From positions 325,949-389,948 of the forward strand of contig OZ287698.1 of NCBI GenBank assembly GCA_965649825.1: a stretch of 64,000 bases of DNA, in the 5' to 3' direction. This stretch comes from Penicillus capitatus. Taxonomy: Eukaryota > Plantae > Chlorophyta. The notes under the pieces are model-generated. The model searched no databases. It was not told the DNA's origin and saw only the letters and a list, made by a program, of their open reading frames with translations. The translations under genes and the position numbers were made by a program. Shown here piece by piece: positions 1-64,000 of this stretch (positions are counted from its first letter, which is position 1; every line of letters starts with the position of its first letter).

Positions 1-591
1 GAGAAATGTGTGATGTCAACGTCGATGATCATCGCAGTGTTGTTGAATGGAACTGCTGGACCGATAGATGCCGATCGGATGGTCAGATCGTTGGCAAAGG
101 ACGTCTGTTGCACGAGCGTTTGCAGCAGATGTGCACCCAGGACTGAACGGCAATCGTTTCCTTCATCCAAAAACAGAATCTGCGCCGTCTCGGTTCCCCT
201 CTGCTTTCGTCTTTCTTCCGCAGCGTATGGTGACATTCGGAACACAGGAGCCACGGCACCTCCTCCATATCCTTCATCCTTTAGAAACGGTGCCTGCGTG
301 GAGTCACGTCTCAAACACCGCAGCCAGGGGACAGGGATAGACATGTGGGATCTCGGCAGGTTCTGTCATGGCAGACGGCTCGGCGGCGATCGTATCGCGA
401 ATGGGAACAGGGAATCCGGTCGTGAAATCGATCTGCGCGTGTTGTGTATGGTTACAGATCAGCACATCAGAAACGTGACCTCTGAGATTCTTGCCCGCCC
501 TTGCGTAGTTGGCCGCGAAAGTGTTGGTTCGTTCGGTTCGCATTCGGCACAGCGTTGTACGCTGTATCTTTCTCGTCGCCCTCGTTGCCAT
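1..591 (-). CDS. Low-molecular-weight protein-tyrosine-phosphatase-like protein, probably catalytically inactive; 3' end runs off the window
   Basis: The spliced frame reads APFLKDEGYGGG...ILFLDEGNDCRSVLGAHLLQTLVQQTSFANDLTIRSASIG, resembling the LMW-PTP VLFVCLGNICRS...IDSAG pattern. The start could be ATG 591 or 369. Confidence 0.6.
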
Positions 592-668
592 GCCCAATGC
601 GTCCACACGCGCGTCGACTGCATCTCCGGCAGATTGGTCGTGATGTGACGTCCATATGCTCCGAAAAG

Positions 669-2376
669 ATGGCGGCGTCCCGATCGTTGCTGCTTCTACA
701 CTTCAACGACGTCTACAACATCGAATCCGCGACGTCTGAACCTGTCGGCGGCGCTGCGCGTCTGGCGACTCTGGTGAACGTCCCAACGATAAGTGCATTG
801 ATATCGGCATGCCTATGATAGATTCGGCGTTATCACGAAGAGAATCCACTCGTTCTGTTCAGTGGAGATTGTCTGAGTCCATCTCTCATGTCGACGATGA
901 CACGAGGGAAACAGATGGTTCCGATTTTGAACGCCATGGGTATCCAGGCTGCATGTCTGGGCAATCACGATCTCGATTTTGGGATCGACTACTTCGCCTC
1001 CCTATTGAAGGAATGGAATTTCGTTTGGCTTGTCGCCAATGCGTTCGACAAACACACAGGTCACGAAATGCATCGCCCTTGACGCCACCAGCTCACCGAT
1101 TACGTCAGGTTTGTTGCTGGGAGGCCTCCAGGGGACGCGTGTCATGGAGTGGGATGGTGTAAAGATCGGCGTGATGGGACTGGTCGAGGAGGAGTGGCTG
1201 AAGACGCTGGCGACACTCGAACCAGATGATATCATCTACATCGACTTTGTGGAATGCGCACAGAAATGCTGCACAGAGTTGAAGGCGCAGGGGGTGGCAC
1301 TGATCGTGGCACTGACCCACATGCGTCAGCTGAACGACGCCCTGCTGCTTAATGCTGTTCCGGAGATCGATCTGATCTTGGGCGGTCACGATCATTTCTA
1401 TCACGCCGAGCGTCATCCGGATCACGGGAATCTACTGATCAAATCGGGGACCGATTTCCGCGATCTTACCAAAATTCGGATCGAGCTGAACGCGGACGGG
1501 ACAAAGAACTATGAATGGGAGCATCTCTTCGTGACGAGCGCCATCGAAGAAGATCCGATCGTCAAAGAGATCATCGCCGAGTTCGTCGACGTTTCGAGCC
1601 ATTCGTTAAGTGACGTGATTGGACATTCTGTTTCGGAGCTCGATGGGCGTTTCGATGCCATTCGCAGTCGAGAGACCAATCTGGGCAACTTCATCTGCGA
1701 TGTCATCCGCGAGGCTGCTCGCAGCGACATCTGTTTCATCAATTCCGGCACGTTTCGATCGAATCGCCTCCACGCGCCGGGGCCCATCACCAAACGCGAT
1801 CTGCTCGACATTCTGCCGATGATCGACGAAACGGTGGTGCTGCGTCTCAAAGGATCCACCATTCTCGAAGCACTGGAAAACAGCGTGGCCCTCTATCCGA
1901 AGCACGAAGGACGATTCCTCCAAGTCTCCGGTCTGCGTTTCGTCTTCGACCCTTCGCAGCCGTCCCATCATCGAATCCTCAACACATCTGTTTATCTCAC
2001 CGATTCCGGATCGCCGTTAGATCCCGAACAGGACTACCGTGTCTGCACCAAAGCCTATCTCTTCTTAGGGAAAGATGGATATGACATGCTAAGAGATCAA
2101 CACGTTTTACAAGACAGCGAAACAGCACCGGTGTTGCCTCTGTACATTCGCTGGCATTTTATGAAGCTCGATGTCTTGACATCCTGGAAGCAAGAGGTGG
2201 CTGGTGTGAAAGAAGGCATCAAACGTTTTGCCCATCGCTGGCGTCGCATCTTGGCCGATCCATCCGATCAAGAAAACCCAAACCGTTCCTGGACAGCTCT
2301 TTTCGATCAAGACCGCCTCAGCTATGTCATCGCACCCTGTCTCGAAAACCGTATTGTCTCGTTGCACAACGCTTGA
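669..2376 (+). CDS. 5'-nucleotidase / bifunctional metallophosphoesterase family protein (two short 5' introns)
   Basis: Motifs LLHFNDVYNI, GNHDLDFG, ALTH and GGHDH, then a C-terminal 5'-nucleotidase domain (RSRETNLGNF, INSGTFR, GRFLQVSG). Confidence 0.9.
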
Positions 2377-2377
2377 G

Positions 2378-3139
2378 TCATTTCTTAAGCTTGTCGCTCT
2401 TTGGACGGAGTTTGTTGAGAACAGGCGCCTCTTGGTAATGCTCATCATTCAGCAGCTCCCAGAACACACCCTTCGGCCGTTGGCGCATCGGTTGAGTGGC
2501 GTACGATTTCCATGGCGTCAAAATGAAGTCGACCGGGACATCGAACGCCTCCATTTGATGTGACGTGAGATCCATGACCTGCAGAGGATGCACCACTGTC
2601 ACGATCGTCGTCGACTCGCGAATGGCGCCGATCTCTGTCAGAATGGCACATTCCAGATCGCTTCCCATTCCGTGTTTGCCTTTTCCCACGCCAAGACGTT
2701 CGCCGCTCTGCGGATCGACCGCCAGCGATGGCACCACCACCAGATCCAAAGGCACTGGGTTTCTCAGCGGCACAACCGTCGCCATGGCATCCGCAGCATC
2801 TCGTAAGCGCGCCACATCACGTGTTCTGTAATGAAAAGGGATCTCGCGTTCAGAGATCGTCGCATACACGGCATTGGGTTGATCGAAGCAGGTCCATGCG
2901 AGGCTCTTGCCCAGATCGAGTACGAGATTGCGCAGCGATGTCTCGCGCACTGTGCGTTCGACTTTGACGACCTTCGCCTCGGCGAATTCCGACAGCGATG
3001 TCAGTCGATGCAGCGCAAAAGGTAACTCTTTAAAGAAGGGCAGTCGCCCGTAGAACGGCGGCCGCATGAATGTATGAACGGTTGTCTCTTCCATGGCCGT
3101 CCACACCCGCTGCCGCACTCGTCCTTTCCACGATGCCAT
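2378..3139 (-). CDS. 5-formyltetrahydrofolate cyclo-ligase-like protein (COG0212/MTHFSD-like)
   Basis: DLVVVPSLAVDPQSGERLGVGKG, TTIVTVVHPLQV and DVPVDFILTP. The likely ATG is 3139 (MASWKGRVRQRVW). Confidence 0.8.
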   Translation of the reverse strand: MASWKGRVRQRVWTAMEETTVHTFMRPPFYGRLPFFKELPFALHRLTSLSEFAEAKVVKVERTVRETSLRNLVLDLGKSLAWTCFDQPNAVYATISEREIPFHYRTRDVARLRDAADAMATVVPLRNPVPLDLVVVPSLAVDPQSGERLGVGKGKHGMGSDLECAILTEIGAIRESTTIVTVVHPLQVMDLTSHQMEAFDVPVDFILTPWKSYATQPMRQRPKGVFWELLNDEHYQEAPVLNKLRPKSDKLKK

Positions 3140-3318
3140 TTCGTTCGATACATTCCATCTGCCGTTTGAATTTGACCAACCCCGCAACGGGAGACGCGCA
3201 GGCTGTTTTGTCTCGGTCCTCACAGCAAACAACTTTTTTCAAGCGCGGTGCCCGTGCCGTCACGCATTTTGGTGCGTTTCTTCGCTGAGGGTGCGCGTTT
3301 GTCCGCTGCTAAACGAGC

Positions 3319-4299
3319 ATGAATTCCACGAACCCTCTCGTCTCGCCATCGTCGCCGTCGAACAAAGCAACGCGACAAAAAGAGTCGATGATCGCCCATG
3401 TGCCGACCGTCGTCGACGCCGAAGCCGAAGAGGAGCCCTTCGTCTTTTCCCCACGCATTTCTGACGACGGCTCAGCGGCGGGACCCAATCCAACCCGTCA
3501 CCGTCGTCGTCGCAAACTCATGCGTAATTTGCGCTCCGTCTTCTGCTGCCTGTCTCCACACGCTTCTCGACGTCGAGGTAAAGCGGAAGAAAATGGCTTC
3601 GCATCTGGTCACAGCAACGGAGCCCTCTCTCCCACTGTCCACCCTTCCGATGAACGTATGGAGTTCATCATCGGTCAACAAACACAAGAAGACAAACAGA
3701 AAAAAACACTTGTGTTAGATTTGGATGAAACACTCGTTCACTCTTCATTTAATCAAGTCCTCAATGCAGATTACGTTATACCGGTCGACATCGACGGGAA
3801 ACTGGTGGATGTGTATGTGCAGAAACGACCTGGTCTGGATTACTTTCTTCAACAAGTCTGTCCGACATTTGAAGTCGTGATCTTTACGGCGAGTCTGAGC
3901 AAGTATGCCAACCCTCTGCTGGATTTGCTGGATCCTGAGGAACAAGTGCGATGGAGACTCTTCCGTGAGGCATGCAGTACGCACAGGGGGACGTATGTCA
4001 AAGATCTGTGCCGTCTGGGTCGTGAGCTCTCGCACACGGTCATCATTGATAACTCCCCTCTCTCTTATGTCTTCCAACCGGGCAATGCCCTACCAATTAC
4101 AGCTTATTTGGGCGATCCAAATGATGATGCACTTTACCGTCTCCTTCCCGTTCTGGACGAACTTTCCAAGACAGATGATGTACGCGAATGTATCAAGAGA
4201 CTATTGGGCGAAGGCCATGCGATTCTTTCGGCCGCAGGGGAGGATGTGGCCGTGTCGATCGATGATCTCGAAAACAGGATCACGTCATCTTTCCCCTGA
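3319..4299 (+). CDS. SCP1/CTDSP-like small CTD phosphatase (NIF/FCP1 HAD domain), intronless
   Basis: KKTLVLDLDETLVHSS (DxDxT motif), KRPG, VVIFTAS, YVKDL and IIIDNSP-like motifs in a single 326-aa ORF. Confidence 0.92.
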   Translation: MNSTNPLVSPSSPSNKATRQKESMIAHVPTVVDAEAEEEPFVFSPRISDDGSAAGPNPTRHRRRRKLMRNLRSVFCCLSPHASRRRGKAEENGFASGHSNGALSPTVHPSDERMEFIIGQQTQEDKQKKTLVLDLDETLVHSSFNQVLNADYVIPVDIDGKLVDVYVQKRPGLDYFLQQVCPTFEVVIFTASLSKYANPLLDLLDPEEQVRWRLFREACSTHRGTYVKDLCRLGRELSHTVIIDNSPLSYVFQPGNALPITAYLGDPNDDALYRLLPVLDELSKTDDVRECIKRLLGEGHAILSAAGEDVAVSIDDLENRITSSFP

Positions 4300-4726
4300 T
4301 CTTGTCTGTCCGTCTCTTCATCGAACAGACACACACATAAAACGATGTACGCGTTCAATGCAGCGACAGCAACCGCATATGTGGTTTAATGATTCCTCAT
4401 CATTACTGGTCTGCTGATCACGAAATGTCTTGCTGCACAGATGGGTGTTTGGTTAATTGTTCGTTCTCATATTAATAATGTCTTTTCTACCTTCTTTACT
4501 GATGTGTATACACTTCAAACACGCAACAGCAATATGGGATCATCATTTTGCACGTCCGACCTGTGGTTTGACCCTCGACAGTAGATGAGAGACATCCGTC
4601 CGATCTGTCACCCTGAGTCACATAGAGTCTCTGGTGTAAAACGTCAAGTTCTGCATGTCCGTCACATCTGTCACATCAACGAAGCTATCTCGTGTCGCTC
4701 TCACGTTGCATGTGCACGTCGAGGAG

Positions 4727-7416
4727 ATGGAGCATCTGAAGGTCCGCATCCAGAACAACAAGTTCGACGTCTCGGCATGGGAACAGCTGGCGGGATTGAT
4801 ACGGACTTCGCATCATGCGTTTAAAGAAGTCCAGGAAGTCTTCGAGCAACTCCTTGCCGTTTTCCCGTCAGCGGTAAGGCGCTGCTGTTCGTTTGGGAGG
4901 TTCCGTCGTTGTGGTGTCCAGTCCGGGCAGTGGAAGGCCTATGCCGAAGCGGCAATGCTGGCGAACGAACAAACGGCCGCGAAAACGATCTTCAGTCGCT
5001 GTCTTCTCGCCTACCCCAACGTTGAACTCTGGAACACGTACCTGCGATTCATACGCAACGTTGCGCGTGCTTGGCGGCGACGAAGCCGACTAAGAGGGCG
5101 TCTATAGATCAATCAGTCTAAGGGAGCGGAGAGTGTGATCGAAACGCGTCGAGCCTTCGAGTTCACACTAGAAAGAATTGGACAGGATCTCAACTCAGGG
5201 TCGCTATGGCAAGAGTACCTGACGTTTCTCCAGACGCCAAAGCCCGGGACACCCGTATACAAGGCGCTCTTTTCCGAAGAGGGAGCAGCGATTGGACAGG
5301 AGGAGTCGCATCGCATCGTCATCATCAGGTCGGTTAAAAAAGTGTGACCGGCAAAGGAGTGAGATGAGGTGTGTAGGAAGACGTATCAAAGAGCGGTCGT
5401 GGTACCGACAGCTCATGTGGATGCACTGTGGAAGGCTTACGAGAGCTTCGAGAAGGCAGGGGCGAATCGTATGTTGAGTCGGAAGCTTCTCGAAGATTTT
5501 CGGCCACGATACCTCGCCGCCAAGCGCATCTTTCAGGAACGGAATCGGCGTTTTGAAGATATCAAACTCACGACACTTGCGCTGCCGCCCGGTTGGTCTC
5601 ACACTTTTGGCGAAGGATGTGTGACGGGGTCACACTTATTAGATCATGCCGGTGCGGTGTTCATGGAGCAATATCAGCTATGGATGCAGTACCTGACCTA
5701 CGAAAAGAGTAATCCACAGAGAATCGAAACGCCAAGCTTTACGGCACGTGTGAGTCTGGCTTATGACCAGGCCCTACAATGCCTCTATCATTTTCCAGAG
5801 GTTTGCCTCCCTTTCTTCCGGCCACTGTGTGCGAAAGGCTTGCCGATAGGTCTGGGTCGATTACGCCCGATTTCATCTGCATGGAGGCGGCGGCGGTCCC
5901 GCTTCCGCTGTTGCCGTCCTGGAACGGGCGAAATCTGTAACACCCGACACGTCGTTCGATCCCTCTCTCAACGCAACCCGTGTTCTGTTCCGTAGTGTCT
6001 GCCGTCGTGCGTCCTGCTGCATTTCATGTTGGCAGACGTGGAAGAGAGTCAAGGAAACAAAGAGAAGGCGAAAGGCATCTACGACGCCCTGGTCGAATCG
6101 CTGGATCGTGGCAGCACAGATACTACCAGTCCCTTCTCTGGCCGAGTCACCGATGCCCTCTCAGCATTGGTATGGATCACGTATATGCGCTTTCTGCGCC
6201 GTGCCTTTTCGATCAAGGCCTCTCGCGAAGTAAACGCCGTGCCCTTCTGTCGCCATTTTTGTTCGTTAAGTGTTGTCTGTGTAGATGTTTGTCGGTGTGA
6301 CCAAGTCTTCCAACTGTCCCTGGCAAGTGTACATCGAAGCTGCCATGCTGGAATTGCGTTCTAAGGAACAGCAGGCGACTGTAAGAATCTTTGAAAGGGG
6401 GATGTTGCAGTTTCTTGGCTGTCCTGAATTTGTCCTTGAATATGTAAACTTCTTATTAGGTCTCCTCCTTCCTCTCTCCTCCCTCCATCGTCATGCGCTG
6501 CTTTTGGATACAGGCATTGGCGATATTGATAACACCAGAGCTGTGTTTGAACGCGCTCTGAGCGTGGAAACGGGCAAACAAAGTGAACGGTTATGGAATA
6601 AGTATATCAGCTGTCTCTATGAGATCGGAGATCTGGCAGCAGCAAAGGACGTGGAAGCACGTAAACGAGCAGCCATGGGAGACACAACGGTCAATGATAT
6701 GCAGACGATGATGGCCCGTTACAAGATCTGGGACATCTGGCCCTTTGCCGATGCCGGACACATCGAGCACTGCAAAACGATGATGGGCATCCAACCTGCA
6801 CGTCCATCATCCCTTCCTGTCATCACCCCGCCAGGTATCTGCTCAGTTCAGCGATGGTCTCGATGAGAGTCCATGCATTTTAGCAGCAACAGCAGCAACG
6901 GGACATGCACGACCAGATTTGGAGGTCTTTAAGATTCCGTCGTTTTTGAGCGGGTTCATGAATCGCTTGCCTCAGTTTGAAGGCACAGAAGGACCTGTGC
7001 CCGATCCCCAACGCCCCCTCAATGCACTGCTCAAGACCGATCTCTCTCCAGCCGCCATTCAGACACGCTGTTCAACAAAGCTCCCTTCCATTCGCATCAC
7101 CGCCCCCACCGCCGCCGCCGCCGCCACGAGCAACGTCCTCCCTCTGACGGGTCTCCTTCACCAGAACGGCATCTTTGGCTCAGGAACAATTGTAGGGAGC
7201 GATGCATCGAATGCCAGAAAGAGAGATTACGAAGAAGTGTCGCCCGTTGCCGCCGCAGCTGCTGAGAGTGTGTCTATGGATCCTTATCGATATCGGATGC
7301 GCCGTAAGATGGTGTCGGCTGCTGATCCTTTTCCTTCTTCTGGCCTGGCTGTGCAAACCAACCACAACAACACTGTAGACGTGCAATCTTCCTTTGCTCC
7401 GAACCCCCCTTTGTAA
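4727..7416 (+). CDS. CSTF77: Cleavage stimulation factor 77 kDa subunit (Suppressor of forked, HAT repeats), multi-exon
   Basis: HAT-repeat exons: FEQLLAVFPSA, PNVELWNTYLRFIR, AFEFTLERIG.D..SG.LWQEYL.FL, YQRAVVVPT and YEKSNPQR. Confidence 0.88.
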
Positions 7417-8185
7417 CGTGCATCGCAGGCGTTTTGAATTTTAATCCCGTTTTACAGTGACGTGCACCGTCCTTGTTCTCCCTCCGTGCTCGTGGGCAAC
7501 AAACACCCAATAGACCACTACCCTTATTGAACTAACAACCAACCGGTCACCAAAAGAGCAGGATTCCCAACTTGACATCTCAGGCAACATGGCATTTCTC
7601 CAGCAATGAGAAACGCACATATGGCTTGGAAACCAAGGGCAAAGCGCCACACAAAAGATCAAGGACCCACGAGCCATCCATCTCCCTTCCAGCCAGTCAC
7701 AAAGAGGTTGTTCGATGCATGTCCTGTTCAGTCGACGAACCCACGGTCCATGACATGTCCAGCAAAATTTTGGCAAAACAGTGTTGCAATCGATCTGTCA
7801 AGAAGTGTGTGCGTGTGTATGTGCGTCAGACATCCGTAATGATGGAGGAATGAAAGAGCCGTTAAGGGTCACAGACTTTTCAGCGACATCCCGTTCAGTG
7901 CATCACAGGATAAACGCAGAAATGACTGAGAAGCGTCAAAGGGTCGAGAAATAACAGTGCTTCTCACAGTTCTGTGGCACGAGGTCTGCTAGATAGCAAC
8001 AAGGACCCGTAGAAACGGACAAAATCCTACACTAGGCAATATCAGGTGCCAACGACATTGCGGTTTCGAAGTAAAAACAATTTCTGAGGTAAGAAGAAAA
8101 AAGTGACTGGGTGCGTCTGTTCGTCGATCGTTCGGTATGTAAAGAGTTTTCATCATGGATCCTTTACCCCACCACCATCGCTGGG

Positions 8186-9431
8186 TCAAGGTCGAGGTGA
8201 TGCATCCGTACGTTTGGTGTGGATTGAGATCGTCATATCATCCAATTGTGCATCGATCATCATTTCTAATAACTCCAACAGCGATCCTCCTACAGCCACA
8301 CGGTATGACGGATAGGTGAGACCATGAAAGGACGGCAGACGTACATCGCTGCACAGGCCTTCCGATAAACTACTGTCATCGTTATCGACTTCATCCCTCG
8401 TGCGATTATTGGCGCCAGATGAAAGGGAACCAGCGGGGCTCGTCGCCAAAAAACCATTCATGGCCCCTTCCTATGATACCATACGTCGCTGAGGACGATG
8501 AAGGACATGCGACGGGAGGCGGACCTTGATGATCGGTGTGGTCGGAAAAAAAGAATAGGCAGGATAGACTCCAGGAGCTACGGGCGGTACGGGAGACGGC
8601 AGAACGGGCGGTACAAACCACCCGGGCATCGGCAACGTCGTCATCCCCGTTGTCGTCGGCGAGGGCGCCGTCCAGCCGTGATATCCAGGACTGGCCACGA
8701 TGGAGGGCATCGGTGACGTGACGACCATGTTAAAACGCTCCGGTGGGCAGCGAGGACGACTGCGCGAAAGAACAGGATGATGAAACTTGCACGTCGCGCC
8801 AAAACCGCACACGCCGTGCTTCATATAGAACGGACAGCTCTTTTCCCCTATCCATCAAAAAACCGTTGACGCAGCGCCCATCATGTTCGTTGTTACCTTT
8901 GCGCACTGGATAGCCCTCGCTGTTGAGCGTCGGGGGTTTCTGGTTTGGCGGGTGGTAGTACTTGCACCTACGGACCAGACATCTTGCTCAGTAATGTATG
9001 TTCGTGCGTTTGCATGCAACGAGGCACCTGTTTCCAAAGGCGCAGGTTCCTGTGCGGAGATAAAACTGACAAGGCAACTTGCCATTTTCGACAGACTGCC
9101 CGTCGCCGTTGTCTTTGCGCGATGGAGGTGTCTTGGACGGCGAAGTGTCATCTCCAGATGTACAAAAGGAACACGTCGTCGCCGTCGGCACTGAATAGAA
9201 CGATGTGGCCGAATGGAACCTCCCGGTGGCAAGGCCCGAGGCGCTTGGACGGGTCGGCGGAACGACTAGCGGTGGATGTTCCGTTGAAAACGACCGATAC
9301 GGAACCACTTCGGTGGTCGAGCAAAAACTCGCAGGCGAATAGGACAACGGATTAGCCGCAGCTCCGTAAGAGGGAGGGTAGTATGGGAGGCAGTTTGCGA
9401 AATATACAGACGGCGCCGGCATTGGCATCAT
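8186..9431 (-). CDS. Tandem CCCH zinc-finger protein (plant ZFN-like)
   Basis: Two C-x8-C-x5-C-x3-H fingers after splicing: CQFYLRTGTCAFGNRCKYYH and CPFYMKHGVCGFGATCKFHH. The 3' end is approximate. Confidence 0.8.
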
Positions 9432-9977
9432 GATTCCCTAGAAACAAAGAAACTTGAAAAAGCGGTTACGACGTGAAAAACCCAATCATCAAAAAACGGG
9501 CGCGAATGGCGAGTCCCGTCGCGGGTGCGTGCAAGTAAAGGCATCCGACGTCGTGCAAGATGCGTTGGCAAGAAAGCAAGGAAAAGCGCAATACCCTTGC
9601 ACGCAAGTGGAAGGTCAGGATTTAAGGTGGTTGCTTGACTCGGTGGAAGACCGAAGGGTAGAAACTCGCTCCAAAGACGGCGTTGCAAAAAGCAAAGTGA
9701 AAAATGGACGCAGCATGGGGTTTTATAGTCCTCCGGGGCCTCGGGATCCTCTCTGATGTCAGAATTCTTCCCGGGAAAGATACGATTTCTGCCGAGATGT
9801 GTCACGCCGTGCAAGTAAATTCGCGATCCGCGCTTTTTTGACACGGAAGAGGTTGCCGTCACATCATGATCAACTCCACGCACGGTGCTGTGACACATTC
9901 GCGCTCTATGCATTGAACCGCAGGGCCTTATCGTACAGGCACCGTGCGACATTGACTCATTTGCTGAGGCGAAGACG

Positions 9978-11050
9978 ATGGAGACCGACCCGATGCGTCA
10001 AGCGACTCCCGAAGATCGTAGCTCCACAGACCCCGCAACGTAGTGCTCAGCCGGACGCATGGAAGGCTAAGATGCGTGTCCAGGAGTGCGGAATTTTTGG
10101 ACCCGGCGAGCAAGGCGACGACAGAAGATTCGCGTGAAATCAAAGTGAGGTCACGGCAAAGGGAGCAACATTCAATCAGCGCTGTGCTGTAGGAACGTTT
10201 GTTGCAGATGATGTCTGCCAATGGAGTGACCTACCGTGAGAGTCTCGTCAAAGAACGCGGAACAGGCGATTGGCAGAACTACGTCCCACCGAGTGCCGTA
10301 CTCGATGCCATTCGGCAGTCGACAGACGCAGAGACCAAGCGACAAGACAGTCGAGATGAGCAATGCGATGTGATGACGGTACAGGAAGAGACAGATCAGA
10401 CTGTGAAAGGAAAACAGTCACCGCCGACCAAACGCAGCCCGCCATCCGGCGCCGTTCCCCACACGAGTAGCCAACCCGATGCCAAGCGGAGTCGACAGGA
10501 GGGACCTTTGCCAGAGGGATGGTACGAAGGGTTTGATCCGCACTATCAGCATCGATACTATTATAACTCCCAGACGGGAGAGAGCTCCTGGACGCGACCA
10601 CCGGAAGGCACGTCTCTGCCTCCGAACTGGTATCAAGGCGTCGACCCTGCTTCCGGTCAGCAGTACTACTACAATGTCCTCGAAGGCGTGACCCAATGGG
10701 AACCCCCATCGCATCCGTCGGGCTTCTACCCCTGTGCGCAGTTCTGTGGAGCCCGTGCAGGAATGGTGTTCAAGATGGGCGATAGTGGTCTTGGTTACTA
10801 TCGCGATCAGCCTCCGCCCGTCGCCGCGCCTCGTCCGCAACGAAGGCGTCAAAGGAAAACCGTTGAGGCATTGGATCCGATGGATCCCGCTGCCTACTCA
10901 GACGCCCCTCAAGGAGATTGGAATTCCGGATTGAGTGGACCCCAGCCCAAAGCGGCAGACACGACTGCCGGCGGTCCATTGTTTCAGCAGCGACCTTACC
11001 CTTCACCTGGATCAGTGCTGCAAGCCAATCGCAAACGTACCACGAGATAG
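9978..11050 (+). CDS. PQBP1: Polyglutamine-binding protein 1-like WW-domain splicing factor
   Basis: Two WW domains (LPEGWYEG...YYYN...SSWTRP and LPPNWYQG...YYYN...TQWEPP) and the PQBP1 C-terminus [13 protein letters not shown]...[20 protein letters not shown]. The start is approximate. Confidence 0.88.
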
Positions 11051-11092
11051 TGATGTGACGTCTTACCATTTTTCATTTACCCTCCGGCGCTC

Positions 11093-12872
11093 ATGGCCTC
11101 CCAAACTGGCGTCGTGGCTGGACTCGTGAACTTTGGAAACACGTGTTACGCCAACGCCTTGCTTCAAGTTCAGTCGCGTCACCTTCGTCCGACGGCGACA
11201 TTTCGTTTTCTAGGCATTGGCGAGTTGCGAAGCGTACTATGAGTACACGCAGTTCATATATAAGACCTTTCCAATTCCTCTCGAACTCGCCAATGCGACG
11301 CAGCACTCGGAGAAATGGAGAGCCAATTTGCCGCTCTCTCGCGCAGTGGCCTGTTGCCTTGAACGGCTACAACCGAGTTACCACACAGCGCCACCCCTCG
11401 CCAGGTATGCCGCCTCTATGAATTTCGTCACAGACCAAATGCGTTGGTGCGTTCGTTCAGCGCTTTGGAAGTCCTGCATACCATTGGTCAACACGACCGT
11501 CGCCTCTTCAACGGATTCGGAGATCAACAGGATGTGGGAGAAGTACTAGACGTAAGCGGTTTGCATTTCCTCACCCCCTCTCACGCTGTTCTTTCTGCAG
11601 TGCATTCTAAATGCCAGTCGTACAGAGTTGCATGCGTGGGGGCAAAAATACCTCCAGGGAGTGCATGCATGGAAGTTGATCGAGGATCCGTCTGATGAAT
11701 ACTCGCCTCGAATGATACGCAATACCTGTGACGGTCTACGTTCAGTCGTGCCGTCCGAAATGCATGCCTTCACGATTCATCAGATTCAATCATTCGGTGG
11801 GTTTGATGGACTCTTGGCCCATCGGTTGGAGTGCTGTCGTTGCAGCCATCACTTTGATGTCCAGCTCAATCCCTTCACCTCCCTTATGTTACCGATCTCC
11901 AATGTCCAGGCAGATTTTCATGAGTTTACAGTGGATGATGGTGTGACACTGGAATCGTGTCTCCGTGATTTTTTCCAGACAAAGAGACAAGGACCCATTC
12001 GCTGTCCCAAGTGCTCTTTTCATTGCACCCTGTCCAGCTGGACGGATCAAGCTCGTTCATCGAGTGCAGAACGCATTTCTGGAAGCTCAACGTCGCCGTC
12101 CACCACAGACGAAGAAATAAACAACTGTCATAGGAATCACCGTGGACTCAGTCACCTGTTGCTCAAGGAAGACAAGCGACAGGAGACGCCCACAAGTGGC
12201 GTGGTGTACCGATGTTGTGCTTCCTTTGATTATAAAGAGTTTCAGAATAACACGATTAAACCATCCAAACCTGATGCAGACAACAAAGAAGCAATGGTGA
12301 AACAAATACTGTCATTAGCCAACAATGCACGCTTCAATGAAGCGATGATCCATACCTGTGCAAAAAAGCTTCAAGAAATAGATATTCCATGGACTGAAGC
12401 TGATAGTCATGTTCATGCTACGACATCTATCGCCAAAAGCCCAAAAGTGTGACGGTCACTCTTTGGCAGGCTGAATTTGAGTGAGATGTGATTCTAGGTG
12501 CTGGCGATATCCCTGCAACGTAAGATCTTTGATGGGACGATGTATCGCAAGATTCAAGGCCGTGTGCGTTATCCCATGAGGCTGAACCTTGCTTCCTTCA
12601 TGCCCTTCCGCAGCGTCCACGGAACGCATTACATCCTCAGGGCTGTTCTTGTGCACCATGGAAACGAAGACAGTGGCCACTATCTCACTGTGCGTTCCAT
12701 TCCCTCCCCAGGCAGACGTTCATACCAGTGGATGCTAACATCCGACGACAAAGTCTATCCCGTAACTGAGAATGCTGTTCTGGGATTGGAGGCCTCTATG
12801 CTGTTCTACGAGAGAAGCACTGCGGAGGATCTAGGTACAGGCACTGACGCATCGTGTTTTATTGATCTCTAA
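11093..12872 (+). CDS. Ubiquitin-specific protease, USP30/UBP27-like
   Basis: Cys box GLVNFGNTCYANALLQ and His box HHGNEDSGHY, with multiple short introns. Confidence 0.85.
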
Positions 12873-13117
12873 TACCCTGCTACGACCCGAGACGGGGGTG
12901 ATCTGCATCGATGGAGCGTGAGAAGATGATAGTAGCTGTTTCTTTTAACTGGTGTAGCAGTGCCATTCTGCGGCATCTGGTATTTTATTTTTGCCCCACT
13001 TTGCACAAACACTGAACATAATTGAAATCAGTCATCACAAACAACATAGGAAAAACTGATTGCACAAATGACGTGTTATTGCGGATTCTATTCTTAGATG
13101 GGCAAGGGGCTGTTCGT

Positions 13118-13939
13118 TTAAGCGTCCGTTCCTGGAAGAAAACCATGACATGATGATGTTGCACATGCACAGGGACGTCTTTGTTTCCGACACTCCTCTT
13201 TTACCACCGTTTGTCCATATGAAAATGTTAATTCCTCGTTTTCCGTAACATAGTATCGGGTGTAGAAGCTGACGAGTGGGACCAGAGCACCGGCCACTCT
13301 TTCTATCTCGGCCATCAAGTTCCCTCCATCACAACTGACCCACCTTTGCAAGAGGCAGCAAAGTGTGATCCCGACCGAACCTATGGTTGAAAAATCGAGC
13401 GACGTTGCCAATGTGTGTGGCATCGATGTTGGTGCGAAGACAAGCGCCGGACGGCAAGATCTCCCGGAGAACCTTATGTCATACATGACAGAGAGAATGG
13501 GAAGCAAGATGCATTACCAGAAGACCATGACCGCGTTTCTCAGCATCGTAGTGTTTCAGTCGTTCGTCTGCTTCGGCTGAAGTGATCATCTCTCCAATGT
13601 ACTCGCAAACGAAGCTTCCTTGGGGAATGGCCTCGGCGGCATGTACACCCCATCCCTTGAGGCAGAAGATGGAGTGGCATTTTTGGAAGCATCTGTACTT
13701 TTGCAGCCGTTTTTTGTAGGTACACGCGGAAGGCCAATTTTCGTGGCGGCCTGAATCATGCATCCGTCCGTACCATTCTGTTTTCGTATGTGTGTTCGTT
13801 CGGACTTGGTGACGAGATCGGTGTGTTCGTTTGGATAAACAGACTCCGTTACATAGCGGAAGCTAGAAGGTAGCTGTTCTGAATCAACGTTATTGTACAC
13901 TGGAATCGCGACGTCTTCGCCTTCGCCGAGCGTCGACAT
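13118..13939 (-). CDS. Pre-SET/SET/post-SET histone lysine methyltransferase, SUVR3/SETMAR-like
   Basis: [55 protein letters not shown] and the post-[16 protein letters not shown]. Confidence 0.85.
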
Positions 13940-13950
13940 TGCATTTCACG

Positions 13951-14864
13951 TCACATCAACACCCACCAAAACAAAGCCAAGACCAACAGCGTCACCACAA
14001 TCTACAGTCGACGTCAACACCCACAGACCATAGCATTTCTCACCATGCCGCCATACGTCAGTCGTGCATCGCCGATTTGACGCCCGTGAATGACGCGAAG
14101 CAGCGATTCCGACAGACCGACTGTATTCAGTACATCTAACATGCGCTTCTGCGTTCTCTGCGCCAACGAGCCATTCGATGTGCCGCCGCCTTTGCGTGCA
14201 GGGTTACTTTGAGGAGATCTTTATTCGACGCCATGGACTCGAGAATTGCCGTTCCCGTAGCAAAGGCTTCTTCCAGTGTCGTCTTCGATGCTTGAACAGA
14301 TGAGGCCAACTGCGACTCTTCATCCATCTGCATCGCGACGGCTGCTCCGTCGGAACGACGGGCAAAGAGCTCTTCTCGCTCGGCGTTTTCGCGCTCTAAT
14401 CGTTGAGCCCGACGACGCAGACGAGCGAATGCCGTTTCGATGGCATCCAAATCCCCCGAGACTTGTTCGACTTTCCTATCCATTGACTTCGACACGATCT
14501 TTCTTCTGTTTCGTATGTTACCGTTTCCAGACGTCGCGTTTCGATGGAGCTTCCCTCAAGACGTGCATGCGCCAGATGCTATCCATATCACCACGCACTT
14601 TCTACGAGGAGAGCTCAAGTGAGAGAGGGATGGCATCCAGATAAGCGCATCCATGCCTGCAACTGCGACAGTTCTGTCGAGAGTCGGTCGATTTGACTGG
14701 CGACTGCCGTTCCTGCAACCTGAACTAGACAACAACGAAACGCCGTGCGCTGCCACGCGGTCATGAAAGTGTCCGACCTCAGCGCCTTCGCATTTTTCGA
14801 GCCCCTGATTCAGACGCAGCACCAAACGTCGCGCTTGACTGTGGAGAGAAGGAAGGTCGCTCAT
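13951..14864 (-). CDS. Membrin/Bos1/GOSR2 Qb-SNARE
   Basis: MSDLPSLHSQARRL..., the SNARE motif AILESMASNKDLLKRTQKRMLDVLNTVGLSESLLRVI, and a C-terminal TM anchor GGMIVVTLLVLALFWWVLM* (TGA at 13951-13953). Confidence 0.85.
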
Positions 14865-14926
14865 AATAACGGAGCAGATGGTTGGGTAGGGACACGTCAA
14901 CAGAATGACTGTTTTCACTCTCAAAC

Positions 14927-16065
14927 TCAGTTCATTTTCTTTGAAGGATGATGGCGACTTTGATGACCATTATTATTTCCAAATGTCTCGCCATTCTTCT
15001 CGACATGCCCCGATTTCTTGGGTTTCTGATTTTTGATGTAGATGTTGCCCATGACCCCCACGAAAACAAAGGCCACCCCAATCCACTGCTGCATTAGGAG
15101 TGGTGTGCCACTCCAGAAAACGGAGAGCAAGATGCTAAAGAATTTGCGCGTTGTCGTCACCAGCACGGTCACGACGCTTCCATAAGATTTTAACATCCAG
15201 AAAATGAACAGCTGACCAATGGCCCCACAGAAACAGAACTGCAGAATATAGAGCTGAAAAAGAGGGTAGTGGGAAAAGAAATGAACAAATTCGGAACAGG
15301 CAGAGTGGATGCCCAGCATTTCGGCGACCACAAACAGTGTGGTCGAATAGACAGATAGCCAGAAATTGGTGGTAAACATCATATAGATGCCAGAATTGTG
15401 CCTGTACTGGCGATTGATATTGTCTTGGCGGGTGTTGGTATAGCCATCACAGAGCAGATTGAGTGCGCATAGGGTGTATCCCAGGAAGAGATTGGGCGAT
15501 GAGAGTTTGGAAACGGCCTTGGGGGAAGACTTGAATGAGAAAAGAGTGAGACCGGTGCAGAGAATCGCAACAACTGCCCATTCAGCAAAGCGATAGTGTA
15601 CGCTAAAAAGAAGGACCCCCATGAGCATCGTCGGAATCAGCTTGCACGATTTCAGAATGACCTGTCGTGCACAGAGAAGCTTTCTCACTCTTTTTGAAAG
15701 AGAGTTTGTCACACCTGAGCTGCGTAGTTGATATTCCTCAAGGAAGCGTATCCGAGAGATGGTCCCAATGTTGTTGTTACACCCACCGACCAGAAGGACT
15801 TGAGAGGAGGATAGTCTCGTCGGTTTTTAGCGTCTGGGAAGACTGAAAGAAGACTGAAAGAGACAACGAGGCAACCCAGGCCTTGGACGCAGGAGAGGAT
15901 CGCCATGTTGGCAAAGCGCTCGTTTTCTAGACCGAATCCTTCGGTCGAGAGACTCTCTTGGACAATTCCCTGAGTTAAGTATGAGACATAGATGCCCGTC
16001 GTACAGAGGACGAAATTCAAGACGTCAAGAACGCGCATGCTGGGCAAATGCTGAGTTCGAGACAA
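14927..16065 (-). CDS. UDP-galactose/UDP-glucose transporter (UTr3/SLC35B1, UAA family)
   Basis: GIYVSYLTQGIVQE, NINYAAQVILKSCKLIPTMLMG, DGYTNTRQD and VTTTRKFFSIL in a multi-TM protein. Confidence 0.9.
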
Positions 16066-16354
16066 GGTCAGTTGTTACGGGTTTACCTCAGGGTTCGCGC
16101 ATCTCTGACTTGATGCATGCATCTAGTCCTTGATTATACCGATGTTCCGAGTCTTCTGCCAGCAATTGAGATAGTTAAAACACTTAAAACTGTTCTCAAT
16201 CACACGGATAGCAGCAATCTGTAAAACAATAAGGATACCTTCGTCTCTCCTTGAACATCGCTCTTCTTTTTATACCTCTCGACCACTTGATCAGATGTGG
16301 TTGCATTTGTCGGAGACATATCATCCCGGACTGTATCGATGTTACCTGATTGAC

Positions 16355-17830
16355 AGAATTACTTGAATCGCTCTGATGATGTACTTGACTTCAACAACGC
16401 TGGCTGCGTCGAGCATGCTTTGGATGACGCCCTTCTTGCGTTGCTGTGAATCTCTGCCGGAATCTCTTGCGATGGCGAGGAACCCTTCGCACACTCCACG
16501 GATGTAGAGAGAATCGGATCTAACAACGAGATCTTTCTGTCCATCTTGTTCTTTTTTTGAGACATAGCCGCTGATATTAGATCTTGCCTGTTGACGGGAA
16601 TCGTCTCAACGTGCGCCGCGGTCGCGCACACGCGTAACGAGAAACGGGGGAACAGACCTGAGCAAGTGCAAATGCTACAGGTAGAGCGCATACAGCAAGC
16701 TAAATACCCCTCGGCACCCGCAGACCGCTGTCACATCAGAAACCAGCAGTGTGTCCAGTTAGTTCACGGGGCCGGAACCGTTGTCGCACACCCGTCACCT
16801 GTCGTGTACTGTTTACGGTCTGAGGCAGTGTTACGATCTCCTCCGCCCATGTTTGCAATTGCTCGGACGATTGTCTGGTCTGCGATGTGCAATCTGTGTC
16901 TTACATGTTCTGGTCCCAATCTGTTTATGCAGAGCTAAACAGCGGGGAGGAAATCACCGGGTGTATATTCCAATATGCGTCGAAAACACTCGGTAAGATG
17001 TTGTGTAATATCGAGCCTTGTTAATATTGGCTCGATCTTCTCGAATGTCCTTGCCAGAAAGACGTACGGCACAGGATCGCCTTTTATCCAGAATAAGCGA
17101 TCCTTATTATCGAAGGACGTATATGCAGTTGCACGATCCGAGTGCTTGTTTGTATCTCGCGTCCTGACGGGGATTTGTCGGACTATCGTGCGCCGCGGTC
17201 GCGCACACGCGTCAAGAGAACGGAGGAAGCAGGCCTGGGTCAATGAAAAGACAACAGGCCGGTGCACGCCCCGTCATCCAATACCCTTGGTTGCCCGCGG
17301 ACGGACGTCATGTCGCGAAGCTGCGACGTGTCCGGTCCGCGGGCCGGAACCGTTCGTGTGCACCCGTCACGGCCCGATCTACAGCAAAGTCACATCAACA
17401 GCTAGGTACAAGGTTGTATTACTTTTAGCGTTCGGCGTCGTGGAGCCTTCGAAATGCGTTTCGTACTGCCATCTGATCTTATACTAGCACTTCCTGCACA
17501 TCATTCAACCACGATCGCACGATGCAGCAGATCGCACCATCGGTTTCCTCGGGCTCGGACGGCGGTGCAGACATATTCGAGAGATCGTCGCTCTCTTCGG
17601 TCATTGCCATCTTCATATCGCTGTTTGATTCGGTGTCACCCATCCGTGGAAGTTTGGGCGTTTCCATTGACGATACGCCCATCTTGAAATCGAATTCATC
17701 GGCTTTGTTAAGACGTCTCGGTGCCGTCTGTTGATGACGACACTCGCATTCTGTCTTGTCCTTGGGAGAGAAACCTTTTTGGCTTCGTGATGATCTTCTT
17801 GTCGCCCTTTGTACGCTTCGTCCGTTCGTC
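16355..17830 (-). pseudogene. Degenerate DNA ligase I N-terminal (DNA-binding domain) fragment
   Basis: W.KGDPVPYVFLARTFEKIE...RL...LTECFRRI...PGDFLPAV*LCINRL has an in-frame TAG at 16935-16937 where LIG1 has Tyr. A later exon reads LYIRGVCEGFLAIARDSGRDSQQRKKGVIQSML...KYIIRAIQ. No adenylation domain follows before the next gene. Boundaries are approximate. Confidence 0.72.
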
Positions 17831-17858
17831 GTCGGTAGCAGTTAGTTCGTGCAGCTGT

Positions 17859-17990
17859 TGTCGTGTTCGTTGACGGACAACGGGTTGACGACGAAGGCGT
17901 ATAGCTTACAAAGACTATTTGTACAATGATTGTAAGAATTTATATAATCCTTTGGACAGCTGCACGAAGGTGGACAGCTGTCCACTGACA
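17859..17990 (-). repeat. 3' LTR of the TRIM (132 bp)
   Basis: Identical copy of 18540-18671, preceded on the minus strand by GGAAAGGGGGTGGGCACA. Confidence 0.9.
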
Positions 17991-18008
17991 TGTGCCCACC
18001 CCCTTTCC
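17991..18008 (-). other. Polypurine tract of the TRIM
   Basis: GGAAAGGGGGTGGGCACA lies immediately upstream of the 3' LTR. Confidence 0.65.
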
Positions 18009-18302
18009 GTTGTGCAGACTCCGAATAATGCGAACGGAACACATTTCACGATAGTCGGGATGTCATCAGGCTGGCCAGGAGTCGAACCAGGGCCATCGTC
18101 ACGTGGCTTCTCCCTCTGCGGCCCATTCGCCGCAGCTTTGTAGCTCTTACGTCTCTGAGACTTCAGCGCCGACTCTGGAAATTCGAACCGTACTTCACAG
18201 CGACAACACGTCCGTGGTGACCCAAATAGAAAACGTAAACACGGACAAAGTAACAACGAACGTAAACACAACAATGCGCAACAGCACGCTTATCGCAGCG
18301 TG

Positions 18303-18425
18303 AAACTGAAACGCAGCAACTCGGACGGTGGAACTGAAACACAACAACTCGGACGGTGGAACTGAAACTTAGCAGCTCGGACGGTGGAAGGTGGAACTGA
18401 AACACAGCAGCTCGGACGATGGAAC
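18303..18425. repeat. Tandem array of about four 28-bp units inside the TRIM
   Basis: Units resemble GAACTGAAACACAGCAGCTCGGACGGTG and start at about 18303, 18331, 18359 and 18394, with a 7-nt partial unit between the third and fourth. Confidence 0.9.
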
Positions 18426-18527
18426 GAACTACAGACTGCAGGTGGTAGGTAAAACGCTGTCACAACGGTCGTGTCTTGGAAAGTCTTCAGTCTTCGATGA
18501 CGGGATTCTATCGCCGGAATCTTTGTC

Positions 18528-18539
18528 GCTCCGAAACCA
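18528..18539 (-). other. Primer-binding site, initiator tRNA-Met type
   Basis: TGGTTTCGGAGC directly follows the 5' LTR and matches the plant-type tRNAiMet PBS TGGTATCAGAGC at 10 of 12 positions, one difference being G-U compatible. Confidence 0.7.
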
Positions 18540-18671
18540 TGTCGTGTTCGTTGACGGACAACGGGTTGACGACGAAGGCGTATAGCTTACAAAGACTATT
18601 TGTACAATGATTGTAAGAATTTATATAATCCTTTGGACAGCTGCACGAAGGTGGACAGCTGTCCACTGACA
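18540..18671 (-). repeat. 5' LTR of the TRIM (132 bp)
   Basis: Base-for-base identical to 17859-17990. On the minus strand it contains TATATAAA, TGTAA and the 16-bp palindrome GTGGACAGCTGTCCAC. Confidence 0.9.
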
Positions 18672-19632
18672 CTGTTCATGGAAGACAAACAGTTAATACG
18701 CGTTTGATCGAAGTGCGAAAGGTCACCTGCGTTCCTCGCTTGCGTCAGCCACGGCGCTTGGTCGCTTCTTCATCTTTTTCTTTTTTTTTCCGAGGACCGT
18801 CTGTCTTAATCGAGGACCTTTAGCCTTATCTGTCGCGTTGTCGTCGTAGTTTGCCGAAATAAGCCGAATGGCAGAATATGTACGGAACACTGCCGCAGAA
18901 AAGAGTCCTCCGTCAAATGCGCAAGTGTGCCACGAAAGAAACAACGTTTCAGCAGCTAAGTCACGACAGATATGGCGCGCTCCACGTTCCGATACTATGC
19001 ATGCAGAATGAGATCATCAGACGCATTAGCGCGTTCTTCAAATCGACATGCTGGGGGGCGAGGCTTCGTTAAAAGCACCAAGGTAGGATCGCCGAGGCAG
19101 AAGTGGTATAACCGATAGATCCCGGATCCATCGGTGACCGAGTGTAAGACACAAACACTGCACCCTCTGCGACAAGAAATGAGACAGAGACGACAATGCA
19201 TCGAAGGTTATCTTGGAGTTATCGAGACTGAAGCATCTTGGAGAGCCAAGACCTATTGCTTTGCGTCATGGGAATGCTTAGCTTCTTCTGCCCTTTGAGC
19301 ACCGGTTCTTGCGCAGAAGCGCCTAAGCGCCAGACCGTTACGCGATCCCTAATTGTTACCCATGGTTTCGCTGGGTATCCGAAGTATCGAAGCCAGGGAG
19401 ACACAAATCGCTTTTTTTGATGACAGCTAATGAACGCTTCTTTCTGTTTTTGCTTGCTAGTCTGGGAATGGTTTATTCTTCCGTGTAAGATACAAGTAGA
19501 CCTTATGAAACGAAACGAACGAACGAAGGGCCGAGATTTGCAACTCAAAACCGTCCAACGAAAGCAATGTCAGCGCATGTGACAGACATGCATGAATCTG
19601 AAAGGAAAGAACTAAGTGCGGCTCTCGTCTGT

Positions 19633-21908
19633 TCAATGCAGCTCATCTTCTAATTGATCGTAGCGGAACACGAAGTTGTCTTTCTTGCGGTAACACCAGC
19701 CGTTCATGAAGTTCTCTGGTTCCCCAGGAAGAGCCCCACCTGACAGAGCTTTGTCGAAGTAGATGTATCCACCTTCTTCAAAGTCTTTTGTGGTGGCCTT
19801 GGGCTCGCCAGATCGCTGGAACCAGGATTTATGCTCAACATGATATCGCCAGGATTGTCGTTTGAGTTCTTTAGCAGCACAATACTGTGCGATGTCGCCT
19901 GGGTGGAAGTAAAAAGCATAGAACAGTCCCTCTGTGTCCAGCTTCTGATAGAAGCCGGCATCTTCGAGCTGGGGTAACCGATGAATAGGGAAGCTGGCAG
20001 GAAGCTGCTGCGCGACACTGCGGCTGGTGTTCTGAGACAGCTGAGTCTTGTAATCACTGTCAACGGGTTGGGGCATCGATCGCCGACTGCATGCCTGCAG
20101 CAATTGTAAACTGGCAGCGGGGTTGCCTTCGAATGGACTAGGTAGGAGTGGAATACCAGATACGTCCGTACAGGACATGCTGATTTTATCGATCAGATCT
20201 GCAACATCCAGACTGGACAGAAAAGGATCCGCCACTTCCAAAGGTTCGTCTTTGGAGGAGGACGATGGACCACCAACACCACCGCTCAACACAGCCGCTT
20301 TGAAACCCAACGGCTTCTCTCGTAGACTATCTTGTGACAGCGACAGCTTCGTCACATTTCCTTGCATACCGTCCATCGATGACGACGATCCTTTTCCTCC
20401 GGTAGATCCCGAGAGTGACGCTGTCTCCAGCAAACTGCGTTTTGCATTTGGCTTCACCTCTGTAGCCAGTTCCAGCGATTTGGATTTTTCGGCCACGCCG
20501 CTGGCTGCCAGTTTTGGATAGTCCCCATCTTCCCCTGGGCAACATGACCTCCCACGATTCTTGCACACCCACTATTCCTTACCTTTTGGTGTATCCCACA
20601 CCGTCGGCGTTCGATTTCCCTGCGTTGCAGTGGTTGTGGTGGTGGTCGTAGGCGTCGTCGTAGTGGTGGTATTCCTACCAGCCGCCGCCAATGCAAATGA
20701 CATCGCACCGTTTGCCGGTTCAGTTTTGGCAGCAGCCCCACCGATCACGGCATTCTTTGCAGAAGGCGACGTCCCTTCGAGCTCCTCCGCCACTACATGA
20801 TTCGCTGACGGTGTCTCAGACATCGAGACACGGCGTTTCATACTGGACTGCGATGAAGCCGCCGATATCGGAGCCGGTCGAGCTGGCGCCTTCTTTTCCT
20901 CCTCCACGACAGTGGCAGCATTGCTTCCGTGTGCCAACAGCTGCGCCTTCACCGCTGCCGCCGCCGCACGTTCCTTCTCTCTTTCCCTTTCTGCCTGTTC
21001 CTCCTCTAAGTCATTCACCTTCTTTGCTTTCGATGTGATGGTTGCCGACTGGAGGCCAAGGGTCACATCATTCAAACGATCCAGCAACGGTGCATACGTT
21101 TCATCCACGCAATCAAAGCCCGAATCTTCGTCTTCGTTATCGGTTACGTAATACTCAACCATGTCTTTCAGCTCATCGATCTCTTCATGCGTAATCGTCC
21201 CATTGTCCAAACATCGCATGCATTGCTCCAATCGCGTGATGTGACTCTTATGCCGTACCACGAGCTCTTCCAGCTTCTGTTGCCTCTGAGATGGCTTCTT
21301 CCCACGTCTCGACCCATTGATGTTCTCCAATTCTGCCTCGAATTCATCAATCTACAGCACCCGATCACCGAACGAACGCACAAAGAGGCATCGTTGAAAC
21401 CTGCATTTGAAGAGCCTCAACTTGTTCATTCAGCCATTCCCGTGCCACCTGCCGGGCTTTTTCCTCGGGGTCCAGTTTTGCAGCCTGGCCCAATCCTGCT
21501 TTCGAGAATGCCTTTGTTTTTGCTTCCTTTTCACAGTGCTTAAATCGTTCCATCTCCTTCTCAATGTTTTTCCTCGCCTCCATGAGCACCGTCTTGTCCT
21601 TGATGTCACTCCCAGCAATCCTATGACATAGCACCTCACTCTTTTATCTAGAAACATCCGATATCTAACCATGTTTTGATCTGATCTCTTAACCGCTGCA
21701 ATTTTTTGATTTCTTTTTTCAAGTCAGCTTCGTATTTTTCCCGCTGACTCTGGCTCTCAGTTACGTAGACCTACCAAATGGCGATCCCCACAGGCGCCTC
21801 TTTCTCGAATTTTGCCTTTTCCCATATTTGGTCGAACTCGACGATGCCTTCCTGCACTTTCTTGAGCGTTCGGTCGATTTCCGCCTGGAGTTTTCGTGCC
21901 GCTCCCAT
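19633..21908 (-). CDS. NOT3: CCR4-NOT complex subunit 3
   Basis: N-terminus [40 protein letters not shown], and the C-terminal NOT box [11 protein letters not shown]...[13 protein letters not shown]. Confidence 0.92.
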
Positions 21909-22167
21909 TTTAGAGGCACCGTTTACGTTTCCCTCGGCAAGTGCGTCGTTAGGGTGACACACGACTGTGTCAAGAAAGAACGGGTTTCACGATGGCGCAC
22001 GAAGAGAGACGGCGCTACGCTTCTCTCTCCACAGCAGTAACAACAACAATAGCGGATGCGCACGTACACACGCAGGGCGACAATACACGTCTTGTTCCTA
22101 ATGAACGTCATTCCACGAACGCGGTGCTGCCCGCCTCATGCATCGACGGATCTTTCTCGCGGGAACG

Positions 22168-23086
22168 ATGGCTCAATCGCGTTATGCCTATGTCAAGAAC
22201 TATGAGCGCGAAATGGTTCTCTTGCCCAATTGTTGGGCTGTCGTCCGTCTCGATGGCCAAAGCTTCAGTCGGTGCGTCTCACACGACGGAAACGACGACC
22301 GGACGGTTGGACTGAACGCAGGTTCTGTCAAGTACATGAATTCGAGAAGCCAAATGATGTCCGAGGCCTCGATCTCATGAACGCCGCGGCCAAGGCAGTC
22401 ATGAAAGCCTTTCCAGATGTGTGTATTGCCTACGGCGAGAGCGATGAAATGAGCTTTGTCTTCCGCAAAGATGCCGAAGTCTACGGTTTGTTTGATTGGA
22501 CTGGAGTACTTAAAAGAGGTTCTGTGAACAAGAGGTGGACGCAGCTTCAAAATTGTGTCCCTCGTGACCTCGTGCTTCACGGGAAACTACGTGCACTTAT
22601 GGCCTGATCACTTTCCCGAAAGACCTCTGAAATACGCTCCGCTTTTTGACGGCCGAGTGGTGCAGTACCCGACTGCCCGGGAGATTCGAGACTATTTGTC
22701 ATGGAGACAGGTGGATACACACATTAACAATCAGGTGCGTTGCCCCCTGCCAAGACTCATGTTCAACATTGTTGCAGTACAATACGTGTTTCTGGGCGCT
22801 GGTTAAATCCGGCGTGTCTGAACATACTGCACATGAGCAACTAAAAGTGTGATCGATCACATTGATCAGAATGTGTGATAATGCTGTGGACTACAGGGAA
22901 CAGATGCAAGTGCAAAGAACGAACTGTTATTTGGGAGATTTGGAATCAATTACAACAATCTACCGGAGATGTTTCGAAAGGGCTCAGTCATCTATCGTCA
23001 GGCAATACGATCAGCAAGAACACTGTTGGTGGACCATGTGGACATCATTAAGGAAGACTTTTGGGAAGCCCATCGTCATGTGTTAG
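22168..23086 (+). CDS. THG1: tRNA(His) guanylyltransferase
   Basis: MAQSRYAYVKNYE...VVRLDGQSF, FEKPND.RGLDLMN, YGESDEMSF, FDGRVVQYP...[21 protein letters not shown] and FGINYN. Confidence 0.92.
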
Positions 23087-23329
23087 AATGAGGAAGAAGT
23101 GTCAGGTGCCCTCATTTCACAAGCATGATAATTGCCGCGTTACATTGGTTCATCAGTGTCTTTGTATAAAAGAGTCCCAAATACATAGGACAGCGATTTA
23201 TGTAGAGGAAAGAGCTGTGTTTCGATAGGGTCAATAAGAATCACAAAAAAACGAAAGAAAGGTCCTTTATCTTGCAAGCCTCATAACAGCCCCATGATAT
23301 CAATGATAGTCACCATCATTTCCTACGAA

Positions 23330-26300
23330 TTACGCTTGGATGACCTCAGGTGTAATTGCCAGAGAGTCGACATTTGTCACTATCCAAGCGAGATTTTGGT
23401 AATAGTCAGCCTCTGCCTGTTGATCAGCCCGGAACCACTTTTCGAGCACTCGGTCTCCTGGGCCGGAGGCAGAAGCAAAAAGAAGCGCATTGATGTTGGA
23501 AGGCACATCCAACGTCGTTCCCTCGTCTCCATCCGATTTTGCACCATCCTTGTTTCCGCCACTCCCGCGCATCATTCTCTGTTCTGTGAGGAGTTTTCTC
23601 TCTGAAGTAGGGGGTGGGGGTGGTCGTTGGGGATGGGGTCTTTGATGATCTAAGCACTGATGAAGAAGATTGTCTAGGAAGACATTCGCGGCAGACATTC
23701 TGCCGACATCATTGGACGTTGATTTTCCATTGAGGGCGTTGGGTGCCCGTGCTAACCTTTCCGCTTCTCTCTTATTATTCGACTTGGAAATCTTCTCAGC
23801 CAGTGTCAGTTCAGATGCAAGAGACTGCTCAGTAATCGACCAGTATTCGTCCCAGAACTCTTCAACGGGATCTGTTCGTGCTGAAAAAGCAGCTCTCATC
23901 GAAATGGACTGTCCTAGTCGATGAATACCACCCTTCTCCACATCTGCTGGAGTTGAAAGGCTTCTGTGTGTTTGATTAGAAGGTTTGTCGCAAGCGGGTG
24001 GTTCTCCGGAACGGCGACGCAGGCCACTAAACCATGAACGGCGCTGCAATGGTGACATCTCGGTGTCAGGAGTCACGCGCTGGCCCTTCTCTACTAATCC
24101 AAAAGTTGAGTCACTCGGTAACGAAGAACCAAATTCCTGTGTCGTACACTTCTTTGATCGTGAGGGACGATCTGAAAGCGCTGTTAGTTTGCTGGGACGA
24201 CTGCGGAGCGACTGTATTGCAGAGCTTGCTCTCATAGAGGTGCTCGATGACGGGCTACGACCAACAAGGAAAGAATCAGAGAATCTCTCATTCTCCATGC
24301 CACATGGCCCCATACTTCCTGGGTCTGTCATTGCCTCTTGGCGTTGTAGACGAGCAAGTGTTTTCTGAAATGCAAGGCGCGATCCGCCACGTTGCCTTCG
24401 GTTGACACCGTCGTGCAAACGAACTTCGATGACAGGGTTGACAGCAAGCAATTCCTCAAAACTATCCAGAACGGGTGCCTTTGACGCAGGCAGTTGGAAT
24501 TCTTTCTCTTCCTGTGTTGATCGAAACCAGAAATTCAGACTCCACCCCGAGGATGATTCTTTACTCGTCTGCTCAGATGCGAGCTTAGATTCCGGGTCTC
24601 CTGTTCTGCTGATCACAGGAACGGGGAAAAACTCAATCTGAGAGGCTTTCAGAGATGCCTTTGCCATGACTGATCACACAGACACGTCACATCAGGCAAC
24701 ACATCCACAAAGAGAGAGAATCTCACAGTTGTCATTGATGATGGATGGGCGCGTGCCCAGCGACGCACTCGGTCTCAGTGCAAAGTTTTGAAGCTGCTGT
24801 TCCCAGTCGACACCGCAATGAAGCAAATAATCGGATTCCAATTCCCAAATATTTGCTTTGTCATGTTGCGGAATGAAGTGTCCCAGAAATAGATTGATCG
24901 CATCCTGCTTCTCAGGATCAGAAACAGCGTTGCTGTAGTACCGTCTAAACCACACAATGCCACAAGGAATGTTAGAGGAGAGCTCCGGAAAGAGGGATGG
25001 TGAGGGACTTGATCGAACGCAGGAGCTCTCGTGATTGTGTTGCTGCCCCAGAGTCCCCACGCATCCGTTCAAAGAAAGTCCCATGCGCTTCGGAGCCACC
25101 GTACTGTAATGCCAAGACATTTCCCATGATTTCATACATCTGCATCAACTGATATGCCATTGAACAGTCAGGATCCAGCTCGTTGGAGGCGAGCAGCCCC
25201 AAAGAGCAGAGCTGATATCCAAGCGCCGTCAGTCCATACATGTACTGTGAGATGTTGGTGCGATCTAAGCAATCGATGCAATTGCAACGGAGAATCCCTT
25301 CCTGCAACTGGGGTTCTGCCTTCTGCACAGATTGTGTCATTGCCGGTGAGATCATGCAGAATCCTGTGTACTCCACAAAAGACCGCATCATCGGTTCTGC
25401 TTCCTTCAACAGGCAACGTTCATCTTTTCGCACGTTTGCTTTGAAATCCCACGGAACGTAAACGATGTCTTCTCCGTAGTAATGTTTGTTGAGAAAGGAA
25501 ATGGCTCGGCTAAACTCTTTGCGGAGAATGGTCTCACGCGGCTGTCGTTCCTGACTCTTGACGAGATTCATAACCACAACCGGAGCGCCGTATCGTGCAA
25601 ACAGGTCTTCAAAGTGTTTGCGGGTGGCCTCATACAGAGGATCTATATTGTACAGCTGAATATTGGGACGCGGGTTAAGTGCCGATGTCCCTTGCCCCCA
25701 AAACAATGGAATTGACCCACGCAGCTGCACAGCAAACAACCCATCAGCAATAGCCCTTATGATCGTGCTCTCTATACCTGGACAACCGAAGCGAGTGAGG
25801 GAATGCCAGAGTGAGTGAGATTCTGTAGACTGACAATCTGTTCTGTTTCCACTTCATTTGCAACCCATCCGAATTGGTTGATGCCTCTCTTCAGATACCG
25901 AGTTCCGGCGAATCTTCTCGATCTCCGCGCAATGAGAGTGAGTTGCACAATTTTCCCAAAGATTGAAAGATTTCTCTGTTGCCACGATCCATGTACCAAA
26001 GGCAACAGCCACTTGTTATCCCTCAGTTCGTGGCGTAAGTCGCGCGTCAGATACTCATTCCAGACAAAGATGCATTCGAATGGATCTGCCCTCTCTGTAT
26101 GTGTGAGATTATGTTGGACGGTGTGTGAGACGTGGTAGGTGTAGCTGAAGAAGAAGTCTTTTGTTAGATCCACACCCGAAAGCAGCAGCTTTCTGTAGCG
26201 CCGCTCGGCATAACTGTCCGGACAGCCGCCACCACTCAACGGTATCAGCGTCGTATCTGCTACACCATACACCGTGTGACCCGCCAAAGATCCCAGCGCT

Positions 26301-26728
26301 TTTCGCTTCGTAATTAGCAGCAGATAGTAGCCCTCGAGGAAACGAAAGCATCCCAGAATGCCAAAAGCCTAAAGAGGGATCCGTCTGTGCCAATATCGTT
26401 TCCGTAACGGAGGCGTTACTTCGCAAAGGAGTTGAAGTCCTTCCTCGTTCGGATCTGCGTGTTTCCGCTGGAAGAGCGATTCGACTTCCGTCGGAGTGTA
26501 TGTTCGTTCGTCTTCAGCAACATGAAGCCGCTTTGGATGTTGTTCTTGTGTTTTGGGGAACGTTAGTAGACGACAACGTGTCTCTTCGCCATAGTATCCG
26601 AGCATGTAGTACGCCTTTTTGGATTCATATAGCAGCATGCGTTGCAACACTTCCGGGTCAACGGGTCGCAAAACTGTCCACGTGCGGGGCTTCCTAGTGG
26701 GCGGTGTGTCGAGACCAAACAACGTCAT
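23330..26728 (-). CDS. SAC-domain phosphoinositide phosphatase, FIG4/SAC1-5-like
   Basis: DLTKDFFFSYTY, LIARRSRRFAGTRYLKRG, VANEVETEQ, RGSIPLFWGQ and the catalytic CIDCLDRTN. Confidence 0.9.
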
Positions 26729-26838
26729 CGTCGTTTGTGTGTAACGAGGCGGGAATAGAAAAATTCAAAAGATACGGAGCCAAACCGTTAAGGCCTGACC
26801 TCGTATGACACGATGCGTCTATGTGGTGATGTGACGTG

Positions 26839-27987
26839 TTAGTTGGACGGCGAGGCAGCGCCCACGTTCAATAGCATGTTGCCTGTACTCGGCAGATAGA
26901 TGACATTACGGCTCTTGCCCATCGTCTCGGCGACCTCTTTGGCAGCCTCGATGCGACGCAGTTCGACGAAACCGGGGCCGGCGCGAGCGGTGGCTTCAGA
27001 GATGAGCTTTGCAGCTTCACTCTCGCCCTCGGCCCGCGTCACAGCGGCGATCCTTTCCTGCGTGCGGAATATGATGTGACGTCTGTGATGTGACGTATCG
27101 CACTTGATCGGCTCGCAACACCACGAATTTCATCCGCTCTGCCTCCTGCTCTGCCACTTGTTTCGCCTCGACGGCTTTGGTGAACTGTACATGCATCATC
27201 TCTCACACTTCTCACTCTTTTCAAACGCACCTCGGTTCCAAAAGAGAGATGCGTAATGGACACATCGTCCAAGAGGATGTTGAATTCTTTGGCTCGTGCC
27301 GTGAGACTCGCCCGGATCTATTCAAGATCAAAAGTGTGAGATCCATCACACTTCTGAAATGACAGCTCACCGCTTGAGAGACTTGTTCTCTCTTTGTGAT
27401 CAGATGCTCCGCATTGTACTGGGCCACGATCGCCTTGACCACTTCCGTTCCGATGGACGGCAACACTCTCTCATCCCAGTCCAGCCCCAACGTCTACTCA
27501 GATCACACATTTTTCGAACGTGTCGTGCAGAGAACGATCACACTTTAAAAATGAGTGGCAGCGCTTCTCTGTTGGGTTTGGAAAGCACACGCACTGTCAT
27601 GTTCACCATCTGGAGATCTGTGCAAGCACTAGGATGGCATCTCTTTCGGAGAAGAGGCCTCCCGTGCCTTTGGTTCCGGTGACGGATGATAGAGATCTGG
27701 GGCGGGTGCGGACGTCCATCACATAGGGACGCTGTAGCACAGGGATCAGAAAATGCGTTCCTTCTCCTGTCGTTTTGGGCAACACGCCGCGAAAACGATC
27801 AAAAAGAACAGCCCTTTCGCCGCCGTCAACTGAATGGATACATCAACGCGTGACCTCGATCGTCGTCTGCCTCACCTGTATAGAGCGACGTCTGCAGGAC
27901 GCCAGCGAACAGTCCGAGTCCCACGGAATATTTCGCCAAGTTGTTGAGAAGTCGTGCCAGAGCTTGAGCTGCTTGATTGTTTGCCAT
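26839..27987 (-). CDS. Prohibitin (PHB1/PHB3-like)
   Basis: [59 protein letters not shown] and [17 protein letters not shown]. It includes one GC-AG intron (27618-27667). Confidence 0.93.
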
Positions 27988-28053
27988 CTCTCAAACCAAT
28001 CGTCGCTGCCAAATGTCAACATCTGAGACATTTTCCCGTTTTACGGATCGGCG

Positions 28054-29281
28054 ATGCTCAACTGTACTATTGTTGAGGGATTGCTATATCTCTACTGGAT
28101 TCTCTGCTCCTCAGCTGCCCTTATCGCTCTACAGAACTGGCCATGGACGCAGCTTTTTCGGTAAGAGTGAGAGAACGTAGATGAGAAGCGAAAGAGTGAG
28201 ATTCTAGTCGAGCTGTTCTATTGTCGGCAGCAAGAGGAAAGACGTGGTCCACAAGGGACAAGAATCTGTCGGTCTTCTCTGTACCGTCTCTTTCCTCTGA
28301 GTTGTAAATCAAAAGGGATCGCCCTGTGTGGATGAAGGACTGGTCGGTGCCTCAGTTTTGCTTTTGGCATTTCTATGCTCTCGGGACAGCAGTCAGCTCA
28401 GCTCTCCTGTTCTGGTCGCTACAGAATCGATCCGTAAGCATCGTGAGAGAGCACGGATCGGATCGGACTGAGCTCAATATGCCGATCGTGCTGCTCTTTC
28501 TCTTTTGGATGCACGTGGTGCGGAGATTACTCGAGACATGTTGTCTGATGAAGTATCCGGCTTCTGCCAAAATGCATCTGTTTGCATACCTCTATGGAAT
28601 GAGGTCACTCACTCTTTTTTACCAAAAGAGTGACGTTGTGTCTGTGATTTAGCTACTACATTTCGGTGCCGGTTTCTGTAACGCTACCGTCTCTCTGTGC
28701 ATCAACAAACATGAGAGTCATGGACATCGCAGAAATGGTCACCCAAATAAGGACAGTCAATGAACGCCGCAAAATTGAAACGCTGTTTTTCGTGATGGTA
28801 TCTCACTCTTTGCATTTTGCATGATGGTGCTACGATACCCCAGGGCATCATTCTCTTTCTCATGGGATCCTGGATTCAGTTTCGCTCACACTATCACCTT
28901 GCACATTTGCAGACGGGGAATGGAAACAAAGAAGTGTATCTCATTCCCAAAGGTCCGTCAACTAGCTCACTCGCCTACTGCATATGATGTGACATCCTTC
29001 TTCTTTTAGGCGGATGGTTTGAGTACGTATCCTGTCCGCATTACTTTGGAGAGATTTTGATCTACTGTGGATTCTCGTTGCTGAGTGGATGGCGACCATT
29101 GGTACTGCTCATCAATACATGGGTGGTATGTATTGTCTTTCGATCTCTGCTGCACCGCCGCTCTGTGTGTCCGTAGTTGCTGAATCTCATTTTGGGTGCT
29201 CGGGAGATGCATCGATGGTATATCCGTCGCTTTACAGAGTATCCGGTACATCGCCGCGCTCTGATTCCGTTTCTCTACTGA
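28054..29281 (+). CDS. Polyprenol reductase (SRD5A3/PPRD)
   Basis: VPQFCFWHFY, HVVRRLLE...AKMHLFAYLYG, YLIPKGGWFEYVSCPHYFGEILIY and HRWYIRRFTEYPVHRRALIPFLY* (TGA at 29279-29281). Confidence 0.9.
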
Positions 29282-30656
29282 GTAACAGTGCCGAATTTCA
29301 GAACTTCGTTTCCCCAAGCCATCCATCCCGGAACGATCTCCCTCGCAAACATCTCCAGACATCGCGTCTCCCGTTTTCCAATCAGAAGATCTCGCAACAG
29401 CAAATGCATCGGCGGTTTTCGAGAGTGCTCTCGCCGAGAATCCACGATCACAACATCCCGCGGCACAGCGTCTAGCATTGCCGAAGGTACCGATACAGGA
29501 ACCGTGAGAAACAGACGTTCGTATGGACGATGATGATGATTATCGAACGAACTGATCACCTGCCCACGCCCATCGATCTTGATCCAATACCTCCGCCAAC
29601 ACATACATTCGATCCTGGACACAGGACGGGCGAGGTACACCATGTCGCAATGTGTTTGAGCTGCCACAGAGGAAGCTGTTGTTGAAGGAAGTAGTCTTGC
29701 AGCTTCATTCGGTTCGTCATCCAGAAACATACAAAGCTGATCTGAACATCCAATAGATATGTGCATCGATACGCGGAGAAAGAGAAGGGTACGGTATCAG
29801 AGGTGTCCAGTAGCTGTGTGAAAGGAAGGCGATTGAGTTGCCTGTTTGGAAGGCTGCGATAAGGATGTTGCCGGTGAACACTCTTGTTCTCCCACGGCGG
29901 ATCGACCAGTACCAATCCAAACTGCCCCTGCTCCTCGGCATCTGCCTTTCAGCTTTTCTCCGTGCGAAAACGGATGTGACGTCAACACCTTTCAGTAAGG
30001 GACCGAGTCGTGCGATGTCGGAAAGAAGGAAACCAGATTTCGGTGGCATGGAGATGAGACACTGATAGGCCTGACACGCAACCGTCACATCATCATCGTT
30101 ACGGTGCACCTTGCCAAAGAGGTCTGCCCATCTTCTCACATATTTTGATGTGACGGGCATCTATTGAAGAGCACCTTGTTCATCGCTCTCTCCACCGAGC
30201 TTACGGAACTTGGGTTTGACACACCCCTTCATCTTCTCCAACGCCGGCCAATCCACAAAATCCTGTTCCGGACATTCACCTTGTGCCACTTGACCAGGCA
30301 GTTCATTGCAAGTGCCATTGCTGTCGATCCAGCAGGACAATGTGTGAGAGTGCCCTCCATTTCTCACTCTTTCGTCTTCAAACACCTCAAACGCTCTCAA
30401 CAAGAGTGGCATGATGACACGGTGCTCTGCGTTCGCTCTCTCTTCCTGTGCATTTGCTTGGTACTCTTTCCCTCTCTTTCTTCGTCTCTTTACGCACCGT
30501 CCCTTCATGCAGACCCGTGAGGTAACGATGTGACTGGCGAACGCATTTGACGACTGACCATGTGCGTCTTCGGTACGTCCGAGAGATTTACCTCTCGGAT
30601 CTTGGCGTCGAGCTGTCGCCGTCAACGTTGGCCGGTCGTCTCAACAACGACGTCAT
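29275..30656 (-). CDS. METTL4: MT-A70 family N6-adenine methyltransferase, METTL4-like
   Basis: Catalytic VDPPWENKS, FWMTNR, W.W.KI...G, HHRPYERL, HSRKPP and LEMFARE..PGW..WGNEVLKF. The start is inferred from a spliced ATG at 30656. Confidence 0.85.
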
Positions 30657-30692
30657 TCGTCGTTAACTACTGTGCGTTTAATGTACTAACGG

Positions 30693-31766
30693 ATGCGAGC
30701 CGAGTCTCGGAGTGACCTGCCAATGTCGACGGCACATGACTTCCTATTTACTCCTCAGGTCCCAGCCAACGCATTTTCCCGCCATTCTCAAAACCCGCTG
30801 TCATTTCAGGTATACCGACCGAAGATCACGCATCGAAGACGAACAGCGCCGAGCAATGTCACGCGCGATACGCTCGAAGAAAACGATGAACAAGAGCGAC
30901 AGCGTTGGAATCGACGTCTCGCTAGATACCAAATCTACAACCACGAGCAGTTCCACCACACTCGAGTGAATGCTTCGCACAGATATCGACCGATAGAGGA
31001 GGGGGGCGATTCTGTAGCCGCTTGAACGGGGAAGGACGTTTTGGGATAACTGGAAGATCGTCGACAAGAGTCGGGGGAAATACGAAGCCGCACAGGAGTA
31101 TCGGCCACTGAACCCAATACTCAACACCCTTGACAACTATCCAAAGCCACCTCCATCTGGAAAGTACGCCTGTGTGTCTGCTTCGCCCTTGCCTGCGAAG
31201 CTCCATCGTCAGAGGCCGTGTCAAGAGAACGGCAGATCCCAGTCCAGTCCTTGTACCGTGGATGGAGGAAGAGGATCGTCCGCTTAGCGATCCGACCGTC
31301 TCGGAGCCCATCGTCGTGCCTTACCGTCCGCCAACGTCGTTACGAAGTGCTAACTTGCGTTTCGGCGATTACGATCCGATTAGGTCGATCAACGCTTTAC
31401 TCGACATCGTCTCTGTGCATCGTGTGCACGACTACAGATGCGATTGGATTGTGGAACCGGAGGATTGTCGACGCCGTGATGACGCGGGCTATCTTCCTCT
31501 CAAAGGTCACATCACTTATCGGATCGTTCACCGTGATGCGCTTGCACCGGACGGTAGGGAGAAGGCACGTGATCGAAGGAGTGAGCATGGGGATTGAGAG
31601 CAGAGAGGAGGATCTCGCTGTGCGAGGGGGCAAGAAGAAAATACCCTTGCCGGCCGAACAGGGGATCTACGATCCGATTAAGAATGCCTGGCTGGTAGCG
31701 CCAGAGAATAAACAGATCTGCGTCGGGCTGGCATTTGCGCCGGTACCGAAATATCATTTTCGTTAG
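30693..31766 (+). CDS. Hypothetical protein, multi-exon
   Basis: Open frames joined by plausible roughly 50-nt GT-AG introns, with repeated short YDPI motifs. I recognised no family. Confidence 0.5.
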
Positions 31767-31786
31767 AGCACAAGCAGTGATGGATG

Positions 31787-32966
31787 CTACAGCGTTTTAA
31801 CATCTTGTACGGCAGATACGCGGGTTCCTCGCCATTGGGGAGCGTCAAAAACGCACGTGCCTTCTAGCAATATCTGTTGGCCAGATTCGGACGCCGCCTT
31901 GCAAATGAATACATGCCGACCGTGCGACGCAATGTCGGCACATTCAATGACCTTGCCATGAATACCGCCTGTACGACGCAAAGGCAGATCGAGCGCTATG
32001 TGTCGCGATTCTGTCGGCATGACCTGTGGTATCGTGTGTCTGGGTCGTGAAATGCACCTGCGATGCATCGCCATCCGCATACCATTCACCATCTAAGCAT
32101 CACACAAAGGCGTCACCCTTATGAGACATGCCAACGATGTTTAACTCTCATGGACGAAGATCTGACGAATGAGTTGTGCGTTCTCCTCTTCCGGCGAGCG
32201 ATCGTAGAGACCGTCTACGTTTGTCTGGACATCGATGCCGTCGACGTCAAGACTGAGGGAGGTTTTGTGGGAGACGGACCAGAAAGACGACGTACTCTGG
32301 TTCGAGTGCGGAGGCGAGATGTTTGATGATGACATCGCCACTGCTCACAAAACAGCGACGGTCACACTTCTCACTCTATCTGTCACATCACCTGAGAATG
32401 GTACACCCTTGCTTCTCGTCCAGAATACAGTCGCCATGCAGCACAGGAACGAATCCCGCTTCCAGCAGCGCCGCGATTCCGTCGACGGATCCGTCAGCGA
32501 CCTGCCACGTGAACTGCGCTGAGTTAAGGCGCCGTCGATCCGTGTGCCTCGCCTGGCGATTCGACGTCGTCCAGAAGCCACACGGGGAAACGCCGACGGC
32601 CGGAATGCCGTTGTCGATCAAGGCAGACACCACCATCGTATTGAGCTTTCGCACCGAATTCCTGAACCACAGCGGCCAGTCATAGCGATCCGTTCGATCT
32701 CCAACGACCCACCGCGTTTCGACGAATCCTGTTCGAACGGCGGCTTTGTGAACGCCGCCTCGATCGACGCCGGTCCGACTGGCCTGAAAATGCCCGAACG
32801 ATCCCGCGCCGTGCACGACGACAAAGTCTGCCGTCGAGTTCTGAGCATAGACCTGCTTCAATTGCTCCGCGACGTCGCAAAGGACGGATCCGTTGAGTGT
32901 CTCGAAAGAGGCTTTATCGGTTACAGCAGCCCCTCCCAATTTCACGATGAATCGTATGGCAACCAT
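31787..32966 (-). CDS. IPK: Isopentenyl phosphate kinase (amino-acid-kinase family)
   Basis: IVKLGGAAVTDK, VVVHGAGSFGHFQA, GFVPVLHGDC, ILSGDVII..L, TNVDGLYD and HDTTGGI..KV. Confidence 0.88.
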
Positions 32967-33427
32967 ATAAACACGGCGCAAGTCATTCAAGTGACCTTCA
33001 GTCTCTCGATAAGATTAGAAAACGACATGTCCCATGCGATATAACCGACTCCTGTTGAATCCTCTCTTCGGATGGCCTTGATCCGTCCTGTCTACGAGAG
33101 TGGTATTGGTCGGTGATGAATGTATACTGTCTACGAGCGACAAATCTCGATACTGCTCATGAAAATAGCTCCTATGCCCGAAAACGCAACCCAAACGCCA
33201 TCACATACTTCACACCCTTCATGTCTACATGCATTGCGCCGTACTTTGATTTATTATTCAGCAAGTGGGTATTACACTGCAAAGGACGGTCCAGGAAGAT
33301 AAAAATGTACAGTAGTAGATAGAAAGGTGAGGAAATCACGCAGGACAATCACAACTAAGACTTGAGTCATGAGTACGTTGCGGTGAACGGAATGGTGTCT
33401 CGAGCTGTGGCGCATCCATGCTATGGT

Positions 33428-33835
33428 TTATTGATCGTTTGAAAGATCCCCTCTCGACTTCGCTCGCATGATGGTACCGGAGGCAGCGACTTCCACAACG
33501 AATTCCTCTTCCTCTGTCGTGGCGTCGTTGGTCATCGTCCCCACGACAAAATCTTGAGGCTCAGTGACGGGTTCTCGAACACCGGTCTCCGAATCTGTTG
33601 TCTCGTCATCTTCTTCGGAGGACGGCTGGGTGCTGCTCTGTTCTTCGTGTTGGGGAGCATGCTCATCGAATTGGCTGTAGATGTGGACACCATCTTCGCT
33701 CGTGTGACTGCTCTCAGATGCAAATTGCGGTTTCGTTTCCTCGTTATGGACTGGATTATCGCGAGGTTTTGCCTGGGCAACGGGAATGGACGGCTCTTGC
33801 GAGCGGCGTCTCTCAGAACAGCAAACCGCTCCCAT
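33428..33835 (-). CDS. Small acidic hypothetical protein with an N-terminal MGxxCC acylation-type motif
   Basis: A 135-aa ORF with a genuine ATG, MGAVCCSE..., followed by a Glu/Ser/Thr-rich disordered body. Confidence 0.55.
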   Translation of the reverse strand: MGAVCCSERRRSQEPSIPVAQAKPRDNPVHNEETKPQFASESSHTSEDGVHIYSQFDEHAPQHEEQSSTQPSSEEDDETTDSETGVREPVTEPQDFVVGTMTNDATTEEEEFVVEVAASGTIMRAKSRGDLSNDQ

Positions 33836-34607
33836 CCGTTCGGGTCGTCTCTACACGGGACGAATGGCAACGAAGAGACGTTGTGCAGCGCACTGCGCGA
33901 AATGGCGTTAAATAACGTCTTGATAAGATGTAAGCCGCAAAACGCGTTTGCCTCGATGGCCGCGTCTGGATTGGTGCGCAGCGACGAACGTTTAGGAATC
34001 TTTGAGATTCCAGCAAGGCTCTGAAGGTTCAACCGCTGAGTTTTGTCATGTACATTGCAAATGATGATTCGGAAACCGTCGTCCATTGGTGGACTTCGAC
34101 AACCGGATGCCACCCATTCGGCTTTGCATCTCGTTTCATCAGAATCGTCCTCAAACATCACGGCTCTACAAATACCGCGCGTTGCTTATCTGCGGAACCG
34201 AAGGCGAAGTGTCGCGGCGGAGACGACGTCGTGAGCTGAAGGAAGACGCTCTCCAAACCGAAGGCCTTCCGTTGTGTCGTGCCCAGATCGTAGACATCGG
34301 CCAAACACGGCGACGGGACTGTGGCGCTTCTCATCCGCATCGCGGTCTGTCTATCTCAAGCTTGTCTGCAGGTCACTTAACGGTTGGGCGAATGGTGTCG
34401 TCTCGTCGCATTGGGAACTCTTTATGAACAATCGACCATTGAGCGGCATCTTGACAGAAAAGAGCTACTCTACTCATCGCAGTAACAACGTACACACACT
34501 CAAGCAGTGTACATCATAGCCAGAAACAATTCTGCAACGGACCGTTGAGGCAATATACGCAAACGCATGAGCTTGATAGGGAGAGAGAGATATCAAGTGT
34601 TTATTTT

Positions 34608-35105
34608 CTACCCGCCACCTGCGCTCTCTCCTGCTGCTGGAATGCATGTTTCGGTTACGTCAATGTGGCTGACAGTACTGTGATGCAGCCCAGTTTCCGT
34701 CAGTCCAGCTGTTCCGACGACGTAGCTGAAGTAGGACCAACTGGAATCGGACTCCAATTCACTCCTATGGCGCTCTTCCATCTGCTCCCCAACAGCACCT
34801 CTCTGATAAAACAGTGGATGGACGAATCCAGCTTCGCATGGTTCGTCTGTCGAGCGGTGCGCCCCAGGAGGCATGGCAGGTCGGTCATGTGACCCAGATG
34901 GACGTGGAACGGGGCCGTTTTGTCGGGAAGTGGGCATTGGATTGACAAGACAGTGCCTACGGTTAGGAATAGCCGCCTCGTATCGGTGTCTTTGTGGATA
35001 GGATGGTTTCTCTCTTTGGGTGACGACTCGACGTGGCATGTGATCCGACCAAGAATCTGAGCAACGCGCTTTGTGCGTATTCCCTTTGAAACAGACGGAA
35101 CCCAT
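34608..35105 (-). CDS. Hypothetical protein with an N-terminal MGxxC motif
   Basis: ATG at 35105 gives MGSVCFKG... and about 165 aa of low-complexity sequence. The 3' end may be spliced. Confidence 0.4.
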   Translation of the reverse strand: MGSVCFKGNTHKARCSDSWSDHMPRRVVTQREKPSYPQRHRYEAAIPNRRHCLVNPMPTSRQNGPVPRPSGSHDRPAMPPGAHRSTDEPCEAGFVHPLFYQRGAVGEQMEERHRSELESDSSWSYFSYVVGTAGLTETGLHHSTVSHIDVTETCIPAAGESAGGG

Positions 35106-36162
35106 GTTGTCTCGCGATGATACGAATGCCGGTCTATCGCAAATGACGCAATGCCACACTGCCTTGTCTTTGACTGGATGAAGTGCGGCGAGGAATTCTT
35201 GAGAAGGGATTTGGAAAACCGTCGTCCTGCGGTCCGTTGAAGCTAAGGTGAGGCACACGGCAAGAAAGGGCGGCAGAATGAGAAAAGGACGCGAGATGGT
35301 ATCGCTGCACGTCTGTAAAGCGGTCGCTATGGTCGTACGGCGACTTTTGTTGACCAACCGGTGTTTACGCCTGCAAGCTGTACCGTTTCGCTGCCGCGTG
35401 TGCGACAGCGCGGCACATGTCAAGGAGATCTTTATCGCCTGCGTTTGCCGCCGACGCCTTGTCAGTCCATACCCGCGACATGAATCTCCATCGCGATGCT
35501 TTAACAGAATCAGACGCGCGTGCATCAATTCTTCACTTTTGCAAACGCACGTCGCTGTCGGACAGGAAAGACAGACTCGACGATATATACCAGCTGGCAG
35601 TATAAGCGATGGGTAGGCCACAGGTAAAATGCACAGACTACAGAGAATCCTTCCAGGCATACATTGAAGCCACTGTCTGTCTTTTCACTCTCTCTCTCTA
35701 CTGACAGGCGCCCCAGTGATCGACATCTCAGTAGTTTAGGCAGCAGACTGTGTGGGAGTGAAGTGGTCTGTGTCTGTGATGATGGACGACGTGGATAGCG
35801 TCTGTTCAGATTGCATCATGTCGAGCATCGTTGCTTTCCTTCGCGCCCTGCGCTATTCTTGTGATGGGACGGCGTTAGGTGTCGTCGGTACCTGTTATTC
35901 GTTGCTTCGATCGTTCAAGTATCTCTTCGATGAGCGTCCTGCCTCTCCTGACCTTTCTGGTCCTACTCCTCGCCCGACACATCTACCTACGTTGGTACGT
36001 TCGCCCTCTTCCGACACAAAGACGCTGCCCTTCGAAAAAGCGCTCCAAACGGAGGAAACGGGTAAGCTGAGGGCTCTTTCGTGAGCAGCCGCTCCTTTGG
36101 TCGTTCATCCTGTGCGTTCGTTCGGATTGAAGAATGATCGATTCTTCGTTTTGCACGACGAA

Positions 36163-38387
36163 ATGAGTAGCGATGAATTCGCGTCGTCGCCCTTCCGATT
36201 CACTCACGAAGAGTTGAAACTGCGACTGCTCGAAATCGAAACGAATATCGCCAACGTCGACAGCGCCCCGCGAACGAACACACTGACCTCATGTCATCTC
36301 TCTGACGGCGCCCAACGTGAACGCGTCAACGACCTTGTCTACGGAGAGGCGGTCATCGACAACGACGCCATCGTAGGAGGGTATGAACGACGTTGTGTGC
36401 CCTTAGGCAGTCGCGAATGTCAAACTACACAAAGACAAGGTCATCAGTTTGGGCGATGCGCACAATCTATTGCTCTGGATTCTGGCAGAAGGGTCCTATT
36501 TGCCATGGGCTTGTGTGGAGGTCGTGATGGGATGGTTTGCAAAAGAGTGATAAAATGTGTGATCTGTAGAAGAAGCCATTGATCGAGAAATGCGTCTTGA
36601 TTTGCGTGCCAGGGATAGATGTTGAGCTGTGGGAAGCGCACAAGGTGAGTGAGATGTGCAAAAGAGTGAGATCGCAAGGAATGTACTGGTTTCAGGAAAG
36701 GACACTAAAATCCACAAGTGCTCTGTATGGCACGCCGATGACGACCATCGCCAACCATCCCACGACAACAGCATGTGAGACGAACCCCTGATCCAGAACG
36801 GTTTACAGAAATGCTGTTTGCAGTGCAAAGCGTCTGTCAGTTGTTAAGAGTATCGGTGAGGGAGAAATCGAGAATAGGGCCAGGAGTACCGTTTGAGAAA
36901 CGACCGAAGAAGAGACAGAAACAGACAGAAAGCGCCCCGTGCAATTACGAAGAACTCTTGGCAACTTCGCAGCAACTTCTGGAGTATGGATTTCCGCACG
37001 TTTCTGAAAACATCTTCCGAGACAAAGGCTTCATTCAGACATCGCCAGGTATACAATACCGGATCATCCAGTTGGATCCAAAAGATCAAGCCAGTTACGT
37101 CCAGATGCCAAAGAGAAGCACAGCATCGTGGCATTGGATTGCGAGATGTGTGGCACGGCGCATGGATCGGAACTGACACGGATGAGTTTGATCGATGTGA
37201 ACGGAAAGGTGTGCGACAGTAGAGGATGCGATTCTGAAACGACAGTGATGTGACTGCTCTAGGTATTGGTCGATACATTGGTCAAACCGCATCTGCCGAT
37301 CATCGAATACCGTACAGAATTCTCCGGCATCACTAAGGAGCTCCTCGATTCTGTGACGACAGATTTGGCGAAAGCGCAGGTCAGAGAGACCGCTCAATAT
37401 GGTGGATAGGACATTGCTGTTGTGAACAGGAGATGTTGTGTCAGTACGTATCGGAGGATACCATTCTGATTGGACACTCTTTGGAGAATGATTTGAAAGC
37501 GATGCAGGTTTTTCATCAAAAAGTGATCGATACCAGCATCATCTACCCACATCCAGCCGGATTTCCAAGGAGATCTTCGCTCAAAGTGATCTCGCGGCTC
37601 TCTCTGTACATCGATCGCACTGAAGAGCGATGCAGTACTTGGCCAGGCACTATCTGGACAAAGCCATTCAAGATGGAGCACACGATTCCATTATGGACGC
37701 CAGAATCGCACTGGAATTGGTGAAGCTAAAGAAGCAGGGAGGTGAGTACCTGTCACATCACAAATGTGTGACATGACCTTGCTTAATGTACAGGATTACA
37801 CTTTGGCCTTCCACGGTGCACACCGACGCGACTGGTGAAGCTCATGGAGATTCTGAGCGATCACAAACGCATCTGCTGCATGATCGATCGCTCCGATGCC
37901 ATCCAGAAACACAGCACAGCAACAACACATGCCATCCCCTGTTCTTCGGATACCACCGTGACAGAGAAGCTCCTAACACAGCTCAAAAGAAAACACCATT
38001 TCATCTGGGCCCAATTCCAAGACCTCTACCGCTTCTACATAAACAGGTTCTCTCGTCCACAGCCAAGGCCTACGCCAACGTGTCCTTCTCAGGAACGCAA
38101 GGGAAGATCGTTTGGATGATGGGACATCTGATATCGATGCTGTATTGCGCAGTGTCGATGCCGCCCTGCAACGCATCTACGAGGAAGCTGCCAATAACAC
38201 GCTTCTCCTGATCTACACCGCCCATGGCGATACGTCTCTTGCCATCCGCATGCAATCTGACAAGGCCAGGAGAGAGGCAGGACTCGATCGATTGCCATGT
38301 TGGACAGAGAAGGATGAGGAACGTTGGGCCACTTTACAGAATCGTGTTGTACAAGGACTGTTCTTTGCCAAAGTGAAAGGCTCCTGA
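36163..38387 (+). CDS. DEDDh RNA exonuclease (REXO1/REXO5/SDN5-like)
   Basis: VALDCEMCG, DTLVKP..PII.YRTEFSGIT, ILIGHSLENDLKA, VIDTSIIYPH and HDSIMDARIALEL. Confidence 0.88.
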
Positions 38388-38419
38388 AAGGACGGACTGT
38401 ACGCAGTACATCCCCTCGC

Positions 38420-41400
38420 TCACATATCCGTCAGTTTCAGCCTCGGCACGACGTTCATTCCCTGCAGCTCTTGGAAAAGAAGCTTGCACGCATAGGGGAT
38501 GGCAATTTTGACCATGTTATCAGGGGAATGATCGACAGGAGAGACAGCGCATTGCCGAGTGGCACTCCAGTATCCCAGCAATCCAGACTTCTGATCGACA
38601 TACACTTCAAACTTGTCGCTGCTCAGCATCAGGCGCTCAACCAGAAGGTTGCTCGCACCGTAGGCGATCAGACAGTCGCGTTCCATCTCGCCTAACCGCA
38701 GGCCGCCGTCTCTCGATCGTCCTTCAGTGGGTTGATGCGTGAGCACCATGCGAGGACCGCGAGCCCGTGCATGCATCTTGTCTTGGACCATGTGTTTGAG
38801 ACGCTGGTAGTAGACGGGACCCATATAGATGTAGGCTTCCAGTGGCTCTCCTGTGATGCCGGAGGTGAGGAAGTCTTTGCCATGATAACTGTAGCCATGG
38901 GCAATTAGAGCCTGGCCGATCTCTTCTGCCGTCGTGGCCAATCCTGTCTCTTCTCCAAACGCCGTTCCATAGTTAAACCGTCCTGCAATGCAAAAGAGTG
39001 AGATTCGTGAGAATGTGTGAGAACATGACCTTGGAGCACAGCCGCTTTGCTGCCAATGAGCTCCAGCATCTTTCCGACGGTCATTCGACTCGGAAATCCG
39101 TGTGGGTTCATGATCTGATCGGGACAGAGTCCCTGTTCCGTAAACGGCATATCCTCCTGGTTCACGATATGACCAATCACTCCTTTCTGCCCATGTCTGG
39201 CACAACACAGTCCATCGCCTTTACGGTTTGTATGATGATGGAGGTACCAATCACCTGCTGCTGAATTTGTCACCGATCTCCGGTCGACGCACATGGCGCA
39301 CGAGCACTTTGATGTTGATGGGACAGTCTCCTGTCTCTGTTAGCAACACGCGATCAATACAGCAGTCGTGCACTCCAGGCGTGCCTGCATTCAATTTCTC
39401 AGCGTCCATCGGCGTCCTGTCCGATACAGGGTCGTGCCTTTGAAGATTTCGGGCCGATGACGGTAGGCCGATTCAGGAATCGATGAAGGATCGGCAACGG
39501 TGTCTCTCGTGTTCTTCGGCACGAACTTGTTGATGTAGACATCTCCTGAATGGATCTTCTCACCCACTGCCGGCAGACCATCCGCCTCCAACACTCGCCA
39601 TCGTGGATTGAGCGATTGCGATTCGTTCGGCGCCAGAGGCGGCCCCCGGATCTAAATCAGATGATCATTTTGATCCAAAACAAAGCGAGTGCCCTGTCCC
39701 GGACCTGATCCATGGTTCTATTGAGATATTTCTTGACCTTCGTCCCGTACTTGCGTAGAACGATGCATCTGCCGAAGCCTCGATCCAGACTGGCTTTGTT
39801 CATGATCGATGCGTCTTCGATATCGTAGCCACTGTAGCTCATGACCGCCAGAGTCGAATTCTGTCCCGCTCCGAGACGATCAAATCCGATGAGCTCGATC
39901 GTGTGCGAGGTTAGGAGTGGCTTCTGAGGGTATGCGAGCAGATAGAGCAACGTATCCATACGGTTCAGCTGATTGAAAGCGACGTTTCCCATGGCCTGCT
40001 TCCCCATGGCACACTGATAGGTATTCCTGGGCGACTGATTGTGATGCGGATAGGGCACGAGACCGGCCACGATGCCCATTATAGTAAACGGCTCGATCTC
40101 CAGATGCGTCGTCTGTTCCCCGCAGTCCCTCTCGTACAGTGCAATCAACGCATTGTTCTCTTCATTGACATCGAGATACTCGATCAGTCCACGATCGATG
40201 AAATCGTTGAAGTTCATTTTCGAAGCTTTGAGAGCATCGAGATGATGTGACTTGACGCGAGGGATGCCTTTGTCGCAGATGATGAGAGGACGACACACGC
40301 GGCCACCATCACAGGAAATGAGAACGCGATCTTGATGCAGACAGATGCTCACGAATTCTCCGCAGCGTCCGTGGCGCCTGAGTTCTCGAAACTGACGAAT
40401 GAATCGCTTGGGACGTTGATGAACGCCGAGGATCACACCGTTGAGAAAAACGAGCAGAGAACAGCACTCGACGAGATCTGCCCCTCTGACCATGCCCCAA
40501 GGCTCGACTCCCAAATGATAGGCTAGTCGACTGAGTGGCGTCGGATCCTCATCCGTCGTGACGTGTGTGAGCAACGCCAGATTCTTCGTCAGTCCACATC
40601 CCTCGCCTTCGGAATATCATCTCACTCTTAACCGTTTCGATCGTCGGATCGACGAGAGAACCTTCGGGTGTGTCGGCTGGACAAGTCATGCCCCATTGAC
40701 TGGGCTGAAGAGATCGTGGACCGCTCACTTTTCTGGACTTTTCGACCGTGCTCGTGATCCGCGTCATCATTCCGGTCGCCGCAATGAAGGACAGACGGGA
40801 AAGGACCTGCCGGACACACCTATCGCCATGCAAAGCCTTCGATCGGGTCACACTTGTGTGACGCCTTTTCGGTCGATTCTGAAGCGTTTGATCGACCAGT
40901 GCCCTGTCGAGAGGGCATGCTCAAAACCAAACGTGATGGTATCTTGCCGAATGCATCGTGCGGCATCGAACTGTGCTGTTCGCGATGCTTTGGCCAGTGT
41001 TGCCTCCGCCTGGCGTTGCAGATCCCAATTGAGTCTCTTGAAGAGATCTTCGAAGAGCAAAGAGATCAACTGTCCCGCCAGCTCCATTCTTTTATTCCCG
41101 TAATAATCTCGATCATCCACGAGCGATGGATCGACCTTCGCTGCCATCATCCTCCTTAGCATGTAGCCCAGATAGGCCACGCGATGTTCGAAATTGAATC
41201 GCTTCATCGGCACGTGATTCAGCACGAGATTCGCCAGGGCATTGCGCGCCTCCTCTGCACGGGGCTGCCGGTGAGCTTCGGCACCGACGCGTTCAAAGTA
41301 AGCCTGCTGTTTGGATGTCATCTTCACTTTGCCTCCGATGTAATCCAATGCCTGATGCTGTGTAAAGATCCCCATTCCCTGGCATTCCATCAAGGTCGGC

Positions 41401-42230
41401 ACCATGAAGTTAACGACAGCCGATTCCTGTCCCACCAACATCACCATCTCCTGATCGCTCGTCACGCCCATGGCTCTGAAAACGATCGCCATGTTGATCT
41501 CTTCCGAGAAGGCGTTGACTTTGAGATAGTATCTCTCCTTCTTCGTGATAATATTCGTCACCGTTTTGCGCTCATGTGTCGAGCTCTGGACCACTGCCTT
41601 CACTTCATCGTTGTTATCGTAGTCGATGATGATACGGTTCTTTGCCAACTGCTCGTGGATCAAGATCACCTTCTCTGTGCCCTTGACCACAAAGTAGCCG
41701 CCCGGATCGAGTGGACACTCTCCCAGCTGTGCCAGTTCGTGTTCGCTCTTTCCGCTCAATACACAGCGATCCGATCGTAGCATGATGGGCAGTCGGCCGA
41801 TCTGTACACTTCCGCCTTCTCTTCGCTTCCCACGCTTGACGACAATCTCTTTGCCCCTTGTATACTCAATGTCCACCGTGATGGGTGCGGAATACGTGAT
41901 ATCACGTAGACGGCATTGCTGAGGGGTGACACTCCGGGCGCGGAATTCGTCTTCGACACTGGGGGTGCCGACGTGAACGTCCAGATACTTGAAGTAGAAA
42001 TTGGGGTCGCTATCGATGACGATTTTTTGATTGGCCTGGGCCTGAACGATCTGGCGCATCTCTTTATTGATGAAGTAGTTAAAGGAATCCACGTGTTGCT
42101 TCACCAGGCCGCGCACTTTGAGGAAAGCGGGAAGCAAGGCGAATTTCTCAGAGGGTGTTTTGATCGGGGCACTCAGTGTTACGGGGTCGCCCTGAAGGCA
42201 GGGATCCAGCAGAGGCACGGACGCCATCAT
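38420..42230 (-). CDS. NRPC2: DNA-directed RNA polymerase III second-largest subunit
   Basis: [68 protein letters not shown] and [18 protein letters not shown]. Confidence 0.95.
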
Positions 42231-42267
42231 CCGAACAATGTGATGTGACAGCCCTGCGTTTGTCGAT
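42231..42267. promoter_or_regulatory. 37-bp divergent spacer between NRPC2 and VPS52, carrying TGATGTGAC
   Basis: ATGs at 42230 (-) and 42268 (+) flank CCGAACAATGTGATGTGACAGCCCTGCGTTTGTCGAT. The promoter role is inferred. Confidence 0.55.
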
Positions 42268-45015
42268 ATGGCTACACCGACTGCCGTCATGGCATACAGT
42301 GAGCAGCTTCGCAAGGCACTGAAAGCACAGTTTCTGGCCGATAGCGACGATTCTGAACACGAAGAGGAGGGCGAGGCGCCGCCACTCGGTGTCGTGTCGA
42401 CAGAAGGGACAGCTTCACTGGGACTACGTGATTTGGAAGCCGAGCTCGAGACCTTTCGAGAACATGACGTCATAAAGGGCATCCTCGACAAAGGATGCGA
42501 TTTACAGAGCTATGCCAAAGAAGTTGAGGAGAAGCTGCGCCGGGTCGAGCTCGATTCCATTCAGGATTACATTCAAGAGAGCGACAATCTCTCCTCCCTG
42601 CATCACCAGGTGATCCACCATCACCTGTCACATCATTTTACCCGTCTGTCCAATCAGATTCATGACTGCGATCGTATCCTGGTGACGATGGAACAGATGC
42701 TTGGCAAATTTCAGTCGGATCTTGGCCAAGTGAGCGAAGAGATTCGTCAACTGCAGAGTCAATCGCAGACCATGAGCGTCAAACTGCGCAACAGACGTGC
42801 AGCAGAAGAAGCGCTGGGCAATTTCATCGATCACATCGCCGTTCCGGACGACATGATCAACAGCGTCCTGGAATCGGAGGTAGACCATAACCCCGACCGT
42901 CGCAACGCCATCGATGGCGTGCTGCGATCAGGTGAATGAAGATTACTTGGAGTATCTGCTGTCGCTCAATCAGAAAGTCAAATTCATTCGTGGCGATGAG
43001 CTGGCATTGTCCTCCGCTGCCTATCAGGACCTGGAGCCTGTGATCGAGAAGCTCCGTCTGAAAGCGGTGTCCAAAGTTCGGGAGTTTCTGCTGCAGAAGG
43101 TCTATCAGTTGCGTCGTCCCAGGACGAACATCCAGATCATCCAGCAGAATGTCCTGCTGCGATTCAAGTACTTTGTCACCTTTCTGAAAGAGCACGGAGG
43201 CGATGTCTATACCGAAGTCCGCGGCGAATACTCAAAGACGCTCTCCCGTGTGCTGTCGCAGCATTTCAGGTCCTATCTCTTCGACATCGACAAGATGCAT
43301 CAGAGCATTGCCACGAAGAGCGATGTACTGGGATCGCAGAAGGAGGAGTTTGGCACGACGCTGTCTTCCTTCTTCGGCGCCTCGCCCAGCGGCACACCCA
43401 AAGCGAACAGAGGGGTAAACACGACACGAGGGTCCATCCCTACACGCACGGTCTGTTTGTCTTAGTCCAAGACATCGGTCTTCGAATTGGGCGATCGTCT
43501 CCACGTGCTTCAGAACCTCGAGAAAGCGGCGATCGTGCCTCACGTGGCAGAGTACGAGGGAAAGAAGTTTCCGTACGAGGTCGGTCACTCTTTTTGGCAA
43601 TGAGATGGCAGCCATCCACGTATACCCTTAGGTCATCTTCCGCAATGTCCACAAACTACTGATGGACACAGCAACGACGGAATACCTCTTCTGCTGCGAT
43701 TTCTTTGCCGAGAGCGAAGTCTTCCGCGAACTCTTCCAGCCGATCATCGCCGTCGTCGAAGGCGAATTTACATCCACGATGCATGTAGGATACACCGAAC
43801 CAGCCCTCTCTATACTTATTCTCTGTATGACATGTACAGGACGTCTATGATGTGATCTCACTGCTGTTGATGATTCGCATCAACCACGAGCACCATCGCA
43901 TCATGACGCGACGTCGCGTGCCGTGCTTGGATGATTATCTGGACAGAATCAATCTCGTACTGTGGCCAAAGTTCAAGAGCGTCTTCGATGCACAGCTCGA
44001 AAGCATCAAGAAAGGCAACGAGAAAGCGCTGTTTGCCAATTCCCCTGCTGTCCACATCGTCACACGGCGTTTTGCATCGATGGTGGCATCGCTGCTCGTG
44101 CTGACAGCTGGATACGAAGAGGATGAAGAGGGAGCCTTCAATGTCTCTGGCTTTGATCATATGCTCGAGAGACTTCGCACGGCATTCTGCAGTCTGCTCT
44201 CTCGCATTTCACGACTGTTCAAAGACAAGAGGTCATCTCTTCCTTCCTGCCCCTGCAAATGTCGCCATACGGCATGTCTAGATCGAGCATCGTTTTCCTG
44301 GTTGCCAATTTCAGTCATGTTGTCACGGTGTTGAAAGAATGCAGTGTGGCACACGGCGCCGCCACTTCGCAAGATCCTGGCAGCTGTCACGTCATCTCGG
44401 TGGGCAAGATGGGAACGCTGGCCATCAAAGAATACGAGGTGTTCTCGCTTGTGCACTTAAGAGCGACAGAGCATCGTGCATGCAGGAGCATCTGCTGAGC
44501 TGTACCAACAGCTATGTGGAGGATCAATTGGATCAACACTTCCATCAGCTGATCGATTTTCTGAAGTCTGCTGAAACGGCACAGAAACAACACGCCGTGG
44601 CAGACGGTTCCATCATTCCAGGTCTGTCACATTGACCCCAACGGCACGTGCTTTCTCATACGAAACGACAGGATTCGGACCCGAAGAGGCCACTCCTGTG
44701 TTTCAAGACTTTGCTGCGCGTTGGACGTCATCCATCGAAGCGATGAACAAGGAAGTGACGATGCAGTTCTCCGGACTATCCTGTGGGAAAGATGTCCTAC
44801 AAGTGCGACATCTCGTCTGCCTCTCTCTCCCTGACGCTCTGCCTCTGCAGGCTTCCATGACACAACTCCTCCTCTACTACACCCGACTGCTAGAACTGAT
44901 CAAGAAACAAGGCGCCGAGGGCAATGCCGTTGTGCGCGATGCCGTCAATATCCCTTCCATTATGTACGAGATCAAGAAATACACACTTGTCACACGATCC
45001 CATGGCGGATCTTGA
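42268..45015 (+). CDS. VPS52: GARP complex subunit VPS52
   Basis: VELDSIQDYIQES.NL..LH.QI..CD.IL..MEQML..FQ.DLG..S.EI, FPYEVIFRNVHKLLMD.AT.EYLFC.DFF and IMYEIKKY. The ATG is 42268 or 42289. Confidence 0.92.
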
Positions 45016-45111
45016 GGATCAGAAGTGTAACCCATGTCTGTCGCTCTTGCACACAGCGCCACTTGTGAATCGTGCACGCTTAAAGAAGATGCATACAGGG
45101 ATGGGTATCAA

Positions 45112-47467
45112 TCACTGCAGGAACATCTTGTACAGTTTCTTGCCCATCTCAGAGATGGGCTGAATCATAAATCCGCTCAGTTTGGCGATGGCCTGGGAAA
45201 ACTCTTCTTCTTCATTCGGGGGTAGCTGTATGCCGATCATGACGGTCGTCGCCTCCGCTCCGATGTTCCGGTAACAGAACATCGTCACGTTCCATCGCGG
45301 ACTTACCATGTCCAGGAAAGACAGCAATGCCCCCTTTCGCTCGGGGAAGGCGACTTTTAGGACGCGCTCGTTTGGCACGGAGCCCATGTAGGAACGCGGC
45401 CGGCCGCCGATGAATGTCCCCAGTAGGGACTGCATCTCATCCACTTGGCTGATGTCCATCGTCGGAAACCCACGTGCATTCAGCCGCTTGAGCAGGGCAT
45501 CGATCTCGTCTTGGCCACTGGCACCCACACTCCACAGAATATGGGCATCTGAATCGGCAGCATATCTGTGCGCAGGGGAGGGTATGATGTGCGCTATGGA
45601 ATCCGAAGGGACCTACCTGTATTTGAATTCTGTCACGTAGAGATTCGTTCTCTCCAGGGCAGTCTCGACAAACGAACGAAAAGACCCTGCCTTCTCTGCC
45701 AGTGTCGAGGCCAGCATGAACTCCCGTCTGGCACCGACGTCGGCCAACTCCGACACCAGACGCAGACTATTGAAATTGATGTTGGCTCCGCTGCAGACTG
45801 CCACGACCGTTGTTCCCTGTTTCTCACTCTTTTCTAAGCGGTGGTCACACAATGACTGTCTCGACCTTGATGTTGTAATGACTCAGGTAGGCCTTAGCAC
45901 CGGCGAGTGCCAAAGCGCCTGCCGGTTCCAAAATCGAACGCGTCTCATCGTAGACGTCCTTGATCGCAGCAGAGCATGCTGAGTTGTCAACCATGACGAT
46001 GCCATCGACGAATTTCCGACACAGACGGAACGTCTCTTTGCCAACCTACATCTCACTCTTTTGCCTCTCACTCTTATGGACAGATGCACGCTGTGTCACC
46101 TCCTTCACGGCAACGCCATCGGCAAAGGCATCGACTTGGGAGAGACGAATCCGGTGGCCTTGATGAAGTGACAGAGCCATGGCATTGGCACCGATGGGCT
46201 CCACGCCAATGACCTTCACTTTGGGTCGAATCGTTTTGACATACGCAGCAATACCGGCGATCAGTCCGCCGCCGCCGACGGAAACGAAAATGGCATCCAG
46301 TTTCTTGCCGGACGAAATGCCGTCTAAGATCTCTTTCCCGATCGTTCCTTGACCGGCGATGGTGTAGGGATCGTCAAACGGCGGAATCATGATGCGTCCT
46401 TCTTCCTCCGATCGTTTCTGTGGTGCACAAGCGAAGCCTCTCGACGTCACACGAATGCGAAAAGGGAGACACGACCAGGGCAAAATCTTGTGTTTCTTGG
46501 TAGGAATCGCCGATGAGTTTAACGGTGGATCCCAATCGCTTGACGGCCTCGATCTTGATGGAGGGCGTAGACGTCGGCATACAGATCAACGCATCACATC
46601 CCTGCAGATCTCACTCTTTTATTCGTCACCCTTTTGACAAAATCGCACCAGCTTCGCCGCTGCGAGTGCAACGCCCTGGGCGTGATTGCCAGCCGATGAA
46701 CAGATCACGCCCCGTTTTAACTGCTCCTTCGTCAGATGGGCCATGAGATTATAAGCGCCCCTCAGCTTAAAAGAAAACACCTATCCATGCATCGTCCTCA
46801 GCATATGTGCATGGTGGATGCGTGCCTGACGGGCTGCAGATCTTCCCTCTTCATCAAAATCTCGCTCTTGCAATGTTCGCTCAGTTTCGGAGCCACTTCC
46901 AAAGGCGACTCGATCTGTATGGCATCCAAATGTGAAGATCTTTGTGGGTGATGGTTATCACTCCTCGAGACTTACGGCGACGTCATAGACACGAGAGCTG
47001 AGGGTCTTGACCAAGTAGCCATTGGTCTCACTCCTCCATGATCGCGTTCCATCTGCCGGGTCCTGTACAGGGGTGACGTCACATCACTGTCTTTTCACTG
47101 ATTCGCCGTGTACTTTGTAGCTGTCTTCAGGACGAAGGGGTTCGGATGTGTCGACGGTACTGAGCTGCCCAGGAGGCAGTCGATAGGCATTGGGGAGGTA
47201 AGTGCCGTCTGGATCTGGATGGATGACAGATGGGGTGTCCTCCTTGACGACCGTGTCGAGATCGGTCAGACGATGTGAGACGACATCGCGTCGCGTTGCT
47301 CTGCACGGGGTGAGGCGTCGGCCAGAGACTCGCGTCGTGGCATTTCTTGTGCCGACGAGACGCAGATGATGTCGCAGGCGAATGGGAAGACGCGCGAGAC
47401 GACGACGTCGACATCCAAGCCCATATCGAAGGCGTCCACGTGCGAGAGGGTAACTGCGAATCTGCAT
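45112..47467 (-). CDS. OMR1: Biosynthetic threonine dehydratase (plastid-type, two ACT-like regulatory domains)
   Basis: [72 protein letters not shown] and SGANINF. The Arg-rich first exon resembles a transit peptide. Confidence 0.92.
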
Positions 47468-47603
47468 ATTTAGGTTAGAACGTGATGTGACGTTTGTTGC
47501 GCAAAAGCTACCGAGACGATGATACACAGCTGGCATGAGGGAGGAGGTCCAGACCTAAAACGCCTCGCCTATCGTGCGACGTACAGGAAAAGGCCAGACG
47601 ACA

Positions 47604-48346
47604 TCAGAGAGCTCGGCTACGTCGACGCCACAGACGAACAAGGCAAAACGCAACGCACACTAAAATGGGTCCGTTGGCCAAAAGATATGTCATAGAGCCA
47701 ACCGTGCCTGTCGTTAGGTACGTCTGAATTCACGGAACAGCCGAACGCCCGTAAACATGACGGTGCATAATACCACCTTTGAGATGGTGCGATTGCTCTG
47801 GATAGATTACAACGGCGACGAAGTCTGTCCCATCAACAATGCTTCCCATTTCTGAACTCTGTGTCCTGTCAGGTTGCTTACTCTCTCCTGTCTCCTGTCT
47901 CTAACGCTTCGTAAGACTTTGCGAGAATGATGTGACGAGGATGATCGAAAGAGTGTTGTACTGTAGTATCCAGACATTCGCGACGCATCCATGGATTGCC
48001 CGTTCCGTCCATACCGCTGAACGACTACTGATCCAGAACAGCGAAGTGTGGATGTCCCTTAAATATGAGCGCCGTTTCAAAAGAGTGAGATTTGTGGATG
48101 CAGGTCTTTCTACCGACGACGATTTCGGAAAATGTGCGAATCGAATATCCTCCTCTGCTCCAATGGACGGTAACGTGTCTTTACGGTTGTCATGTTTTTG
48201 GACCTCGCTGTATGCGGATCGATAGAGACAGAGACACTCGTTTTTTCCCACGGAGTTCAAAGAGATCGCCAAATGTCTTTTGCTCTGTCACCATCGCACG
48301 TTGCCAGAGCCGCCAGAAAGAGCAAAACCAGCATCACACAAGGCAT
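47604..48346 (-). CDS. Possible small secreted or membrane hypothetical protein
   Basis: A signal-peptide-like MPCVMLVLLFLAALATCDG at 48346 and a TM-like GPILVCVAFCLVRLWRRR at the 3' end. I could not resolve the exon path. Confidence 0.25.
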
Positions 48347-48769
48347 TGCCCCCGAGATCAGTTCACGGCGTCGTCCGATCTGCATACAAGAAGCTCGGAA
48401 GTGCATTCAGGAGCCGCCATGACTTCGACCATGCCACCCCTGTGCCGCACGACACTCTTTTTCATTTGAGTAATCTTCCACACTTTATCGTGCGTCTTTC
48501 CTATTCTCACTCGCCCTTTCTGTGATGCATTGTACGAAAGGTGCTCAAGATTATTGCATACGCAGCACGAGAGTATCCCACACAGCAAACATTATTAAAA
48601 GGTCTCGAAGCGGCGCCAGATCTCACGCCAATCGATCTCACATGTCTAACACTCGATAACCAAGCCAGGCGCACTTGATGGCGCATTTATCGTTGTCTTG
48701 TTCGATTGACGGACAGCAATGTTTGTATGACGCACTGGTATAAATAATGATGTCCCGTCGATATCGTGC

Positions 48770-49224
48770 TTAGTAACGCGCGTCTCTGCGACTTTCGCGG
48801 GATATCTTTGTCAGCCATACCACAAGCTGATTCAACGTCCATTTCCGTCCATAAGCACGGCGCATCTCCTCCTCGATTTCTGCAAAAGCCTCGTCGAGCA
48901 TGCAACCGCTGACTATTTTCTGCTCGATGTATTGGCAGATCCATTTTCGTCGAAACACTTGCATCTTGCATTTCTTATTCGAACGCGGTCGATACATGTA
49001 ACCTTCTGATCTTCGGCGCCATTCAAGATCGCGTAAAGGTGGATACGATTTGCCCTGGACGATCATTTCTATTGACCATTCGTGCCACAGACGCTCAAGT
49101 GAATACTCTGCGCAAAAATGCGTTGTCAGTTAGCGGCGTTGCTTTGCAGATTCGCAGTGACTGTACCGCGTAGAGGAGGGAGATCATCAAACAAGCAAGA
49201 GGAATCTTGTCCACGTGACGTCAT
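48770..49224 (-). CDS. Stand-alone GCR1_C-like DNA-binding domain protein (about 131 aa, two exons)
   Basis: Exon 49224-49167, a 59-nt GT-AG intron with CTAAC/CTGAC, and exon 49107-48770 splice in frame to SLERLWHEW...YPPLRDLE...FRRKWICQYIEQKI.SG..LDEAFAEIEEE.R...TLNQL. Confidence 0.7.
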
Positions 49225-49342
49225 CAATCGTACAATGGGCGGATACCCTGACAAGGGAGAAAGCGCAACGGGCGTTTGTCTTCGAAGAATGCCAGAAACG
49301 TCAGGACGACATATGAGGTGACGTCTCGCTGAAGGAAAGGCA

Positions 49343-51307
49343 ATGGACGTGAACGGGGCGACCGCGCGGCTGCAACGCGTAGCGGATCATCTCGGAGTCC
49401 AGACCATATCGCACTCTAAGCTCTGCACGGCAGAGCAGGCAGTGAGTGGCATATCGGATCACGATCGCCTCACCGTAAGCCGTCCTCTTGTCCATGCACC
49501 ATCCCATTGCGATGACTTGCTCAGATTTCGGGTTTTGTCGGCAGCGGATGTCCAGAGGAGCTTCTCGAGGCTCTGAGCCGGCGCTTTCGCCTGACAGAAC
49601 ATCCCAGACATCTCAAAATCTTCATCACGATTGGTGTTGGGGATGGAAAGGGACGCGGAATAGACGTCATGGCACATGAGGGTCTGTTAGATGAGATCGT
49701 GTACTCATGGATCGGCACGGCGCCTGGTTTCATGCGACTTGTGCATAGCAACGTCATCAAAGCATGGAATCTCCCTTTCGGATGCGGTCGCTCCCCTCTT
49801 TCGCACCCGATCGTGATCGTATTGTCTCGTTCGATGTCTCAGTGAGCCAAATGATCCGGGACTGTGGAGCGGGAAGAGTGGGACCGTTGACAAAGATCGG
49901 AATCGGAACTTTCGTCGATCCCGCCGAGACCGTACATGATCGACGCACGAAATACACAAAGTGTGACTTGCCGTCGTTTAGGGCGGAAAGAAGAACACTC
50001 GGACCACAGAGGAAAGAGTGAGAGCCACAGAGATCAACGGGGAACGGCTTCTCTGGTATGAAGCACCGAAGAAGATACACGTGGCTTTGTTACGGGGCAC
50101 AACTGCTGACACCGATGGCAACATCAGTTTCGAAAAGGAGGCGCTCCTGTTGGATACCCGACTCAAAGTGTGTGAGATCACACTTTTGAGTATGGCACAT
50201 TCTGTCCTCAGGCCATTGCCGTGCATAACAGCGGAGGCATGGTGATCGTTCAGGTCGAGCGGATCGTCGAAAGATACACCATTCCAACGCGACACGTTCA
50301 TCTTCCTGGAACGCTCGTTGATAAAGTGTCTCCTTTTCTGTGTCTTCTGTGTGATGTGACAGATCGTGCAGATCGTGGTGGTGTCGAAGCCGGAATGGCA
50401 TCTACAGACGTTTAGCTTCGGACTCTACGATCCGAGCATCTCGGGTGCCTGCAGAGCCGTGGTAGATCGCAAGGGTCGACCAAAAATGGACGAACGCAAG
50501 GTCATTGCACACAGAGCGTTTTTTGAGATTCAGAAATCGGCACGCGTCGTCAATTTGGGAGTCGGTATGCCGGAAGGTGTTGCGGTGATGGCAGCACAGT
50601 ACACATCGCAGAATCCGGCGGCTGCTGATGTGACACTCACAACAGAGGCAGGCGTTATGGGCGGATTCCCTTGCGGAGGGCTTCGTTTTGGAACGGCCAG
50701 AAATCCTGTGTCGCACTTACCGTCGGACACCATGTTGGATTTCTACAACGGTGGCGGCATCGATATCGCCTTCCTGGGCATGGCTGAGGTGCATCTTGGC
50801 ACGATGGGCGCGCCGTCAAGATCACGAACTGATGTGACAGGTGGATGCTCAAGGCAACGTCAACGTCTCCGATTTCGGTCAAGGCAGGATGCCAGGATGT
50901 GGCGGGTTCATCGATATCAGCCAATCGGCAAAGATGGTGGTTTTCATGGGATGTCACACAAACGGCGGCCTTAAGGTCATACATCTCACTCTTTCTTCTC
51001 ACACATCTTTCCGTTCCGTACATAGGTTTCGCTCGAGCACGCTCGGTTGCAGATTGTCCAAGAAGGTCGACAGGCAAAGTTCCGCCGCCATATTCATGAA
51101 AAGACGTTTTCTGCGGCATCCAGTCGCGGTCGGACGATTCTCTACGTCACCGAACGTGCCGTTCTGCGTCTGATCCCTCAAGGAGGACTGGAGCTAATCG
51201 AGATCGCTCCAGGCATCGATCTCGAGACCGTGCTCTCGACCATGGACTTCACTCCTGCCATTCGAACGCCATTAAAGACCATGGACGCTCGCATTTTTGC
51301 TGCTTAA
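49343..51307 (+). CDS. Acetate/acyl CoA-transferase, YdiF-like fused family I enzyme
   Basis: [63 protein letters not shown] and YVTERAV. Confidence 0.9.
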
Positions 51308-51335
51308 GCATTTCGTTCGTGTCTCTGCCGAGAGC

Positions 51336-52087
51336 ATGCGTGCGTCCTTGCGCAAGACTTTCAGTAAAATATCGTTGCACGTCATCGACGTCGTTTCTGT
51401 CGAGATCGGAGCGTCGCTGCGCGCCGCGGACGTCTCGGGGCGTCGCTGGGCACGTCAGCAGGCGACGTCTCTCAGAGCCGGCCAGGCGATCCTGCACAAA
51501 GGCAAACTCTGTACCGTGGTCAAAGCGACACACCATCAAGGCACGGCTCGACAAGCAGGCAATGTCCAGCTCGAACTGCGAGATATCCGCACCCAACTGC
51601 GACACACCGAACGCCTGCGATCAGCAGAAGATGTCGAAATGGCCTTCCTAACAGCCGCCAAACACAGCATCTTATACAAAGAAGCCGATACAGTCGTCTG
51701 TATGGACACCACCACATATGATCAGGTGTGTCTATGAGTGACCAACCACTACGGCCACCACACTGCTTTTCACATCATCCCGTATGACGTCTCTCGATGG
51801 CGATGTAGATCGCGGTTGGATCCGGGATCTTCGGAGAGCATGCTGTGTACTTGCACAGTGATATGGAGGTGACGATTGAATCGTATGAAGGCGAGGCAGT
51901 GATCGGATCGCTGCCTGTCGTGGTTGAACTGCCTGTGGCGTCGGTTGATGATGAAGAGCGTGATGGGACACGCGAGGCAACACTGGAAAACGGCCACGTT
52001 CTCAAACTCCCTGCCTTTGTCAAGTCCGGCGATCTCGTTCAATTCAACATTAAAGAGGGACAGTTCGTCAAACGTGTGAGAAAATAG
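51336..52087 (+). CDS. efp: Organellar translation elongation factor P-like protein
   Basis: A basic presequence, then LRAGQAILHKG, VQLELRDIRT, VELPV and ATLENG..LKLP.FVK.GD.V....KEGQFVKR. Confidence 0.85.
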
Positions 52088-52380
52088 AGACGGTGGCGTA
52101 AGGTGTTGTATACGGTTACCGTATATGTCCAGCCGAATGAGCGGTTGAGGGGCAGCGTCTTTATTTGCATTGCATTGCATTGGATTGAGACAAACACGTG
52201 ATTTTCACTCGTCCCTCTGTTCGGCTCTTCACCTGCTCCACAACCGGCGGTCGTTTGCATTTGCGTTGTCTTATTGCGTCAACTTTGTCCGTCGCTTCGC
52301 CGTCGCGACATTCAGTCGATTCTTTTTTGTGGAAAAAGGGAACAGCTCCGCTCCGTCGCACCGTGCCTACCACGTTCGCT

Positions 52381-53898
52381 ATGGCGCCAGGAGTTATGTG
52401 GACGAAAGAGGTACCATCGCATCGCTGTGGAATCGCAGTAGGAATTGAGGGTTTGGCTGTGTGCGTTCGTTCACTCGGTCAGGACTGTGACAAACTCAAC
52501 GAGCTCGTCGAGCGACACGGAAAAAAGTGGACACCGATCGCGTCCTTTCTAGGAGAGGGTAAAACGGGAAAACAAGTATGGATGTCTGCCTCTTTTGCCT
52601 TGACGGATAGCGAGCCGTCACGATGGATGTCTTAGTGCCGGCGTCAGTGGGAACGACTCAATATCATGACGAAGCAATGCGGCTGGTCGCCAGAGGTGCG
52701 ATGACGCAGACGGTGGTGAAACATTTCCCGACGCGTGGACTGTAGGAAGATGCAATGCTGTTGGAATTCCATTCGAAACTCGGAAACAAGTGGACAAGAA
52801 TCTCGCGAATGATTGGTGGACGGACGGACAATGCCGTGAAGAATCGATACCACGCTCTCAGGCTGAAACGCAAGACGAAGTATTTGACCCGAGTCGATGC
52901 TCAAGGACAAAACAGCGAAAACGTAAGTGTATGTTCGTGCGCTCGAGCGTGCGTTCGTGCGTTGACATGAGGTGGTGGTGGTGTTTGGTTAGGGACTCGG
53001 TAAGAGATGTCTTCGGAATTGCAGTTCGTTGGAGCAGAGACGTGCTGCGAAAGAGGCAGGGATAGAGAAATCGGGTGATGGGACGTCGCTGTCCGATGCA
53101 GCGGAGGGCGTTCAGTTCAAAAGCGAGGCACTGCACAAGACTGGGTACTATCCGAATTACGAGGGAACATGGACAGCGGGTAACCATTTCCCCTCGACGG
53201 ATTCAACGTGGACACAGCGAGAGACATGCAAAATTCAGCAGGCTTCATCTGCTGTACCTTATAGCGGATTAGGCATCTACACGCAAGCCCATGCGGCACC
53301 GGAGGCAATGAACAACGGTCAGCAACGGACTCTTTTTTTGAATCTCGCCAGTGAAGCTGGCCCCTCCATCATGGCACCCTCTCGGGTATCACCCGGCAGC
53401 AATCGAATGGCTGTGGACGATTCGGATTCGATGGAATCTTCATCCGAGAATAAACTGATTGCGATGTCGACGGTGCAGTCCGAAAGTAAGATAAAAGTGT
53501 GAGAAATGCAATGTATGAGTGAGAATGGTGTGTTGGATGATGTAGGTTTGCCGCAGATCTACGAGAGTGGTGCACCCCTGAATTCTCCGTTCTACTTGAG
53601 CACGAATTCGCATCCATTGCCATCTCGTGTCGTGGATGGAGGTCACCCGATCGAGATGCTGAGCTACAGTAGCGCACCCTTTTCGTTACCCGAATCCACC
53701 ATCCCCACGAAGAAGGTTCCAGATCTCACACTGGATTTGACATTCCAGCAGAAGATTGATGGCTTTGATTTTGACTCATTCCTTCACTCCGTGTCTCCGA
53801 TGTCCCCGACGGCGTATCTAAAATTCCTCAACTCCCTCAGTCCCATCAACCGCCAGCCTTCATGTGTATCCGACCACGATTCGCACATGAAACCTTGA
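52381..53898 (+). CDS. R2R3-type MYB transcription factor
   Basis: WTKE...HGKKWTPIA..LGEGKTGKQCRRQW and WSPEED.ML...H..LGNKWTRIS..I.GRTDNAVKNRY. Confidence 0.88.
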
Positions 53899-54742
53899 TT
53901 GAAACCATGACGTACGTACGCAGTCAAGGATTGAGCTGGTTGTTCGGCGTCAAGTATCATAAACATAGACGGTCCTTTCCCTATGTATCAAGCCAAGACA
54001 TCTTTTGTTCAATTTCTATACATACAAGATCTATTTCATCAGAATGGATATCCCGTTCGCTGTTGGGGGGTGGACTGTGGTGGCAAGTTATAAGAAAAGG
54101 GGGGAACGTGTACGGAGAGAATGCGTGTCTCTGTTTTTCTTTTCATGTTCCCCGTTGATCTTTCTCCAGATGAACTAACTCTTTTCCATCGAAAATACGA
54201 GCTGAGCATCTTATGATTCTTTTCTTTTCCATTTGAGGGATGACGACGGATGCGTTGCCATCACAGTCTTGCTGTCAGAGGCATGAGGAATTCAATGACT
54301 AAGAAACATCATCTGAATTCATGCTGCATGTGCTTCTGGCGGCTTTGATACAAGTCTCAAGATCCTAGATGATTATTTATGGTATGTCTTTGGTCATCAT
54401 CATATGTGAAGAACCATGGGCGGCTGTACAAAATGCTTAAGCGTAAAGTGGGAAAGTAGATCGGCGTAGTCTACCACTGAATAAGGACATCATGACTCAA
54501 GTATGTGAACCTGCGACCTGCCCCAAGGATTCTCTGTGATGATTTGCATTTTTAAAAAATGCTCGATTCAATGTGACAAACGTTAAAAGGACTAGCAGTA
54601 GCAGTCGGATGCATGCATCCATCCATTCATCCTCCATGCTAAATGTTACACAAACCATTAGCCATCTGACTGGAAAGCTCCTTTCAGAGCAGACGCAGCT
54701 GAAAGATACTTCACCGCTTCGTCAAAGATTTCCTAATGAACA

Positions 54743-55844
54743 TCACGCATAGTCACGCATCTGTACCCCTCCCCCTTCGTTTCTCTTACTTTCTCCTTGA
54801 GAAGTCTCGCTTGACAGCTGCGCTCTTCCAGAATCTGTGTGCATCATATGGGGCTTGTTCCTGGTTCGCATGATAAGGGAGCAGCGCACTTTTTGTTGTT
54901 CTATTTGACTCTCTGTGAAAAGGGAAGCAAACCAGAACGAGAGTTCCACGGGATTCATGTCATTTAGCTCGTCTGGTTCTGTATAAGCCTCTAGATCTGT
55001 TCCTCTCACTTTCCGACTTAACCGCGAAACATTACGGTAAAGCTCAGTCACTTCATTGCTCAGATCGCGAATCTCCTGATGCCATCCATCAGGGCCATCA
55101 CACGGTGCCAAGAACAGGGGATCAACCTCCGGTGGCACAGTGGCGGGCGTATCGGGCAGCATCTCTACTTCGCAGATAACGACGGGCTCTGTTTTCACGA
55201 CCTCTTTCACGCAGAATCGTTCGATGCCTTTGTTGACGATCACCAGCTGTCCATCGACTTGACGCTGGTGCTCCTGGACGTGCAGCATCGTCCCGATCTT
55301 GGACATATGACCCTGGGCTGCGAAACACATGCCTGAAAAGACAGCAGTGTCCAATCGGTCGCTGTCGGGTATGACCTTACCGAATTGCCGTGTTCCTTTG
55401 AAGGGACTGTCCATCTGAATCAGCTCTTCCTCTAAACTGAAGACATCGATCGACTGCAGGAATTCTGAAGTGTGCAATCTCCTTACTTTGCCTCTCCGGC
55501 GAGGAGGGTATTGAACAGGACGCGATATCTATGAGGAATCCATTCCACTGTTAAGGGGAAGAGTGATGTTGACGTGACAGCAGTCACCTGGCTTCGAAGA
55601 TGTACAGAGGTGTTAAGCAGCCAGGCATGGCAACGACACCAAGGGGGAAGATCGGCAAGGTTCGGGTCTCACGTGTCTCTTCCTCGTCCCCAGGGGCACT
55701 GGCGATGCGCCAACTGTCGCTTCTATGGTATCGCCGGTCGCGGATTTCGCAACGGCGTCCCGTCGGACGCACAGACGAGCTTCGATGGAACACTGGCCAT
55801 GGTGTTGGGGCGAGTCGATGAGGAAGGCTGAGGTGGAAAGGCAT
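54743..55844 (-). CDS. Lon protease substrate-binding (LON N) domain protein, plastid-type, without a protease domain
   Basis: A transit-like N-terminus, LPIFPLGVVAMPG..TPL.IFEARYRVLF, RQFG, G..RF.V..VVKT.P and ELSFWFASLF. The 3' end is approximate. Confidence 0.85.
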
Positions 55845-55885
55845 GTAATTCGAACCAGTGCAGATGTCACGTCATCTTGACCATC

Positions 55886-57179
55886 ATGTTGCGCCAACTG
55901 ACGCGCCGATGTTTCATGAACGTCGCGGAGACGGTGGACTGCGTCGTGATTGGGGCAGGTTTGGTATCTATGTGGAGAAGAACATGGGCAGGAGTGTATG
56001 TCACACAGGGGTCGTCGGTTTGGCCATTGCTCGCGCGTTGGCACAGGCAGAGAGAGAAGTGTTGGTTTTGGAGCAGAGCGCCACGGCGGGGACGGGAGTG
56101 TCATCACGCAACAGTGAAGGTGTGAGATGATCATCTCCTAAAATGTGTGACATGATGATGTGACGTGTAGTCATCCATGCCGGAATCTATTACAAGAAAG
56201 ATTCCCTTAAGGCCGCTCTCTGCGTGGAGGGAAAACGCATGCTGTATGCGTACTGTCGCGAAAAGAGCATTCCGCACAAGCAATGTGGAAAACTCATTGT
56301 CGCCACGCATCCAAGGTCACACTTTGTACATAGGTCACACTTGTGATGTCGATCTGTAGTCAGCTCCGTACATTAAGTGAACTCGAAGTGCAAGCGAAGG
56401 AGAACGGAGTGGATGACGTGGAGCGACTCGATCGGAGAGACGTGCAGATTCTGGAGCCACATGTGCAATGCCTGGGTGCCTGTCTGTCGCCATCGACTGG
56501 CATCATCGACAGTCATCAACTCATGCATGCTCTTCAGGCCGATGCCGAAGCCGCGGGTGCTGTCTTCTCGTTCAACAGCCAAGTGGTCGGCGGTGATGTG
56601 ACATCTCCTGTCAAAGAACTGCAGGTGAAGAGCACAGATGGGGAAGAAACGCAGATCCATGCCCACAACATCGTCAATGCTGCCGGATTAACAGCGTGGG
56701 ACGTTGCTGGGTCTTTGAATGGATATGCCGCGCAGTATCTACCCAAGCGGCATTTTGCGAGGGGGTGCTATTTCGCCCTAAAAGGCCAAGCGCCGTTTAC
56801 TCGACTGATTTACCCCATTCCTGAACCGGGAGGCCTGGGCATCCATCTCACACTCGATTTGCAAGGGAAGGCGAAATTCGGACCGGATGTTGAGTGGATT
56901 GATACTATTGATTTTACAATTGATCCAACAAGGGCTCAGAAATTCTATGCAGCCATACGAAGCTATTATCCTGTATTGCCAGATGACAGTCTCGTGCCCG
57001 ATTACGCCGGAATCCGACCAAAGAACGTAGGACCTGGTGAAGCCGCCGCAGATTTTCTCATACAAACGCATCAGTCCCATGTGATCTTGGGACTGATTCA
57101 TTTATTTGGTATCGAATCTCCGGGGCTCACCGCCTCGCTTGCCATCGGAGAATATATTGCTGAGATACTGGATGGTTGA
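55886..57179 (+). CDS. L2HGDH: L-2-hydroxyglutarate dehydrogenase
   Basis: [64 protein letters not shown] and [10 protein letters not shown]. Confidence 0.92.
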
Positions 57180-57186
57180 GATGACC

Positions 57187-57907
57187 TTATCGGCTATGGG
57201 TCGTGATCTCCTGCAGCCACGTGCCTTGCAAAGGACTGGCATTTCTGTAACGAAACGTGCCTAGTACATAAGACGGATCGTCAGACAGACGGTTAGGGTG
57301 GCGGCGGCGGGTCTCACTCAAAGGAATCTCTTGCATTTCTCGACGAATGCAGATCCATTCGGAAAGCAGCGCCATCATTCCGAGTCCGATCGAATTGGCC
57401 GCCCACCATTCGACGTTGTGCGGAAATCCTCCATAGAGGAGACAGAAGACAGAATGCAAGATGTACACTGTCGCTGAGAAATCCAGGCACTTCTTGGATC
57501 GTTCCACCTAGACAGGCACGCACACTGCTGTCACATCAACCGATCACACACATAGGGCATGCACAATGTGAACGAGGCAGACCGACGTTACGAGTGACGA
57601 GAGGAGATGAATGAGAATCGTTAGAGCGCCCGACATGTTTTTGAGCGTCAGCGTTCGCCAGTCAAAAATGTGGGCCAGCGTGACAGGCCGCACCAACTTG
57701 CCTGGACATATCCATCTCATACACAGCCATACAGCAGGGGGAGTATTACTGAGGGCCAGGTATTCCAGGAAGCCGATAGATAAGTAGAAGAGGCATTGAA
57801 GTGTGATAATCTGTGAGAGAATCAAGACGGGATCCCAGACCTAAGAGAAAACGAAGGCCTTAGTGGGTCTAAGAGTCAACGTCGCGCACCTGAGCGCCAT
57901 AAAACAT
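57187..57907 (-). CDS. SYS1: Golgi membrane protein SYS1
   Basis: MFYGAQ|VWDPVLILSQIITLQCLFY, ERSKKCLDFSATVYILH and EWICIRREMQEIP. Confidence 0.9.
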
Positions 57908-58125
57908 CACGCGGTATCGCGACGCACCAACAGACGATAGACACAGATACGGAGTCTGTCGTTAGATGACTTCGTAGCTCAGCGCGATTATCCGATGGTC
58001 GATGAGATGAAGCGACTCGACGCGGGGACGGTCGTCTGTTGAGCATTGAGAAAAAATGGTGTTCATCGAAATGAACAAACGCCATTGCTGTCACATCAAC
58101 GTCACGTCAGTTGTGTTGTTGTATG

Positions 58126-59364
58126 CTACTCCGTGGCATAGGGGTCGGTGTCGACATCGGAGTCCGACAAGAAGTCGTCGTCGTCAGCCAGTTCCATACG
58201 ATCTGGGGAAAATTCGGTGAGGGGGATGTCGTCTGGAAGATGAACGGGTGAGAGATCCGGTGCGGCGTGAAGTCCTTTCTCTAATGTTTGCAAAACGGGC
58301 GTCTCCAAAGACATGTAGTAAACCACTCTCAGCAACTGTCACATCAAGCACAACATCCCGATCCTGTCACATCAGTCGGATGCAAAAGAGTGACCAGTAG
58401 ACTTGGGATGTCTCCGAGATTGGGCGATGGAAAGGATGTGCAGGAGGTTCGGGAGGTGACGGCGGTGCTTTCGTCCGATGCCGGTGCGAAGGCACTGGGA
58501 ACAGAGATCAAATAAAAACATAAGAGTGAGAAGTGTGACCTTTCTCTCCCACGTTTAACACCAAGCTCTGCACAGCGAGGCATACCTTTCTCCAGTCTCT
58601 TATGACACAGCAGTAGACATCTCACACTCTCTCTGAAACCAAAAGAATAGAAAGCATGGCGCTCTTTCTGCACATAACCCGCTTTGCACGCAACTCCGTC
58701 CGGACAGGAGGTATTACTGTCCATGGCAGTGCAGGAGGGCGACGTATCCAAGCATCCAATGGCTCTTGTCCGCCAAAAATCACCTTCGCCGAGTGCTTCA
58801 TCATCAAACTGCAGAACTGAGCAATTCGCACCTCGTTCTGATTGATCGCCATGCGGCGGCACGTCTTGCAGTCTCGGACGATCCACGGATGCGAAGCATA
58901 GGTCCGATACCTAACGACACAGTCATACACGTATCTATCCTCGCTTCCGTATGCACGATACCGTTTGTTCTGTCCCGGTTCGATGATGCTGTAAGCGATC
59001 TACGTTCACACCTATCTCACTCTTTTATTGATGTGCGAGGTCGCGCACTTCGTGGCCGCTGAAATCTAGCCAGATCGCACGGGCCCGGTCATCGGAGGCG
59101 TTGTGGAAGTTGATGACCGTCACCTGTTCGCTCTTGACCGATCGAAGTCGCACCTGAGAAGGCGGTTAGCGAAAAAGGCGGCGGCGCCGCCGGGACAGGC
59201 GCTACGTCGACGATCTCTTTGACACGGTTGCCAGAATGGGAGGTCACCGTCGCGAAAGCGAGTTCCGTGATGTCGCTTGGGCGATAACGAAAGAGACATC
59301 TTTGTTCGAGCGTTTCTAAATTGTGACCATAGTGTTCTTCCCAATCGTCCAATCCCGCAGCCAT
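58126..59364 (-). CDS. pVHL-like beta-domain protein with a helical C-terminal module and acidic tail
   Basis: The spliced frame gives RSVKSEQVTVINFHNASDDRARAIWLDFSGHEIAYSIIEPGQNKRYRTYASHPWIVRD, which aligns without gaps to pVHL residues W88-W117. Confidence 0.8.
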
Positions 59365-59464
59365 TTCGAAAAAGAAAACCGTCGACAACGCACAGAAACT
59401 CGACCAACGTCACATACAGCGCACGCACAACATGCTCACGTCACATCGTAGATGATGGGATGGC

Positions 59465-60662
59465 TCAGCGATAACGATCGGACTCGTACATTGGCGGCGT
59501 TCTGGAGCCGAGATCTCGACAGTCGCCTTCTTCAGGCAGAACGCGAACGAATTTGGGAGAAGAATGGTAACCGTTGCGGCAGACAAAGCGACGTTTAATC
59601 GGGTGATCCATGAGATTGGCGGCGTCACAGGGGTGGTGATCTTCGGGAAAGGGATGTGACGGCTCGATAAAACAGCGCACTTGACGGACGTGTCGCTGCA
59701 GATCAGTGAGAAGTGGATAGGTCGATTGCCGCAACAGCTGTTGAGCATCTCGTAGTTCGCCGATTTGTGAAGCGAGTCGGATCTGTTGCTTCGAAATCGA
59801 TCGTAGATCGTCGCAGAGATTCGACAGCTGCAAAGGACATACTGGATCACGCCCCTCATCTTTCATCAGATTCGCGCTCCTCTCACTCTCTGGATGACGG
59901 CGGCTTTCTGGGGCTGCTTGATCTGTGCAGTGATGTGACGTCTGGACGATGGTGTTCTGTACATCCGAGAGGGTACGTTGCTGCTCAGAGAGACGCGCTT
60001 CCATGATATTGAGTCGATGCTGCAGGTCGTCAGGAGCATCCAGTACGGTATGTGTGCGTTGTCCGATCTCGGTGATCTTTCTGGCAACGGATTCGCCCCA
60101 CTGCAAGGAAGAAAGGGTAGGTGATGCGACGGTTATGAGTGAGTTTGCGTCGCCAGACTCGGCAACGGAGTCGCCCAGTTGTAAGGGGGAGAGGGCAGGT
60201 GATGTGACTGTTAAGAGTGAGCAGACGTCACCAGTCTTGGCAACGGATGTGACGTCCAATGGCAGAATCGACTCTTCCTTCGCTTCTTGGACAGCGCTTT
60301 CCTTGTTCTCCGTTCCTTTCTCCACCGAACGGATGTCTTCCATTTTTGCTCCTAGTCGATCACTCAACCGTGACACTTTTCAAAAGCTGACGTGTCACAC
60401 TCGTGTGAGATAATGTACTACGAAGGGAGGCAATTTCGCGTATGTACTCGCCGACCCGTTCGTCGATTTGCGACGGCGCGAGTTCTTTCTCCTTCACAGC
60501 AATACCAAGAGTCCTGGCACGCGTCGCAAGCACTTCACAGCTCTCGCAGCACGCCACAAGTTGCGCAACGCAGTCGTTCGCGACTTCTGTATATTGCTGT
60601 AATCGACGGCAAAGATCGTGATGTGTATCATCATCACAAACCGCCCTCTCCGCTTTGCCCAT
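59465..60662 (-). CDS. Hypothetical coiled-coil protein with an internal 26-aa repeat
   Basis: Two long open frames (60360-60722 and 59465-60376) with heptad-like segments. I recognised no family. Confidence 0.5.
60083..60250. repeat. 78-bp coding tandem repeat, about 2.1 copies
   Basis: GGCAACGG recurs at 60083, 60161 and 60239. The repeat encodes GDVCSLLTVTSPALSPLQLGDSVAES / GDANSLITVASPTLSSLQWGESVARK. Confidence 0.85.
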
Positions 60663-60829
60663 CTCTCTCCATCGCTCTTCCTCACTGCACTCCTCAACAA
60701 CGGCGATCGCGAAACCAAACAAACACAGGTGGCGTTACTACTCACTCAATATGAACCGAGGAAAATCGCTCAGCCGTCAAGTCAATGTTTTGATCATGCT
60801 TGTCTTTTTCTCTGCAAGTGTATGTGCGC

Positions 60830-63800
60830 TTAAGTACAGTCGTGTGACGTATGCAACCGTTTTTTAGATGCGCCTAGCTGAAGCCACTGTCGCATGAGTT
60901 TGACAATGGAGATCGTGGCTTCCTTCGTCGCAGGCGGCGTTCTTGGATTCTCCGCCATCACGAAGTGTTCGAAACTGGACGGTTCCGTCTGTGCGCGTGC
61001 GGCCGGCTGAAGCGATATCGCGCGATCGCCCAATAGCGCCGACGACGGTAGACTGCCATACCGATTCCGTTGGCTAAGCAGCGCGGGCGCATCCAAAGTC
61101 TCCTGCATTCCGAAAGCGAACATTGAAGGAGCGGAGGCGATAATTGTCATAACGAGGGAGGGACGTATAGACACATCCAAGAAAAAAGTCTTCACCATCT
61201 CCTGTTCACAGACCACCCCCATGCGTTCTCTCCTGTCGTAGCTTGTTCATCGCAATTGCACGTAGTAGCTGTTGCTGTCTTCCACTCTACCAGGCAGAGA
61301 GCGTTGTCTGGTGTGAAAAGGAACGGATGGCACACGACCTGAGTGAGCGCCGGAATCCGGCCCTCATCCAACGGAAGGCACTCTTTGCCGAAAGGACAAA
61401 GGATAGACGCCGTGTGCCGTCGACACTCTGGTTCCGAATCCACCTCTGACGGTACCGCAGCAGGCCGACGGCGAGAAAAACGGTCAGAAAGAACACGGCG
61501 AATCCAAATGCCCAACTGTCGGCAGGAGCATTTGGCTCTCCCGACGACGATTCTGCCACCTGAGGCGCACGCATCGCCGCGAGATCAAAGGACGTGCCTC
61601 TCAGGCTAACCGTTGCGAATTCGTCGACGCCTGTGATGTGAAGCGCCGCTTCCTCATTCGCTCTTCGACATGTGTCTCCATGCACAATGCGCTTTGCGTC
61701 TTCGGCGACGACGTAACGACCGCTCTCGATGAGCTAGTCGACCAATCATCTCTCGTTTCGGCGCAAGGTATGTGCGTTCGCTCACTTCGCATTTCGGAAT
61801 TCTTTGACGGATGTCGCTGCAAGCCTTGTTCTCTCCAGTGCCAACTTGGCGAAAGCCGTAGTCACACATCTTATCATCTTCTGTGCAGCGACATGGTTGC
61901 TCAGGAAAGCGTCTGCGTTGATAATCTCCTCCATTAAGACAACGGGCATCTCTTCGTCTTTTCTCGATGCGTACAGAAGCGCCGAGCAGACATGGCGATT
62001 TCTTGTTGTCCAGCACCATCCACACTTGATAGTCTTCTGCCTTGCAGTTGTCCAGCTGAACGACCTCCCGAACGTCCAATGTGTAGACAATGCCAGACGG
62101 ATAGGTCGTCTTCTTCTCCGCCGAGCATTGCGGATGTTGAGTCCGATCGCAGGCGAGGCCGTGAATGACAAAACGTGATCGCTGGCCATCCGGTTCGATC
62201 CTGAACGACACCGTAGAGCGTTTGCCAAGAGAAGAGACGTCTTTTCATTTCTCTACCGGATTTTCTGAACGAGCATGGCTGCTTCAATGGTTATCGTATG
62301 CCAGCAGCGGCCTTCATCGACCGAGATCTTCACTGCATCCGTCGGACCTGCGAGACGGTGACGTGCCATGACTAAGATACCACCAAAGTCGCCGTATTCA
62401 AAAGTGTGCAACCCGACGGCCACGTCGCGCCACGTGACGCCGCCGTCGATCGAGAGCCATGTACAGACATCGCCATCCACAAGCCCATGCAATCCAACCA
62501 TGCCGACACCCATTAACACGCCTGGAGCGCTGTCGTGTGAATAGACGACGGTTGCGGACGGCGATCCATCGCGACCCCAAACGGCTGATCCGTGGAGATT
62601 GAGATAGCAATGATCACCCGGAACGCAACGATTGCATTCCGAATGCGTAAAGCGATCCGGTGCCGAGATCCGTTCCCACGTTACCCCGCCGTTGTACGTG
62701 ACCTTCGTGATAAACGTCCCGCTGTCCGACACCTGACGGACGTGGCGCGATTCGAGTTCTTGATTGGCAACGTAAGCTCCGGGGAGTCCCCGAATGAGCT
62801 CGAAGTCAACGACGCGTGTTACGGAGTCGTAACGAAGCCTCGGCAGCGTCTCGGTATAGATCGCTGCATGTGACGCCGAGGCATAGACAATGCTCGATCT
62901 CTTGATGGCTTCGAATCCCGCCAACGCAGTGCGTTGCGTATGAAACACAATAACAAAGGCGCCATCTCCATCATGCGTCACCACCGTAGAATAGCCAGAT
63001 TGCTAAGGAACCTGCCGCTGGCGACGGTTAGGAAGATGGGCCAAACCTGCAGAGCGACTGGGACGCACGCTTCGTGGAATGTCTGGCCGGCGTCGGTACT
63101 GACGTGAAGTGTGACGCCTTTCAGCCAGTCCATCGATTCGGAGACAGATCTCTCTTTGCCGTAGATGTCGACAGGACAGGCGTTTGAGATGCCAAGGAGA
63201 ACGACGCCGGAGGTGATTTCGAACTGAACGCCGCAAGGAACGGTCTTCGTTTCGGGCGTCTGGAAAAAATCTTCCGATGCGACAAAGTGCACGTCCTTGT
63301 CCCAACCGACATACAAGCCTTTCATCTGATCTGCCTCTTTGTAAACGGTGGCCAGAACTAACATCTCCGACGGCAAACCATTCTAAAACACATGTCTATG
63401 TATCCGCTTTGAATCGCACGGCCTGATCGACTTTGCTTTTCGCGTTCCATCCCCAGTCAAAATCGACAAAGGCAACGATACCGTCCGCTGCCGCCGTTAG
63501 ATTTCGCCACAGCTGATCACCCCAGAGATCCTGACACGCATGCGTTGCGAGACAGCGGAGAGGGACGACTGCAGGCGACTGTGGTGAGGAAGAGATCTTT
63601 GGAGCAGTCAGGGGTGAAGACGAATTGCCTGTCGTCGCATGCGTCGCGTTCGACAAGGGCCAATGCCCATGCTTCACGCTTCGGGTGCATTTTGATCAGG
63701 TGATCGCTCCCCGTCGTTCTTCCCGGCGTCTCCACAGCTCGTACGGACGCGCCGCCATCTGTCGAAATCCAATGATAGTTGCCCGCGCCTTGGAAGAAGA

Positions 63801-64000
63801 GGCGTTCGCTGTCGTGTGCGCTAGCAAAGATCCGCACGACGCCGTAAATCGCTTGATCGTCTACACGTCTTTTCGGAAGTGCCTCTGCAAAAGAAAACCC
63901 AGGCTGGCGAGAGGTTTATGTGAGATCTGAGAATTACGGTTAAAAAAGAGTGACATATCTTCGAACGTCGCGCCTTTGTCTGTCGAGCGCCAGACGCGTC
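60830..64000 (-). CDS. VPS10-domain (sortilin-like) type I membrane receptor; 5' end lies outside the window
   Basis: BNR/Asp-box repeats (STDGGAS, STDAGQTF, TYNGGVTW, SIDGGVTW, SVDEGRCW), GDFGGILV, the 10CC region CRCTEDDKMCDYGF, and a TM segment near 61470-61530. The cytosolic tail end is approximate. Confidence 0.85.

Follow-up and report, generated by a model that had tools for sequence, protein, structure and literature searches.

A conserved, lineage-specific DNA motif in the spacers, introns and coding sequence of a compact genome

In budding yeast, Reb1, Abf1, Rap1 and Cbf1 organise promoter chromatin and act as polymerase roadblocks (PMC5880240, PMC3064788, PMC5052057). The plant intron-mediated-enhancement motif, TTNGATYTG, is enriched in introns, is also active from UTR and coding sequence, and acts independently of splicing (Gallegos and Rose, bioRxiv 10.1101/269852). 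Here we describe a short, frequent word that resembles both in part. Our analysis covered one 64-kb stretch of DNA, referred to as the window, and its orthologous regions in related genomes.

Definition and excess of the motif

An exact search of the window for GATGTGAC/GTCACATC returned 44 copies, 24 on the (+) strand and 20 on the (−) strand, extending from 642 to 60253 (Table 1). The original prediction had counted about 40 copies by eye, and all 28 of the positions it listed were genuine. Dinucleotide shuffles gave 4.16 ± 2.15 copies with a maximum of 10, and analytic Markov expectations for orders 0–5 were 1.9, 4.3, 4.0, 4.8, 8.3 and 16.8 (Poisson p between 3e-43 and 2e-8). The excess thus does not vanish at Markov order 3 to 5, the outcome named beforehand as counting against the prediction, since it is absorbed only at order 6, by a model trained on heptamers composed largely of the motif itself.

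The base at position −1 is T in 38/44 copies, position +1 is a purine in 36/44 and position +2 is G or T in 40/44, giving a full motif of about 11 nt, T-GATGTGAC-R-K. Beyond about 11 nt, the flanks of the 44 copies carry no information and no surrounding repeat. TGATGTGACGT and TGATGTGACAG occur 12 times each in the window, and the extended form first proposed as usual was therefore roughly right (24/44 copies). When one base of the core is changed, each of the 24 possible words stays near background, with a mild excess of GATGGGAC only.

Table 1. Copies of the motif in the window. Sense and antisense are relative to the host or neighbouring gene; a slash marks a splice junction.
Position	Strand	Setting	Sister genome
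642–649	+	125-nt divergent spacer, ~19–28 nt before 5'-nucleotidase ATG	no alignment
2557–2564	+	coding, antisense to 5-formyl-THF cyclo-ligase ORF (−)	
4661–4668	−	antisense, extreme 5' end of Suf/HAT-repeat gene (+); first of pair 9 nt apart	
4670–4677	−	second of pair, 5' end of Suf/HAT-repeat gene (+)	
9858–9865	−	555-nt divergent gap	conserved, flanks diverged
11052–11059	+	sense, 42-nt tandem spacer; 1 nt past WW-domain gene's TAG stop, 33 nt ahead of next ATG	conserved
13950–13957	−	sense, 74-nt tandem spacer; next ATG 10 nt on	conserved
16730–16737	−	window-specific 3.3-kb insertion	no orthologous sequence
17389–17396	−	window-specific 3.3-kb insertion	
21062–21069	−	sense, coding exon of NOT2/3/5 gene (−)	conserved with flanks
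21238–21245	+	antisense, same NOT2/3/5 coding exon	conserved
24686–24693	−	fills 24-nt tandem spacer, next ATG 18 nt downstream; flanking T and first two motif bases form upstream gene's TGA stop	conserved
26828–26835	+	110-nt tandem spacer, antisense to both neighbours; 3 nt past prohibitin stop, 99 nt ahead of next ATG	conserved
27073–27080	+	antisense, intron of prohibitin (Band_7) gene (−)	conserved
27087–27094	+	second antisense copy in prohibitin intron (27058–27103, manual model)	conserved
28986–28993	+	sense, 57-nt intron, 16 nt before AG	conserved, rest of intron 60% identical
29973–29980	+	antisense, 47-nt intron of MT-A70-like gene (−), 8 nt from 5' splice site	conserved
30084–30091	−	sense, coding exon	conserved
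30147–30154	+	antisense, 51-nt intron	conserved
30527–30534	+	184-nt divergent spacer	not conserved
31506–31513	−	antisense, opens predicted 52-nt intron; motif GT is modelled donor	conserved
32382–32389	−	sense, 5' end of 51-nt intron (G/GTGATGTGAC), then two other motif families	conserved
37247–37254	+	sense, DEDDh exonuclease gene intron, 8 nt before AG	not conserved (CGATGGGAC)
37752–37759	−	antisense, 3' end of DEDDh exonuclease ORF; next same-strand ATG ~85 nt on	conserved amid indels
40244–40251	+	antisense, RPC2 coding DNA; absent from species 2	conserved, flanks 100% identical
42242–42249	+	40-nt divergent spacer between RPC2 and VPS52 start codons; absent from species 2	intact amid indels
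42627–42634	−	antisense, VPS52 intron 1; species 2 has the intron, not the copy	conserved, flanks diverged
47078–47085	−	sense, 36-nt intron, threonine dehydratase gene	2-nt deletion
47484–47491	+	antisense, ~50 nt inside 5' end of threonine dehydratase gene	conserved
47929–47936	+	1.8-kb stretch without gene model	region unaligned
50353–50360	+	sense, 37-nt intron, ends 2 nt before acceptor (TGATGTGACAG/)	conserved
50627–50634	+	sense, coding exon	not conserved
50831–50838	+	sense, 52-nt intron, ends 2 nt before acceptor	conserved
56157–56164	+	sense, FAD oxidoreductase (DAO) gene intron, 6 nt before AG	shifted a few bases
56595–56602	+	sense, DAO coding exon	conserved
57530–57537	−	sense, 42-nt intron	conserved
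58090–58097	−	sense, 40-nt tandem spacer, 4 nt before next ATG	conserved; second copy adjoining
58338–58345	−	gene junction, next ATG ~23 nt downstream; flanking T and first two motif bases form TGA, likely stop of upstream ORF	conserved
58366–58373	−	28 nt upstream of 58338 copy	conserved; 20 nt between the two diverged
59440–59447	−	100-nt tandem spacer, 17–20 nt past a stop	conserved amid indels
59653–59660	+	antisense, fast-evolving part of coiled-coil ORF (−)	conserved, flanking codons changed
59932–59939	+	antisense, same coiled-coil ORF (−)	conserved
60201–60208	+	antisense, coiled-coil ORF (−), inside repeated peptide unit	conserved
60246–60253	+	antisense, coiled-coil ORF (−) of 59653 copy	conserved

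Placement and conservation

Placed on gene models that are dynamic-programming predictions from conservation and ORFs, some of them wrong, 20 of the copies are intronic, 11 lie in spacers and 13 in exons. This amounts to 2.24 copies per kb of intron, 1.41 per kb of spacer and 0.27 per kb of exon, making introns and spacers 5–8 times richer in the motif than exons. The three settings first noted, divergent spacers, tandem gene junctions and introns of about 50 nt, are real. The copy-bearing introns are genuine in that their retention would break the frame or introduce stops, and they are 60–80% identical to the sister genome, compared with 85–95% for flanking exons. With respect to the host gene there is no preferred orientation (16 sense, 17 antisense), in contrast to another intronic motif, GAGTGAGA, which is sense-biased (21:6). 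Antisense intronic copies had been noted at the outset, but the impression that intronic copies are mostly sense did not hold (11 sense, 9 antisense). Position within the intron does depend on orientation: the median relative position is about 0.75 when the copy is sense and 0.21 when it is antisense.

The motif is under purifying selection. In the sister genome, which shares 86–90% DNA identity with the window, 32/38 aligned copies are identical, compared with 39% of all 8-mers. Of the 29 noncoding copies, 24 are identical, where the baseline is 17% (p = 3e-14). Every antisense copy that could be aligned is conserved (14/14), including those in genuine introns and in coding DNA, and copies are found intact amid diverged or indel-bearing flanks (e.g. 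42242, 42627, 28986, 58338/58366 and 59653). The sister also has 13 motif sites of its own, showing that turnover includes gain as well as loss, and these gains obey the same positional rule within introns (44662 lies at an acceptor, 55368 adjoins a donor).

The motif is also lineage-specific. A more distant relative (species 2, ~70% identity) shares the window's introns and has spacers just as tiny, yet shows no enrichment of the motif (3 copies in 46 kb), and we found no equivalent over-represented word there. Species 2 carries all six RPC2 introns, and also VPS52 intron 1, at identical positions but free of the motif. We therefore conclude that the motif arose in place and did not arrive with mobile introns, and that whatever job a putative factor performs is no ancient necessity.

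A candidate DNA-binding factor and its alternatives

The excess of the motif, its placement mainly in tiny spacers and ~50-nt introns on either strand, and its retention in the sister amid changing surroundings together make a site where an abundant DNA-binding protein docks the most likely reading, ahead of a splicing signal. We give roughly an even chance to the reading in which T-GATGTGAC-R-K is the double-strand DNA recognition word of a putative abundant, sequence-specific, lineage-specific factor. A protein would bind the motif and, once bound, might organise promoters or chromatin, or insulate neighbouring transcription units. Selection would retain the word wherever this compact genome has DNA free to hold it, namely in tiny start-containing spacers, ~50-nt introns and occasionally coding DNA, and the direction of transcription would be irrelevant. 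Inside tiny introns, placement would be dictated by overlap with splice signals: the sense motif looks like the branch/acceptor pattern of the introns here (GTGAY ... YAG) and would be accommodated at the intron 3' end, sometimes as the acceptor itself (TGATGTGACAG/), and the antisense motif (GTCACATCA) would be accommodated in the 5' half, sometimes providing the donor GT.

Of the general-regulatory-factor site put forward in the original prediction, the DNA-level part is supported by strand neutrality (16:17) and by conservation of antisense and noncoding copies, and species 2 speaks against an ancient general factor. The promoter role proposed with it fared unevenly. Of the 26 start-containing spacers, 11 hold the motif (6/16 tandem, 5/10 divergent), compared with 0/10 convergent spacers, and 29% of noncoding copies lie <100 nt from a gene start compared with 16% of noncoding positions. 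However, the median distance of noncoding copies to gene starts is 345 nt against 422 nt for random noncoding positions, which is not significant (p = 0.26). These data hint at a promoter or boundary role. Two observations sit less easily with a DNA-binding factor: enriched degenerate variants are completely absent, making the motif sharper than most transcription-factor motifs, and many copies lie deep inside genes.

Could the motif act in RNA instead, as an extended branch-point and acceptor element of cis-introns? Sense intronic copies end 2, 2, 2, 6, 8, 15, 16 and 22 nt before AG, and the AG-ending form TGATGTGACAG is found 12 times. In the final 30 nt of introns, no words are commoner than GTGAT, TGTGA, TGATG and GTGAC, which have a sense bias of about 2–6:1, and the canonical CTGAC and CTAAC are rare there (2 and 4 occurrences); sense copies might accordingly serve in addition as branch or acceptor signals. 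Several spacer copies are followed by AG 0–2 nt before ATG, as might be expected if the element also served 5'-end splicing just ahead of start codons, and antisense copies might serve antisense or overlapping transcripts. Nevertheless, we consider this unlikely. Overall strand bias is absent, antisense copies are as well conserved as any, copies are kept inside coding DNA, and only ~10/145 introns have a sense copy. In the three copies that end 2 nt from AG, the branch adenosine would lie implausibly close, at 3 nt. Pairing with the universal U2 GUAGUA box is, on inspection, possible at three positions only, no AG separates the spacer copies at 11052 and 13950 from the ATG, and by our own count AG occurs near ATG across genes no more often than by chance. 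The suggestion that a non-standard branch point is the motif's reason for being is thus unsupported.

A similarly doubtful alternative is a strand-specific, initiator-like core-promoter element, in which transcription would start at the purine after GAC to give 5' UTRs of 4–33 nt, and intronic and exonic copies would mark internal, antisense or neighbour-gene starts in a genome of overlapping transcripts. Tandem-spacer copies are usually sense to the downstream gene (7 sense, 2 antisense), and six of them lie 4–33 nt before the next ATG, four with no ATG between; the C followed by a purine at the motif's 3' edge (36/44 copies) and the copy-free convergent spacers also agree with start sites. 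Yet a copy is found at only ~11/37 gene starts and the majority are distant from annotated starts. The cluster of sense copies exactly at acceptors is unexpected for start sites, and core promoter elements seldom turn over between relatives as near as species 2.

Less probable still is a genome 'signature word', either non-transcriptional (a target of DNA modification, recombination/repair or self-recognition) or spread by a biased process such as biased gene conversion. Razor-sharp specificity, strand symmetry, presence and conservation in coding DNA, appearance in a single lineage and the gain of 13 sister-specific sites would all suit it, but so marked a bias towards noncoding DNA and start-containing spacers is what one would sooner expect of regulatory sites. 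The window gives no hint of the machinery either, the MT-A70 family gene present there belonging to a widespread family. To our knowledge, no such system has been described in eukaryotes.

An origin of the copies as relics of mobile introns or of a mobile element (introner or MITE termini) is very improbable and largely refuted: the tendency of sense copies to lie at the 3' end of introns and of antisense copies to lie at the 5' end does recall terminal inverted repeats, and some introns hold palindromic pairs of related words, but similarity around copies stops at 11 nt, hardly any introns are marked at both ends, and the position-matched introns of species 2 lack the motif.

Comparison with described systems

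The TALE-homeodomain composite site (PBX-MEIS/PREP type) is TGATTGACAG. As in that site, TGAT is followed by TGACAG in the ACAG-extended motif (TGAT-G-TGACAG), but one additional base separates the half-sites and copies ending GACGT are as many as those ending GACAG; we also know of no TALE dimer, a class of developmental regulators, with about one site per gene, and treat the likeness as a lead only. The spliceosomal branch/acceptor consensus (yUnAy ... YAG) is matched by the GTGAC core, which fits UnAy, and by sense intronic copies in or after the branch zone. Unlike that consensus, the motif is conserved strand-independently, is rare among introns, and is found in spacers and coding DNA.

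Like plant TTNGATYTG, GATGTGAC is a short intron-enriched word, and a few best hits give the window's organism green-lineage affinities. Between TGATGTG and NGATYTG there is a single mismatch, at Y. The plant motif, which is degenerate, keeps to the ~1 kb that follows the transcription start, whereas the motif described here shows no such positional restriction.

Yeast general regulatory factor sites lie in promoter gaps, whereas about two thirds of the copies here fall within introns or exons and proximity to starts is not significant. The motif also differs in having no degenerate variants and in being absent from a fairly close relative. It nevertheless shares with Reb1, Abf1, Rap1 and Cbf1 sites a short, specific sequence at high genomic frequency, occurrence on either strand (the yeast sites being functional in either orientation), conservation between related genomes, and over-representation in the start-containing spacers of a gene-dense genome.

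Abundance, shape and placement of the word

The window encodes eukaryotic housekeeping functions, including RNA polymerase III subunit 2 (RPC2), VPS52, NOT2/3/5, prohibitin, a DEDDh exonuclease, threonine dehydratase and an organellar EF-P, among others. One of its genes has its best named matches in the green algae Caulerpa (70%) and Bryopsis (65%), RPC2 is ~55% identical to its nearest named proteins, and a scan of JGI metagenomes with the RPC2 protein found no relatives. The organism may belong to the green lineage. We compared the window with two sets of related metagenome contigs. The sister genome is contig ctg303781 of ENA assembly ERZ26696514, which has 86–90% DNA identity to the window and covers positions 6349–16086 and 19403–64000 through loci L001, L004 and L007. 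Its twin in the same assembly is ctg303794; the two ~1.1-Mb contigs are 99.3% identical to each other (L004 vs L005), and together with the window they could represent several haplotypes, strains or sibling species of one eukaryote. The more distant relative, species 2 (loci L002, L006 and L008), is syntenic at ~70% DNA identity, with a GC content of ~44–45%. Because codon usage by itself was too weak for gene calling in the window, genes were modelled from conservation, reading frames and splice sites, using a two-strand dynamic-programming finder that took as input open frames, GT–AG introns and the three-base periodicity of substitutions scored against the sister genome. By these models the window is 74% exon, 14% intron and 12% spacer, with 37 genes of ≥300 coding nt and 145 predicted introns (median 50 nt). 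Some models are wrong (see table). Among the relevant introns that were checked, most would break the frame or introduce a stop if retained, most have 1–3 gapped alignment positions, and most are 60–80% identical to the sister genome against 85–95% for flanking exons. The shortest spacers include one of 40 nt between the divergent start codons of RPC2 and VPS52, and the stop codons of several convergent pairs are only 1–32 nt apart, so that the 3′ UTRs of such pairs must overlap the adjacent gene on the opposite strand.

An exact search of both strands found 44 copies of the 8-mer GATGTGAC between 642 and 60253, 24 on the (+) strand and 20 on the (−) strand, and every position listed in the original prediction was a true copy. 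By count this is the top-ranking 8-mer in the window. Dinucleotide-preserving shuffles gave an expected 4.2 ± 2.2 copies (maximum 10), and the analytic Markov expectations for orders 0 through 5 were 1.9, 4.3, 4.0, 4.8, 8.3 and 16.8. The enrichment that had been claimed thus persisted through order 5, with p from 3e-43 to 2e-8; the sole model to absorb the excess was of order 6, whose training heptamers derive mostly from the motif itself. The motif is more than chance. When the copies were aligned, the core was preceded by T in 38 of 44 and followed by a purine at +1 in 36 and by G or T at +2 in 40. Information content was ~0 outside positions −1 to +2, and the unit is therefore the 11-mer T-GATGTGAC-R-K (R, purine; K, G or T), with no longer repeat around it. 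When each of the 24 core variants with a single base changed was counted, numbers were close to background save for one, GATGGGAC, which is in mild excess (10 copies vs 2.9 expected). Such sharpness is unusual. A full-text literature search for the word returned only primers and unrelated sequences.

Introns carry 20 copies (2.24 per kb), spacers 11 (1.41 per kb) and exons 13 (0.27 per kb); even this last density, the lowest of the three classes, is roughly fourfold higher than expected by chance. Among spacers, the motif is found in 6 of 16 tandem and 5 of 10 divergent examples, i.e. in 11 of the 26 that contain a gene start, against 0 of 10 convergent spacers. Copies at tandem junctions are usually in sense orientation (7 sense, 2 antisense), 0–56 nt past the upstream stop and 4–33 nt ahead of the next ATG. 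An overlap with stop codons at such junctions had been pointed out and was indeed often seen, but it is trivial, since the word with its preceding T contains TGA in two frames. Across the window, noncoding copies show no significant closeness to gene starts: they lie at a median of 345 nt from one, compared with 422 nt for random noncoding positions (p = 0.26), and 29% of them fall within 100 nt of a start, compared with 16% of random positions. Intronic copies are 290–1490 nt from the ATG of their own gene, without 5′ bias.

Conservation and lineage restriction

Of 38 copies alignable to the sister genome, 32 match it exactly and another exists there in a shifted position, whereas just 39% of all 8-mers are identical. 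Noncoding copies are conserved in 24 of 29 cases against an 8-mer baseline of 17% (binomial p = 3e-14), in keeping with the selection between related genomes expected of a site of the general-regulatory-factor type, and exonic copies in 8 of 9 against a baseline of 46% (binomial p = 0.01). The 33 copies that sit in introns or exons show no strand preference relative to transcription (16 sense, 17 antisense), as the prediction of orientation independence had it. Conservation was found for 14 of 14 antisense, 10 of 14 sense and 8 of 10 spacer copies, and 9–10 of the conserved antisense copies lie within bona fide introns. The strand balance and the complete conservation of antisense copies support the proposal of a DNA-level site. 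Several copies stand intact where their surroundings have changed, including four in a coiled-coil ORF (see table). These four are read in two different frames, as V-T-S and as S-H, and are conserved where adjacent codons are not, and a protein-repeat origin was rejected. Aligned sequence of the sister genome contains 45 copies, 32 shared with the window and 13 its own; motif sites have therefore also been gained.

Positions of individual features in the window
Feature	Position(s)	Observation
RPC2/VPS52 spacer copy	42242	intact amid diverged or indel-ridden flanks (sister alignment)
VPS52 intron 1 copy, antisense	42627	intact amid diverged or indel-ridden flanks (sister alignment)
Intron copy	28986	intact amid diverged or indel-ridden flanks (sister alignment)
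Junction pair	58338/58366	intact amid diverged or indel-ridden flanks (sister alignment)
Disordered repeats of coiled-coil ORF	59653–60246	four copies intact while neighbouring codons change
Tandem duplication in coiled-coil ORF	60093–60170	78 nt, in frame; not in sister genome; older unit holds exact motif, new unit the one-mismatch copy GATGCGAC
AAAAGAGTGAGA(T) examples	15684, 21635, 28193, 36663, 40621, 45823, 46052, 46610, 59016	
AAGTGTGA(C/G) examples	12445, 40848, 45850	
Inverted AAGTGTGA...TCACACTT pairs	27332/27346, 22845–22870, 50168–50190	in introns
Convergent stop pairs	2376/2378, 29281/29298, 31766/31787, 38387/38420, 57179/57187	
Segment of 3.3 kb	16087–19402	missing from sister genome, twin contig and species 2; two identical 132-nt direct repeats 681 nt apart, four tandem 28–35-nt units, other repeats; may be an inserted mobile or strain-specific element
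Stretch of 1.8 kb	47537–49342	no convincing gene model; parts unaligned
Low-identity stretch	48250–48740	just 72% identity to sister genome
Wrong gene model	58336–58370	fused pair
Wrong gene model	59465–60662	false long introns in a fast-evolving ORF

Species 2 has 3 motif copies in 46 kb. In the same 46 kb the window's other motif families are not enriched either, and no word is over-represented to a comparable degree, no 8-mer exceeding 9–13 copies. The 8-mers in greatest excess there, AGACATGG and AAGACATG (9–10 copies in 46 kb), may reflect start-codon context. Common to the window and species 2 are the tiny RPC2/VPS52 spacer, VPS52 intron 1 and six of six RPC2 introns, at identical positions. 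As these introns are shared with a motif-free relative, the motif-bearing introns are old, and the words must have evolved within existing introns. Old introns and the lack of flanking similarity rule out mobile introns and transposon ends: termini of mobile elements, introners or MITEs were rejected because the copies have no common sequence beyond the short word, and because RPC2 introns 1–6 and VPS52 intron 1 also occur in motif-free species 2.

Relation to splicing

Within short introns, sense copies tend towards the 3′ end, ending 2, 2, 2, 6, 8, 15, 16 and 22 nt short of the AG, and antisense copies tend towards the 5′ half; their median relative positions are ~0.75 and ~0.21 (Mann–Whitney p = 0.07, small numbers), and two sister-specific gains agree with this rule. 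In the final 30 nt of introns, TGTGA, TGATG, GATGT, ATGTG and GTGAT are the most frequent words, and these are sense-biased. Canonical branch words are rare in 119 short introns (CTGAC 2, CTAAC 4), and the branch zone is dominated window-wide by GTGAT, GTGAC and GTGAG, suggesting that this lineage has an unusual branch-site consensus. In sense orientation, a copy therefore resembles the branch/acceptor region of the organism. The donor consensus is ~GTGNGA, and an antisense copy begins with GT. We suggest that the two codes overlap: a DNA site in a 50-nt intron would have to coexist with splice signals, with each orientation of the motif settling where it is compatible with splicing.

A non-standard branch point had been offered as a further role for the word. 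It cannot be primarily this, because a sense copy occurs in ~10 of 145 predicted introns, leaving >90% without the word; because three copies lie only 2 nt from the AG; because the word is equally conserved in antisense orientation (14 of 14), in spacers and in coding DNA; and because, by inspection, only three bases would pair with the universal GUAGUA box of U2. Rfam and tRNA scans found no U2 gene and no snRNA pairing with the word in the window or six related loci. Branch-point use of the motif is at most secondary and overlapping. An acceptor for a spliced leader or 5′-UTR intron was dismissed, as the spacer copies at 11052 and 13950 have no AG ahead of the ATG and AG beside start codons is no commoner than chance across genes.

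Other word families were seen in the introns. The second over-represented family, AAAAGAGTGAGA(T), in which AGAGTGAG has 26 copies against 2.5 expected, is nearly all intronic, mostly 5–36 nt ahead of the acceptor. Its strand split is 21:6 in favour of sense for GAGTGAGA, unlike the 16:17 of the main motif; 16 of 26 copies are conserved in the sister genome, and the family is absent from species 2. Being intronic and sense-biased, it looks like an RNA-level intron signal, either a branch region or a splicing enhancer. The third family, AAGTGTGA(C/G), mostly coincides with the 5′ splice site, with the exon ending in AA and the intron starting GTGTGA, and several introns hold inverted pairs of AAGTGTGA and TCACACTT.

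Possible function and comparison with known systems

By analogy, a role like that of Reb1/Abf1 is plausible but unproven for the motif. For the spacer copies, an initiator-like core promoter element is possible: they are sense, have a C–purine edge and lie 4–33 nt from the ATG. Such an element would leave the intronic and coding copies unexplained, however, and a copy is present at only ~11 of 37 gene starts. The word may also be a non-transcriptional signature, serving modification, recombination or self-recognition, which would suit its all-or-none specificity and lineage-restricted appearance but not its marked preference for noncoding DNA and start-containing spacers. We think it very improbable that the word, rather than being an ordinary transcription-factor site, serves as the address of a genome-wide DNA system peculiar to this lineage, be it a eukaryotic counterpart of bacterial signature words such as uptake or Chi sequences or the target of site-specific modification or guided recognition. 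Such a system, if true, would explain the all-or-none specificity, the strand symmetry, the survival in coding DNA and the sudden appearance of the word after the split from a relative with the same genes, introns and spacers. A poly(A), termination or other 3′-end signal was rejected, as copies are present in divergent spacers and absent from convergent ones, and a sense copy lies at most 300 nt downstream of just 2 of ~20 convergent gene ends.

How promoters and the boundaries of transcription units are specified in genomes this dense is poorly understood. The motif occurs about once per gene, in the sole free DNA, introns included, and one sharp word under strong selection gives a concrete handle on this problem. 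As a regulatory-factor site, it predicts one dominant DNA-binding factor, which a proteome comparison between the motif-bearing lineage and its motif-free relative could reveal. The same pair offers a natural experiment on the speed at which a genome-wide vocabulary of sites arises, and the introns would be a clear example of regulatory DNA and splice signals sharing 50 nt.

Among known sites, TGAT-G-TGACAG resembles the PBX–MEIS (TALE homeodomain) composite site of TGAT and TGACAG half-sites; the spacing is off by one base, only 12 of the 44 copies end in ACAG, and the likeness is a lead only. A second analogy may be drawn with the plant intron-enhancement motif TTNGATYTG, which works in introns, UTRs and coding sequence independently of splicing and is confined to the ~1 kb nearest the promoter (bioRxiv 10.1101/269852). 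The window motif differs from it at one defining position, with G in place of Y, and lacks the promoter-proximal restriction; identity with the enhancement motif was rejected on this mismatch and on the absence of 5′ bias among intronic copies. The closest functional analogy would be with the sites of yeast general regulatory factors, whose defining properties are location in promoter gaps, nucleosome exclusion and a roadblock function (PMC5880240, PMC3064788, PMC5052057). The motif is like these sites in frequency, orientation independence and conservation, and it adds a new, unusually clean case of a conserved cis-element that pervades a compact genome, for which a motif-free relative provides an informative comparison.

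Follow-up and report, generated by a model that had tools for sequence, protein, structure and literature searches.

A TRIM-like LTR retroelement in a gene-dense eukaryotic contig and its diverged LTR relatives

The 64-kb stretch of DNA analysed here (64,000 nucleotides; hereafter the window) holds one long direct-repeat family, a pair of 132-nt repeats that are identical at 132/132 positions and lie 681 bp apart, as found with a repeat finder. The question raised by this locus is whether the pair bounds a genuine miniature retroelement, and if so of what kind and in what host. TRIMs (terminal-repeat retrotransposons in miniature) were defined in plants; later reports extended them to algae, both green and red, to fungi, and among animals to insects, cestodes and bivalves (PMC4717578, PMC10886601). 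An earlier reading of the sequence (the original prediction) had proposed a complete, non-coding, TRIM-like LTR retroelement; the full anatomy described below, together with diverged LTR relatives that have their own target-site duplications, bears this out. A TRIM-class non-autonomous LTR retrotransposon is very probably the correct reading.

The element spans 813 bp (17859-18671) and is oriented on the minus strand (Table 1). On that strand both repeats begin with TGTCAG and end with CGACA (TGTC...GACA), and the same four nucleotides (plus-strand CTGT, minus-strand ACAG) flank the element on either side. Reading the duplication as 5 bp, AACAG, requires that the final A of the LTR be counted with it. 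The inner borders of the LTRs are TGTGCCC... and ...CGAAACCA on the plus strand, and it is therefore in the minus-strand orientation alone that a primer site and a purine tract appear. TRIMs have LTRs of about 100-250 bp with TG...CA ends, a total length below about 1 kb (PMC10886601), a polypurine tract adjoining the 3' LTR, a target-site duplication, and no coding capacity for Gag, protease, reverse transcriptase, RNase H or integrase. All of these structural features are found here: 132-bp LTRs with TGTC...GACA ends, 813 bp in total, the tract GGAAAGGGGGTGGG with 13/14 purines, the duplication CTGT/CTGT (ACGG/ACGG and ATATA/ATATA at solo relatives), and a non-coding interior. The LTR pair with its ends, the 4-bp duplication, the polypurine tract and a 549-bp interior lacking a long ORF had all been listed in the original prediction, and each can be read directly in the sequence.

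We simulated how often such features would arise by chance, using the base composition of the window. The 4-bp duplication was obtained in 0.4%, the TG..CA ends in 0.4% and the purine tract in 0.3% of cases, and a 12-mer that starts with TGG and agrees with the plant tRNAiMet primer site at 10/12 positions or better came up at a frequency of 2.5e-5. All features jointly, beside a perfect 132-bp repeat, are far beyond chance. An LTR 42-mer, with up to 3 mismatches allowed, matched the window solely at the two LTRs; this search, a primer-site 16-mer, whole-window repeat finding and an nhmmer LTR profile yielded no extra copies in the 64 kb beyond the two LTRs.

Table 1. Features of the element (window positions) and LTR relatives in record OZ245997.1 (positions within each locus)
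Feature	Positions	Strand	Remarks
Target-site duplication beside 3' LTR	17855..17858	.	Plus strand CTGT, minus strand ACAG; same 4 nt as 18672-18675
3' LTR	17859..17990	-	132 bp, TGTC...GACA; 100% identical to 18540-18671; LTR-family profile E 1.4e-40
TATATAAA in 3' LTR	17939..17946	-	LTR positions 45-52; core ATAAAT(T)C kept in all related LTRs
Palindrome GTGGACAGCTGTCCAC, U3 of 3' LTR	17970..17985	-	16 nt, perfect, E-box CAGCTG central; invariant in all family members found, partly by ascertainment
Internal domain	17991..18539	-	549 bp, non-coding; no protein, Pfam or Rfam match; no gene called
Polypurine tract GGAAAGGGGGTGGG	17995..18008	-	13/14 purines; 4 nt (CACA) from 3' LTR
Tandem repeat in internal domain	18300..18424	-	28-35-bp unit, ~4.5 copies, 85-90% alike; from repeat finding
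Primer-binding-site-like 12-mer TGGTTTCGGAGC	18528..18539	-	Directly after 5' LTR; 10/12 match to plant tRNAiMet primer site
5' LTR	18540..18671	-	132 bp; identical to 17859-17990; LTR-family profile match
ATAGTCTTTG	18590..18599	-	~28 nt downstream of TATA box; initiator-like candidate transcription start; (C/T)AGTCTTTG conserved in family
TATATAAA in 5' LTR	18620..18627	-	Candidate Pol II TATA box; core conserved in all LTR relatives
Target-site duplication beside 5' LTR	18672..18675	.	Plus strand CTGT
LTR relative, locus L004	6011-6142		Full length, 87% identical; flanks ACGG/ACGG
LTR relative, locus L005	5380-5249		84% identical; flanks ATATA/ATATA
LTR relative, locus L003	3025-2876		150-bp variant; flanks CCGT/TCGT
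LTR relative, locus L003	1723-2145		~423-bp variant, ~250-bp insert; flanks GCCCC/GCCTC

The primer-binding-site-like 12-mer was compared with the plant tRNAiMet primer site, TGGTATCAGAGC, a reference quoted in 36 papers, with which it agrees at 10/12 positions. The tRNAiMet-like identity given to it in the original prediction is not supported. Its TGGTTT implies A73 and A72, hence U1, and thus an unusual U1-A72/U2-A71 acceptor stem, unlike that of initiator tRNAs, which carry A1-U72. The 3' end of a tRNA that fits TGGTTTCGGAGC would read ...GCUCCGAAACCA, or lie one mismatch from it. ARAGORN called no tRNA genes in the window, and none was present in the related loci examined. In the literature, the primer-site sequence matched unrelated primers and shRNAs only. 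Self-priming of the Tf1 kind was considered as well and rejected, as the primer site has no complementarity to the LTR.

The interior is non-coding. Its longest ORF comprises 119 aa from a TTG start and extends into the 3' LTR, no Pfam family was detected in the ORFs of the element, and the gene caller of the public assembly itself placed no gene there. We built a composite query from every stop-free stretch of at least 20 aa in all six frames of the element; it returned 0 matches at E<=1 among 5.8 billion proteins, and the possibility of ORFs called on other copies of the element was dismissed on the same search. For structured RNAs, Rfam gave no match of any kind in the window at the gathering score; at E<=10 over 17700-18850 there were three weak matches, all to unrelated families, and hammerhead, tRNA and 5S were not among them. 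In the sequences searched, the interior has no counterpart. One 11-mer within it, GGTTCGACTCC at 18088-18078, fits the Pol III B-box consensus; we regard it as incidental, and neither an A box nor a tRNA fold accompanying it was seen on reading the interior.

In the LTRs, the original prediction had pointed to TATATAAA followed by TGTAA, and both are physically there in each LTR, at LTR positions 45-52 and 81-85. The further claim that TGTAA is a chlorophyte-type poly(A) signal is not borne out: the motif occurs 61 times in the window against 64 expected, and related LTRs have TGCAA, TGTTG or TGTTA in its place. Across all LTR copies, the shared parts are the first ~34 nt, which contain the palindrome GTGGACAGCTGTCCAC and a second CAGCTG (18 nt downstream of the palindrome in the 3' LTR, at 17953-17963), then ATAAAT(T)C, followed after about 28 nt by (C/T)AGTCTTTG, next ACGCCTTCGTCGT, and the terminal CGACA. 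These conserved blocks are laid out as a U3 enhancer, a TATA box, an initiator and U5 would be. Conservation within the family is highest at the two CAGCTG boxes of U3, which are likely to represent an enhancer and integrase-end region.

To ask whether the LTRs occur elsewhere, as the original prediction had suggested checking, we searched public collections. The first 22 nt of the LTR occur four times in the GTDB genome collection, all within one record, OZ245997.1, and have 0 matches in JGI metagenome contigs and 0 in IMG/VR. A 19-mer joining the LTR end to the primer site had 5 JGI metagenome matches, four of them copies of one bacterial locus and one from another; similarity ended at 19-21 nt, and we set them aside as chance matches. 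BLAST, alignment and the nhmmer profile agree that the four OZ245997.1 sequences are homologous to the LTR and not to the interior, with ~72-87% identity over the alignable parts. Three of the four have their own 4-5-bp flanking duplications. Neither a TGG... nor a purine run borders any of them, and their 8-kb blocks contain no partner LTR. Because no primer site or purine tract adjoins them, we interpret these relatives as solo LTRs, which recombination commonly leaves behind at the sites of LTR elements. The LTR family is therefore multi-copy, with four diverged copies in OZ245997.1, and the full-length copies seen number one. A Gag-Pol-encoding partner turned up neither in the window nor in any of the loci examined. 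Two relatives of the host, locus L011 (RPC2 90% identical) and locus L012 (SAC phosphatase 69% identical), showed no LTR match.

The relatives lie in a record whose title, "MAG: Putridiphycobacter sp.", names a Flavobacteriales genus; its three loci are nevertheless eukaryotic. L004 carries an intron-split Thi4 gene and a ubiquitin-family domain, and the Thi4 intron ends in ...TCTGATGTGACAG, the same motif that is over-represented in the window, where GATGTGAC has 44 occurrences, a massive excess. The intron-end motif TGATGTGACAG is common to OZ245997.1 and the host lineage. Tetranucleotide correlations with the window are 0.72-0.75 for the OZ245997.1 loci, compared with 0.88-0.96 for the window's own chunks, 0.65 for L011, 0.50 for L012 and ~0.43 for bacterial contigs. 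The eukaryotic genes, the intron motif and the tetranucleotide correlation together place the LTR relatives in the same lineage as the window. The loci may belong to the host species itself, in another compartment, or to a close relative of it.

As to what that lineage is, the genes of the window have short introns and a density of about one per 2 kb, and they include RPC2, NOT2/3/5, SAC phosphatase, Thg1, CstF-77, Vps52 and sortilin. The best named protein matches are about equally far in land plants, fungi and animals (SAC 37%, RPC2 55-69%). The original prediction had assumed a chlorophyte, compact algal host; two rounds of Pfam searches found housekeeping genes only, and the window itself has no alga-marking feature. 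One broader proposal is that the host represents an undescribed lineage of microbial eukaryotes, deep-branching and gene-dense, with a stereotyped intron motif and with part of its sequence filed in public databases under a bacterial MAG name. The element would then be one active member of a TRIM/LTR family found in that lineage alone, the family being either shared by descent between two of its species or moved between them. We consider this proposal tentative and rather unlikely as a whole. If it were true, the family could serve as a lineage marker, and its LTR, with paired CAGCTG, TATA box and initiator, as a natural Pol II promoter cassette for an organism without genetic tools.

The element lies in a 3.57-kb spacer (16066-19632) between the NOT2/3/5 gene and a UAA-type nucleotide-sugar transporter gene. 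The spacer also holds a 54-aa fragment of a DNA ligase 1 N-terminal domain and a 72-nt repeat. L012 (Logan SRR33785045) keeps the gene order SAC - Thg1 - NOT2/3/5 - UAA transporter, and its NOT2/3/5-UAA transporter gap is 198 bp as against 3.57 kb in the window, which indicates that the whole spacer, element included, is lineage-specific. The element thus sits in a lineage-specific, decaying spacer. An allele with an empty site and a single CTGT, which the original prediction had proposed looking for, was not found: in the sole syntenic relative, L012, all of the 3.57-kb spacer is missing. The locus exists in another version in ENA contig ctg340486_42x_l (1.02 Mb, assembly ERZ25074695), on which one protein of the window is recorded and which carries the element base for base. 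It is identical to the window over 14975-19887, a segment that includes the element, and over 30392-35730, and differs from it by ~45 SNPs and 2 indels in 19888-30391. Since both versions of the locus contain the element, no empty allele is seen there.

We also weighed other origins that might produce this structure. Two LTRs could be mimicked by an error of assembly or by simple tandem duplication at a period of 681 bp, which would account naturally for copies that are perfectly identical, in a source that is a metagenome-type long-read assembly. Neither would account for TG..CA ends, for the 4-bp duplication on the flanks, or for inner borders that coincide exactly with a primer site and a purine tract; the 132-bp unit is, moreover, dispersed as diverged copies with their own flanking duplications in OZ245997.1, and the identical structure recurs in ctg340486_42x_l. 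That two independent sequence versions both contain the element speaks against an artefact of assembly, and in combination with the diverged relatives and their duplications it argues for a mobile LTR family; we regard an artefact as extremely improbable. Almost as improbable, in our judgement, is a special TRIM subtype, either a retrozyme, whose LTRs bear hammerheads and which forms a circular RNA, or an element of the Cassandra/Helenus/Ajax type, driven by Pol III and with 5S or tRNA sequence in the LTRs. Retrozymes resemble the element in size and in their 4-bp duplication, and the B-box-like GGTTCGACTCC could be taken as a Pol III signal, but that 11-mer is interior and not in an LTR, and no A box was seen. 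The retrozyme was rejected because the hammerhead expected in each LTR was absent at both Rfam thresholds, and the Cassandra/Helenus/Ajax type because Rfam and ARAGORN found no 5S- or tRNA-derived LTR sequence; the conserved TATA box and initiator-like motif of the LTR point instead to Pol II.

The alternative that deserves most attention is a deletion derivative formed in situ. In this scenario, an autonomous LTR element inserted at the locus and lost its gag-pol by one internal deletion, so that the 813-bp form would never have moved in its present size, and no TRIM family would exist. That a single full-length copy is known, the other family members found being solo LTRs, fits such an origin, as does an interior without a match elsewhere in the sequences searched. 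Against it, a remnant of Gag or Pol is absent in every frame, the interior has a tandem-repeat array typical of established non-autonomous elements, and the deletion would have to predate any single substitution in 2 x 132 bp. We therefore think an in-situ deletion improbable, and a TRIM that moved as a miniature remains our preferred reading. Weighing against that reading are the single full-length copy, the negative searches for a Gag-Pol partner, for a tRNA that pairs with the primer site and for an exact empty-site allele in the sequences examined, and the fact that the LTR relatives lie in a different record.

The insertion had been described in the original prediction as very young, and an active partner was deduced from this. 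Calling it recent is fair. However, "very young" and the active partner go further than the data allow, as 0/132 differences bound LTR divergence only to <0.023 (95%), which corresponds to an age of <0.9 Myr at 1.3e-8 per site per year or <11 Myr at 1e-9.

For a TRIM of this structure, we can outline a cycle whose steps are carried over from the established LTR-retrotransposon cycle (PMC10886601). RNA polymerase II would start in the 5' LTR at the conserved AGTC, ~28 nt downstream of TATAAA and predicted to lie near LTR position 75, and would terminate within the 3' LTR. An autonomous LTR element would supply Gag, reverse transcriptase and RNase H to package and copy this RNA in trans, with a cellular RNA paired to TGGTTTCGGAGC priming the minus strand and the purine tract priming the plus strand. 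The partner's integrase would then join the TG...CA ends to the target by a 4-bp staggered cut, giving ACAG/ACAG. The 4-bp length of the duplication (5 bp in one or two relatives) follows the pattern of animal Gypsy elements, Copia elements making 5 bp, and so offers a hint that the partner may be of the Ty3/Gypsy rather than the Copia type.

Among known systems, the closest in architecture are TRIMs themselves, with which the element shares a total length of <1 kb, short LTRs with TG..CA, a primer-site-like 12-mer and a purine tract bordering a short non-coding interior, a target-site duplication and a gene-rich location. It departs from plant TRIMs in its 4-bp duplication, where 5 bp is usual, and from typical TRIMs in a 549-bp interior with a tandem array, which is at the long end; its sequence is unlike anything found in our searches. 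SMARTs (small LTR retrotransposons, 292 bp) and LARDs (large retrotransposon derivatives) are likewise non-autonomous and reliant on the Gag-Pol of a partner; they differ in size class only, the element exceeding a SMART and falling far short of a LARD. The TRIM architecture is also that of the Pol III-promoter elements Cassandra, Helenus and Ajax (PMC10886601, PMC7215508), and animal Helenus too has 4-bp duplications and is linked to Gypsy partners (PMC10886601, PMC7215508); in contrast to these, the LTR described here has a TATA box and an initiator-like motif in place of 5S- or tRNA-derived sequence. The hammerhead-bearing retrozymes of plants (PMC5680766) are similarly small and non-coding, with a primer site and purine tract, and differ by the hammerhead that the element lacks. 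The original prediction was not aware of miniature LTR elements being well described in compact algal genomes, but TRIMs are not new to algae: Chlamydomonas, Volvox and Chondrus are reported to carry them, while none were found in Ostreococcus, Chlorella or Cyanidioschyzon (PMC4717578), and they have been annotated in the haptophyte Tisochrysis (PMC5963040).

The element thus fits the textbook structure of a class already known widely, and taken alone it matters little. Its practical value lies first in what it indicates of its host, which has, or had until recently, LTR retrotransposons and a functional integrase to insert them. The conserved U3 and core-promoter layout also affords an initial view of candidate Pol II promoter signals for this lineage. 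Finally, as a point of database hygiene, the LTR used as a probe brought to light eukaryotic DNA from this lineage in a record that bears the title of a Flavobacteriales MAG.

In the window, the NOT2/3/5 gene and the UAA-transporter gene are separated by a 3.57-kb spacer, within which the element lies; in a relative with conserved synteny (L012, from Logan SRR33785045) the spacer measures 198 bp. The window's spacer also contains a 54-aa stretch of the N-terminal domain of DNA ligase 1, with no room around it for the remainder of that gene, and two copies of a 72-nt repeat. Within the element interior, we observed a T-arm-like hairpin that includes the 11-mer GGTTCGACTCC, a fit to the Pol III B-box consensus, and, just upstream of it, a perfect 7-bp hairpin (CTGCGGC-GAATGG-GCCGCAG). 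Neither ARAGORN nor Rfam recognised a tRNA in this region.

A 19-21-mer spanning the LTR end and primer site, CACGACATGGTTTCGGAGC(GA), has exact matches in five JGI metagenome contigs (L006-L010), at a locus conserved among them. These contigs have a high GC content (56-64%) and show no flanking similarity to the element around the match. We rejected them as relatives of the element: the matches are pure chance, a caution for short-pattern scans.

The window locus exists in a second version, the ENA contig ctg340486_42x_l, which is not identical to the window. Over the compared interval (14975-35730), we found no differences in 14975-19887 or in 30392-35730; all of the approximately 45 SNPs and 2 small indels fall in 19888-30391. 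This pattern suggests that the contig is another haplotype or strain sharing identity blocks with the window.

Two 8-mers, GATGTGAC (n=44) and AAGAGTGA (n=30), are vastly over-represented across the window, and both reside within short introns (about 50 nt). These introns carry AAAAGAGTGAGA at a mid-intron position and TGATGTGAC(A)G at their 3' ends, the latter resembling a branch-point plus 3' splice-site motif. The window's intron architecture is unusually stereotyped.

Coordinates of features in the window and in related loci
Feature	Sequence	Position	Strand	Remark
NOT2/3/5 to UAA-transporter spacer	window	16066-19632		
Syntenic spacer	L012	15863-16060		
DNA ligase 1 fragment	window	16938-17100	minus	E 5e-7 to PDB LIG1
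72-nt repeat	window	16610-16681, 17187-17258		78% identical
Hairpin region	window	18078-18135	minus	
8-mer/intron example	window	15660-15712	minus	
8-mer/intron examples	window	24686, 32382, 42242		
8-mer/intron example	L004	about 2330-2400		
L003	OZ245997.1	752-760 kb		
L004	OZ245997.1	128-136 kb		
L005	OZ245997.1	1240-1248 kb		
LTR variant, ~423 bp	L003	1723-2145		
LTR variant, 150 bp	L003	2876-3025		
NB-ARC/TPR ORF	L005	145-4395		

The three blocks holding diverged LTR relatives (L003, L004 and L005) are eukaryotic sequence, with a GC content of 47-50%, within OZ245997.1, a 6.9-Mb record from the GTDB genome collection titled "MAG: Putridiphycobacter sp." (Flavobacteriales). Its eukaryotic content includes LTR relics, a ubiquitin-family domain and a Thi4 gene interrupted by a spliceosomal intron; the record probably represents a eukaryote from the window's own lineage that was mis-binned or mislabelled. 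The longer LTR variant in L003 contains roughly 250 bp of inserted sequence, carries the host motif GATGTGAC directly upstream of TATAAA, and is arranged head-to-head with the shorter one. L005 holds an intron-less, NLR-like ORF of 1416 aa with NB-ARC and TPR domains, whose C-terminus consists of nine 129-bp repeats (94-99% identical). Some 850 bp downstream of this ORF there is a solo LTR.

Follow-up and report, generated by a model that had tools for sequence, protein, structure and literature searches.

A green-algal VHL-fold protein with a preserved hydroxyproline cage and a C-terminal helical module in place of the VHL box

Textbooks present the von Hippel-Lindau protein (pVHL) as the protein that reads prolyl hydroxylation, and it is commonly assigned to the animal-only HIF oxygen-sensing module. 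HIF is not present outside animals (PMC5800844). The question raised by this locus is what a VHL-like protein would do in a green alga, and whether it would serve a ubiquitin ligase at all. The window is the whole 64-kb stretch of DNA that was analysed. A sequence-only reading had placed a pVHL-like protein at 58126-59364, split over short exons and missed by the ORF track. These limits proved exact. The coding region runs on the minus strand from the ATG at 59364 to the TAG at 58128-58126, and the ORF list shows the gene as five fragments in differing frames. We resolved eight exons and seven GT-AG introns of 45-59 nt, which give a 294-aa product.

58126-59364, minus strand: whole coding region, supported by Pfam, PDB, AlphaFold and the orthologue
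59206-59364, minus strand: exon 1, aa 1-53; N-terminal extension, three strands added to the beta sandwich
59154-59205, minus strand: intron 1, 52 nt, GT-AG, phase 0; junction ..IVD/VRLRS, with VRLRS also in homologues
59049-59153, minus strand: exon 2, aa 54-88; start of the VHL beta domain, W81 (human W88) with codon 59072-59070
59000-59048, minus strand: intron 2, 49 nt, GT-AG; GHE/IAY gapless in homologues
58962-58999, minus strand: exon 3, aa 89-101; Y91 (human Y98) with codon 58993-58991
58911-58961, minus strand: intron 3, 51 nt, GT-AG, phase 2; no homologue has an insertion here
58832-58910, minus strand: exon 4, aa 101-127; T104 (S111), H108 (H115) and W110 (W117), codons 58903-58883
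58784-58831, minus strand: intron 4, 48 nt, GT-AG, in frame and stop-free; supported by the Caulerpa orthologue and the family alignment
58718-58783, minus strand: exon 5, aa 128-149; final beta strands, ending ..PPALPWT
58668-58717, minus strand: intron 5, 50 nt, GT-AG; the frame meets a stop if retained, PWT/KERH against IWTKETH in Enallax
58540-58667, minus strand: exon 6, aa 150-192; conserved helix A, (W)TKERHAFYSFGFRESVRCLLLCHKRL, then the first part of the disordered linker
58495-58539, minus strand: intron 6, 45 nt, GT-AG, in frame and stop-free; pyrimidine-rich 3' end, 38% GC
58395-58494, minus strand: exon 7, aa 192-225; remaining linker and start of helix B (NLGDIPSLL)
58336-58394, minus strand: intron 7, 59 nt, GT-AG; two copies of TGATGTGACA, the second adjoining the 3' splice site
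58126-58335, minus strand: exon 8, aa 226-294 and TAG stop; remaining helix B, conserved tail LHAAPDLSPVHLPDDIPLTEF and acidic end

Joining the exons yields IWLDFSGHEIAYSIIEPGQNKRYRTYASHPW, which is residues 80-110 of the protein. The intron at 59000-59048, singled out in the sequence-only reading, is clean and the homologues are colinear across it. The sequence-only reading overlooked the 48-nt in-frame intron at 58831-58784. Our own first model, with six introns and 310 aa, was superseded once the Caulerpa orthologue exposed this intron. Its removal makes ..NQNE/VIFGG.. colinear with Caulerpa ..NTSEVIFGS.., and since it is spliced out the protein has 294 aa and not 310. In homologues drawn from transcript assemblies and from one contiguous JGI contig of 1.8 kb the sequence continues across every junction position without gaps, and the AlphaFold pLDDT is 92-98 over all junctions lying in folded parts. 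The N-terminus encoded by exon 1 is similar to the Caulerpa orthologue (P0008), and its strands (23-26, 34-41 and 47-54) were modelled with pLDDT >90. Removal of intron 7 leaves 35 residues from NLGD to HAAP, equal to Caulerpa; an alternative acceptor within it (the first TGATGTGACAG) was rejected on reading the sequence, as the resulting frame is without homology. Intron 6 is the least certain of the seven. Homologues cannot decide it because it is positioned within the disordered linker, and its retention adds 15 aa with every domain untouched.

A chance mosaic of ORFs or a pseudogene would account for 5' splice sites that have little in common past the GT and for two introns that are in frame and stop-free. 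However, homologues were found with E-values from 1e-14 to 1e-53, the closest named orthologue (Caulerpa lentillifera, Bryopsidales) is full-length and colinear with 48% identity, and the predicted fold is confident. Compared with a 99.7%-identical metagenome haplotype, five of the six differences in the gene are intronic (one in intron 4, three in intron 5, one in intron 7) and the remaining one is synonymous (P=0.009), which leaves zero non-synonymous polymorphism. This distribution of SNPs shows purifying selection, and a non-functional locus, hardly credible to us, is effectively refuted. The locus is a real, intact, nuclear, expressed-type gene of a green alga, an assignment that its nearest orthologues support. 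Its product is a soluble protein without a signal peptide.

Two of the checks proposed with the sequence-only reading, an HMM search with the Pfam VHL beta domain and AlphaFold modelling, here of the single protein, both supported a pVHL-like domain. PF01847 matched aa 56-131 of the first model with an E-value of 2.2e-14 (53.7 bits against a cut-off of 21). The full-length AlphaFold model has a pLDDT of 83.4 and a pTM of 0.75, with 92-98 across the beta domain. In a Foldseek search of the PDB with this model the best 50 listed matches were all pVHL chains (E ~1e-10, target-normalised TM 0.55-0.67). Residues ~20-148 make up a beta sandwich of the VHL type. It is homologous to the substrate-binding beta domain of animal pVHL, the Cul2-Elongin B/C receptor (PDB 1LM8, 1VCB), from which the algal protein differs by the additional three-stranded N-terminal extension.

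The gapless alignment to pVHL claimed earlier was recovered by phmmer against the PDB, where residues 56-130 aligned to human 63-137 over 75 residues with ~28% identity (E ~1e-8). Because the offset is +7, W81, Y91, T104, H108 and W110 correspond to W88, Y98, S111, H115 and W117, just as had been read, with serine 111 replaced by threonine. Judged by this alignment, the hydroxyproline cage is preserved in the algal protein. The roles of these residues in pVHL are described and 4-hydroxyproline is the sole experimentally known ligand of the pocket (PMC9528729). Further cage residues F69, F84 and Y105 (human F76, F91 and Y112) are also kept. At or near the pocket the algal protein differs from the human one by S111T, H110R, N67K and P99S, each of which scored 'Neutral' in saturation genome editing of human VHL (PMC11250436 supplement). 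The sub-sites that read the HIF flanks differ (N67K, R69E, P86A, P99S, I109Y), therefore the sequence context of a bound peptide would differ as well.

To see how far such a pocket speaks for a ligase, we compared a diverse set of 135 VHL-beta proteins from outside the animals. The columns conserved at 90% or more among them are those of the pocket, although the partner domains include CAP, TIR, ricin-lectin, laminin-G, calpain, caspase and kinase domains among others, and a VHL box is present in only two. Some relatives carry 9-11 tandem VHL-beta copies in proteins of ~2000 aa. The retron type X accessory protein (PMC7736814) and the Aureococcus SELENOM-pVHL fusion (PMC7539508) have the beta domain and the N/W/G/Y/T/H/W columns in common with the algal protein. 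The function of the prokaryotic VHL beta domain is stated to be unknown (PMC7736814). None of the prokaryotic or other non-animal proteins, with their other partner domains or tandem repeats, has the C-terminal helices described below. Non-animal and bacterial relatives thus keep the pocket residues without a ligase context. Since the pocket is conserved next to so many unrelated partners, neither an intact pocket nor a beta domain is enough by itself to imply an E3 adaptor. The earlier proposal of an E3 adaptor keeps its footing in the pVHL-beta homology and the pocket, but not in the step from an intact pocket to a ligase.

The same columns may serve folding or another ligand instead. The cage of aromatic, threonine and histidine residues could bind a non-prolyl ligand, for example a sugar or glycosylated hydroxyproline. 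Relatives fused to lectin-type (RicinB, Laminin_G_3), CAP and Ig-like domains or built of 9-11 repeats fit such a ligand, one that might suit the multi-repeat relatives secreted by bacteria. For the algal protein we consider it quite improbable. It would not be exposed to cell-wall glycans because it has no signal peptide, and the only ligand known from experiment for this pocket is 4-hydroxyproline.

Is the algal protein a peculiarity of one genome? The sequence-only reading had overstated its novelty, as it belongs to a widespread green-algal family whose members are tagged in the databases as VHL-domain proteins. The relatives were found by exhaustive HMMER search, while a word-indexed search with the full protein or the family profile yielded only two or three. 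All members share a colinear architecture: VHL beta domain, helix A, variable linker, helix B and Pro-rich tail. Helix A has the motif W-x4-H-xx-FP-xx-F-x7-LLLCH-R and helix B the motif LGDLP-xx-LL-x-I...AP (family consensus LGDLPxELLLxII..AP). Both occur in 32 sequences, one of them the window protein, the linker between them ranges from 7 to 273 residues, and the tail motif [AH]PD[IL]xP recurs among the members. The 19 members compared do not vary at S58, N71, W81, G86, Y91, H108 or W110, and hardly at T104. The window protein departs from the motifs in FP, which is YS, and in AP, which is SL; the near-invariant 'AP' after helix B is missing in Caulerpa too, and both proteins have a longer tail.

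Among the 31 proteins looked up, many are unnamed metagenome or transcript sequences, and the named ones all come from chlorophyte or streptophyte algae (19 taxa). The architecture of the window protein is found in Klebsormidium nitens GAQ92053.1 (labelled 'Tumour suppressor protein von Hippel-Lindau disease'), Chara braunii GBG75787.1, Pycnococcus provasolii GHP06716.1, Haematococcus lacustris GFH12239.1, Bryopsis GMH38890.1 and Caulerpa lentillifera g8028, while the Ostreobium quekettii homologue is 31% identical to the window protein. The database proteins are orthologous to it and the differences are lineage-specific details only. The whole arrangement of beta domain, helix A and helix B is conserved across chlorophyte and streptophyte algae. 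Our literature searches on VHL-like proteins of algae and protists found no functional study. The family, already in the databases and in part tagged VHL, therefore seems to be unstudied.

The C-terminus decides what the pocket would be coupled to. The strings quoted from it earlier were all found in the translated protein. In the place of the VHL box AlphaFold predicted two confident helices, helix A (158-175, pLDDT ~97) and helix B (223-236), with a disordered linker between them and the conserved Pro-rich tail after. As claimed, this is not a VHL box. PF17211 (VHL_C) did not match the whole protein at E<=1 or the C-terminus at E<=10, and the BC box (S/T/P)-L-x3-(C/S/A)-x3-(V/I/L) followed by a Cul2 box is absent from the C-terminus. 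The equivalents of L158 and C162 are K150 and A154, in columns that on inspection of the family alignment are not conserved as Leu or Cys/Ser/Ala. Likeness to a SOCS/VHL box was rejected (hhalign probability 0.2%, P=0.34, against a hand-compiled reference alignment), and a SOCS-type BC box with Cul5 box (LPxP) was likewise not found against that set. The idea of an Elongin/cullin-recruiting module found no support in these searches.

They bear equally on a true, animal-like pVHL orthologue whose diverged VHL box would bind Elongin C/B and Cul2. Helix 158-175 does lie at the topological place of pVHL helix H1, straight after the last beta strand as in pVHL, and the Foldseek alignments to pVHL reach past the beta domain (117-131 columns against roughly 93 residues). 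However, the missing VHL_C match, the unconserved L158 and C162 columns and the failed profile comparison speak against it. The algal protein also differs from pVHL by the disordered linker between its two C-terminal helices. Plant-lineage cullins are CUL1, CUL3 and CUL4, and a Cul2/Cul5-Elongin B system is not known there. We regard this orthologue as very improbable.

If not a VHL box, which docking element could the helices be? The C-terminus of the window protein matched no Pfam family at E<=10, F-box included. Across the family, F-box and F-box-like were the sole families matched by more than one member, weakly and in 3 of 20 C-termini (best E 0.025 for F-box-like, 0.064 for F-box). In hhalign the family helix B aligned to F-box helix 1 over 20-21 of 49 columns (P 5e-5 and 2.6e-4, probability 67% and 42%), values obtained with F-box references compiled by hand, like the SOCS ones, and not significant if a whole profile library were searched. 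Algal helix B (LGDIPSLLLLRVV) resembles the LPxEILxxI first helix of F-box proteins, the SCF receptors. Unlike in F-box proteins, helices 2 and 3 and the conserved Trp of the ~45-residue three-helix unit are absent, the motif is C-terminal, after the substrate-binding domain, and the window protein gives no Pfam F-box match. The alignment ends after helix 1, and several members terminate within ~25 residues of the LP. Foldseek with the isolated C-terminal model found no match in the PDB and no F-box fold. A profile of helix A and helix B gave only a chance match among PDB sequences (syntenin, E 1.2) and nothing at E<=10 in a word-indexed protein search. Helix A (..LLCHKRL..) may resemble DDB1-binding H-box helices, a likeness for which neither the PDB search with this profile nor the Pfam searches of the C-termini gave backing. 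The resemblance of helix B to F-box helix 1, the sole one to a ligase-docking motif, is weak and, at the sequence level, suggestive but not proof.

The models also allow for a peptide-binding or scaffold protein without any ubiquitin-ligase role. Its beta domain would bind a Pro-rich or hydroxyproline motif, and the helices and tail would form a cap, or the tail (..AAPDLSPVHLP..) would occupy the peptide groove in cis, gating access as a pseudo-ligand. In the full-length model helix 223-236 and the tail to residue 267 have a pLDDT of 90-96, and residues 254 and 256-257 make beta bridges (DSSP). In the C-terminal-only model the pLDDT of the tail falls to 62-80 and the bridges are absent, so that these features appear only with the beta domain present. 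By these DSSP and pLDDT differences between the two models, the tail would pack back onto the beta domain. The conserved tail motif, a C-terminal module without significant Pfam family or PDB fold match, and the promiscuity of the VHL beta module, with its VHL box in 2 of 135 non-animal proteins, are in line with this. Against it stand the conserved LP-x-[ED]-LL-x-I helix with its non-random likeness to a ligase-docking motif and the loss of the 'AP' after helix B in the window protein and Caulerpa. We consider such a protein possible but rather unlikely.

Most likely the protein reads proline/hydroxyproline peptides and docks onto a partner through a lineage-specific module. As a whole, we find an intact VHL-fold peptide reader with a C-terminal docking module, possibly Skp1-directed, the best explanation, and give it slightly better than an even chance. 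The ligand of the pocket would be a short peptide with a proline or, most likely, a 4-hydroxyproline, and would belong to a partner other than HIF. The C-terminal helices would act like the alpha domain of pVHL in stabilising the beta domain, and the module would dock the reader onto another protein. Our best current guess for this protein is a Skp1-type adaptor, contacted through the F-box-helix-1-like LGDIPxxLLxxV segment. This would make the algal protein a hydroxylation-dependent substrate receptor, which is the weakest step, and a role in ubiquitin ligation is one that we infer. In plants, a synthetic chimera of VHL beta and a plant F-box works as an E3 receptor that depends on O2 (PMC13223302), therefore such an architecture can be functional. 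Like the algal protein it joins a VHL beta domain to a docking element other than a VHL box in a green-lineage cell, and it reads prolyl hydroxylation, as the algal protein may. It differs in being synthetic, with a complete plant F-box and a human HIF-ODD hydroxylated by a transplanted PHD, whereas the algal protein is natural.

Where would the mark come from? To our knowledge, Skp1 hydroxylation is the only one known in protists. Green algae (Chlamydomonas) are listed among the protists with genes like those of the Skp1-modification pathway (PMC3515798), and a prolyl hydroxylase writer in the green lineage is plausible on this basis. In the 64-kb window tblastn with hand-entered sequences of human PHD2, SKP1 and Elongin C gave only noise and no such gene, and Rfam had no match there. 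One could go further and propose that green algae read prolyl hydroxylation independently of HIF. The VHL pocket would recognise a PHD/PhyA mark, and the F-box-helix-1-like module of helices A and B would pass it on to a ligase of the SCF type or to some other effector. The hydroxylase would be cytosolic and of the PHD/PhyA type, and the marked client would possibly be Skp1 itself or a regulator. Hydroxyproline 'degron reading' by the VHL fold would then be older than animals and HIF, and rewired in the green lineage. We think this wider pathway unlikely as it stands.

Selection has kept the hydroxyproline cage of pVHL, on a VHL fold, across green algae, in another architecture and without HIF. 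The step to experiment is short, because the family is already in the databases yet unstudied. If the pocket reads hydroxyproline, it would give a direct handle on the signalling targets of algal cytosolic prolyl hydroxylases, bear on whether the reader is older than the animal pathway, and be a natural counterpart of the VHL-beta/F-box oxygen switches engineered in plants. If it does not, the 'pocket' residues shared by the superfamily have a different role, which would also be worth knowing.

We rebuilt the coding sequence of the VHL-like gene by joining exons on the reverse complement of 59500-58000. A first model had six introns and encoded 310 aa; orthologues then led to a model with seven introns and 294 aa, with GT-AG joins on the minus strand.

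Exons and introns of the VHL-like gene (window positions)
59364-59206, minus strand, exon 1
59153-59049, minus strand, exon 2
58999-58962, minus strand, exon 3
58910-58832, minus strand, exon 4
58783-58718, minus strand, exon 5
58667-58540, minus strand, exon 6
58494-58395, minus strand, exon 7
58335-58126, minus strand, exon 8
Introns 1-7, minus strand, GT-AG: 52, 49, 51, 48, 50, 45 and 59 nt

The rebuilt sequence confirmed the extent of the gene proposed in the sequence-only reading (58126-59364), its 49-nt intron (59048-59000) and its peptide IWLDFSGHEIAYSIIEPGQNKRYRTYASHPW, which forms residues 80-110. As that reading also said, the ORF track misses the gene, since the mechanical ORF list breaks it into five pieces in different frames. 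Its exon joining was right for the named intron and peptide but overlooked the 48-nt intron at 58831-58784. Comparison with the Caulerpa orthologue (P0008) showed that this GT-AG intron is in-frame and stop-free, and that 16 residues of the 310-aa model (RIAQFCSLMMKHSAK plus one) are intronic. In the folded parts, an uninterrupted ORF (MAQPAAG...KQVRLRSVQS..) on a 1.8-kb JGI contig (L002) passes the junction positions, and homologues from transcript assemblies (Enallax, Netrium, Acetabularia and an MMETSP culture) are likewise uninterrupted there. Only intron 6 (45 nt, in-frame, inside a disordered linker) is graded lower than the rest, as probable. The window and a 1.02-Mb metagenome contig (L001) differ at six positions within the gene. 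Five are intronic, with three in intron 5 (50 nt), and the one in coding sequence, CTG>CTT, is synonymous; with introns making up 28.6% of the gene, at least five of six would fall in introns by chance with P=0.009. The gene is intact and under selection.

The VHL-beta likeness of the protein is beyond chance. The Pfam VHL beta HMM (PF01847), which the sequence-only reading had named as a check, matched at 53.7 bits (cut-off 21; E 2.2e-14). A phmmer search of PDB sequences returned only human and mouse pVHL (E ~1e-8), and the alignment to human pVHL was gapless as claimed, with residues 56-130 matching pVHL 63-137 in the numbering of the 213-residue chain 8qvu_F. An exhaustive HMMER scan over 1.84 billion representative proteins retrieved 889 relatives with E<=1e-3, of which 84 reached E<=1e-10; P0008 (4e-53, 48% identity) and a second relative, P0010 (2e-31), were colinear over the full length. 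AlphaFold2, run on a 19-sequence family alignment, gave a mean pLDDT of 83.4 and a pTM of 0.75, with block means of 92-98 over residues ~21-170. The modelled strands span 23-141 and include three, contributed by exon 1, that pVHL does not have. In a Foldseek search of the PDB the top 50 places were all pVHL chains (E ~1e-10, 117-131 aligned columns, target-normalised TM 0.55-0.67). We are nearly certain that the gene is real and that its product is a VHL-beta homologue.

The hydroxyproline site of pVHL consists of W88, Y98, H110, S111, H115 and W117, where the hydroxyl contacts S111 and H115, the carbonyl Y98 and the NH the H110 backbone; flanking sub-sites lie on either side (PMC9528729).

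Pocket residues, pVHL to algal protein
Central site: W88 to W81, Y98 to Y91, H110 to R103, S111 to T104, H115 to H108, W117 to W110
First flank: F91 to F84, Y112 to Y105, N67 to K60, R69 to E62
Second flank: F76 to F69, I109 to Y102, P86 to A79, P99 to S92, L101 to I94, R107 to K100

W88, Y98, H115 and W117 are kept, with threonine at S111, just as had been noted. Compared with pVHL, the algal protein retains the central cage, whereas the readers of the HIF flanks are largely altered. In saturation genome editing of human VHL, p.S111T scored -0.105 ('Neutral'), and p.H110R, p.N67K and p.P99S were also 'Neutral' (PMC11250436, supplementary file 3), so these pocket-proximal differences are individually compatible with pVHL function. 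The term 'intact pocket' is fair for a putative binding pocket seen in sequence and model. We give roughly even chances to the protein binding a prolyl or hydroxyprolyl peptide through it.

The same cage recurs across the wider superfamily. Among 135 of the 150 best relatives, PF01847 was found in 134 and the VHL box (PF17211) in only 2; partner domains included CAP, TIR, ricin-type lectin, laminin-G, calpain, caspase, kinase, SAM, ankyrin and more. The columns at least 90% conserved across the 135 are exactly N78, W88, G93, Y98, S111 (as Thr), H115 and W117 in human numbering. Either ligand binding by the cage is ancestral and general, or its residues are required for the fold; under both readings, having a beta domain is not in itself enough to class a protein as an E3 adaptor. 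The top-scoring relatives (P0003-P0007) are ~1700-2000 aa long with 9-11 tandem VHL-beta units, and one multi-unit cluster contains a sequence from a catalogue of metagenome-assembled genomes. Together with P0015, P0016, P0019 and P0026, the multi-unit proteins range over ~1700-2100 aa and 6-11 units; all retain the W/Y/T/H/W cage and outscore animal pVHL against the algal protein. In P0003 a long, membrane-associated-looking region follows the units. Some shorter relatives resemble secreted bacterial proteins; prokaryotic VHL beta domains are described as 'function unknown' (PMC7736814), and the alga Aureococcus has a SELENOM-pVHL fusion (PMC7539508).

One architecture is common to many of the best relatives. 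An N-terminal extension, where present, precedes the beta domain; next come helix A (..PP-x-L-x-W-x4-H-xx-FP-xx-F-[KR]-xx-V-[KR]-x-LLLCH-x-R), a linker varying from 7 to 273 residues and helix B (LGDLP-x-[ED]-[LIV][LV]L-x-I[IV]-xxx-AP), often followed by [AH]PD[IL]-x-P-xx-LP and an acidic end. Across 19 members, S58, N71, W81, G86, Y91, H108, W110, F160 and L168 are invariant, and E88, T104, W148, H153 and P222 nearly so. Exact-sequence look-ups named as sources Caulerpa lentillifera, Bryopsis sp., Acetabularia acetabulum, Ostreobium quekettii, Enallax costatus, Haematococcus lacustris, Hariotina reticulata, Chlamydomonas sp. UWO241, Pycnococcus provasolii, Mesostigma viride, Chlorokybus atmophyticus, Klebsormidium nitens, K. 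subtile, Chara braunii, three Closterium strains and Netrium digitus. Every named member comes from a green alga, chlorophyte or streptophyte, which bears out the algal origin of the protein; its source is probably an ulvophyte close to Bryopsidales. Database labels read 'Tumour suppressor protein von Hippel-Lindau disease' (Klebsormidium), 'VHL domain-containing protein' (Haematococcus) and, in UniRef, 'VHL ... beta domain-containing protein' (Chara and Pycnococcus). Our literature search found no functional work on the family.

The C-terminus is not a VHL box, as first described: PF17211 gave no match at E<=10. The suggestion that it recruits Elongin/cullin found no support, as the family conserves neither the Leu nor the Cys position of the BC box and hhalign against a hand-entered SOCS/VHL-box reference set gave a probability of 0.2% (P=0.34). 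When the whole protein is modelled, helix A (158-175) succeeds the last strand, like H1 of pVHL; the linker (181-208) is disordered, and helix B (223-236) with the tail to 267 has pLDDT 90-96. When the module was modelled alone, both helices persisted (pLDDT ~96), while the tail lost its beta bridges and fell to pLDDT 62-80, which points to packing of the tail against the beta domain. Foldseek found no structural match to the isolated module. Over 20-21 columns helix B resembled the first F-box helix (hhalign P 5e-5/2.6e-4, probability 67%/42%, hand-entered reference alignments), and F-box-like and F-box were the only Pfam families matched by more than one family C-terminus (3/20; best E 0.025 and 0.064). 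Since F-box helices 2 and 3 are absent, the window protein itself has no F-box match and the reference alignments were entered by hand, we treat this sequence resemblance as a lead and not as membership.

The rest of the window carries only housekeeping nuclear genes (RPB2, NOT2/3, NIF phosphatase, Suf, sortilin/Vps10, DAO and others). The Rpb2 gene (38420-42491, minus strand; domains 1, 2, 4, 5, 6 and 7) is split across at least three long ORFs, and NOT2/3 (19633-21330) and DAO (56343-57179) are also interrupted. The window shows a compact nuclear genome rich in short introns. Positions 52344-64000 match L001 863-12519 (11.7 kb) at 99.7% identity, with 33 mismatches and no gaps; L001 is ctg340486 of ENA metagenome assembly ERZ25074695, with genes called as if prokaryotic. 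Judged by this identity, that environmental data set contains the same species, or a very close strain, in the form of a long eukaryotic contig.

The 9-mer GTCACATCA (reverse complement TGATGTGAC) has 38 exact copies in 64 kb, against ~0.5 expected by length alone, and TGTCACATCA at <=1 mismatch has 49 against 7.8 +/- 3.0 in shuffles. It comes in two flavours, TGATGTGACAG (n=12) and TGATGTGACGT (n=13), and the flanks share no longer repeat. Copies occur along the whole window, for example at 57530, 58090, 58338 and 58366 (plus) and 59931 and 60200 (minus). Some are intronic, including two in intron 7 of the VHL-like gene, of which one directly adjoins the 3' splice site; another lies 37 nt past the stop of this gene, and related TGTGACGT motifs occur within 100 nt upstream of its ATG. 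The 9-mer could serve as a binding site for a transcription factor, or as a signal for splicing or for the 3' end. Within 58539-58520, the opening 17 nt of intron 6 (GTCACACTTCTCACTCT) have an exact second copy at ~32360 (in 32357-32390), directly ahead of a GTCACATCA copy, a possible sign of a short intron-like or mobile sequence common to both places. The upstream neighbour, a 303-aa ORF (59465-60376, minus strand) with no Pfam match, stops only ~100 nt from the VHL-like ATG; a 78-nt tandem repeat in its coding region (60083-60247; 2.1 copies, 78% match) encodes the duplicated peptide ..SLLTVTSPALSPLQLGDSVA / SLITVASPTLSSLQWGESVA..

In the mechanism we propose, the cage would bind a prolyl peptide, most likely 4-hydroxyprolyl, of a non-HIF client, and the helical module would steady the beta domain and dock it to a partner, for which our best guess is Skp1, via the F-box-like helix B. 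A hydroxylase 'writer' plausibly exists in the lineage: PHD homologues outside animals are reported to act on non-HIF substrates (PMC7864055), and green algae (Chlamydomonas) are listed among protists with Skp1-modification-pathway-like genes (PMC3515798). Across the 64-kb window, tblastn with hand-entered human PHD2, SKP1 and Elongin C sequences found no gene for a hydroxylase, for Skp1 or for Elongin C. The plant lineage uses CUL1, CUL3 and CUL4 and is not known to have a Cul2-Elongin B system, which would make SCF the more natural link for the algal protein. A synthetic chimera of VHL-beta and a plant F-box is a working oxygen-dependent receptor in plants (2026, PMC13223302). Of the candidate E3 adaptor first put forward, the pVHL-like beta domain and the cage stand; the adaptor part is hypothetical, and we consider a ubiquitin-ligase role rather unlikely.

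The VHL-like gene is one member of a green-algal family that is catalogued but unstudied and whose architecture departs from pVHL. It permits a direct test of hydroxyproline reading by the VHL fold outside the animal HIF pathway.
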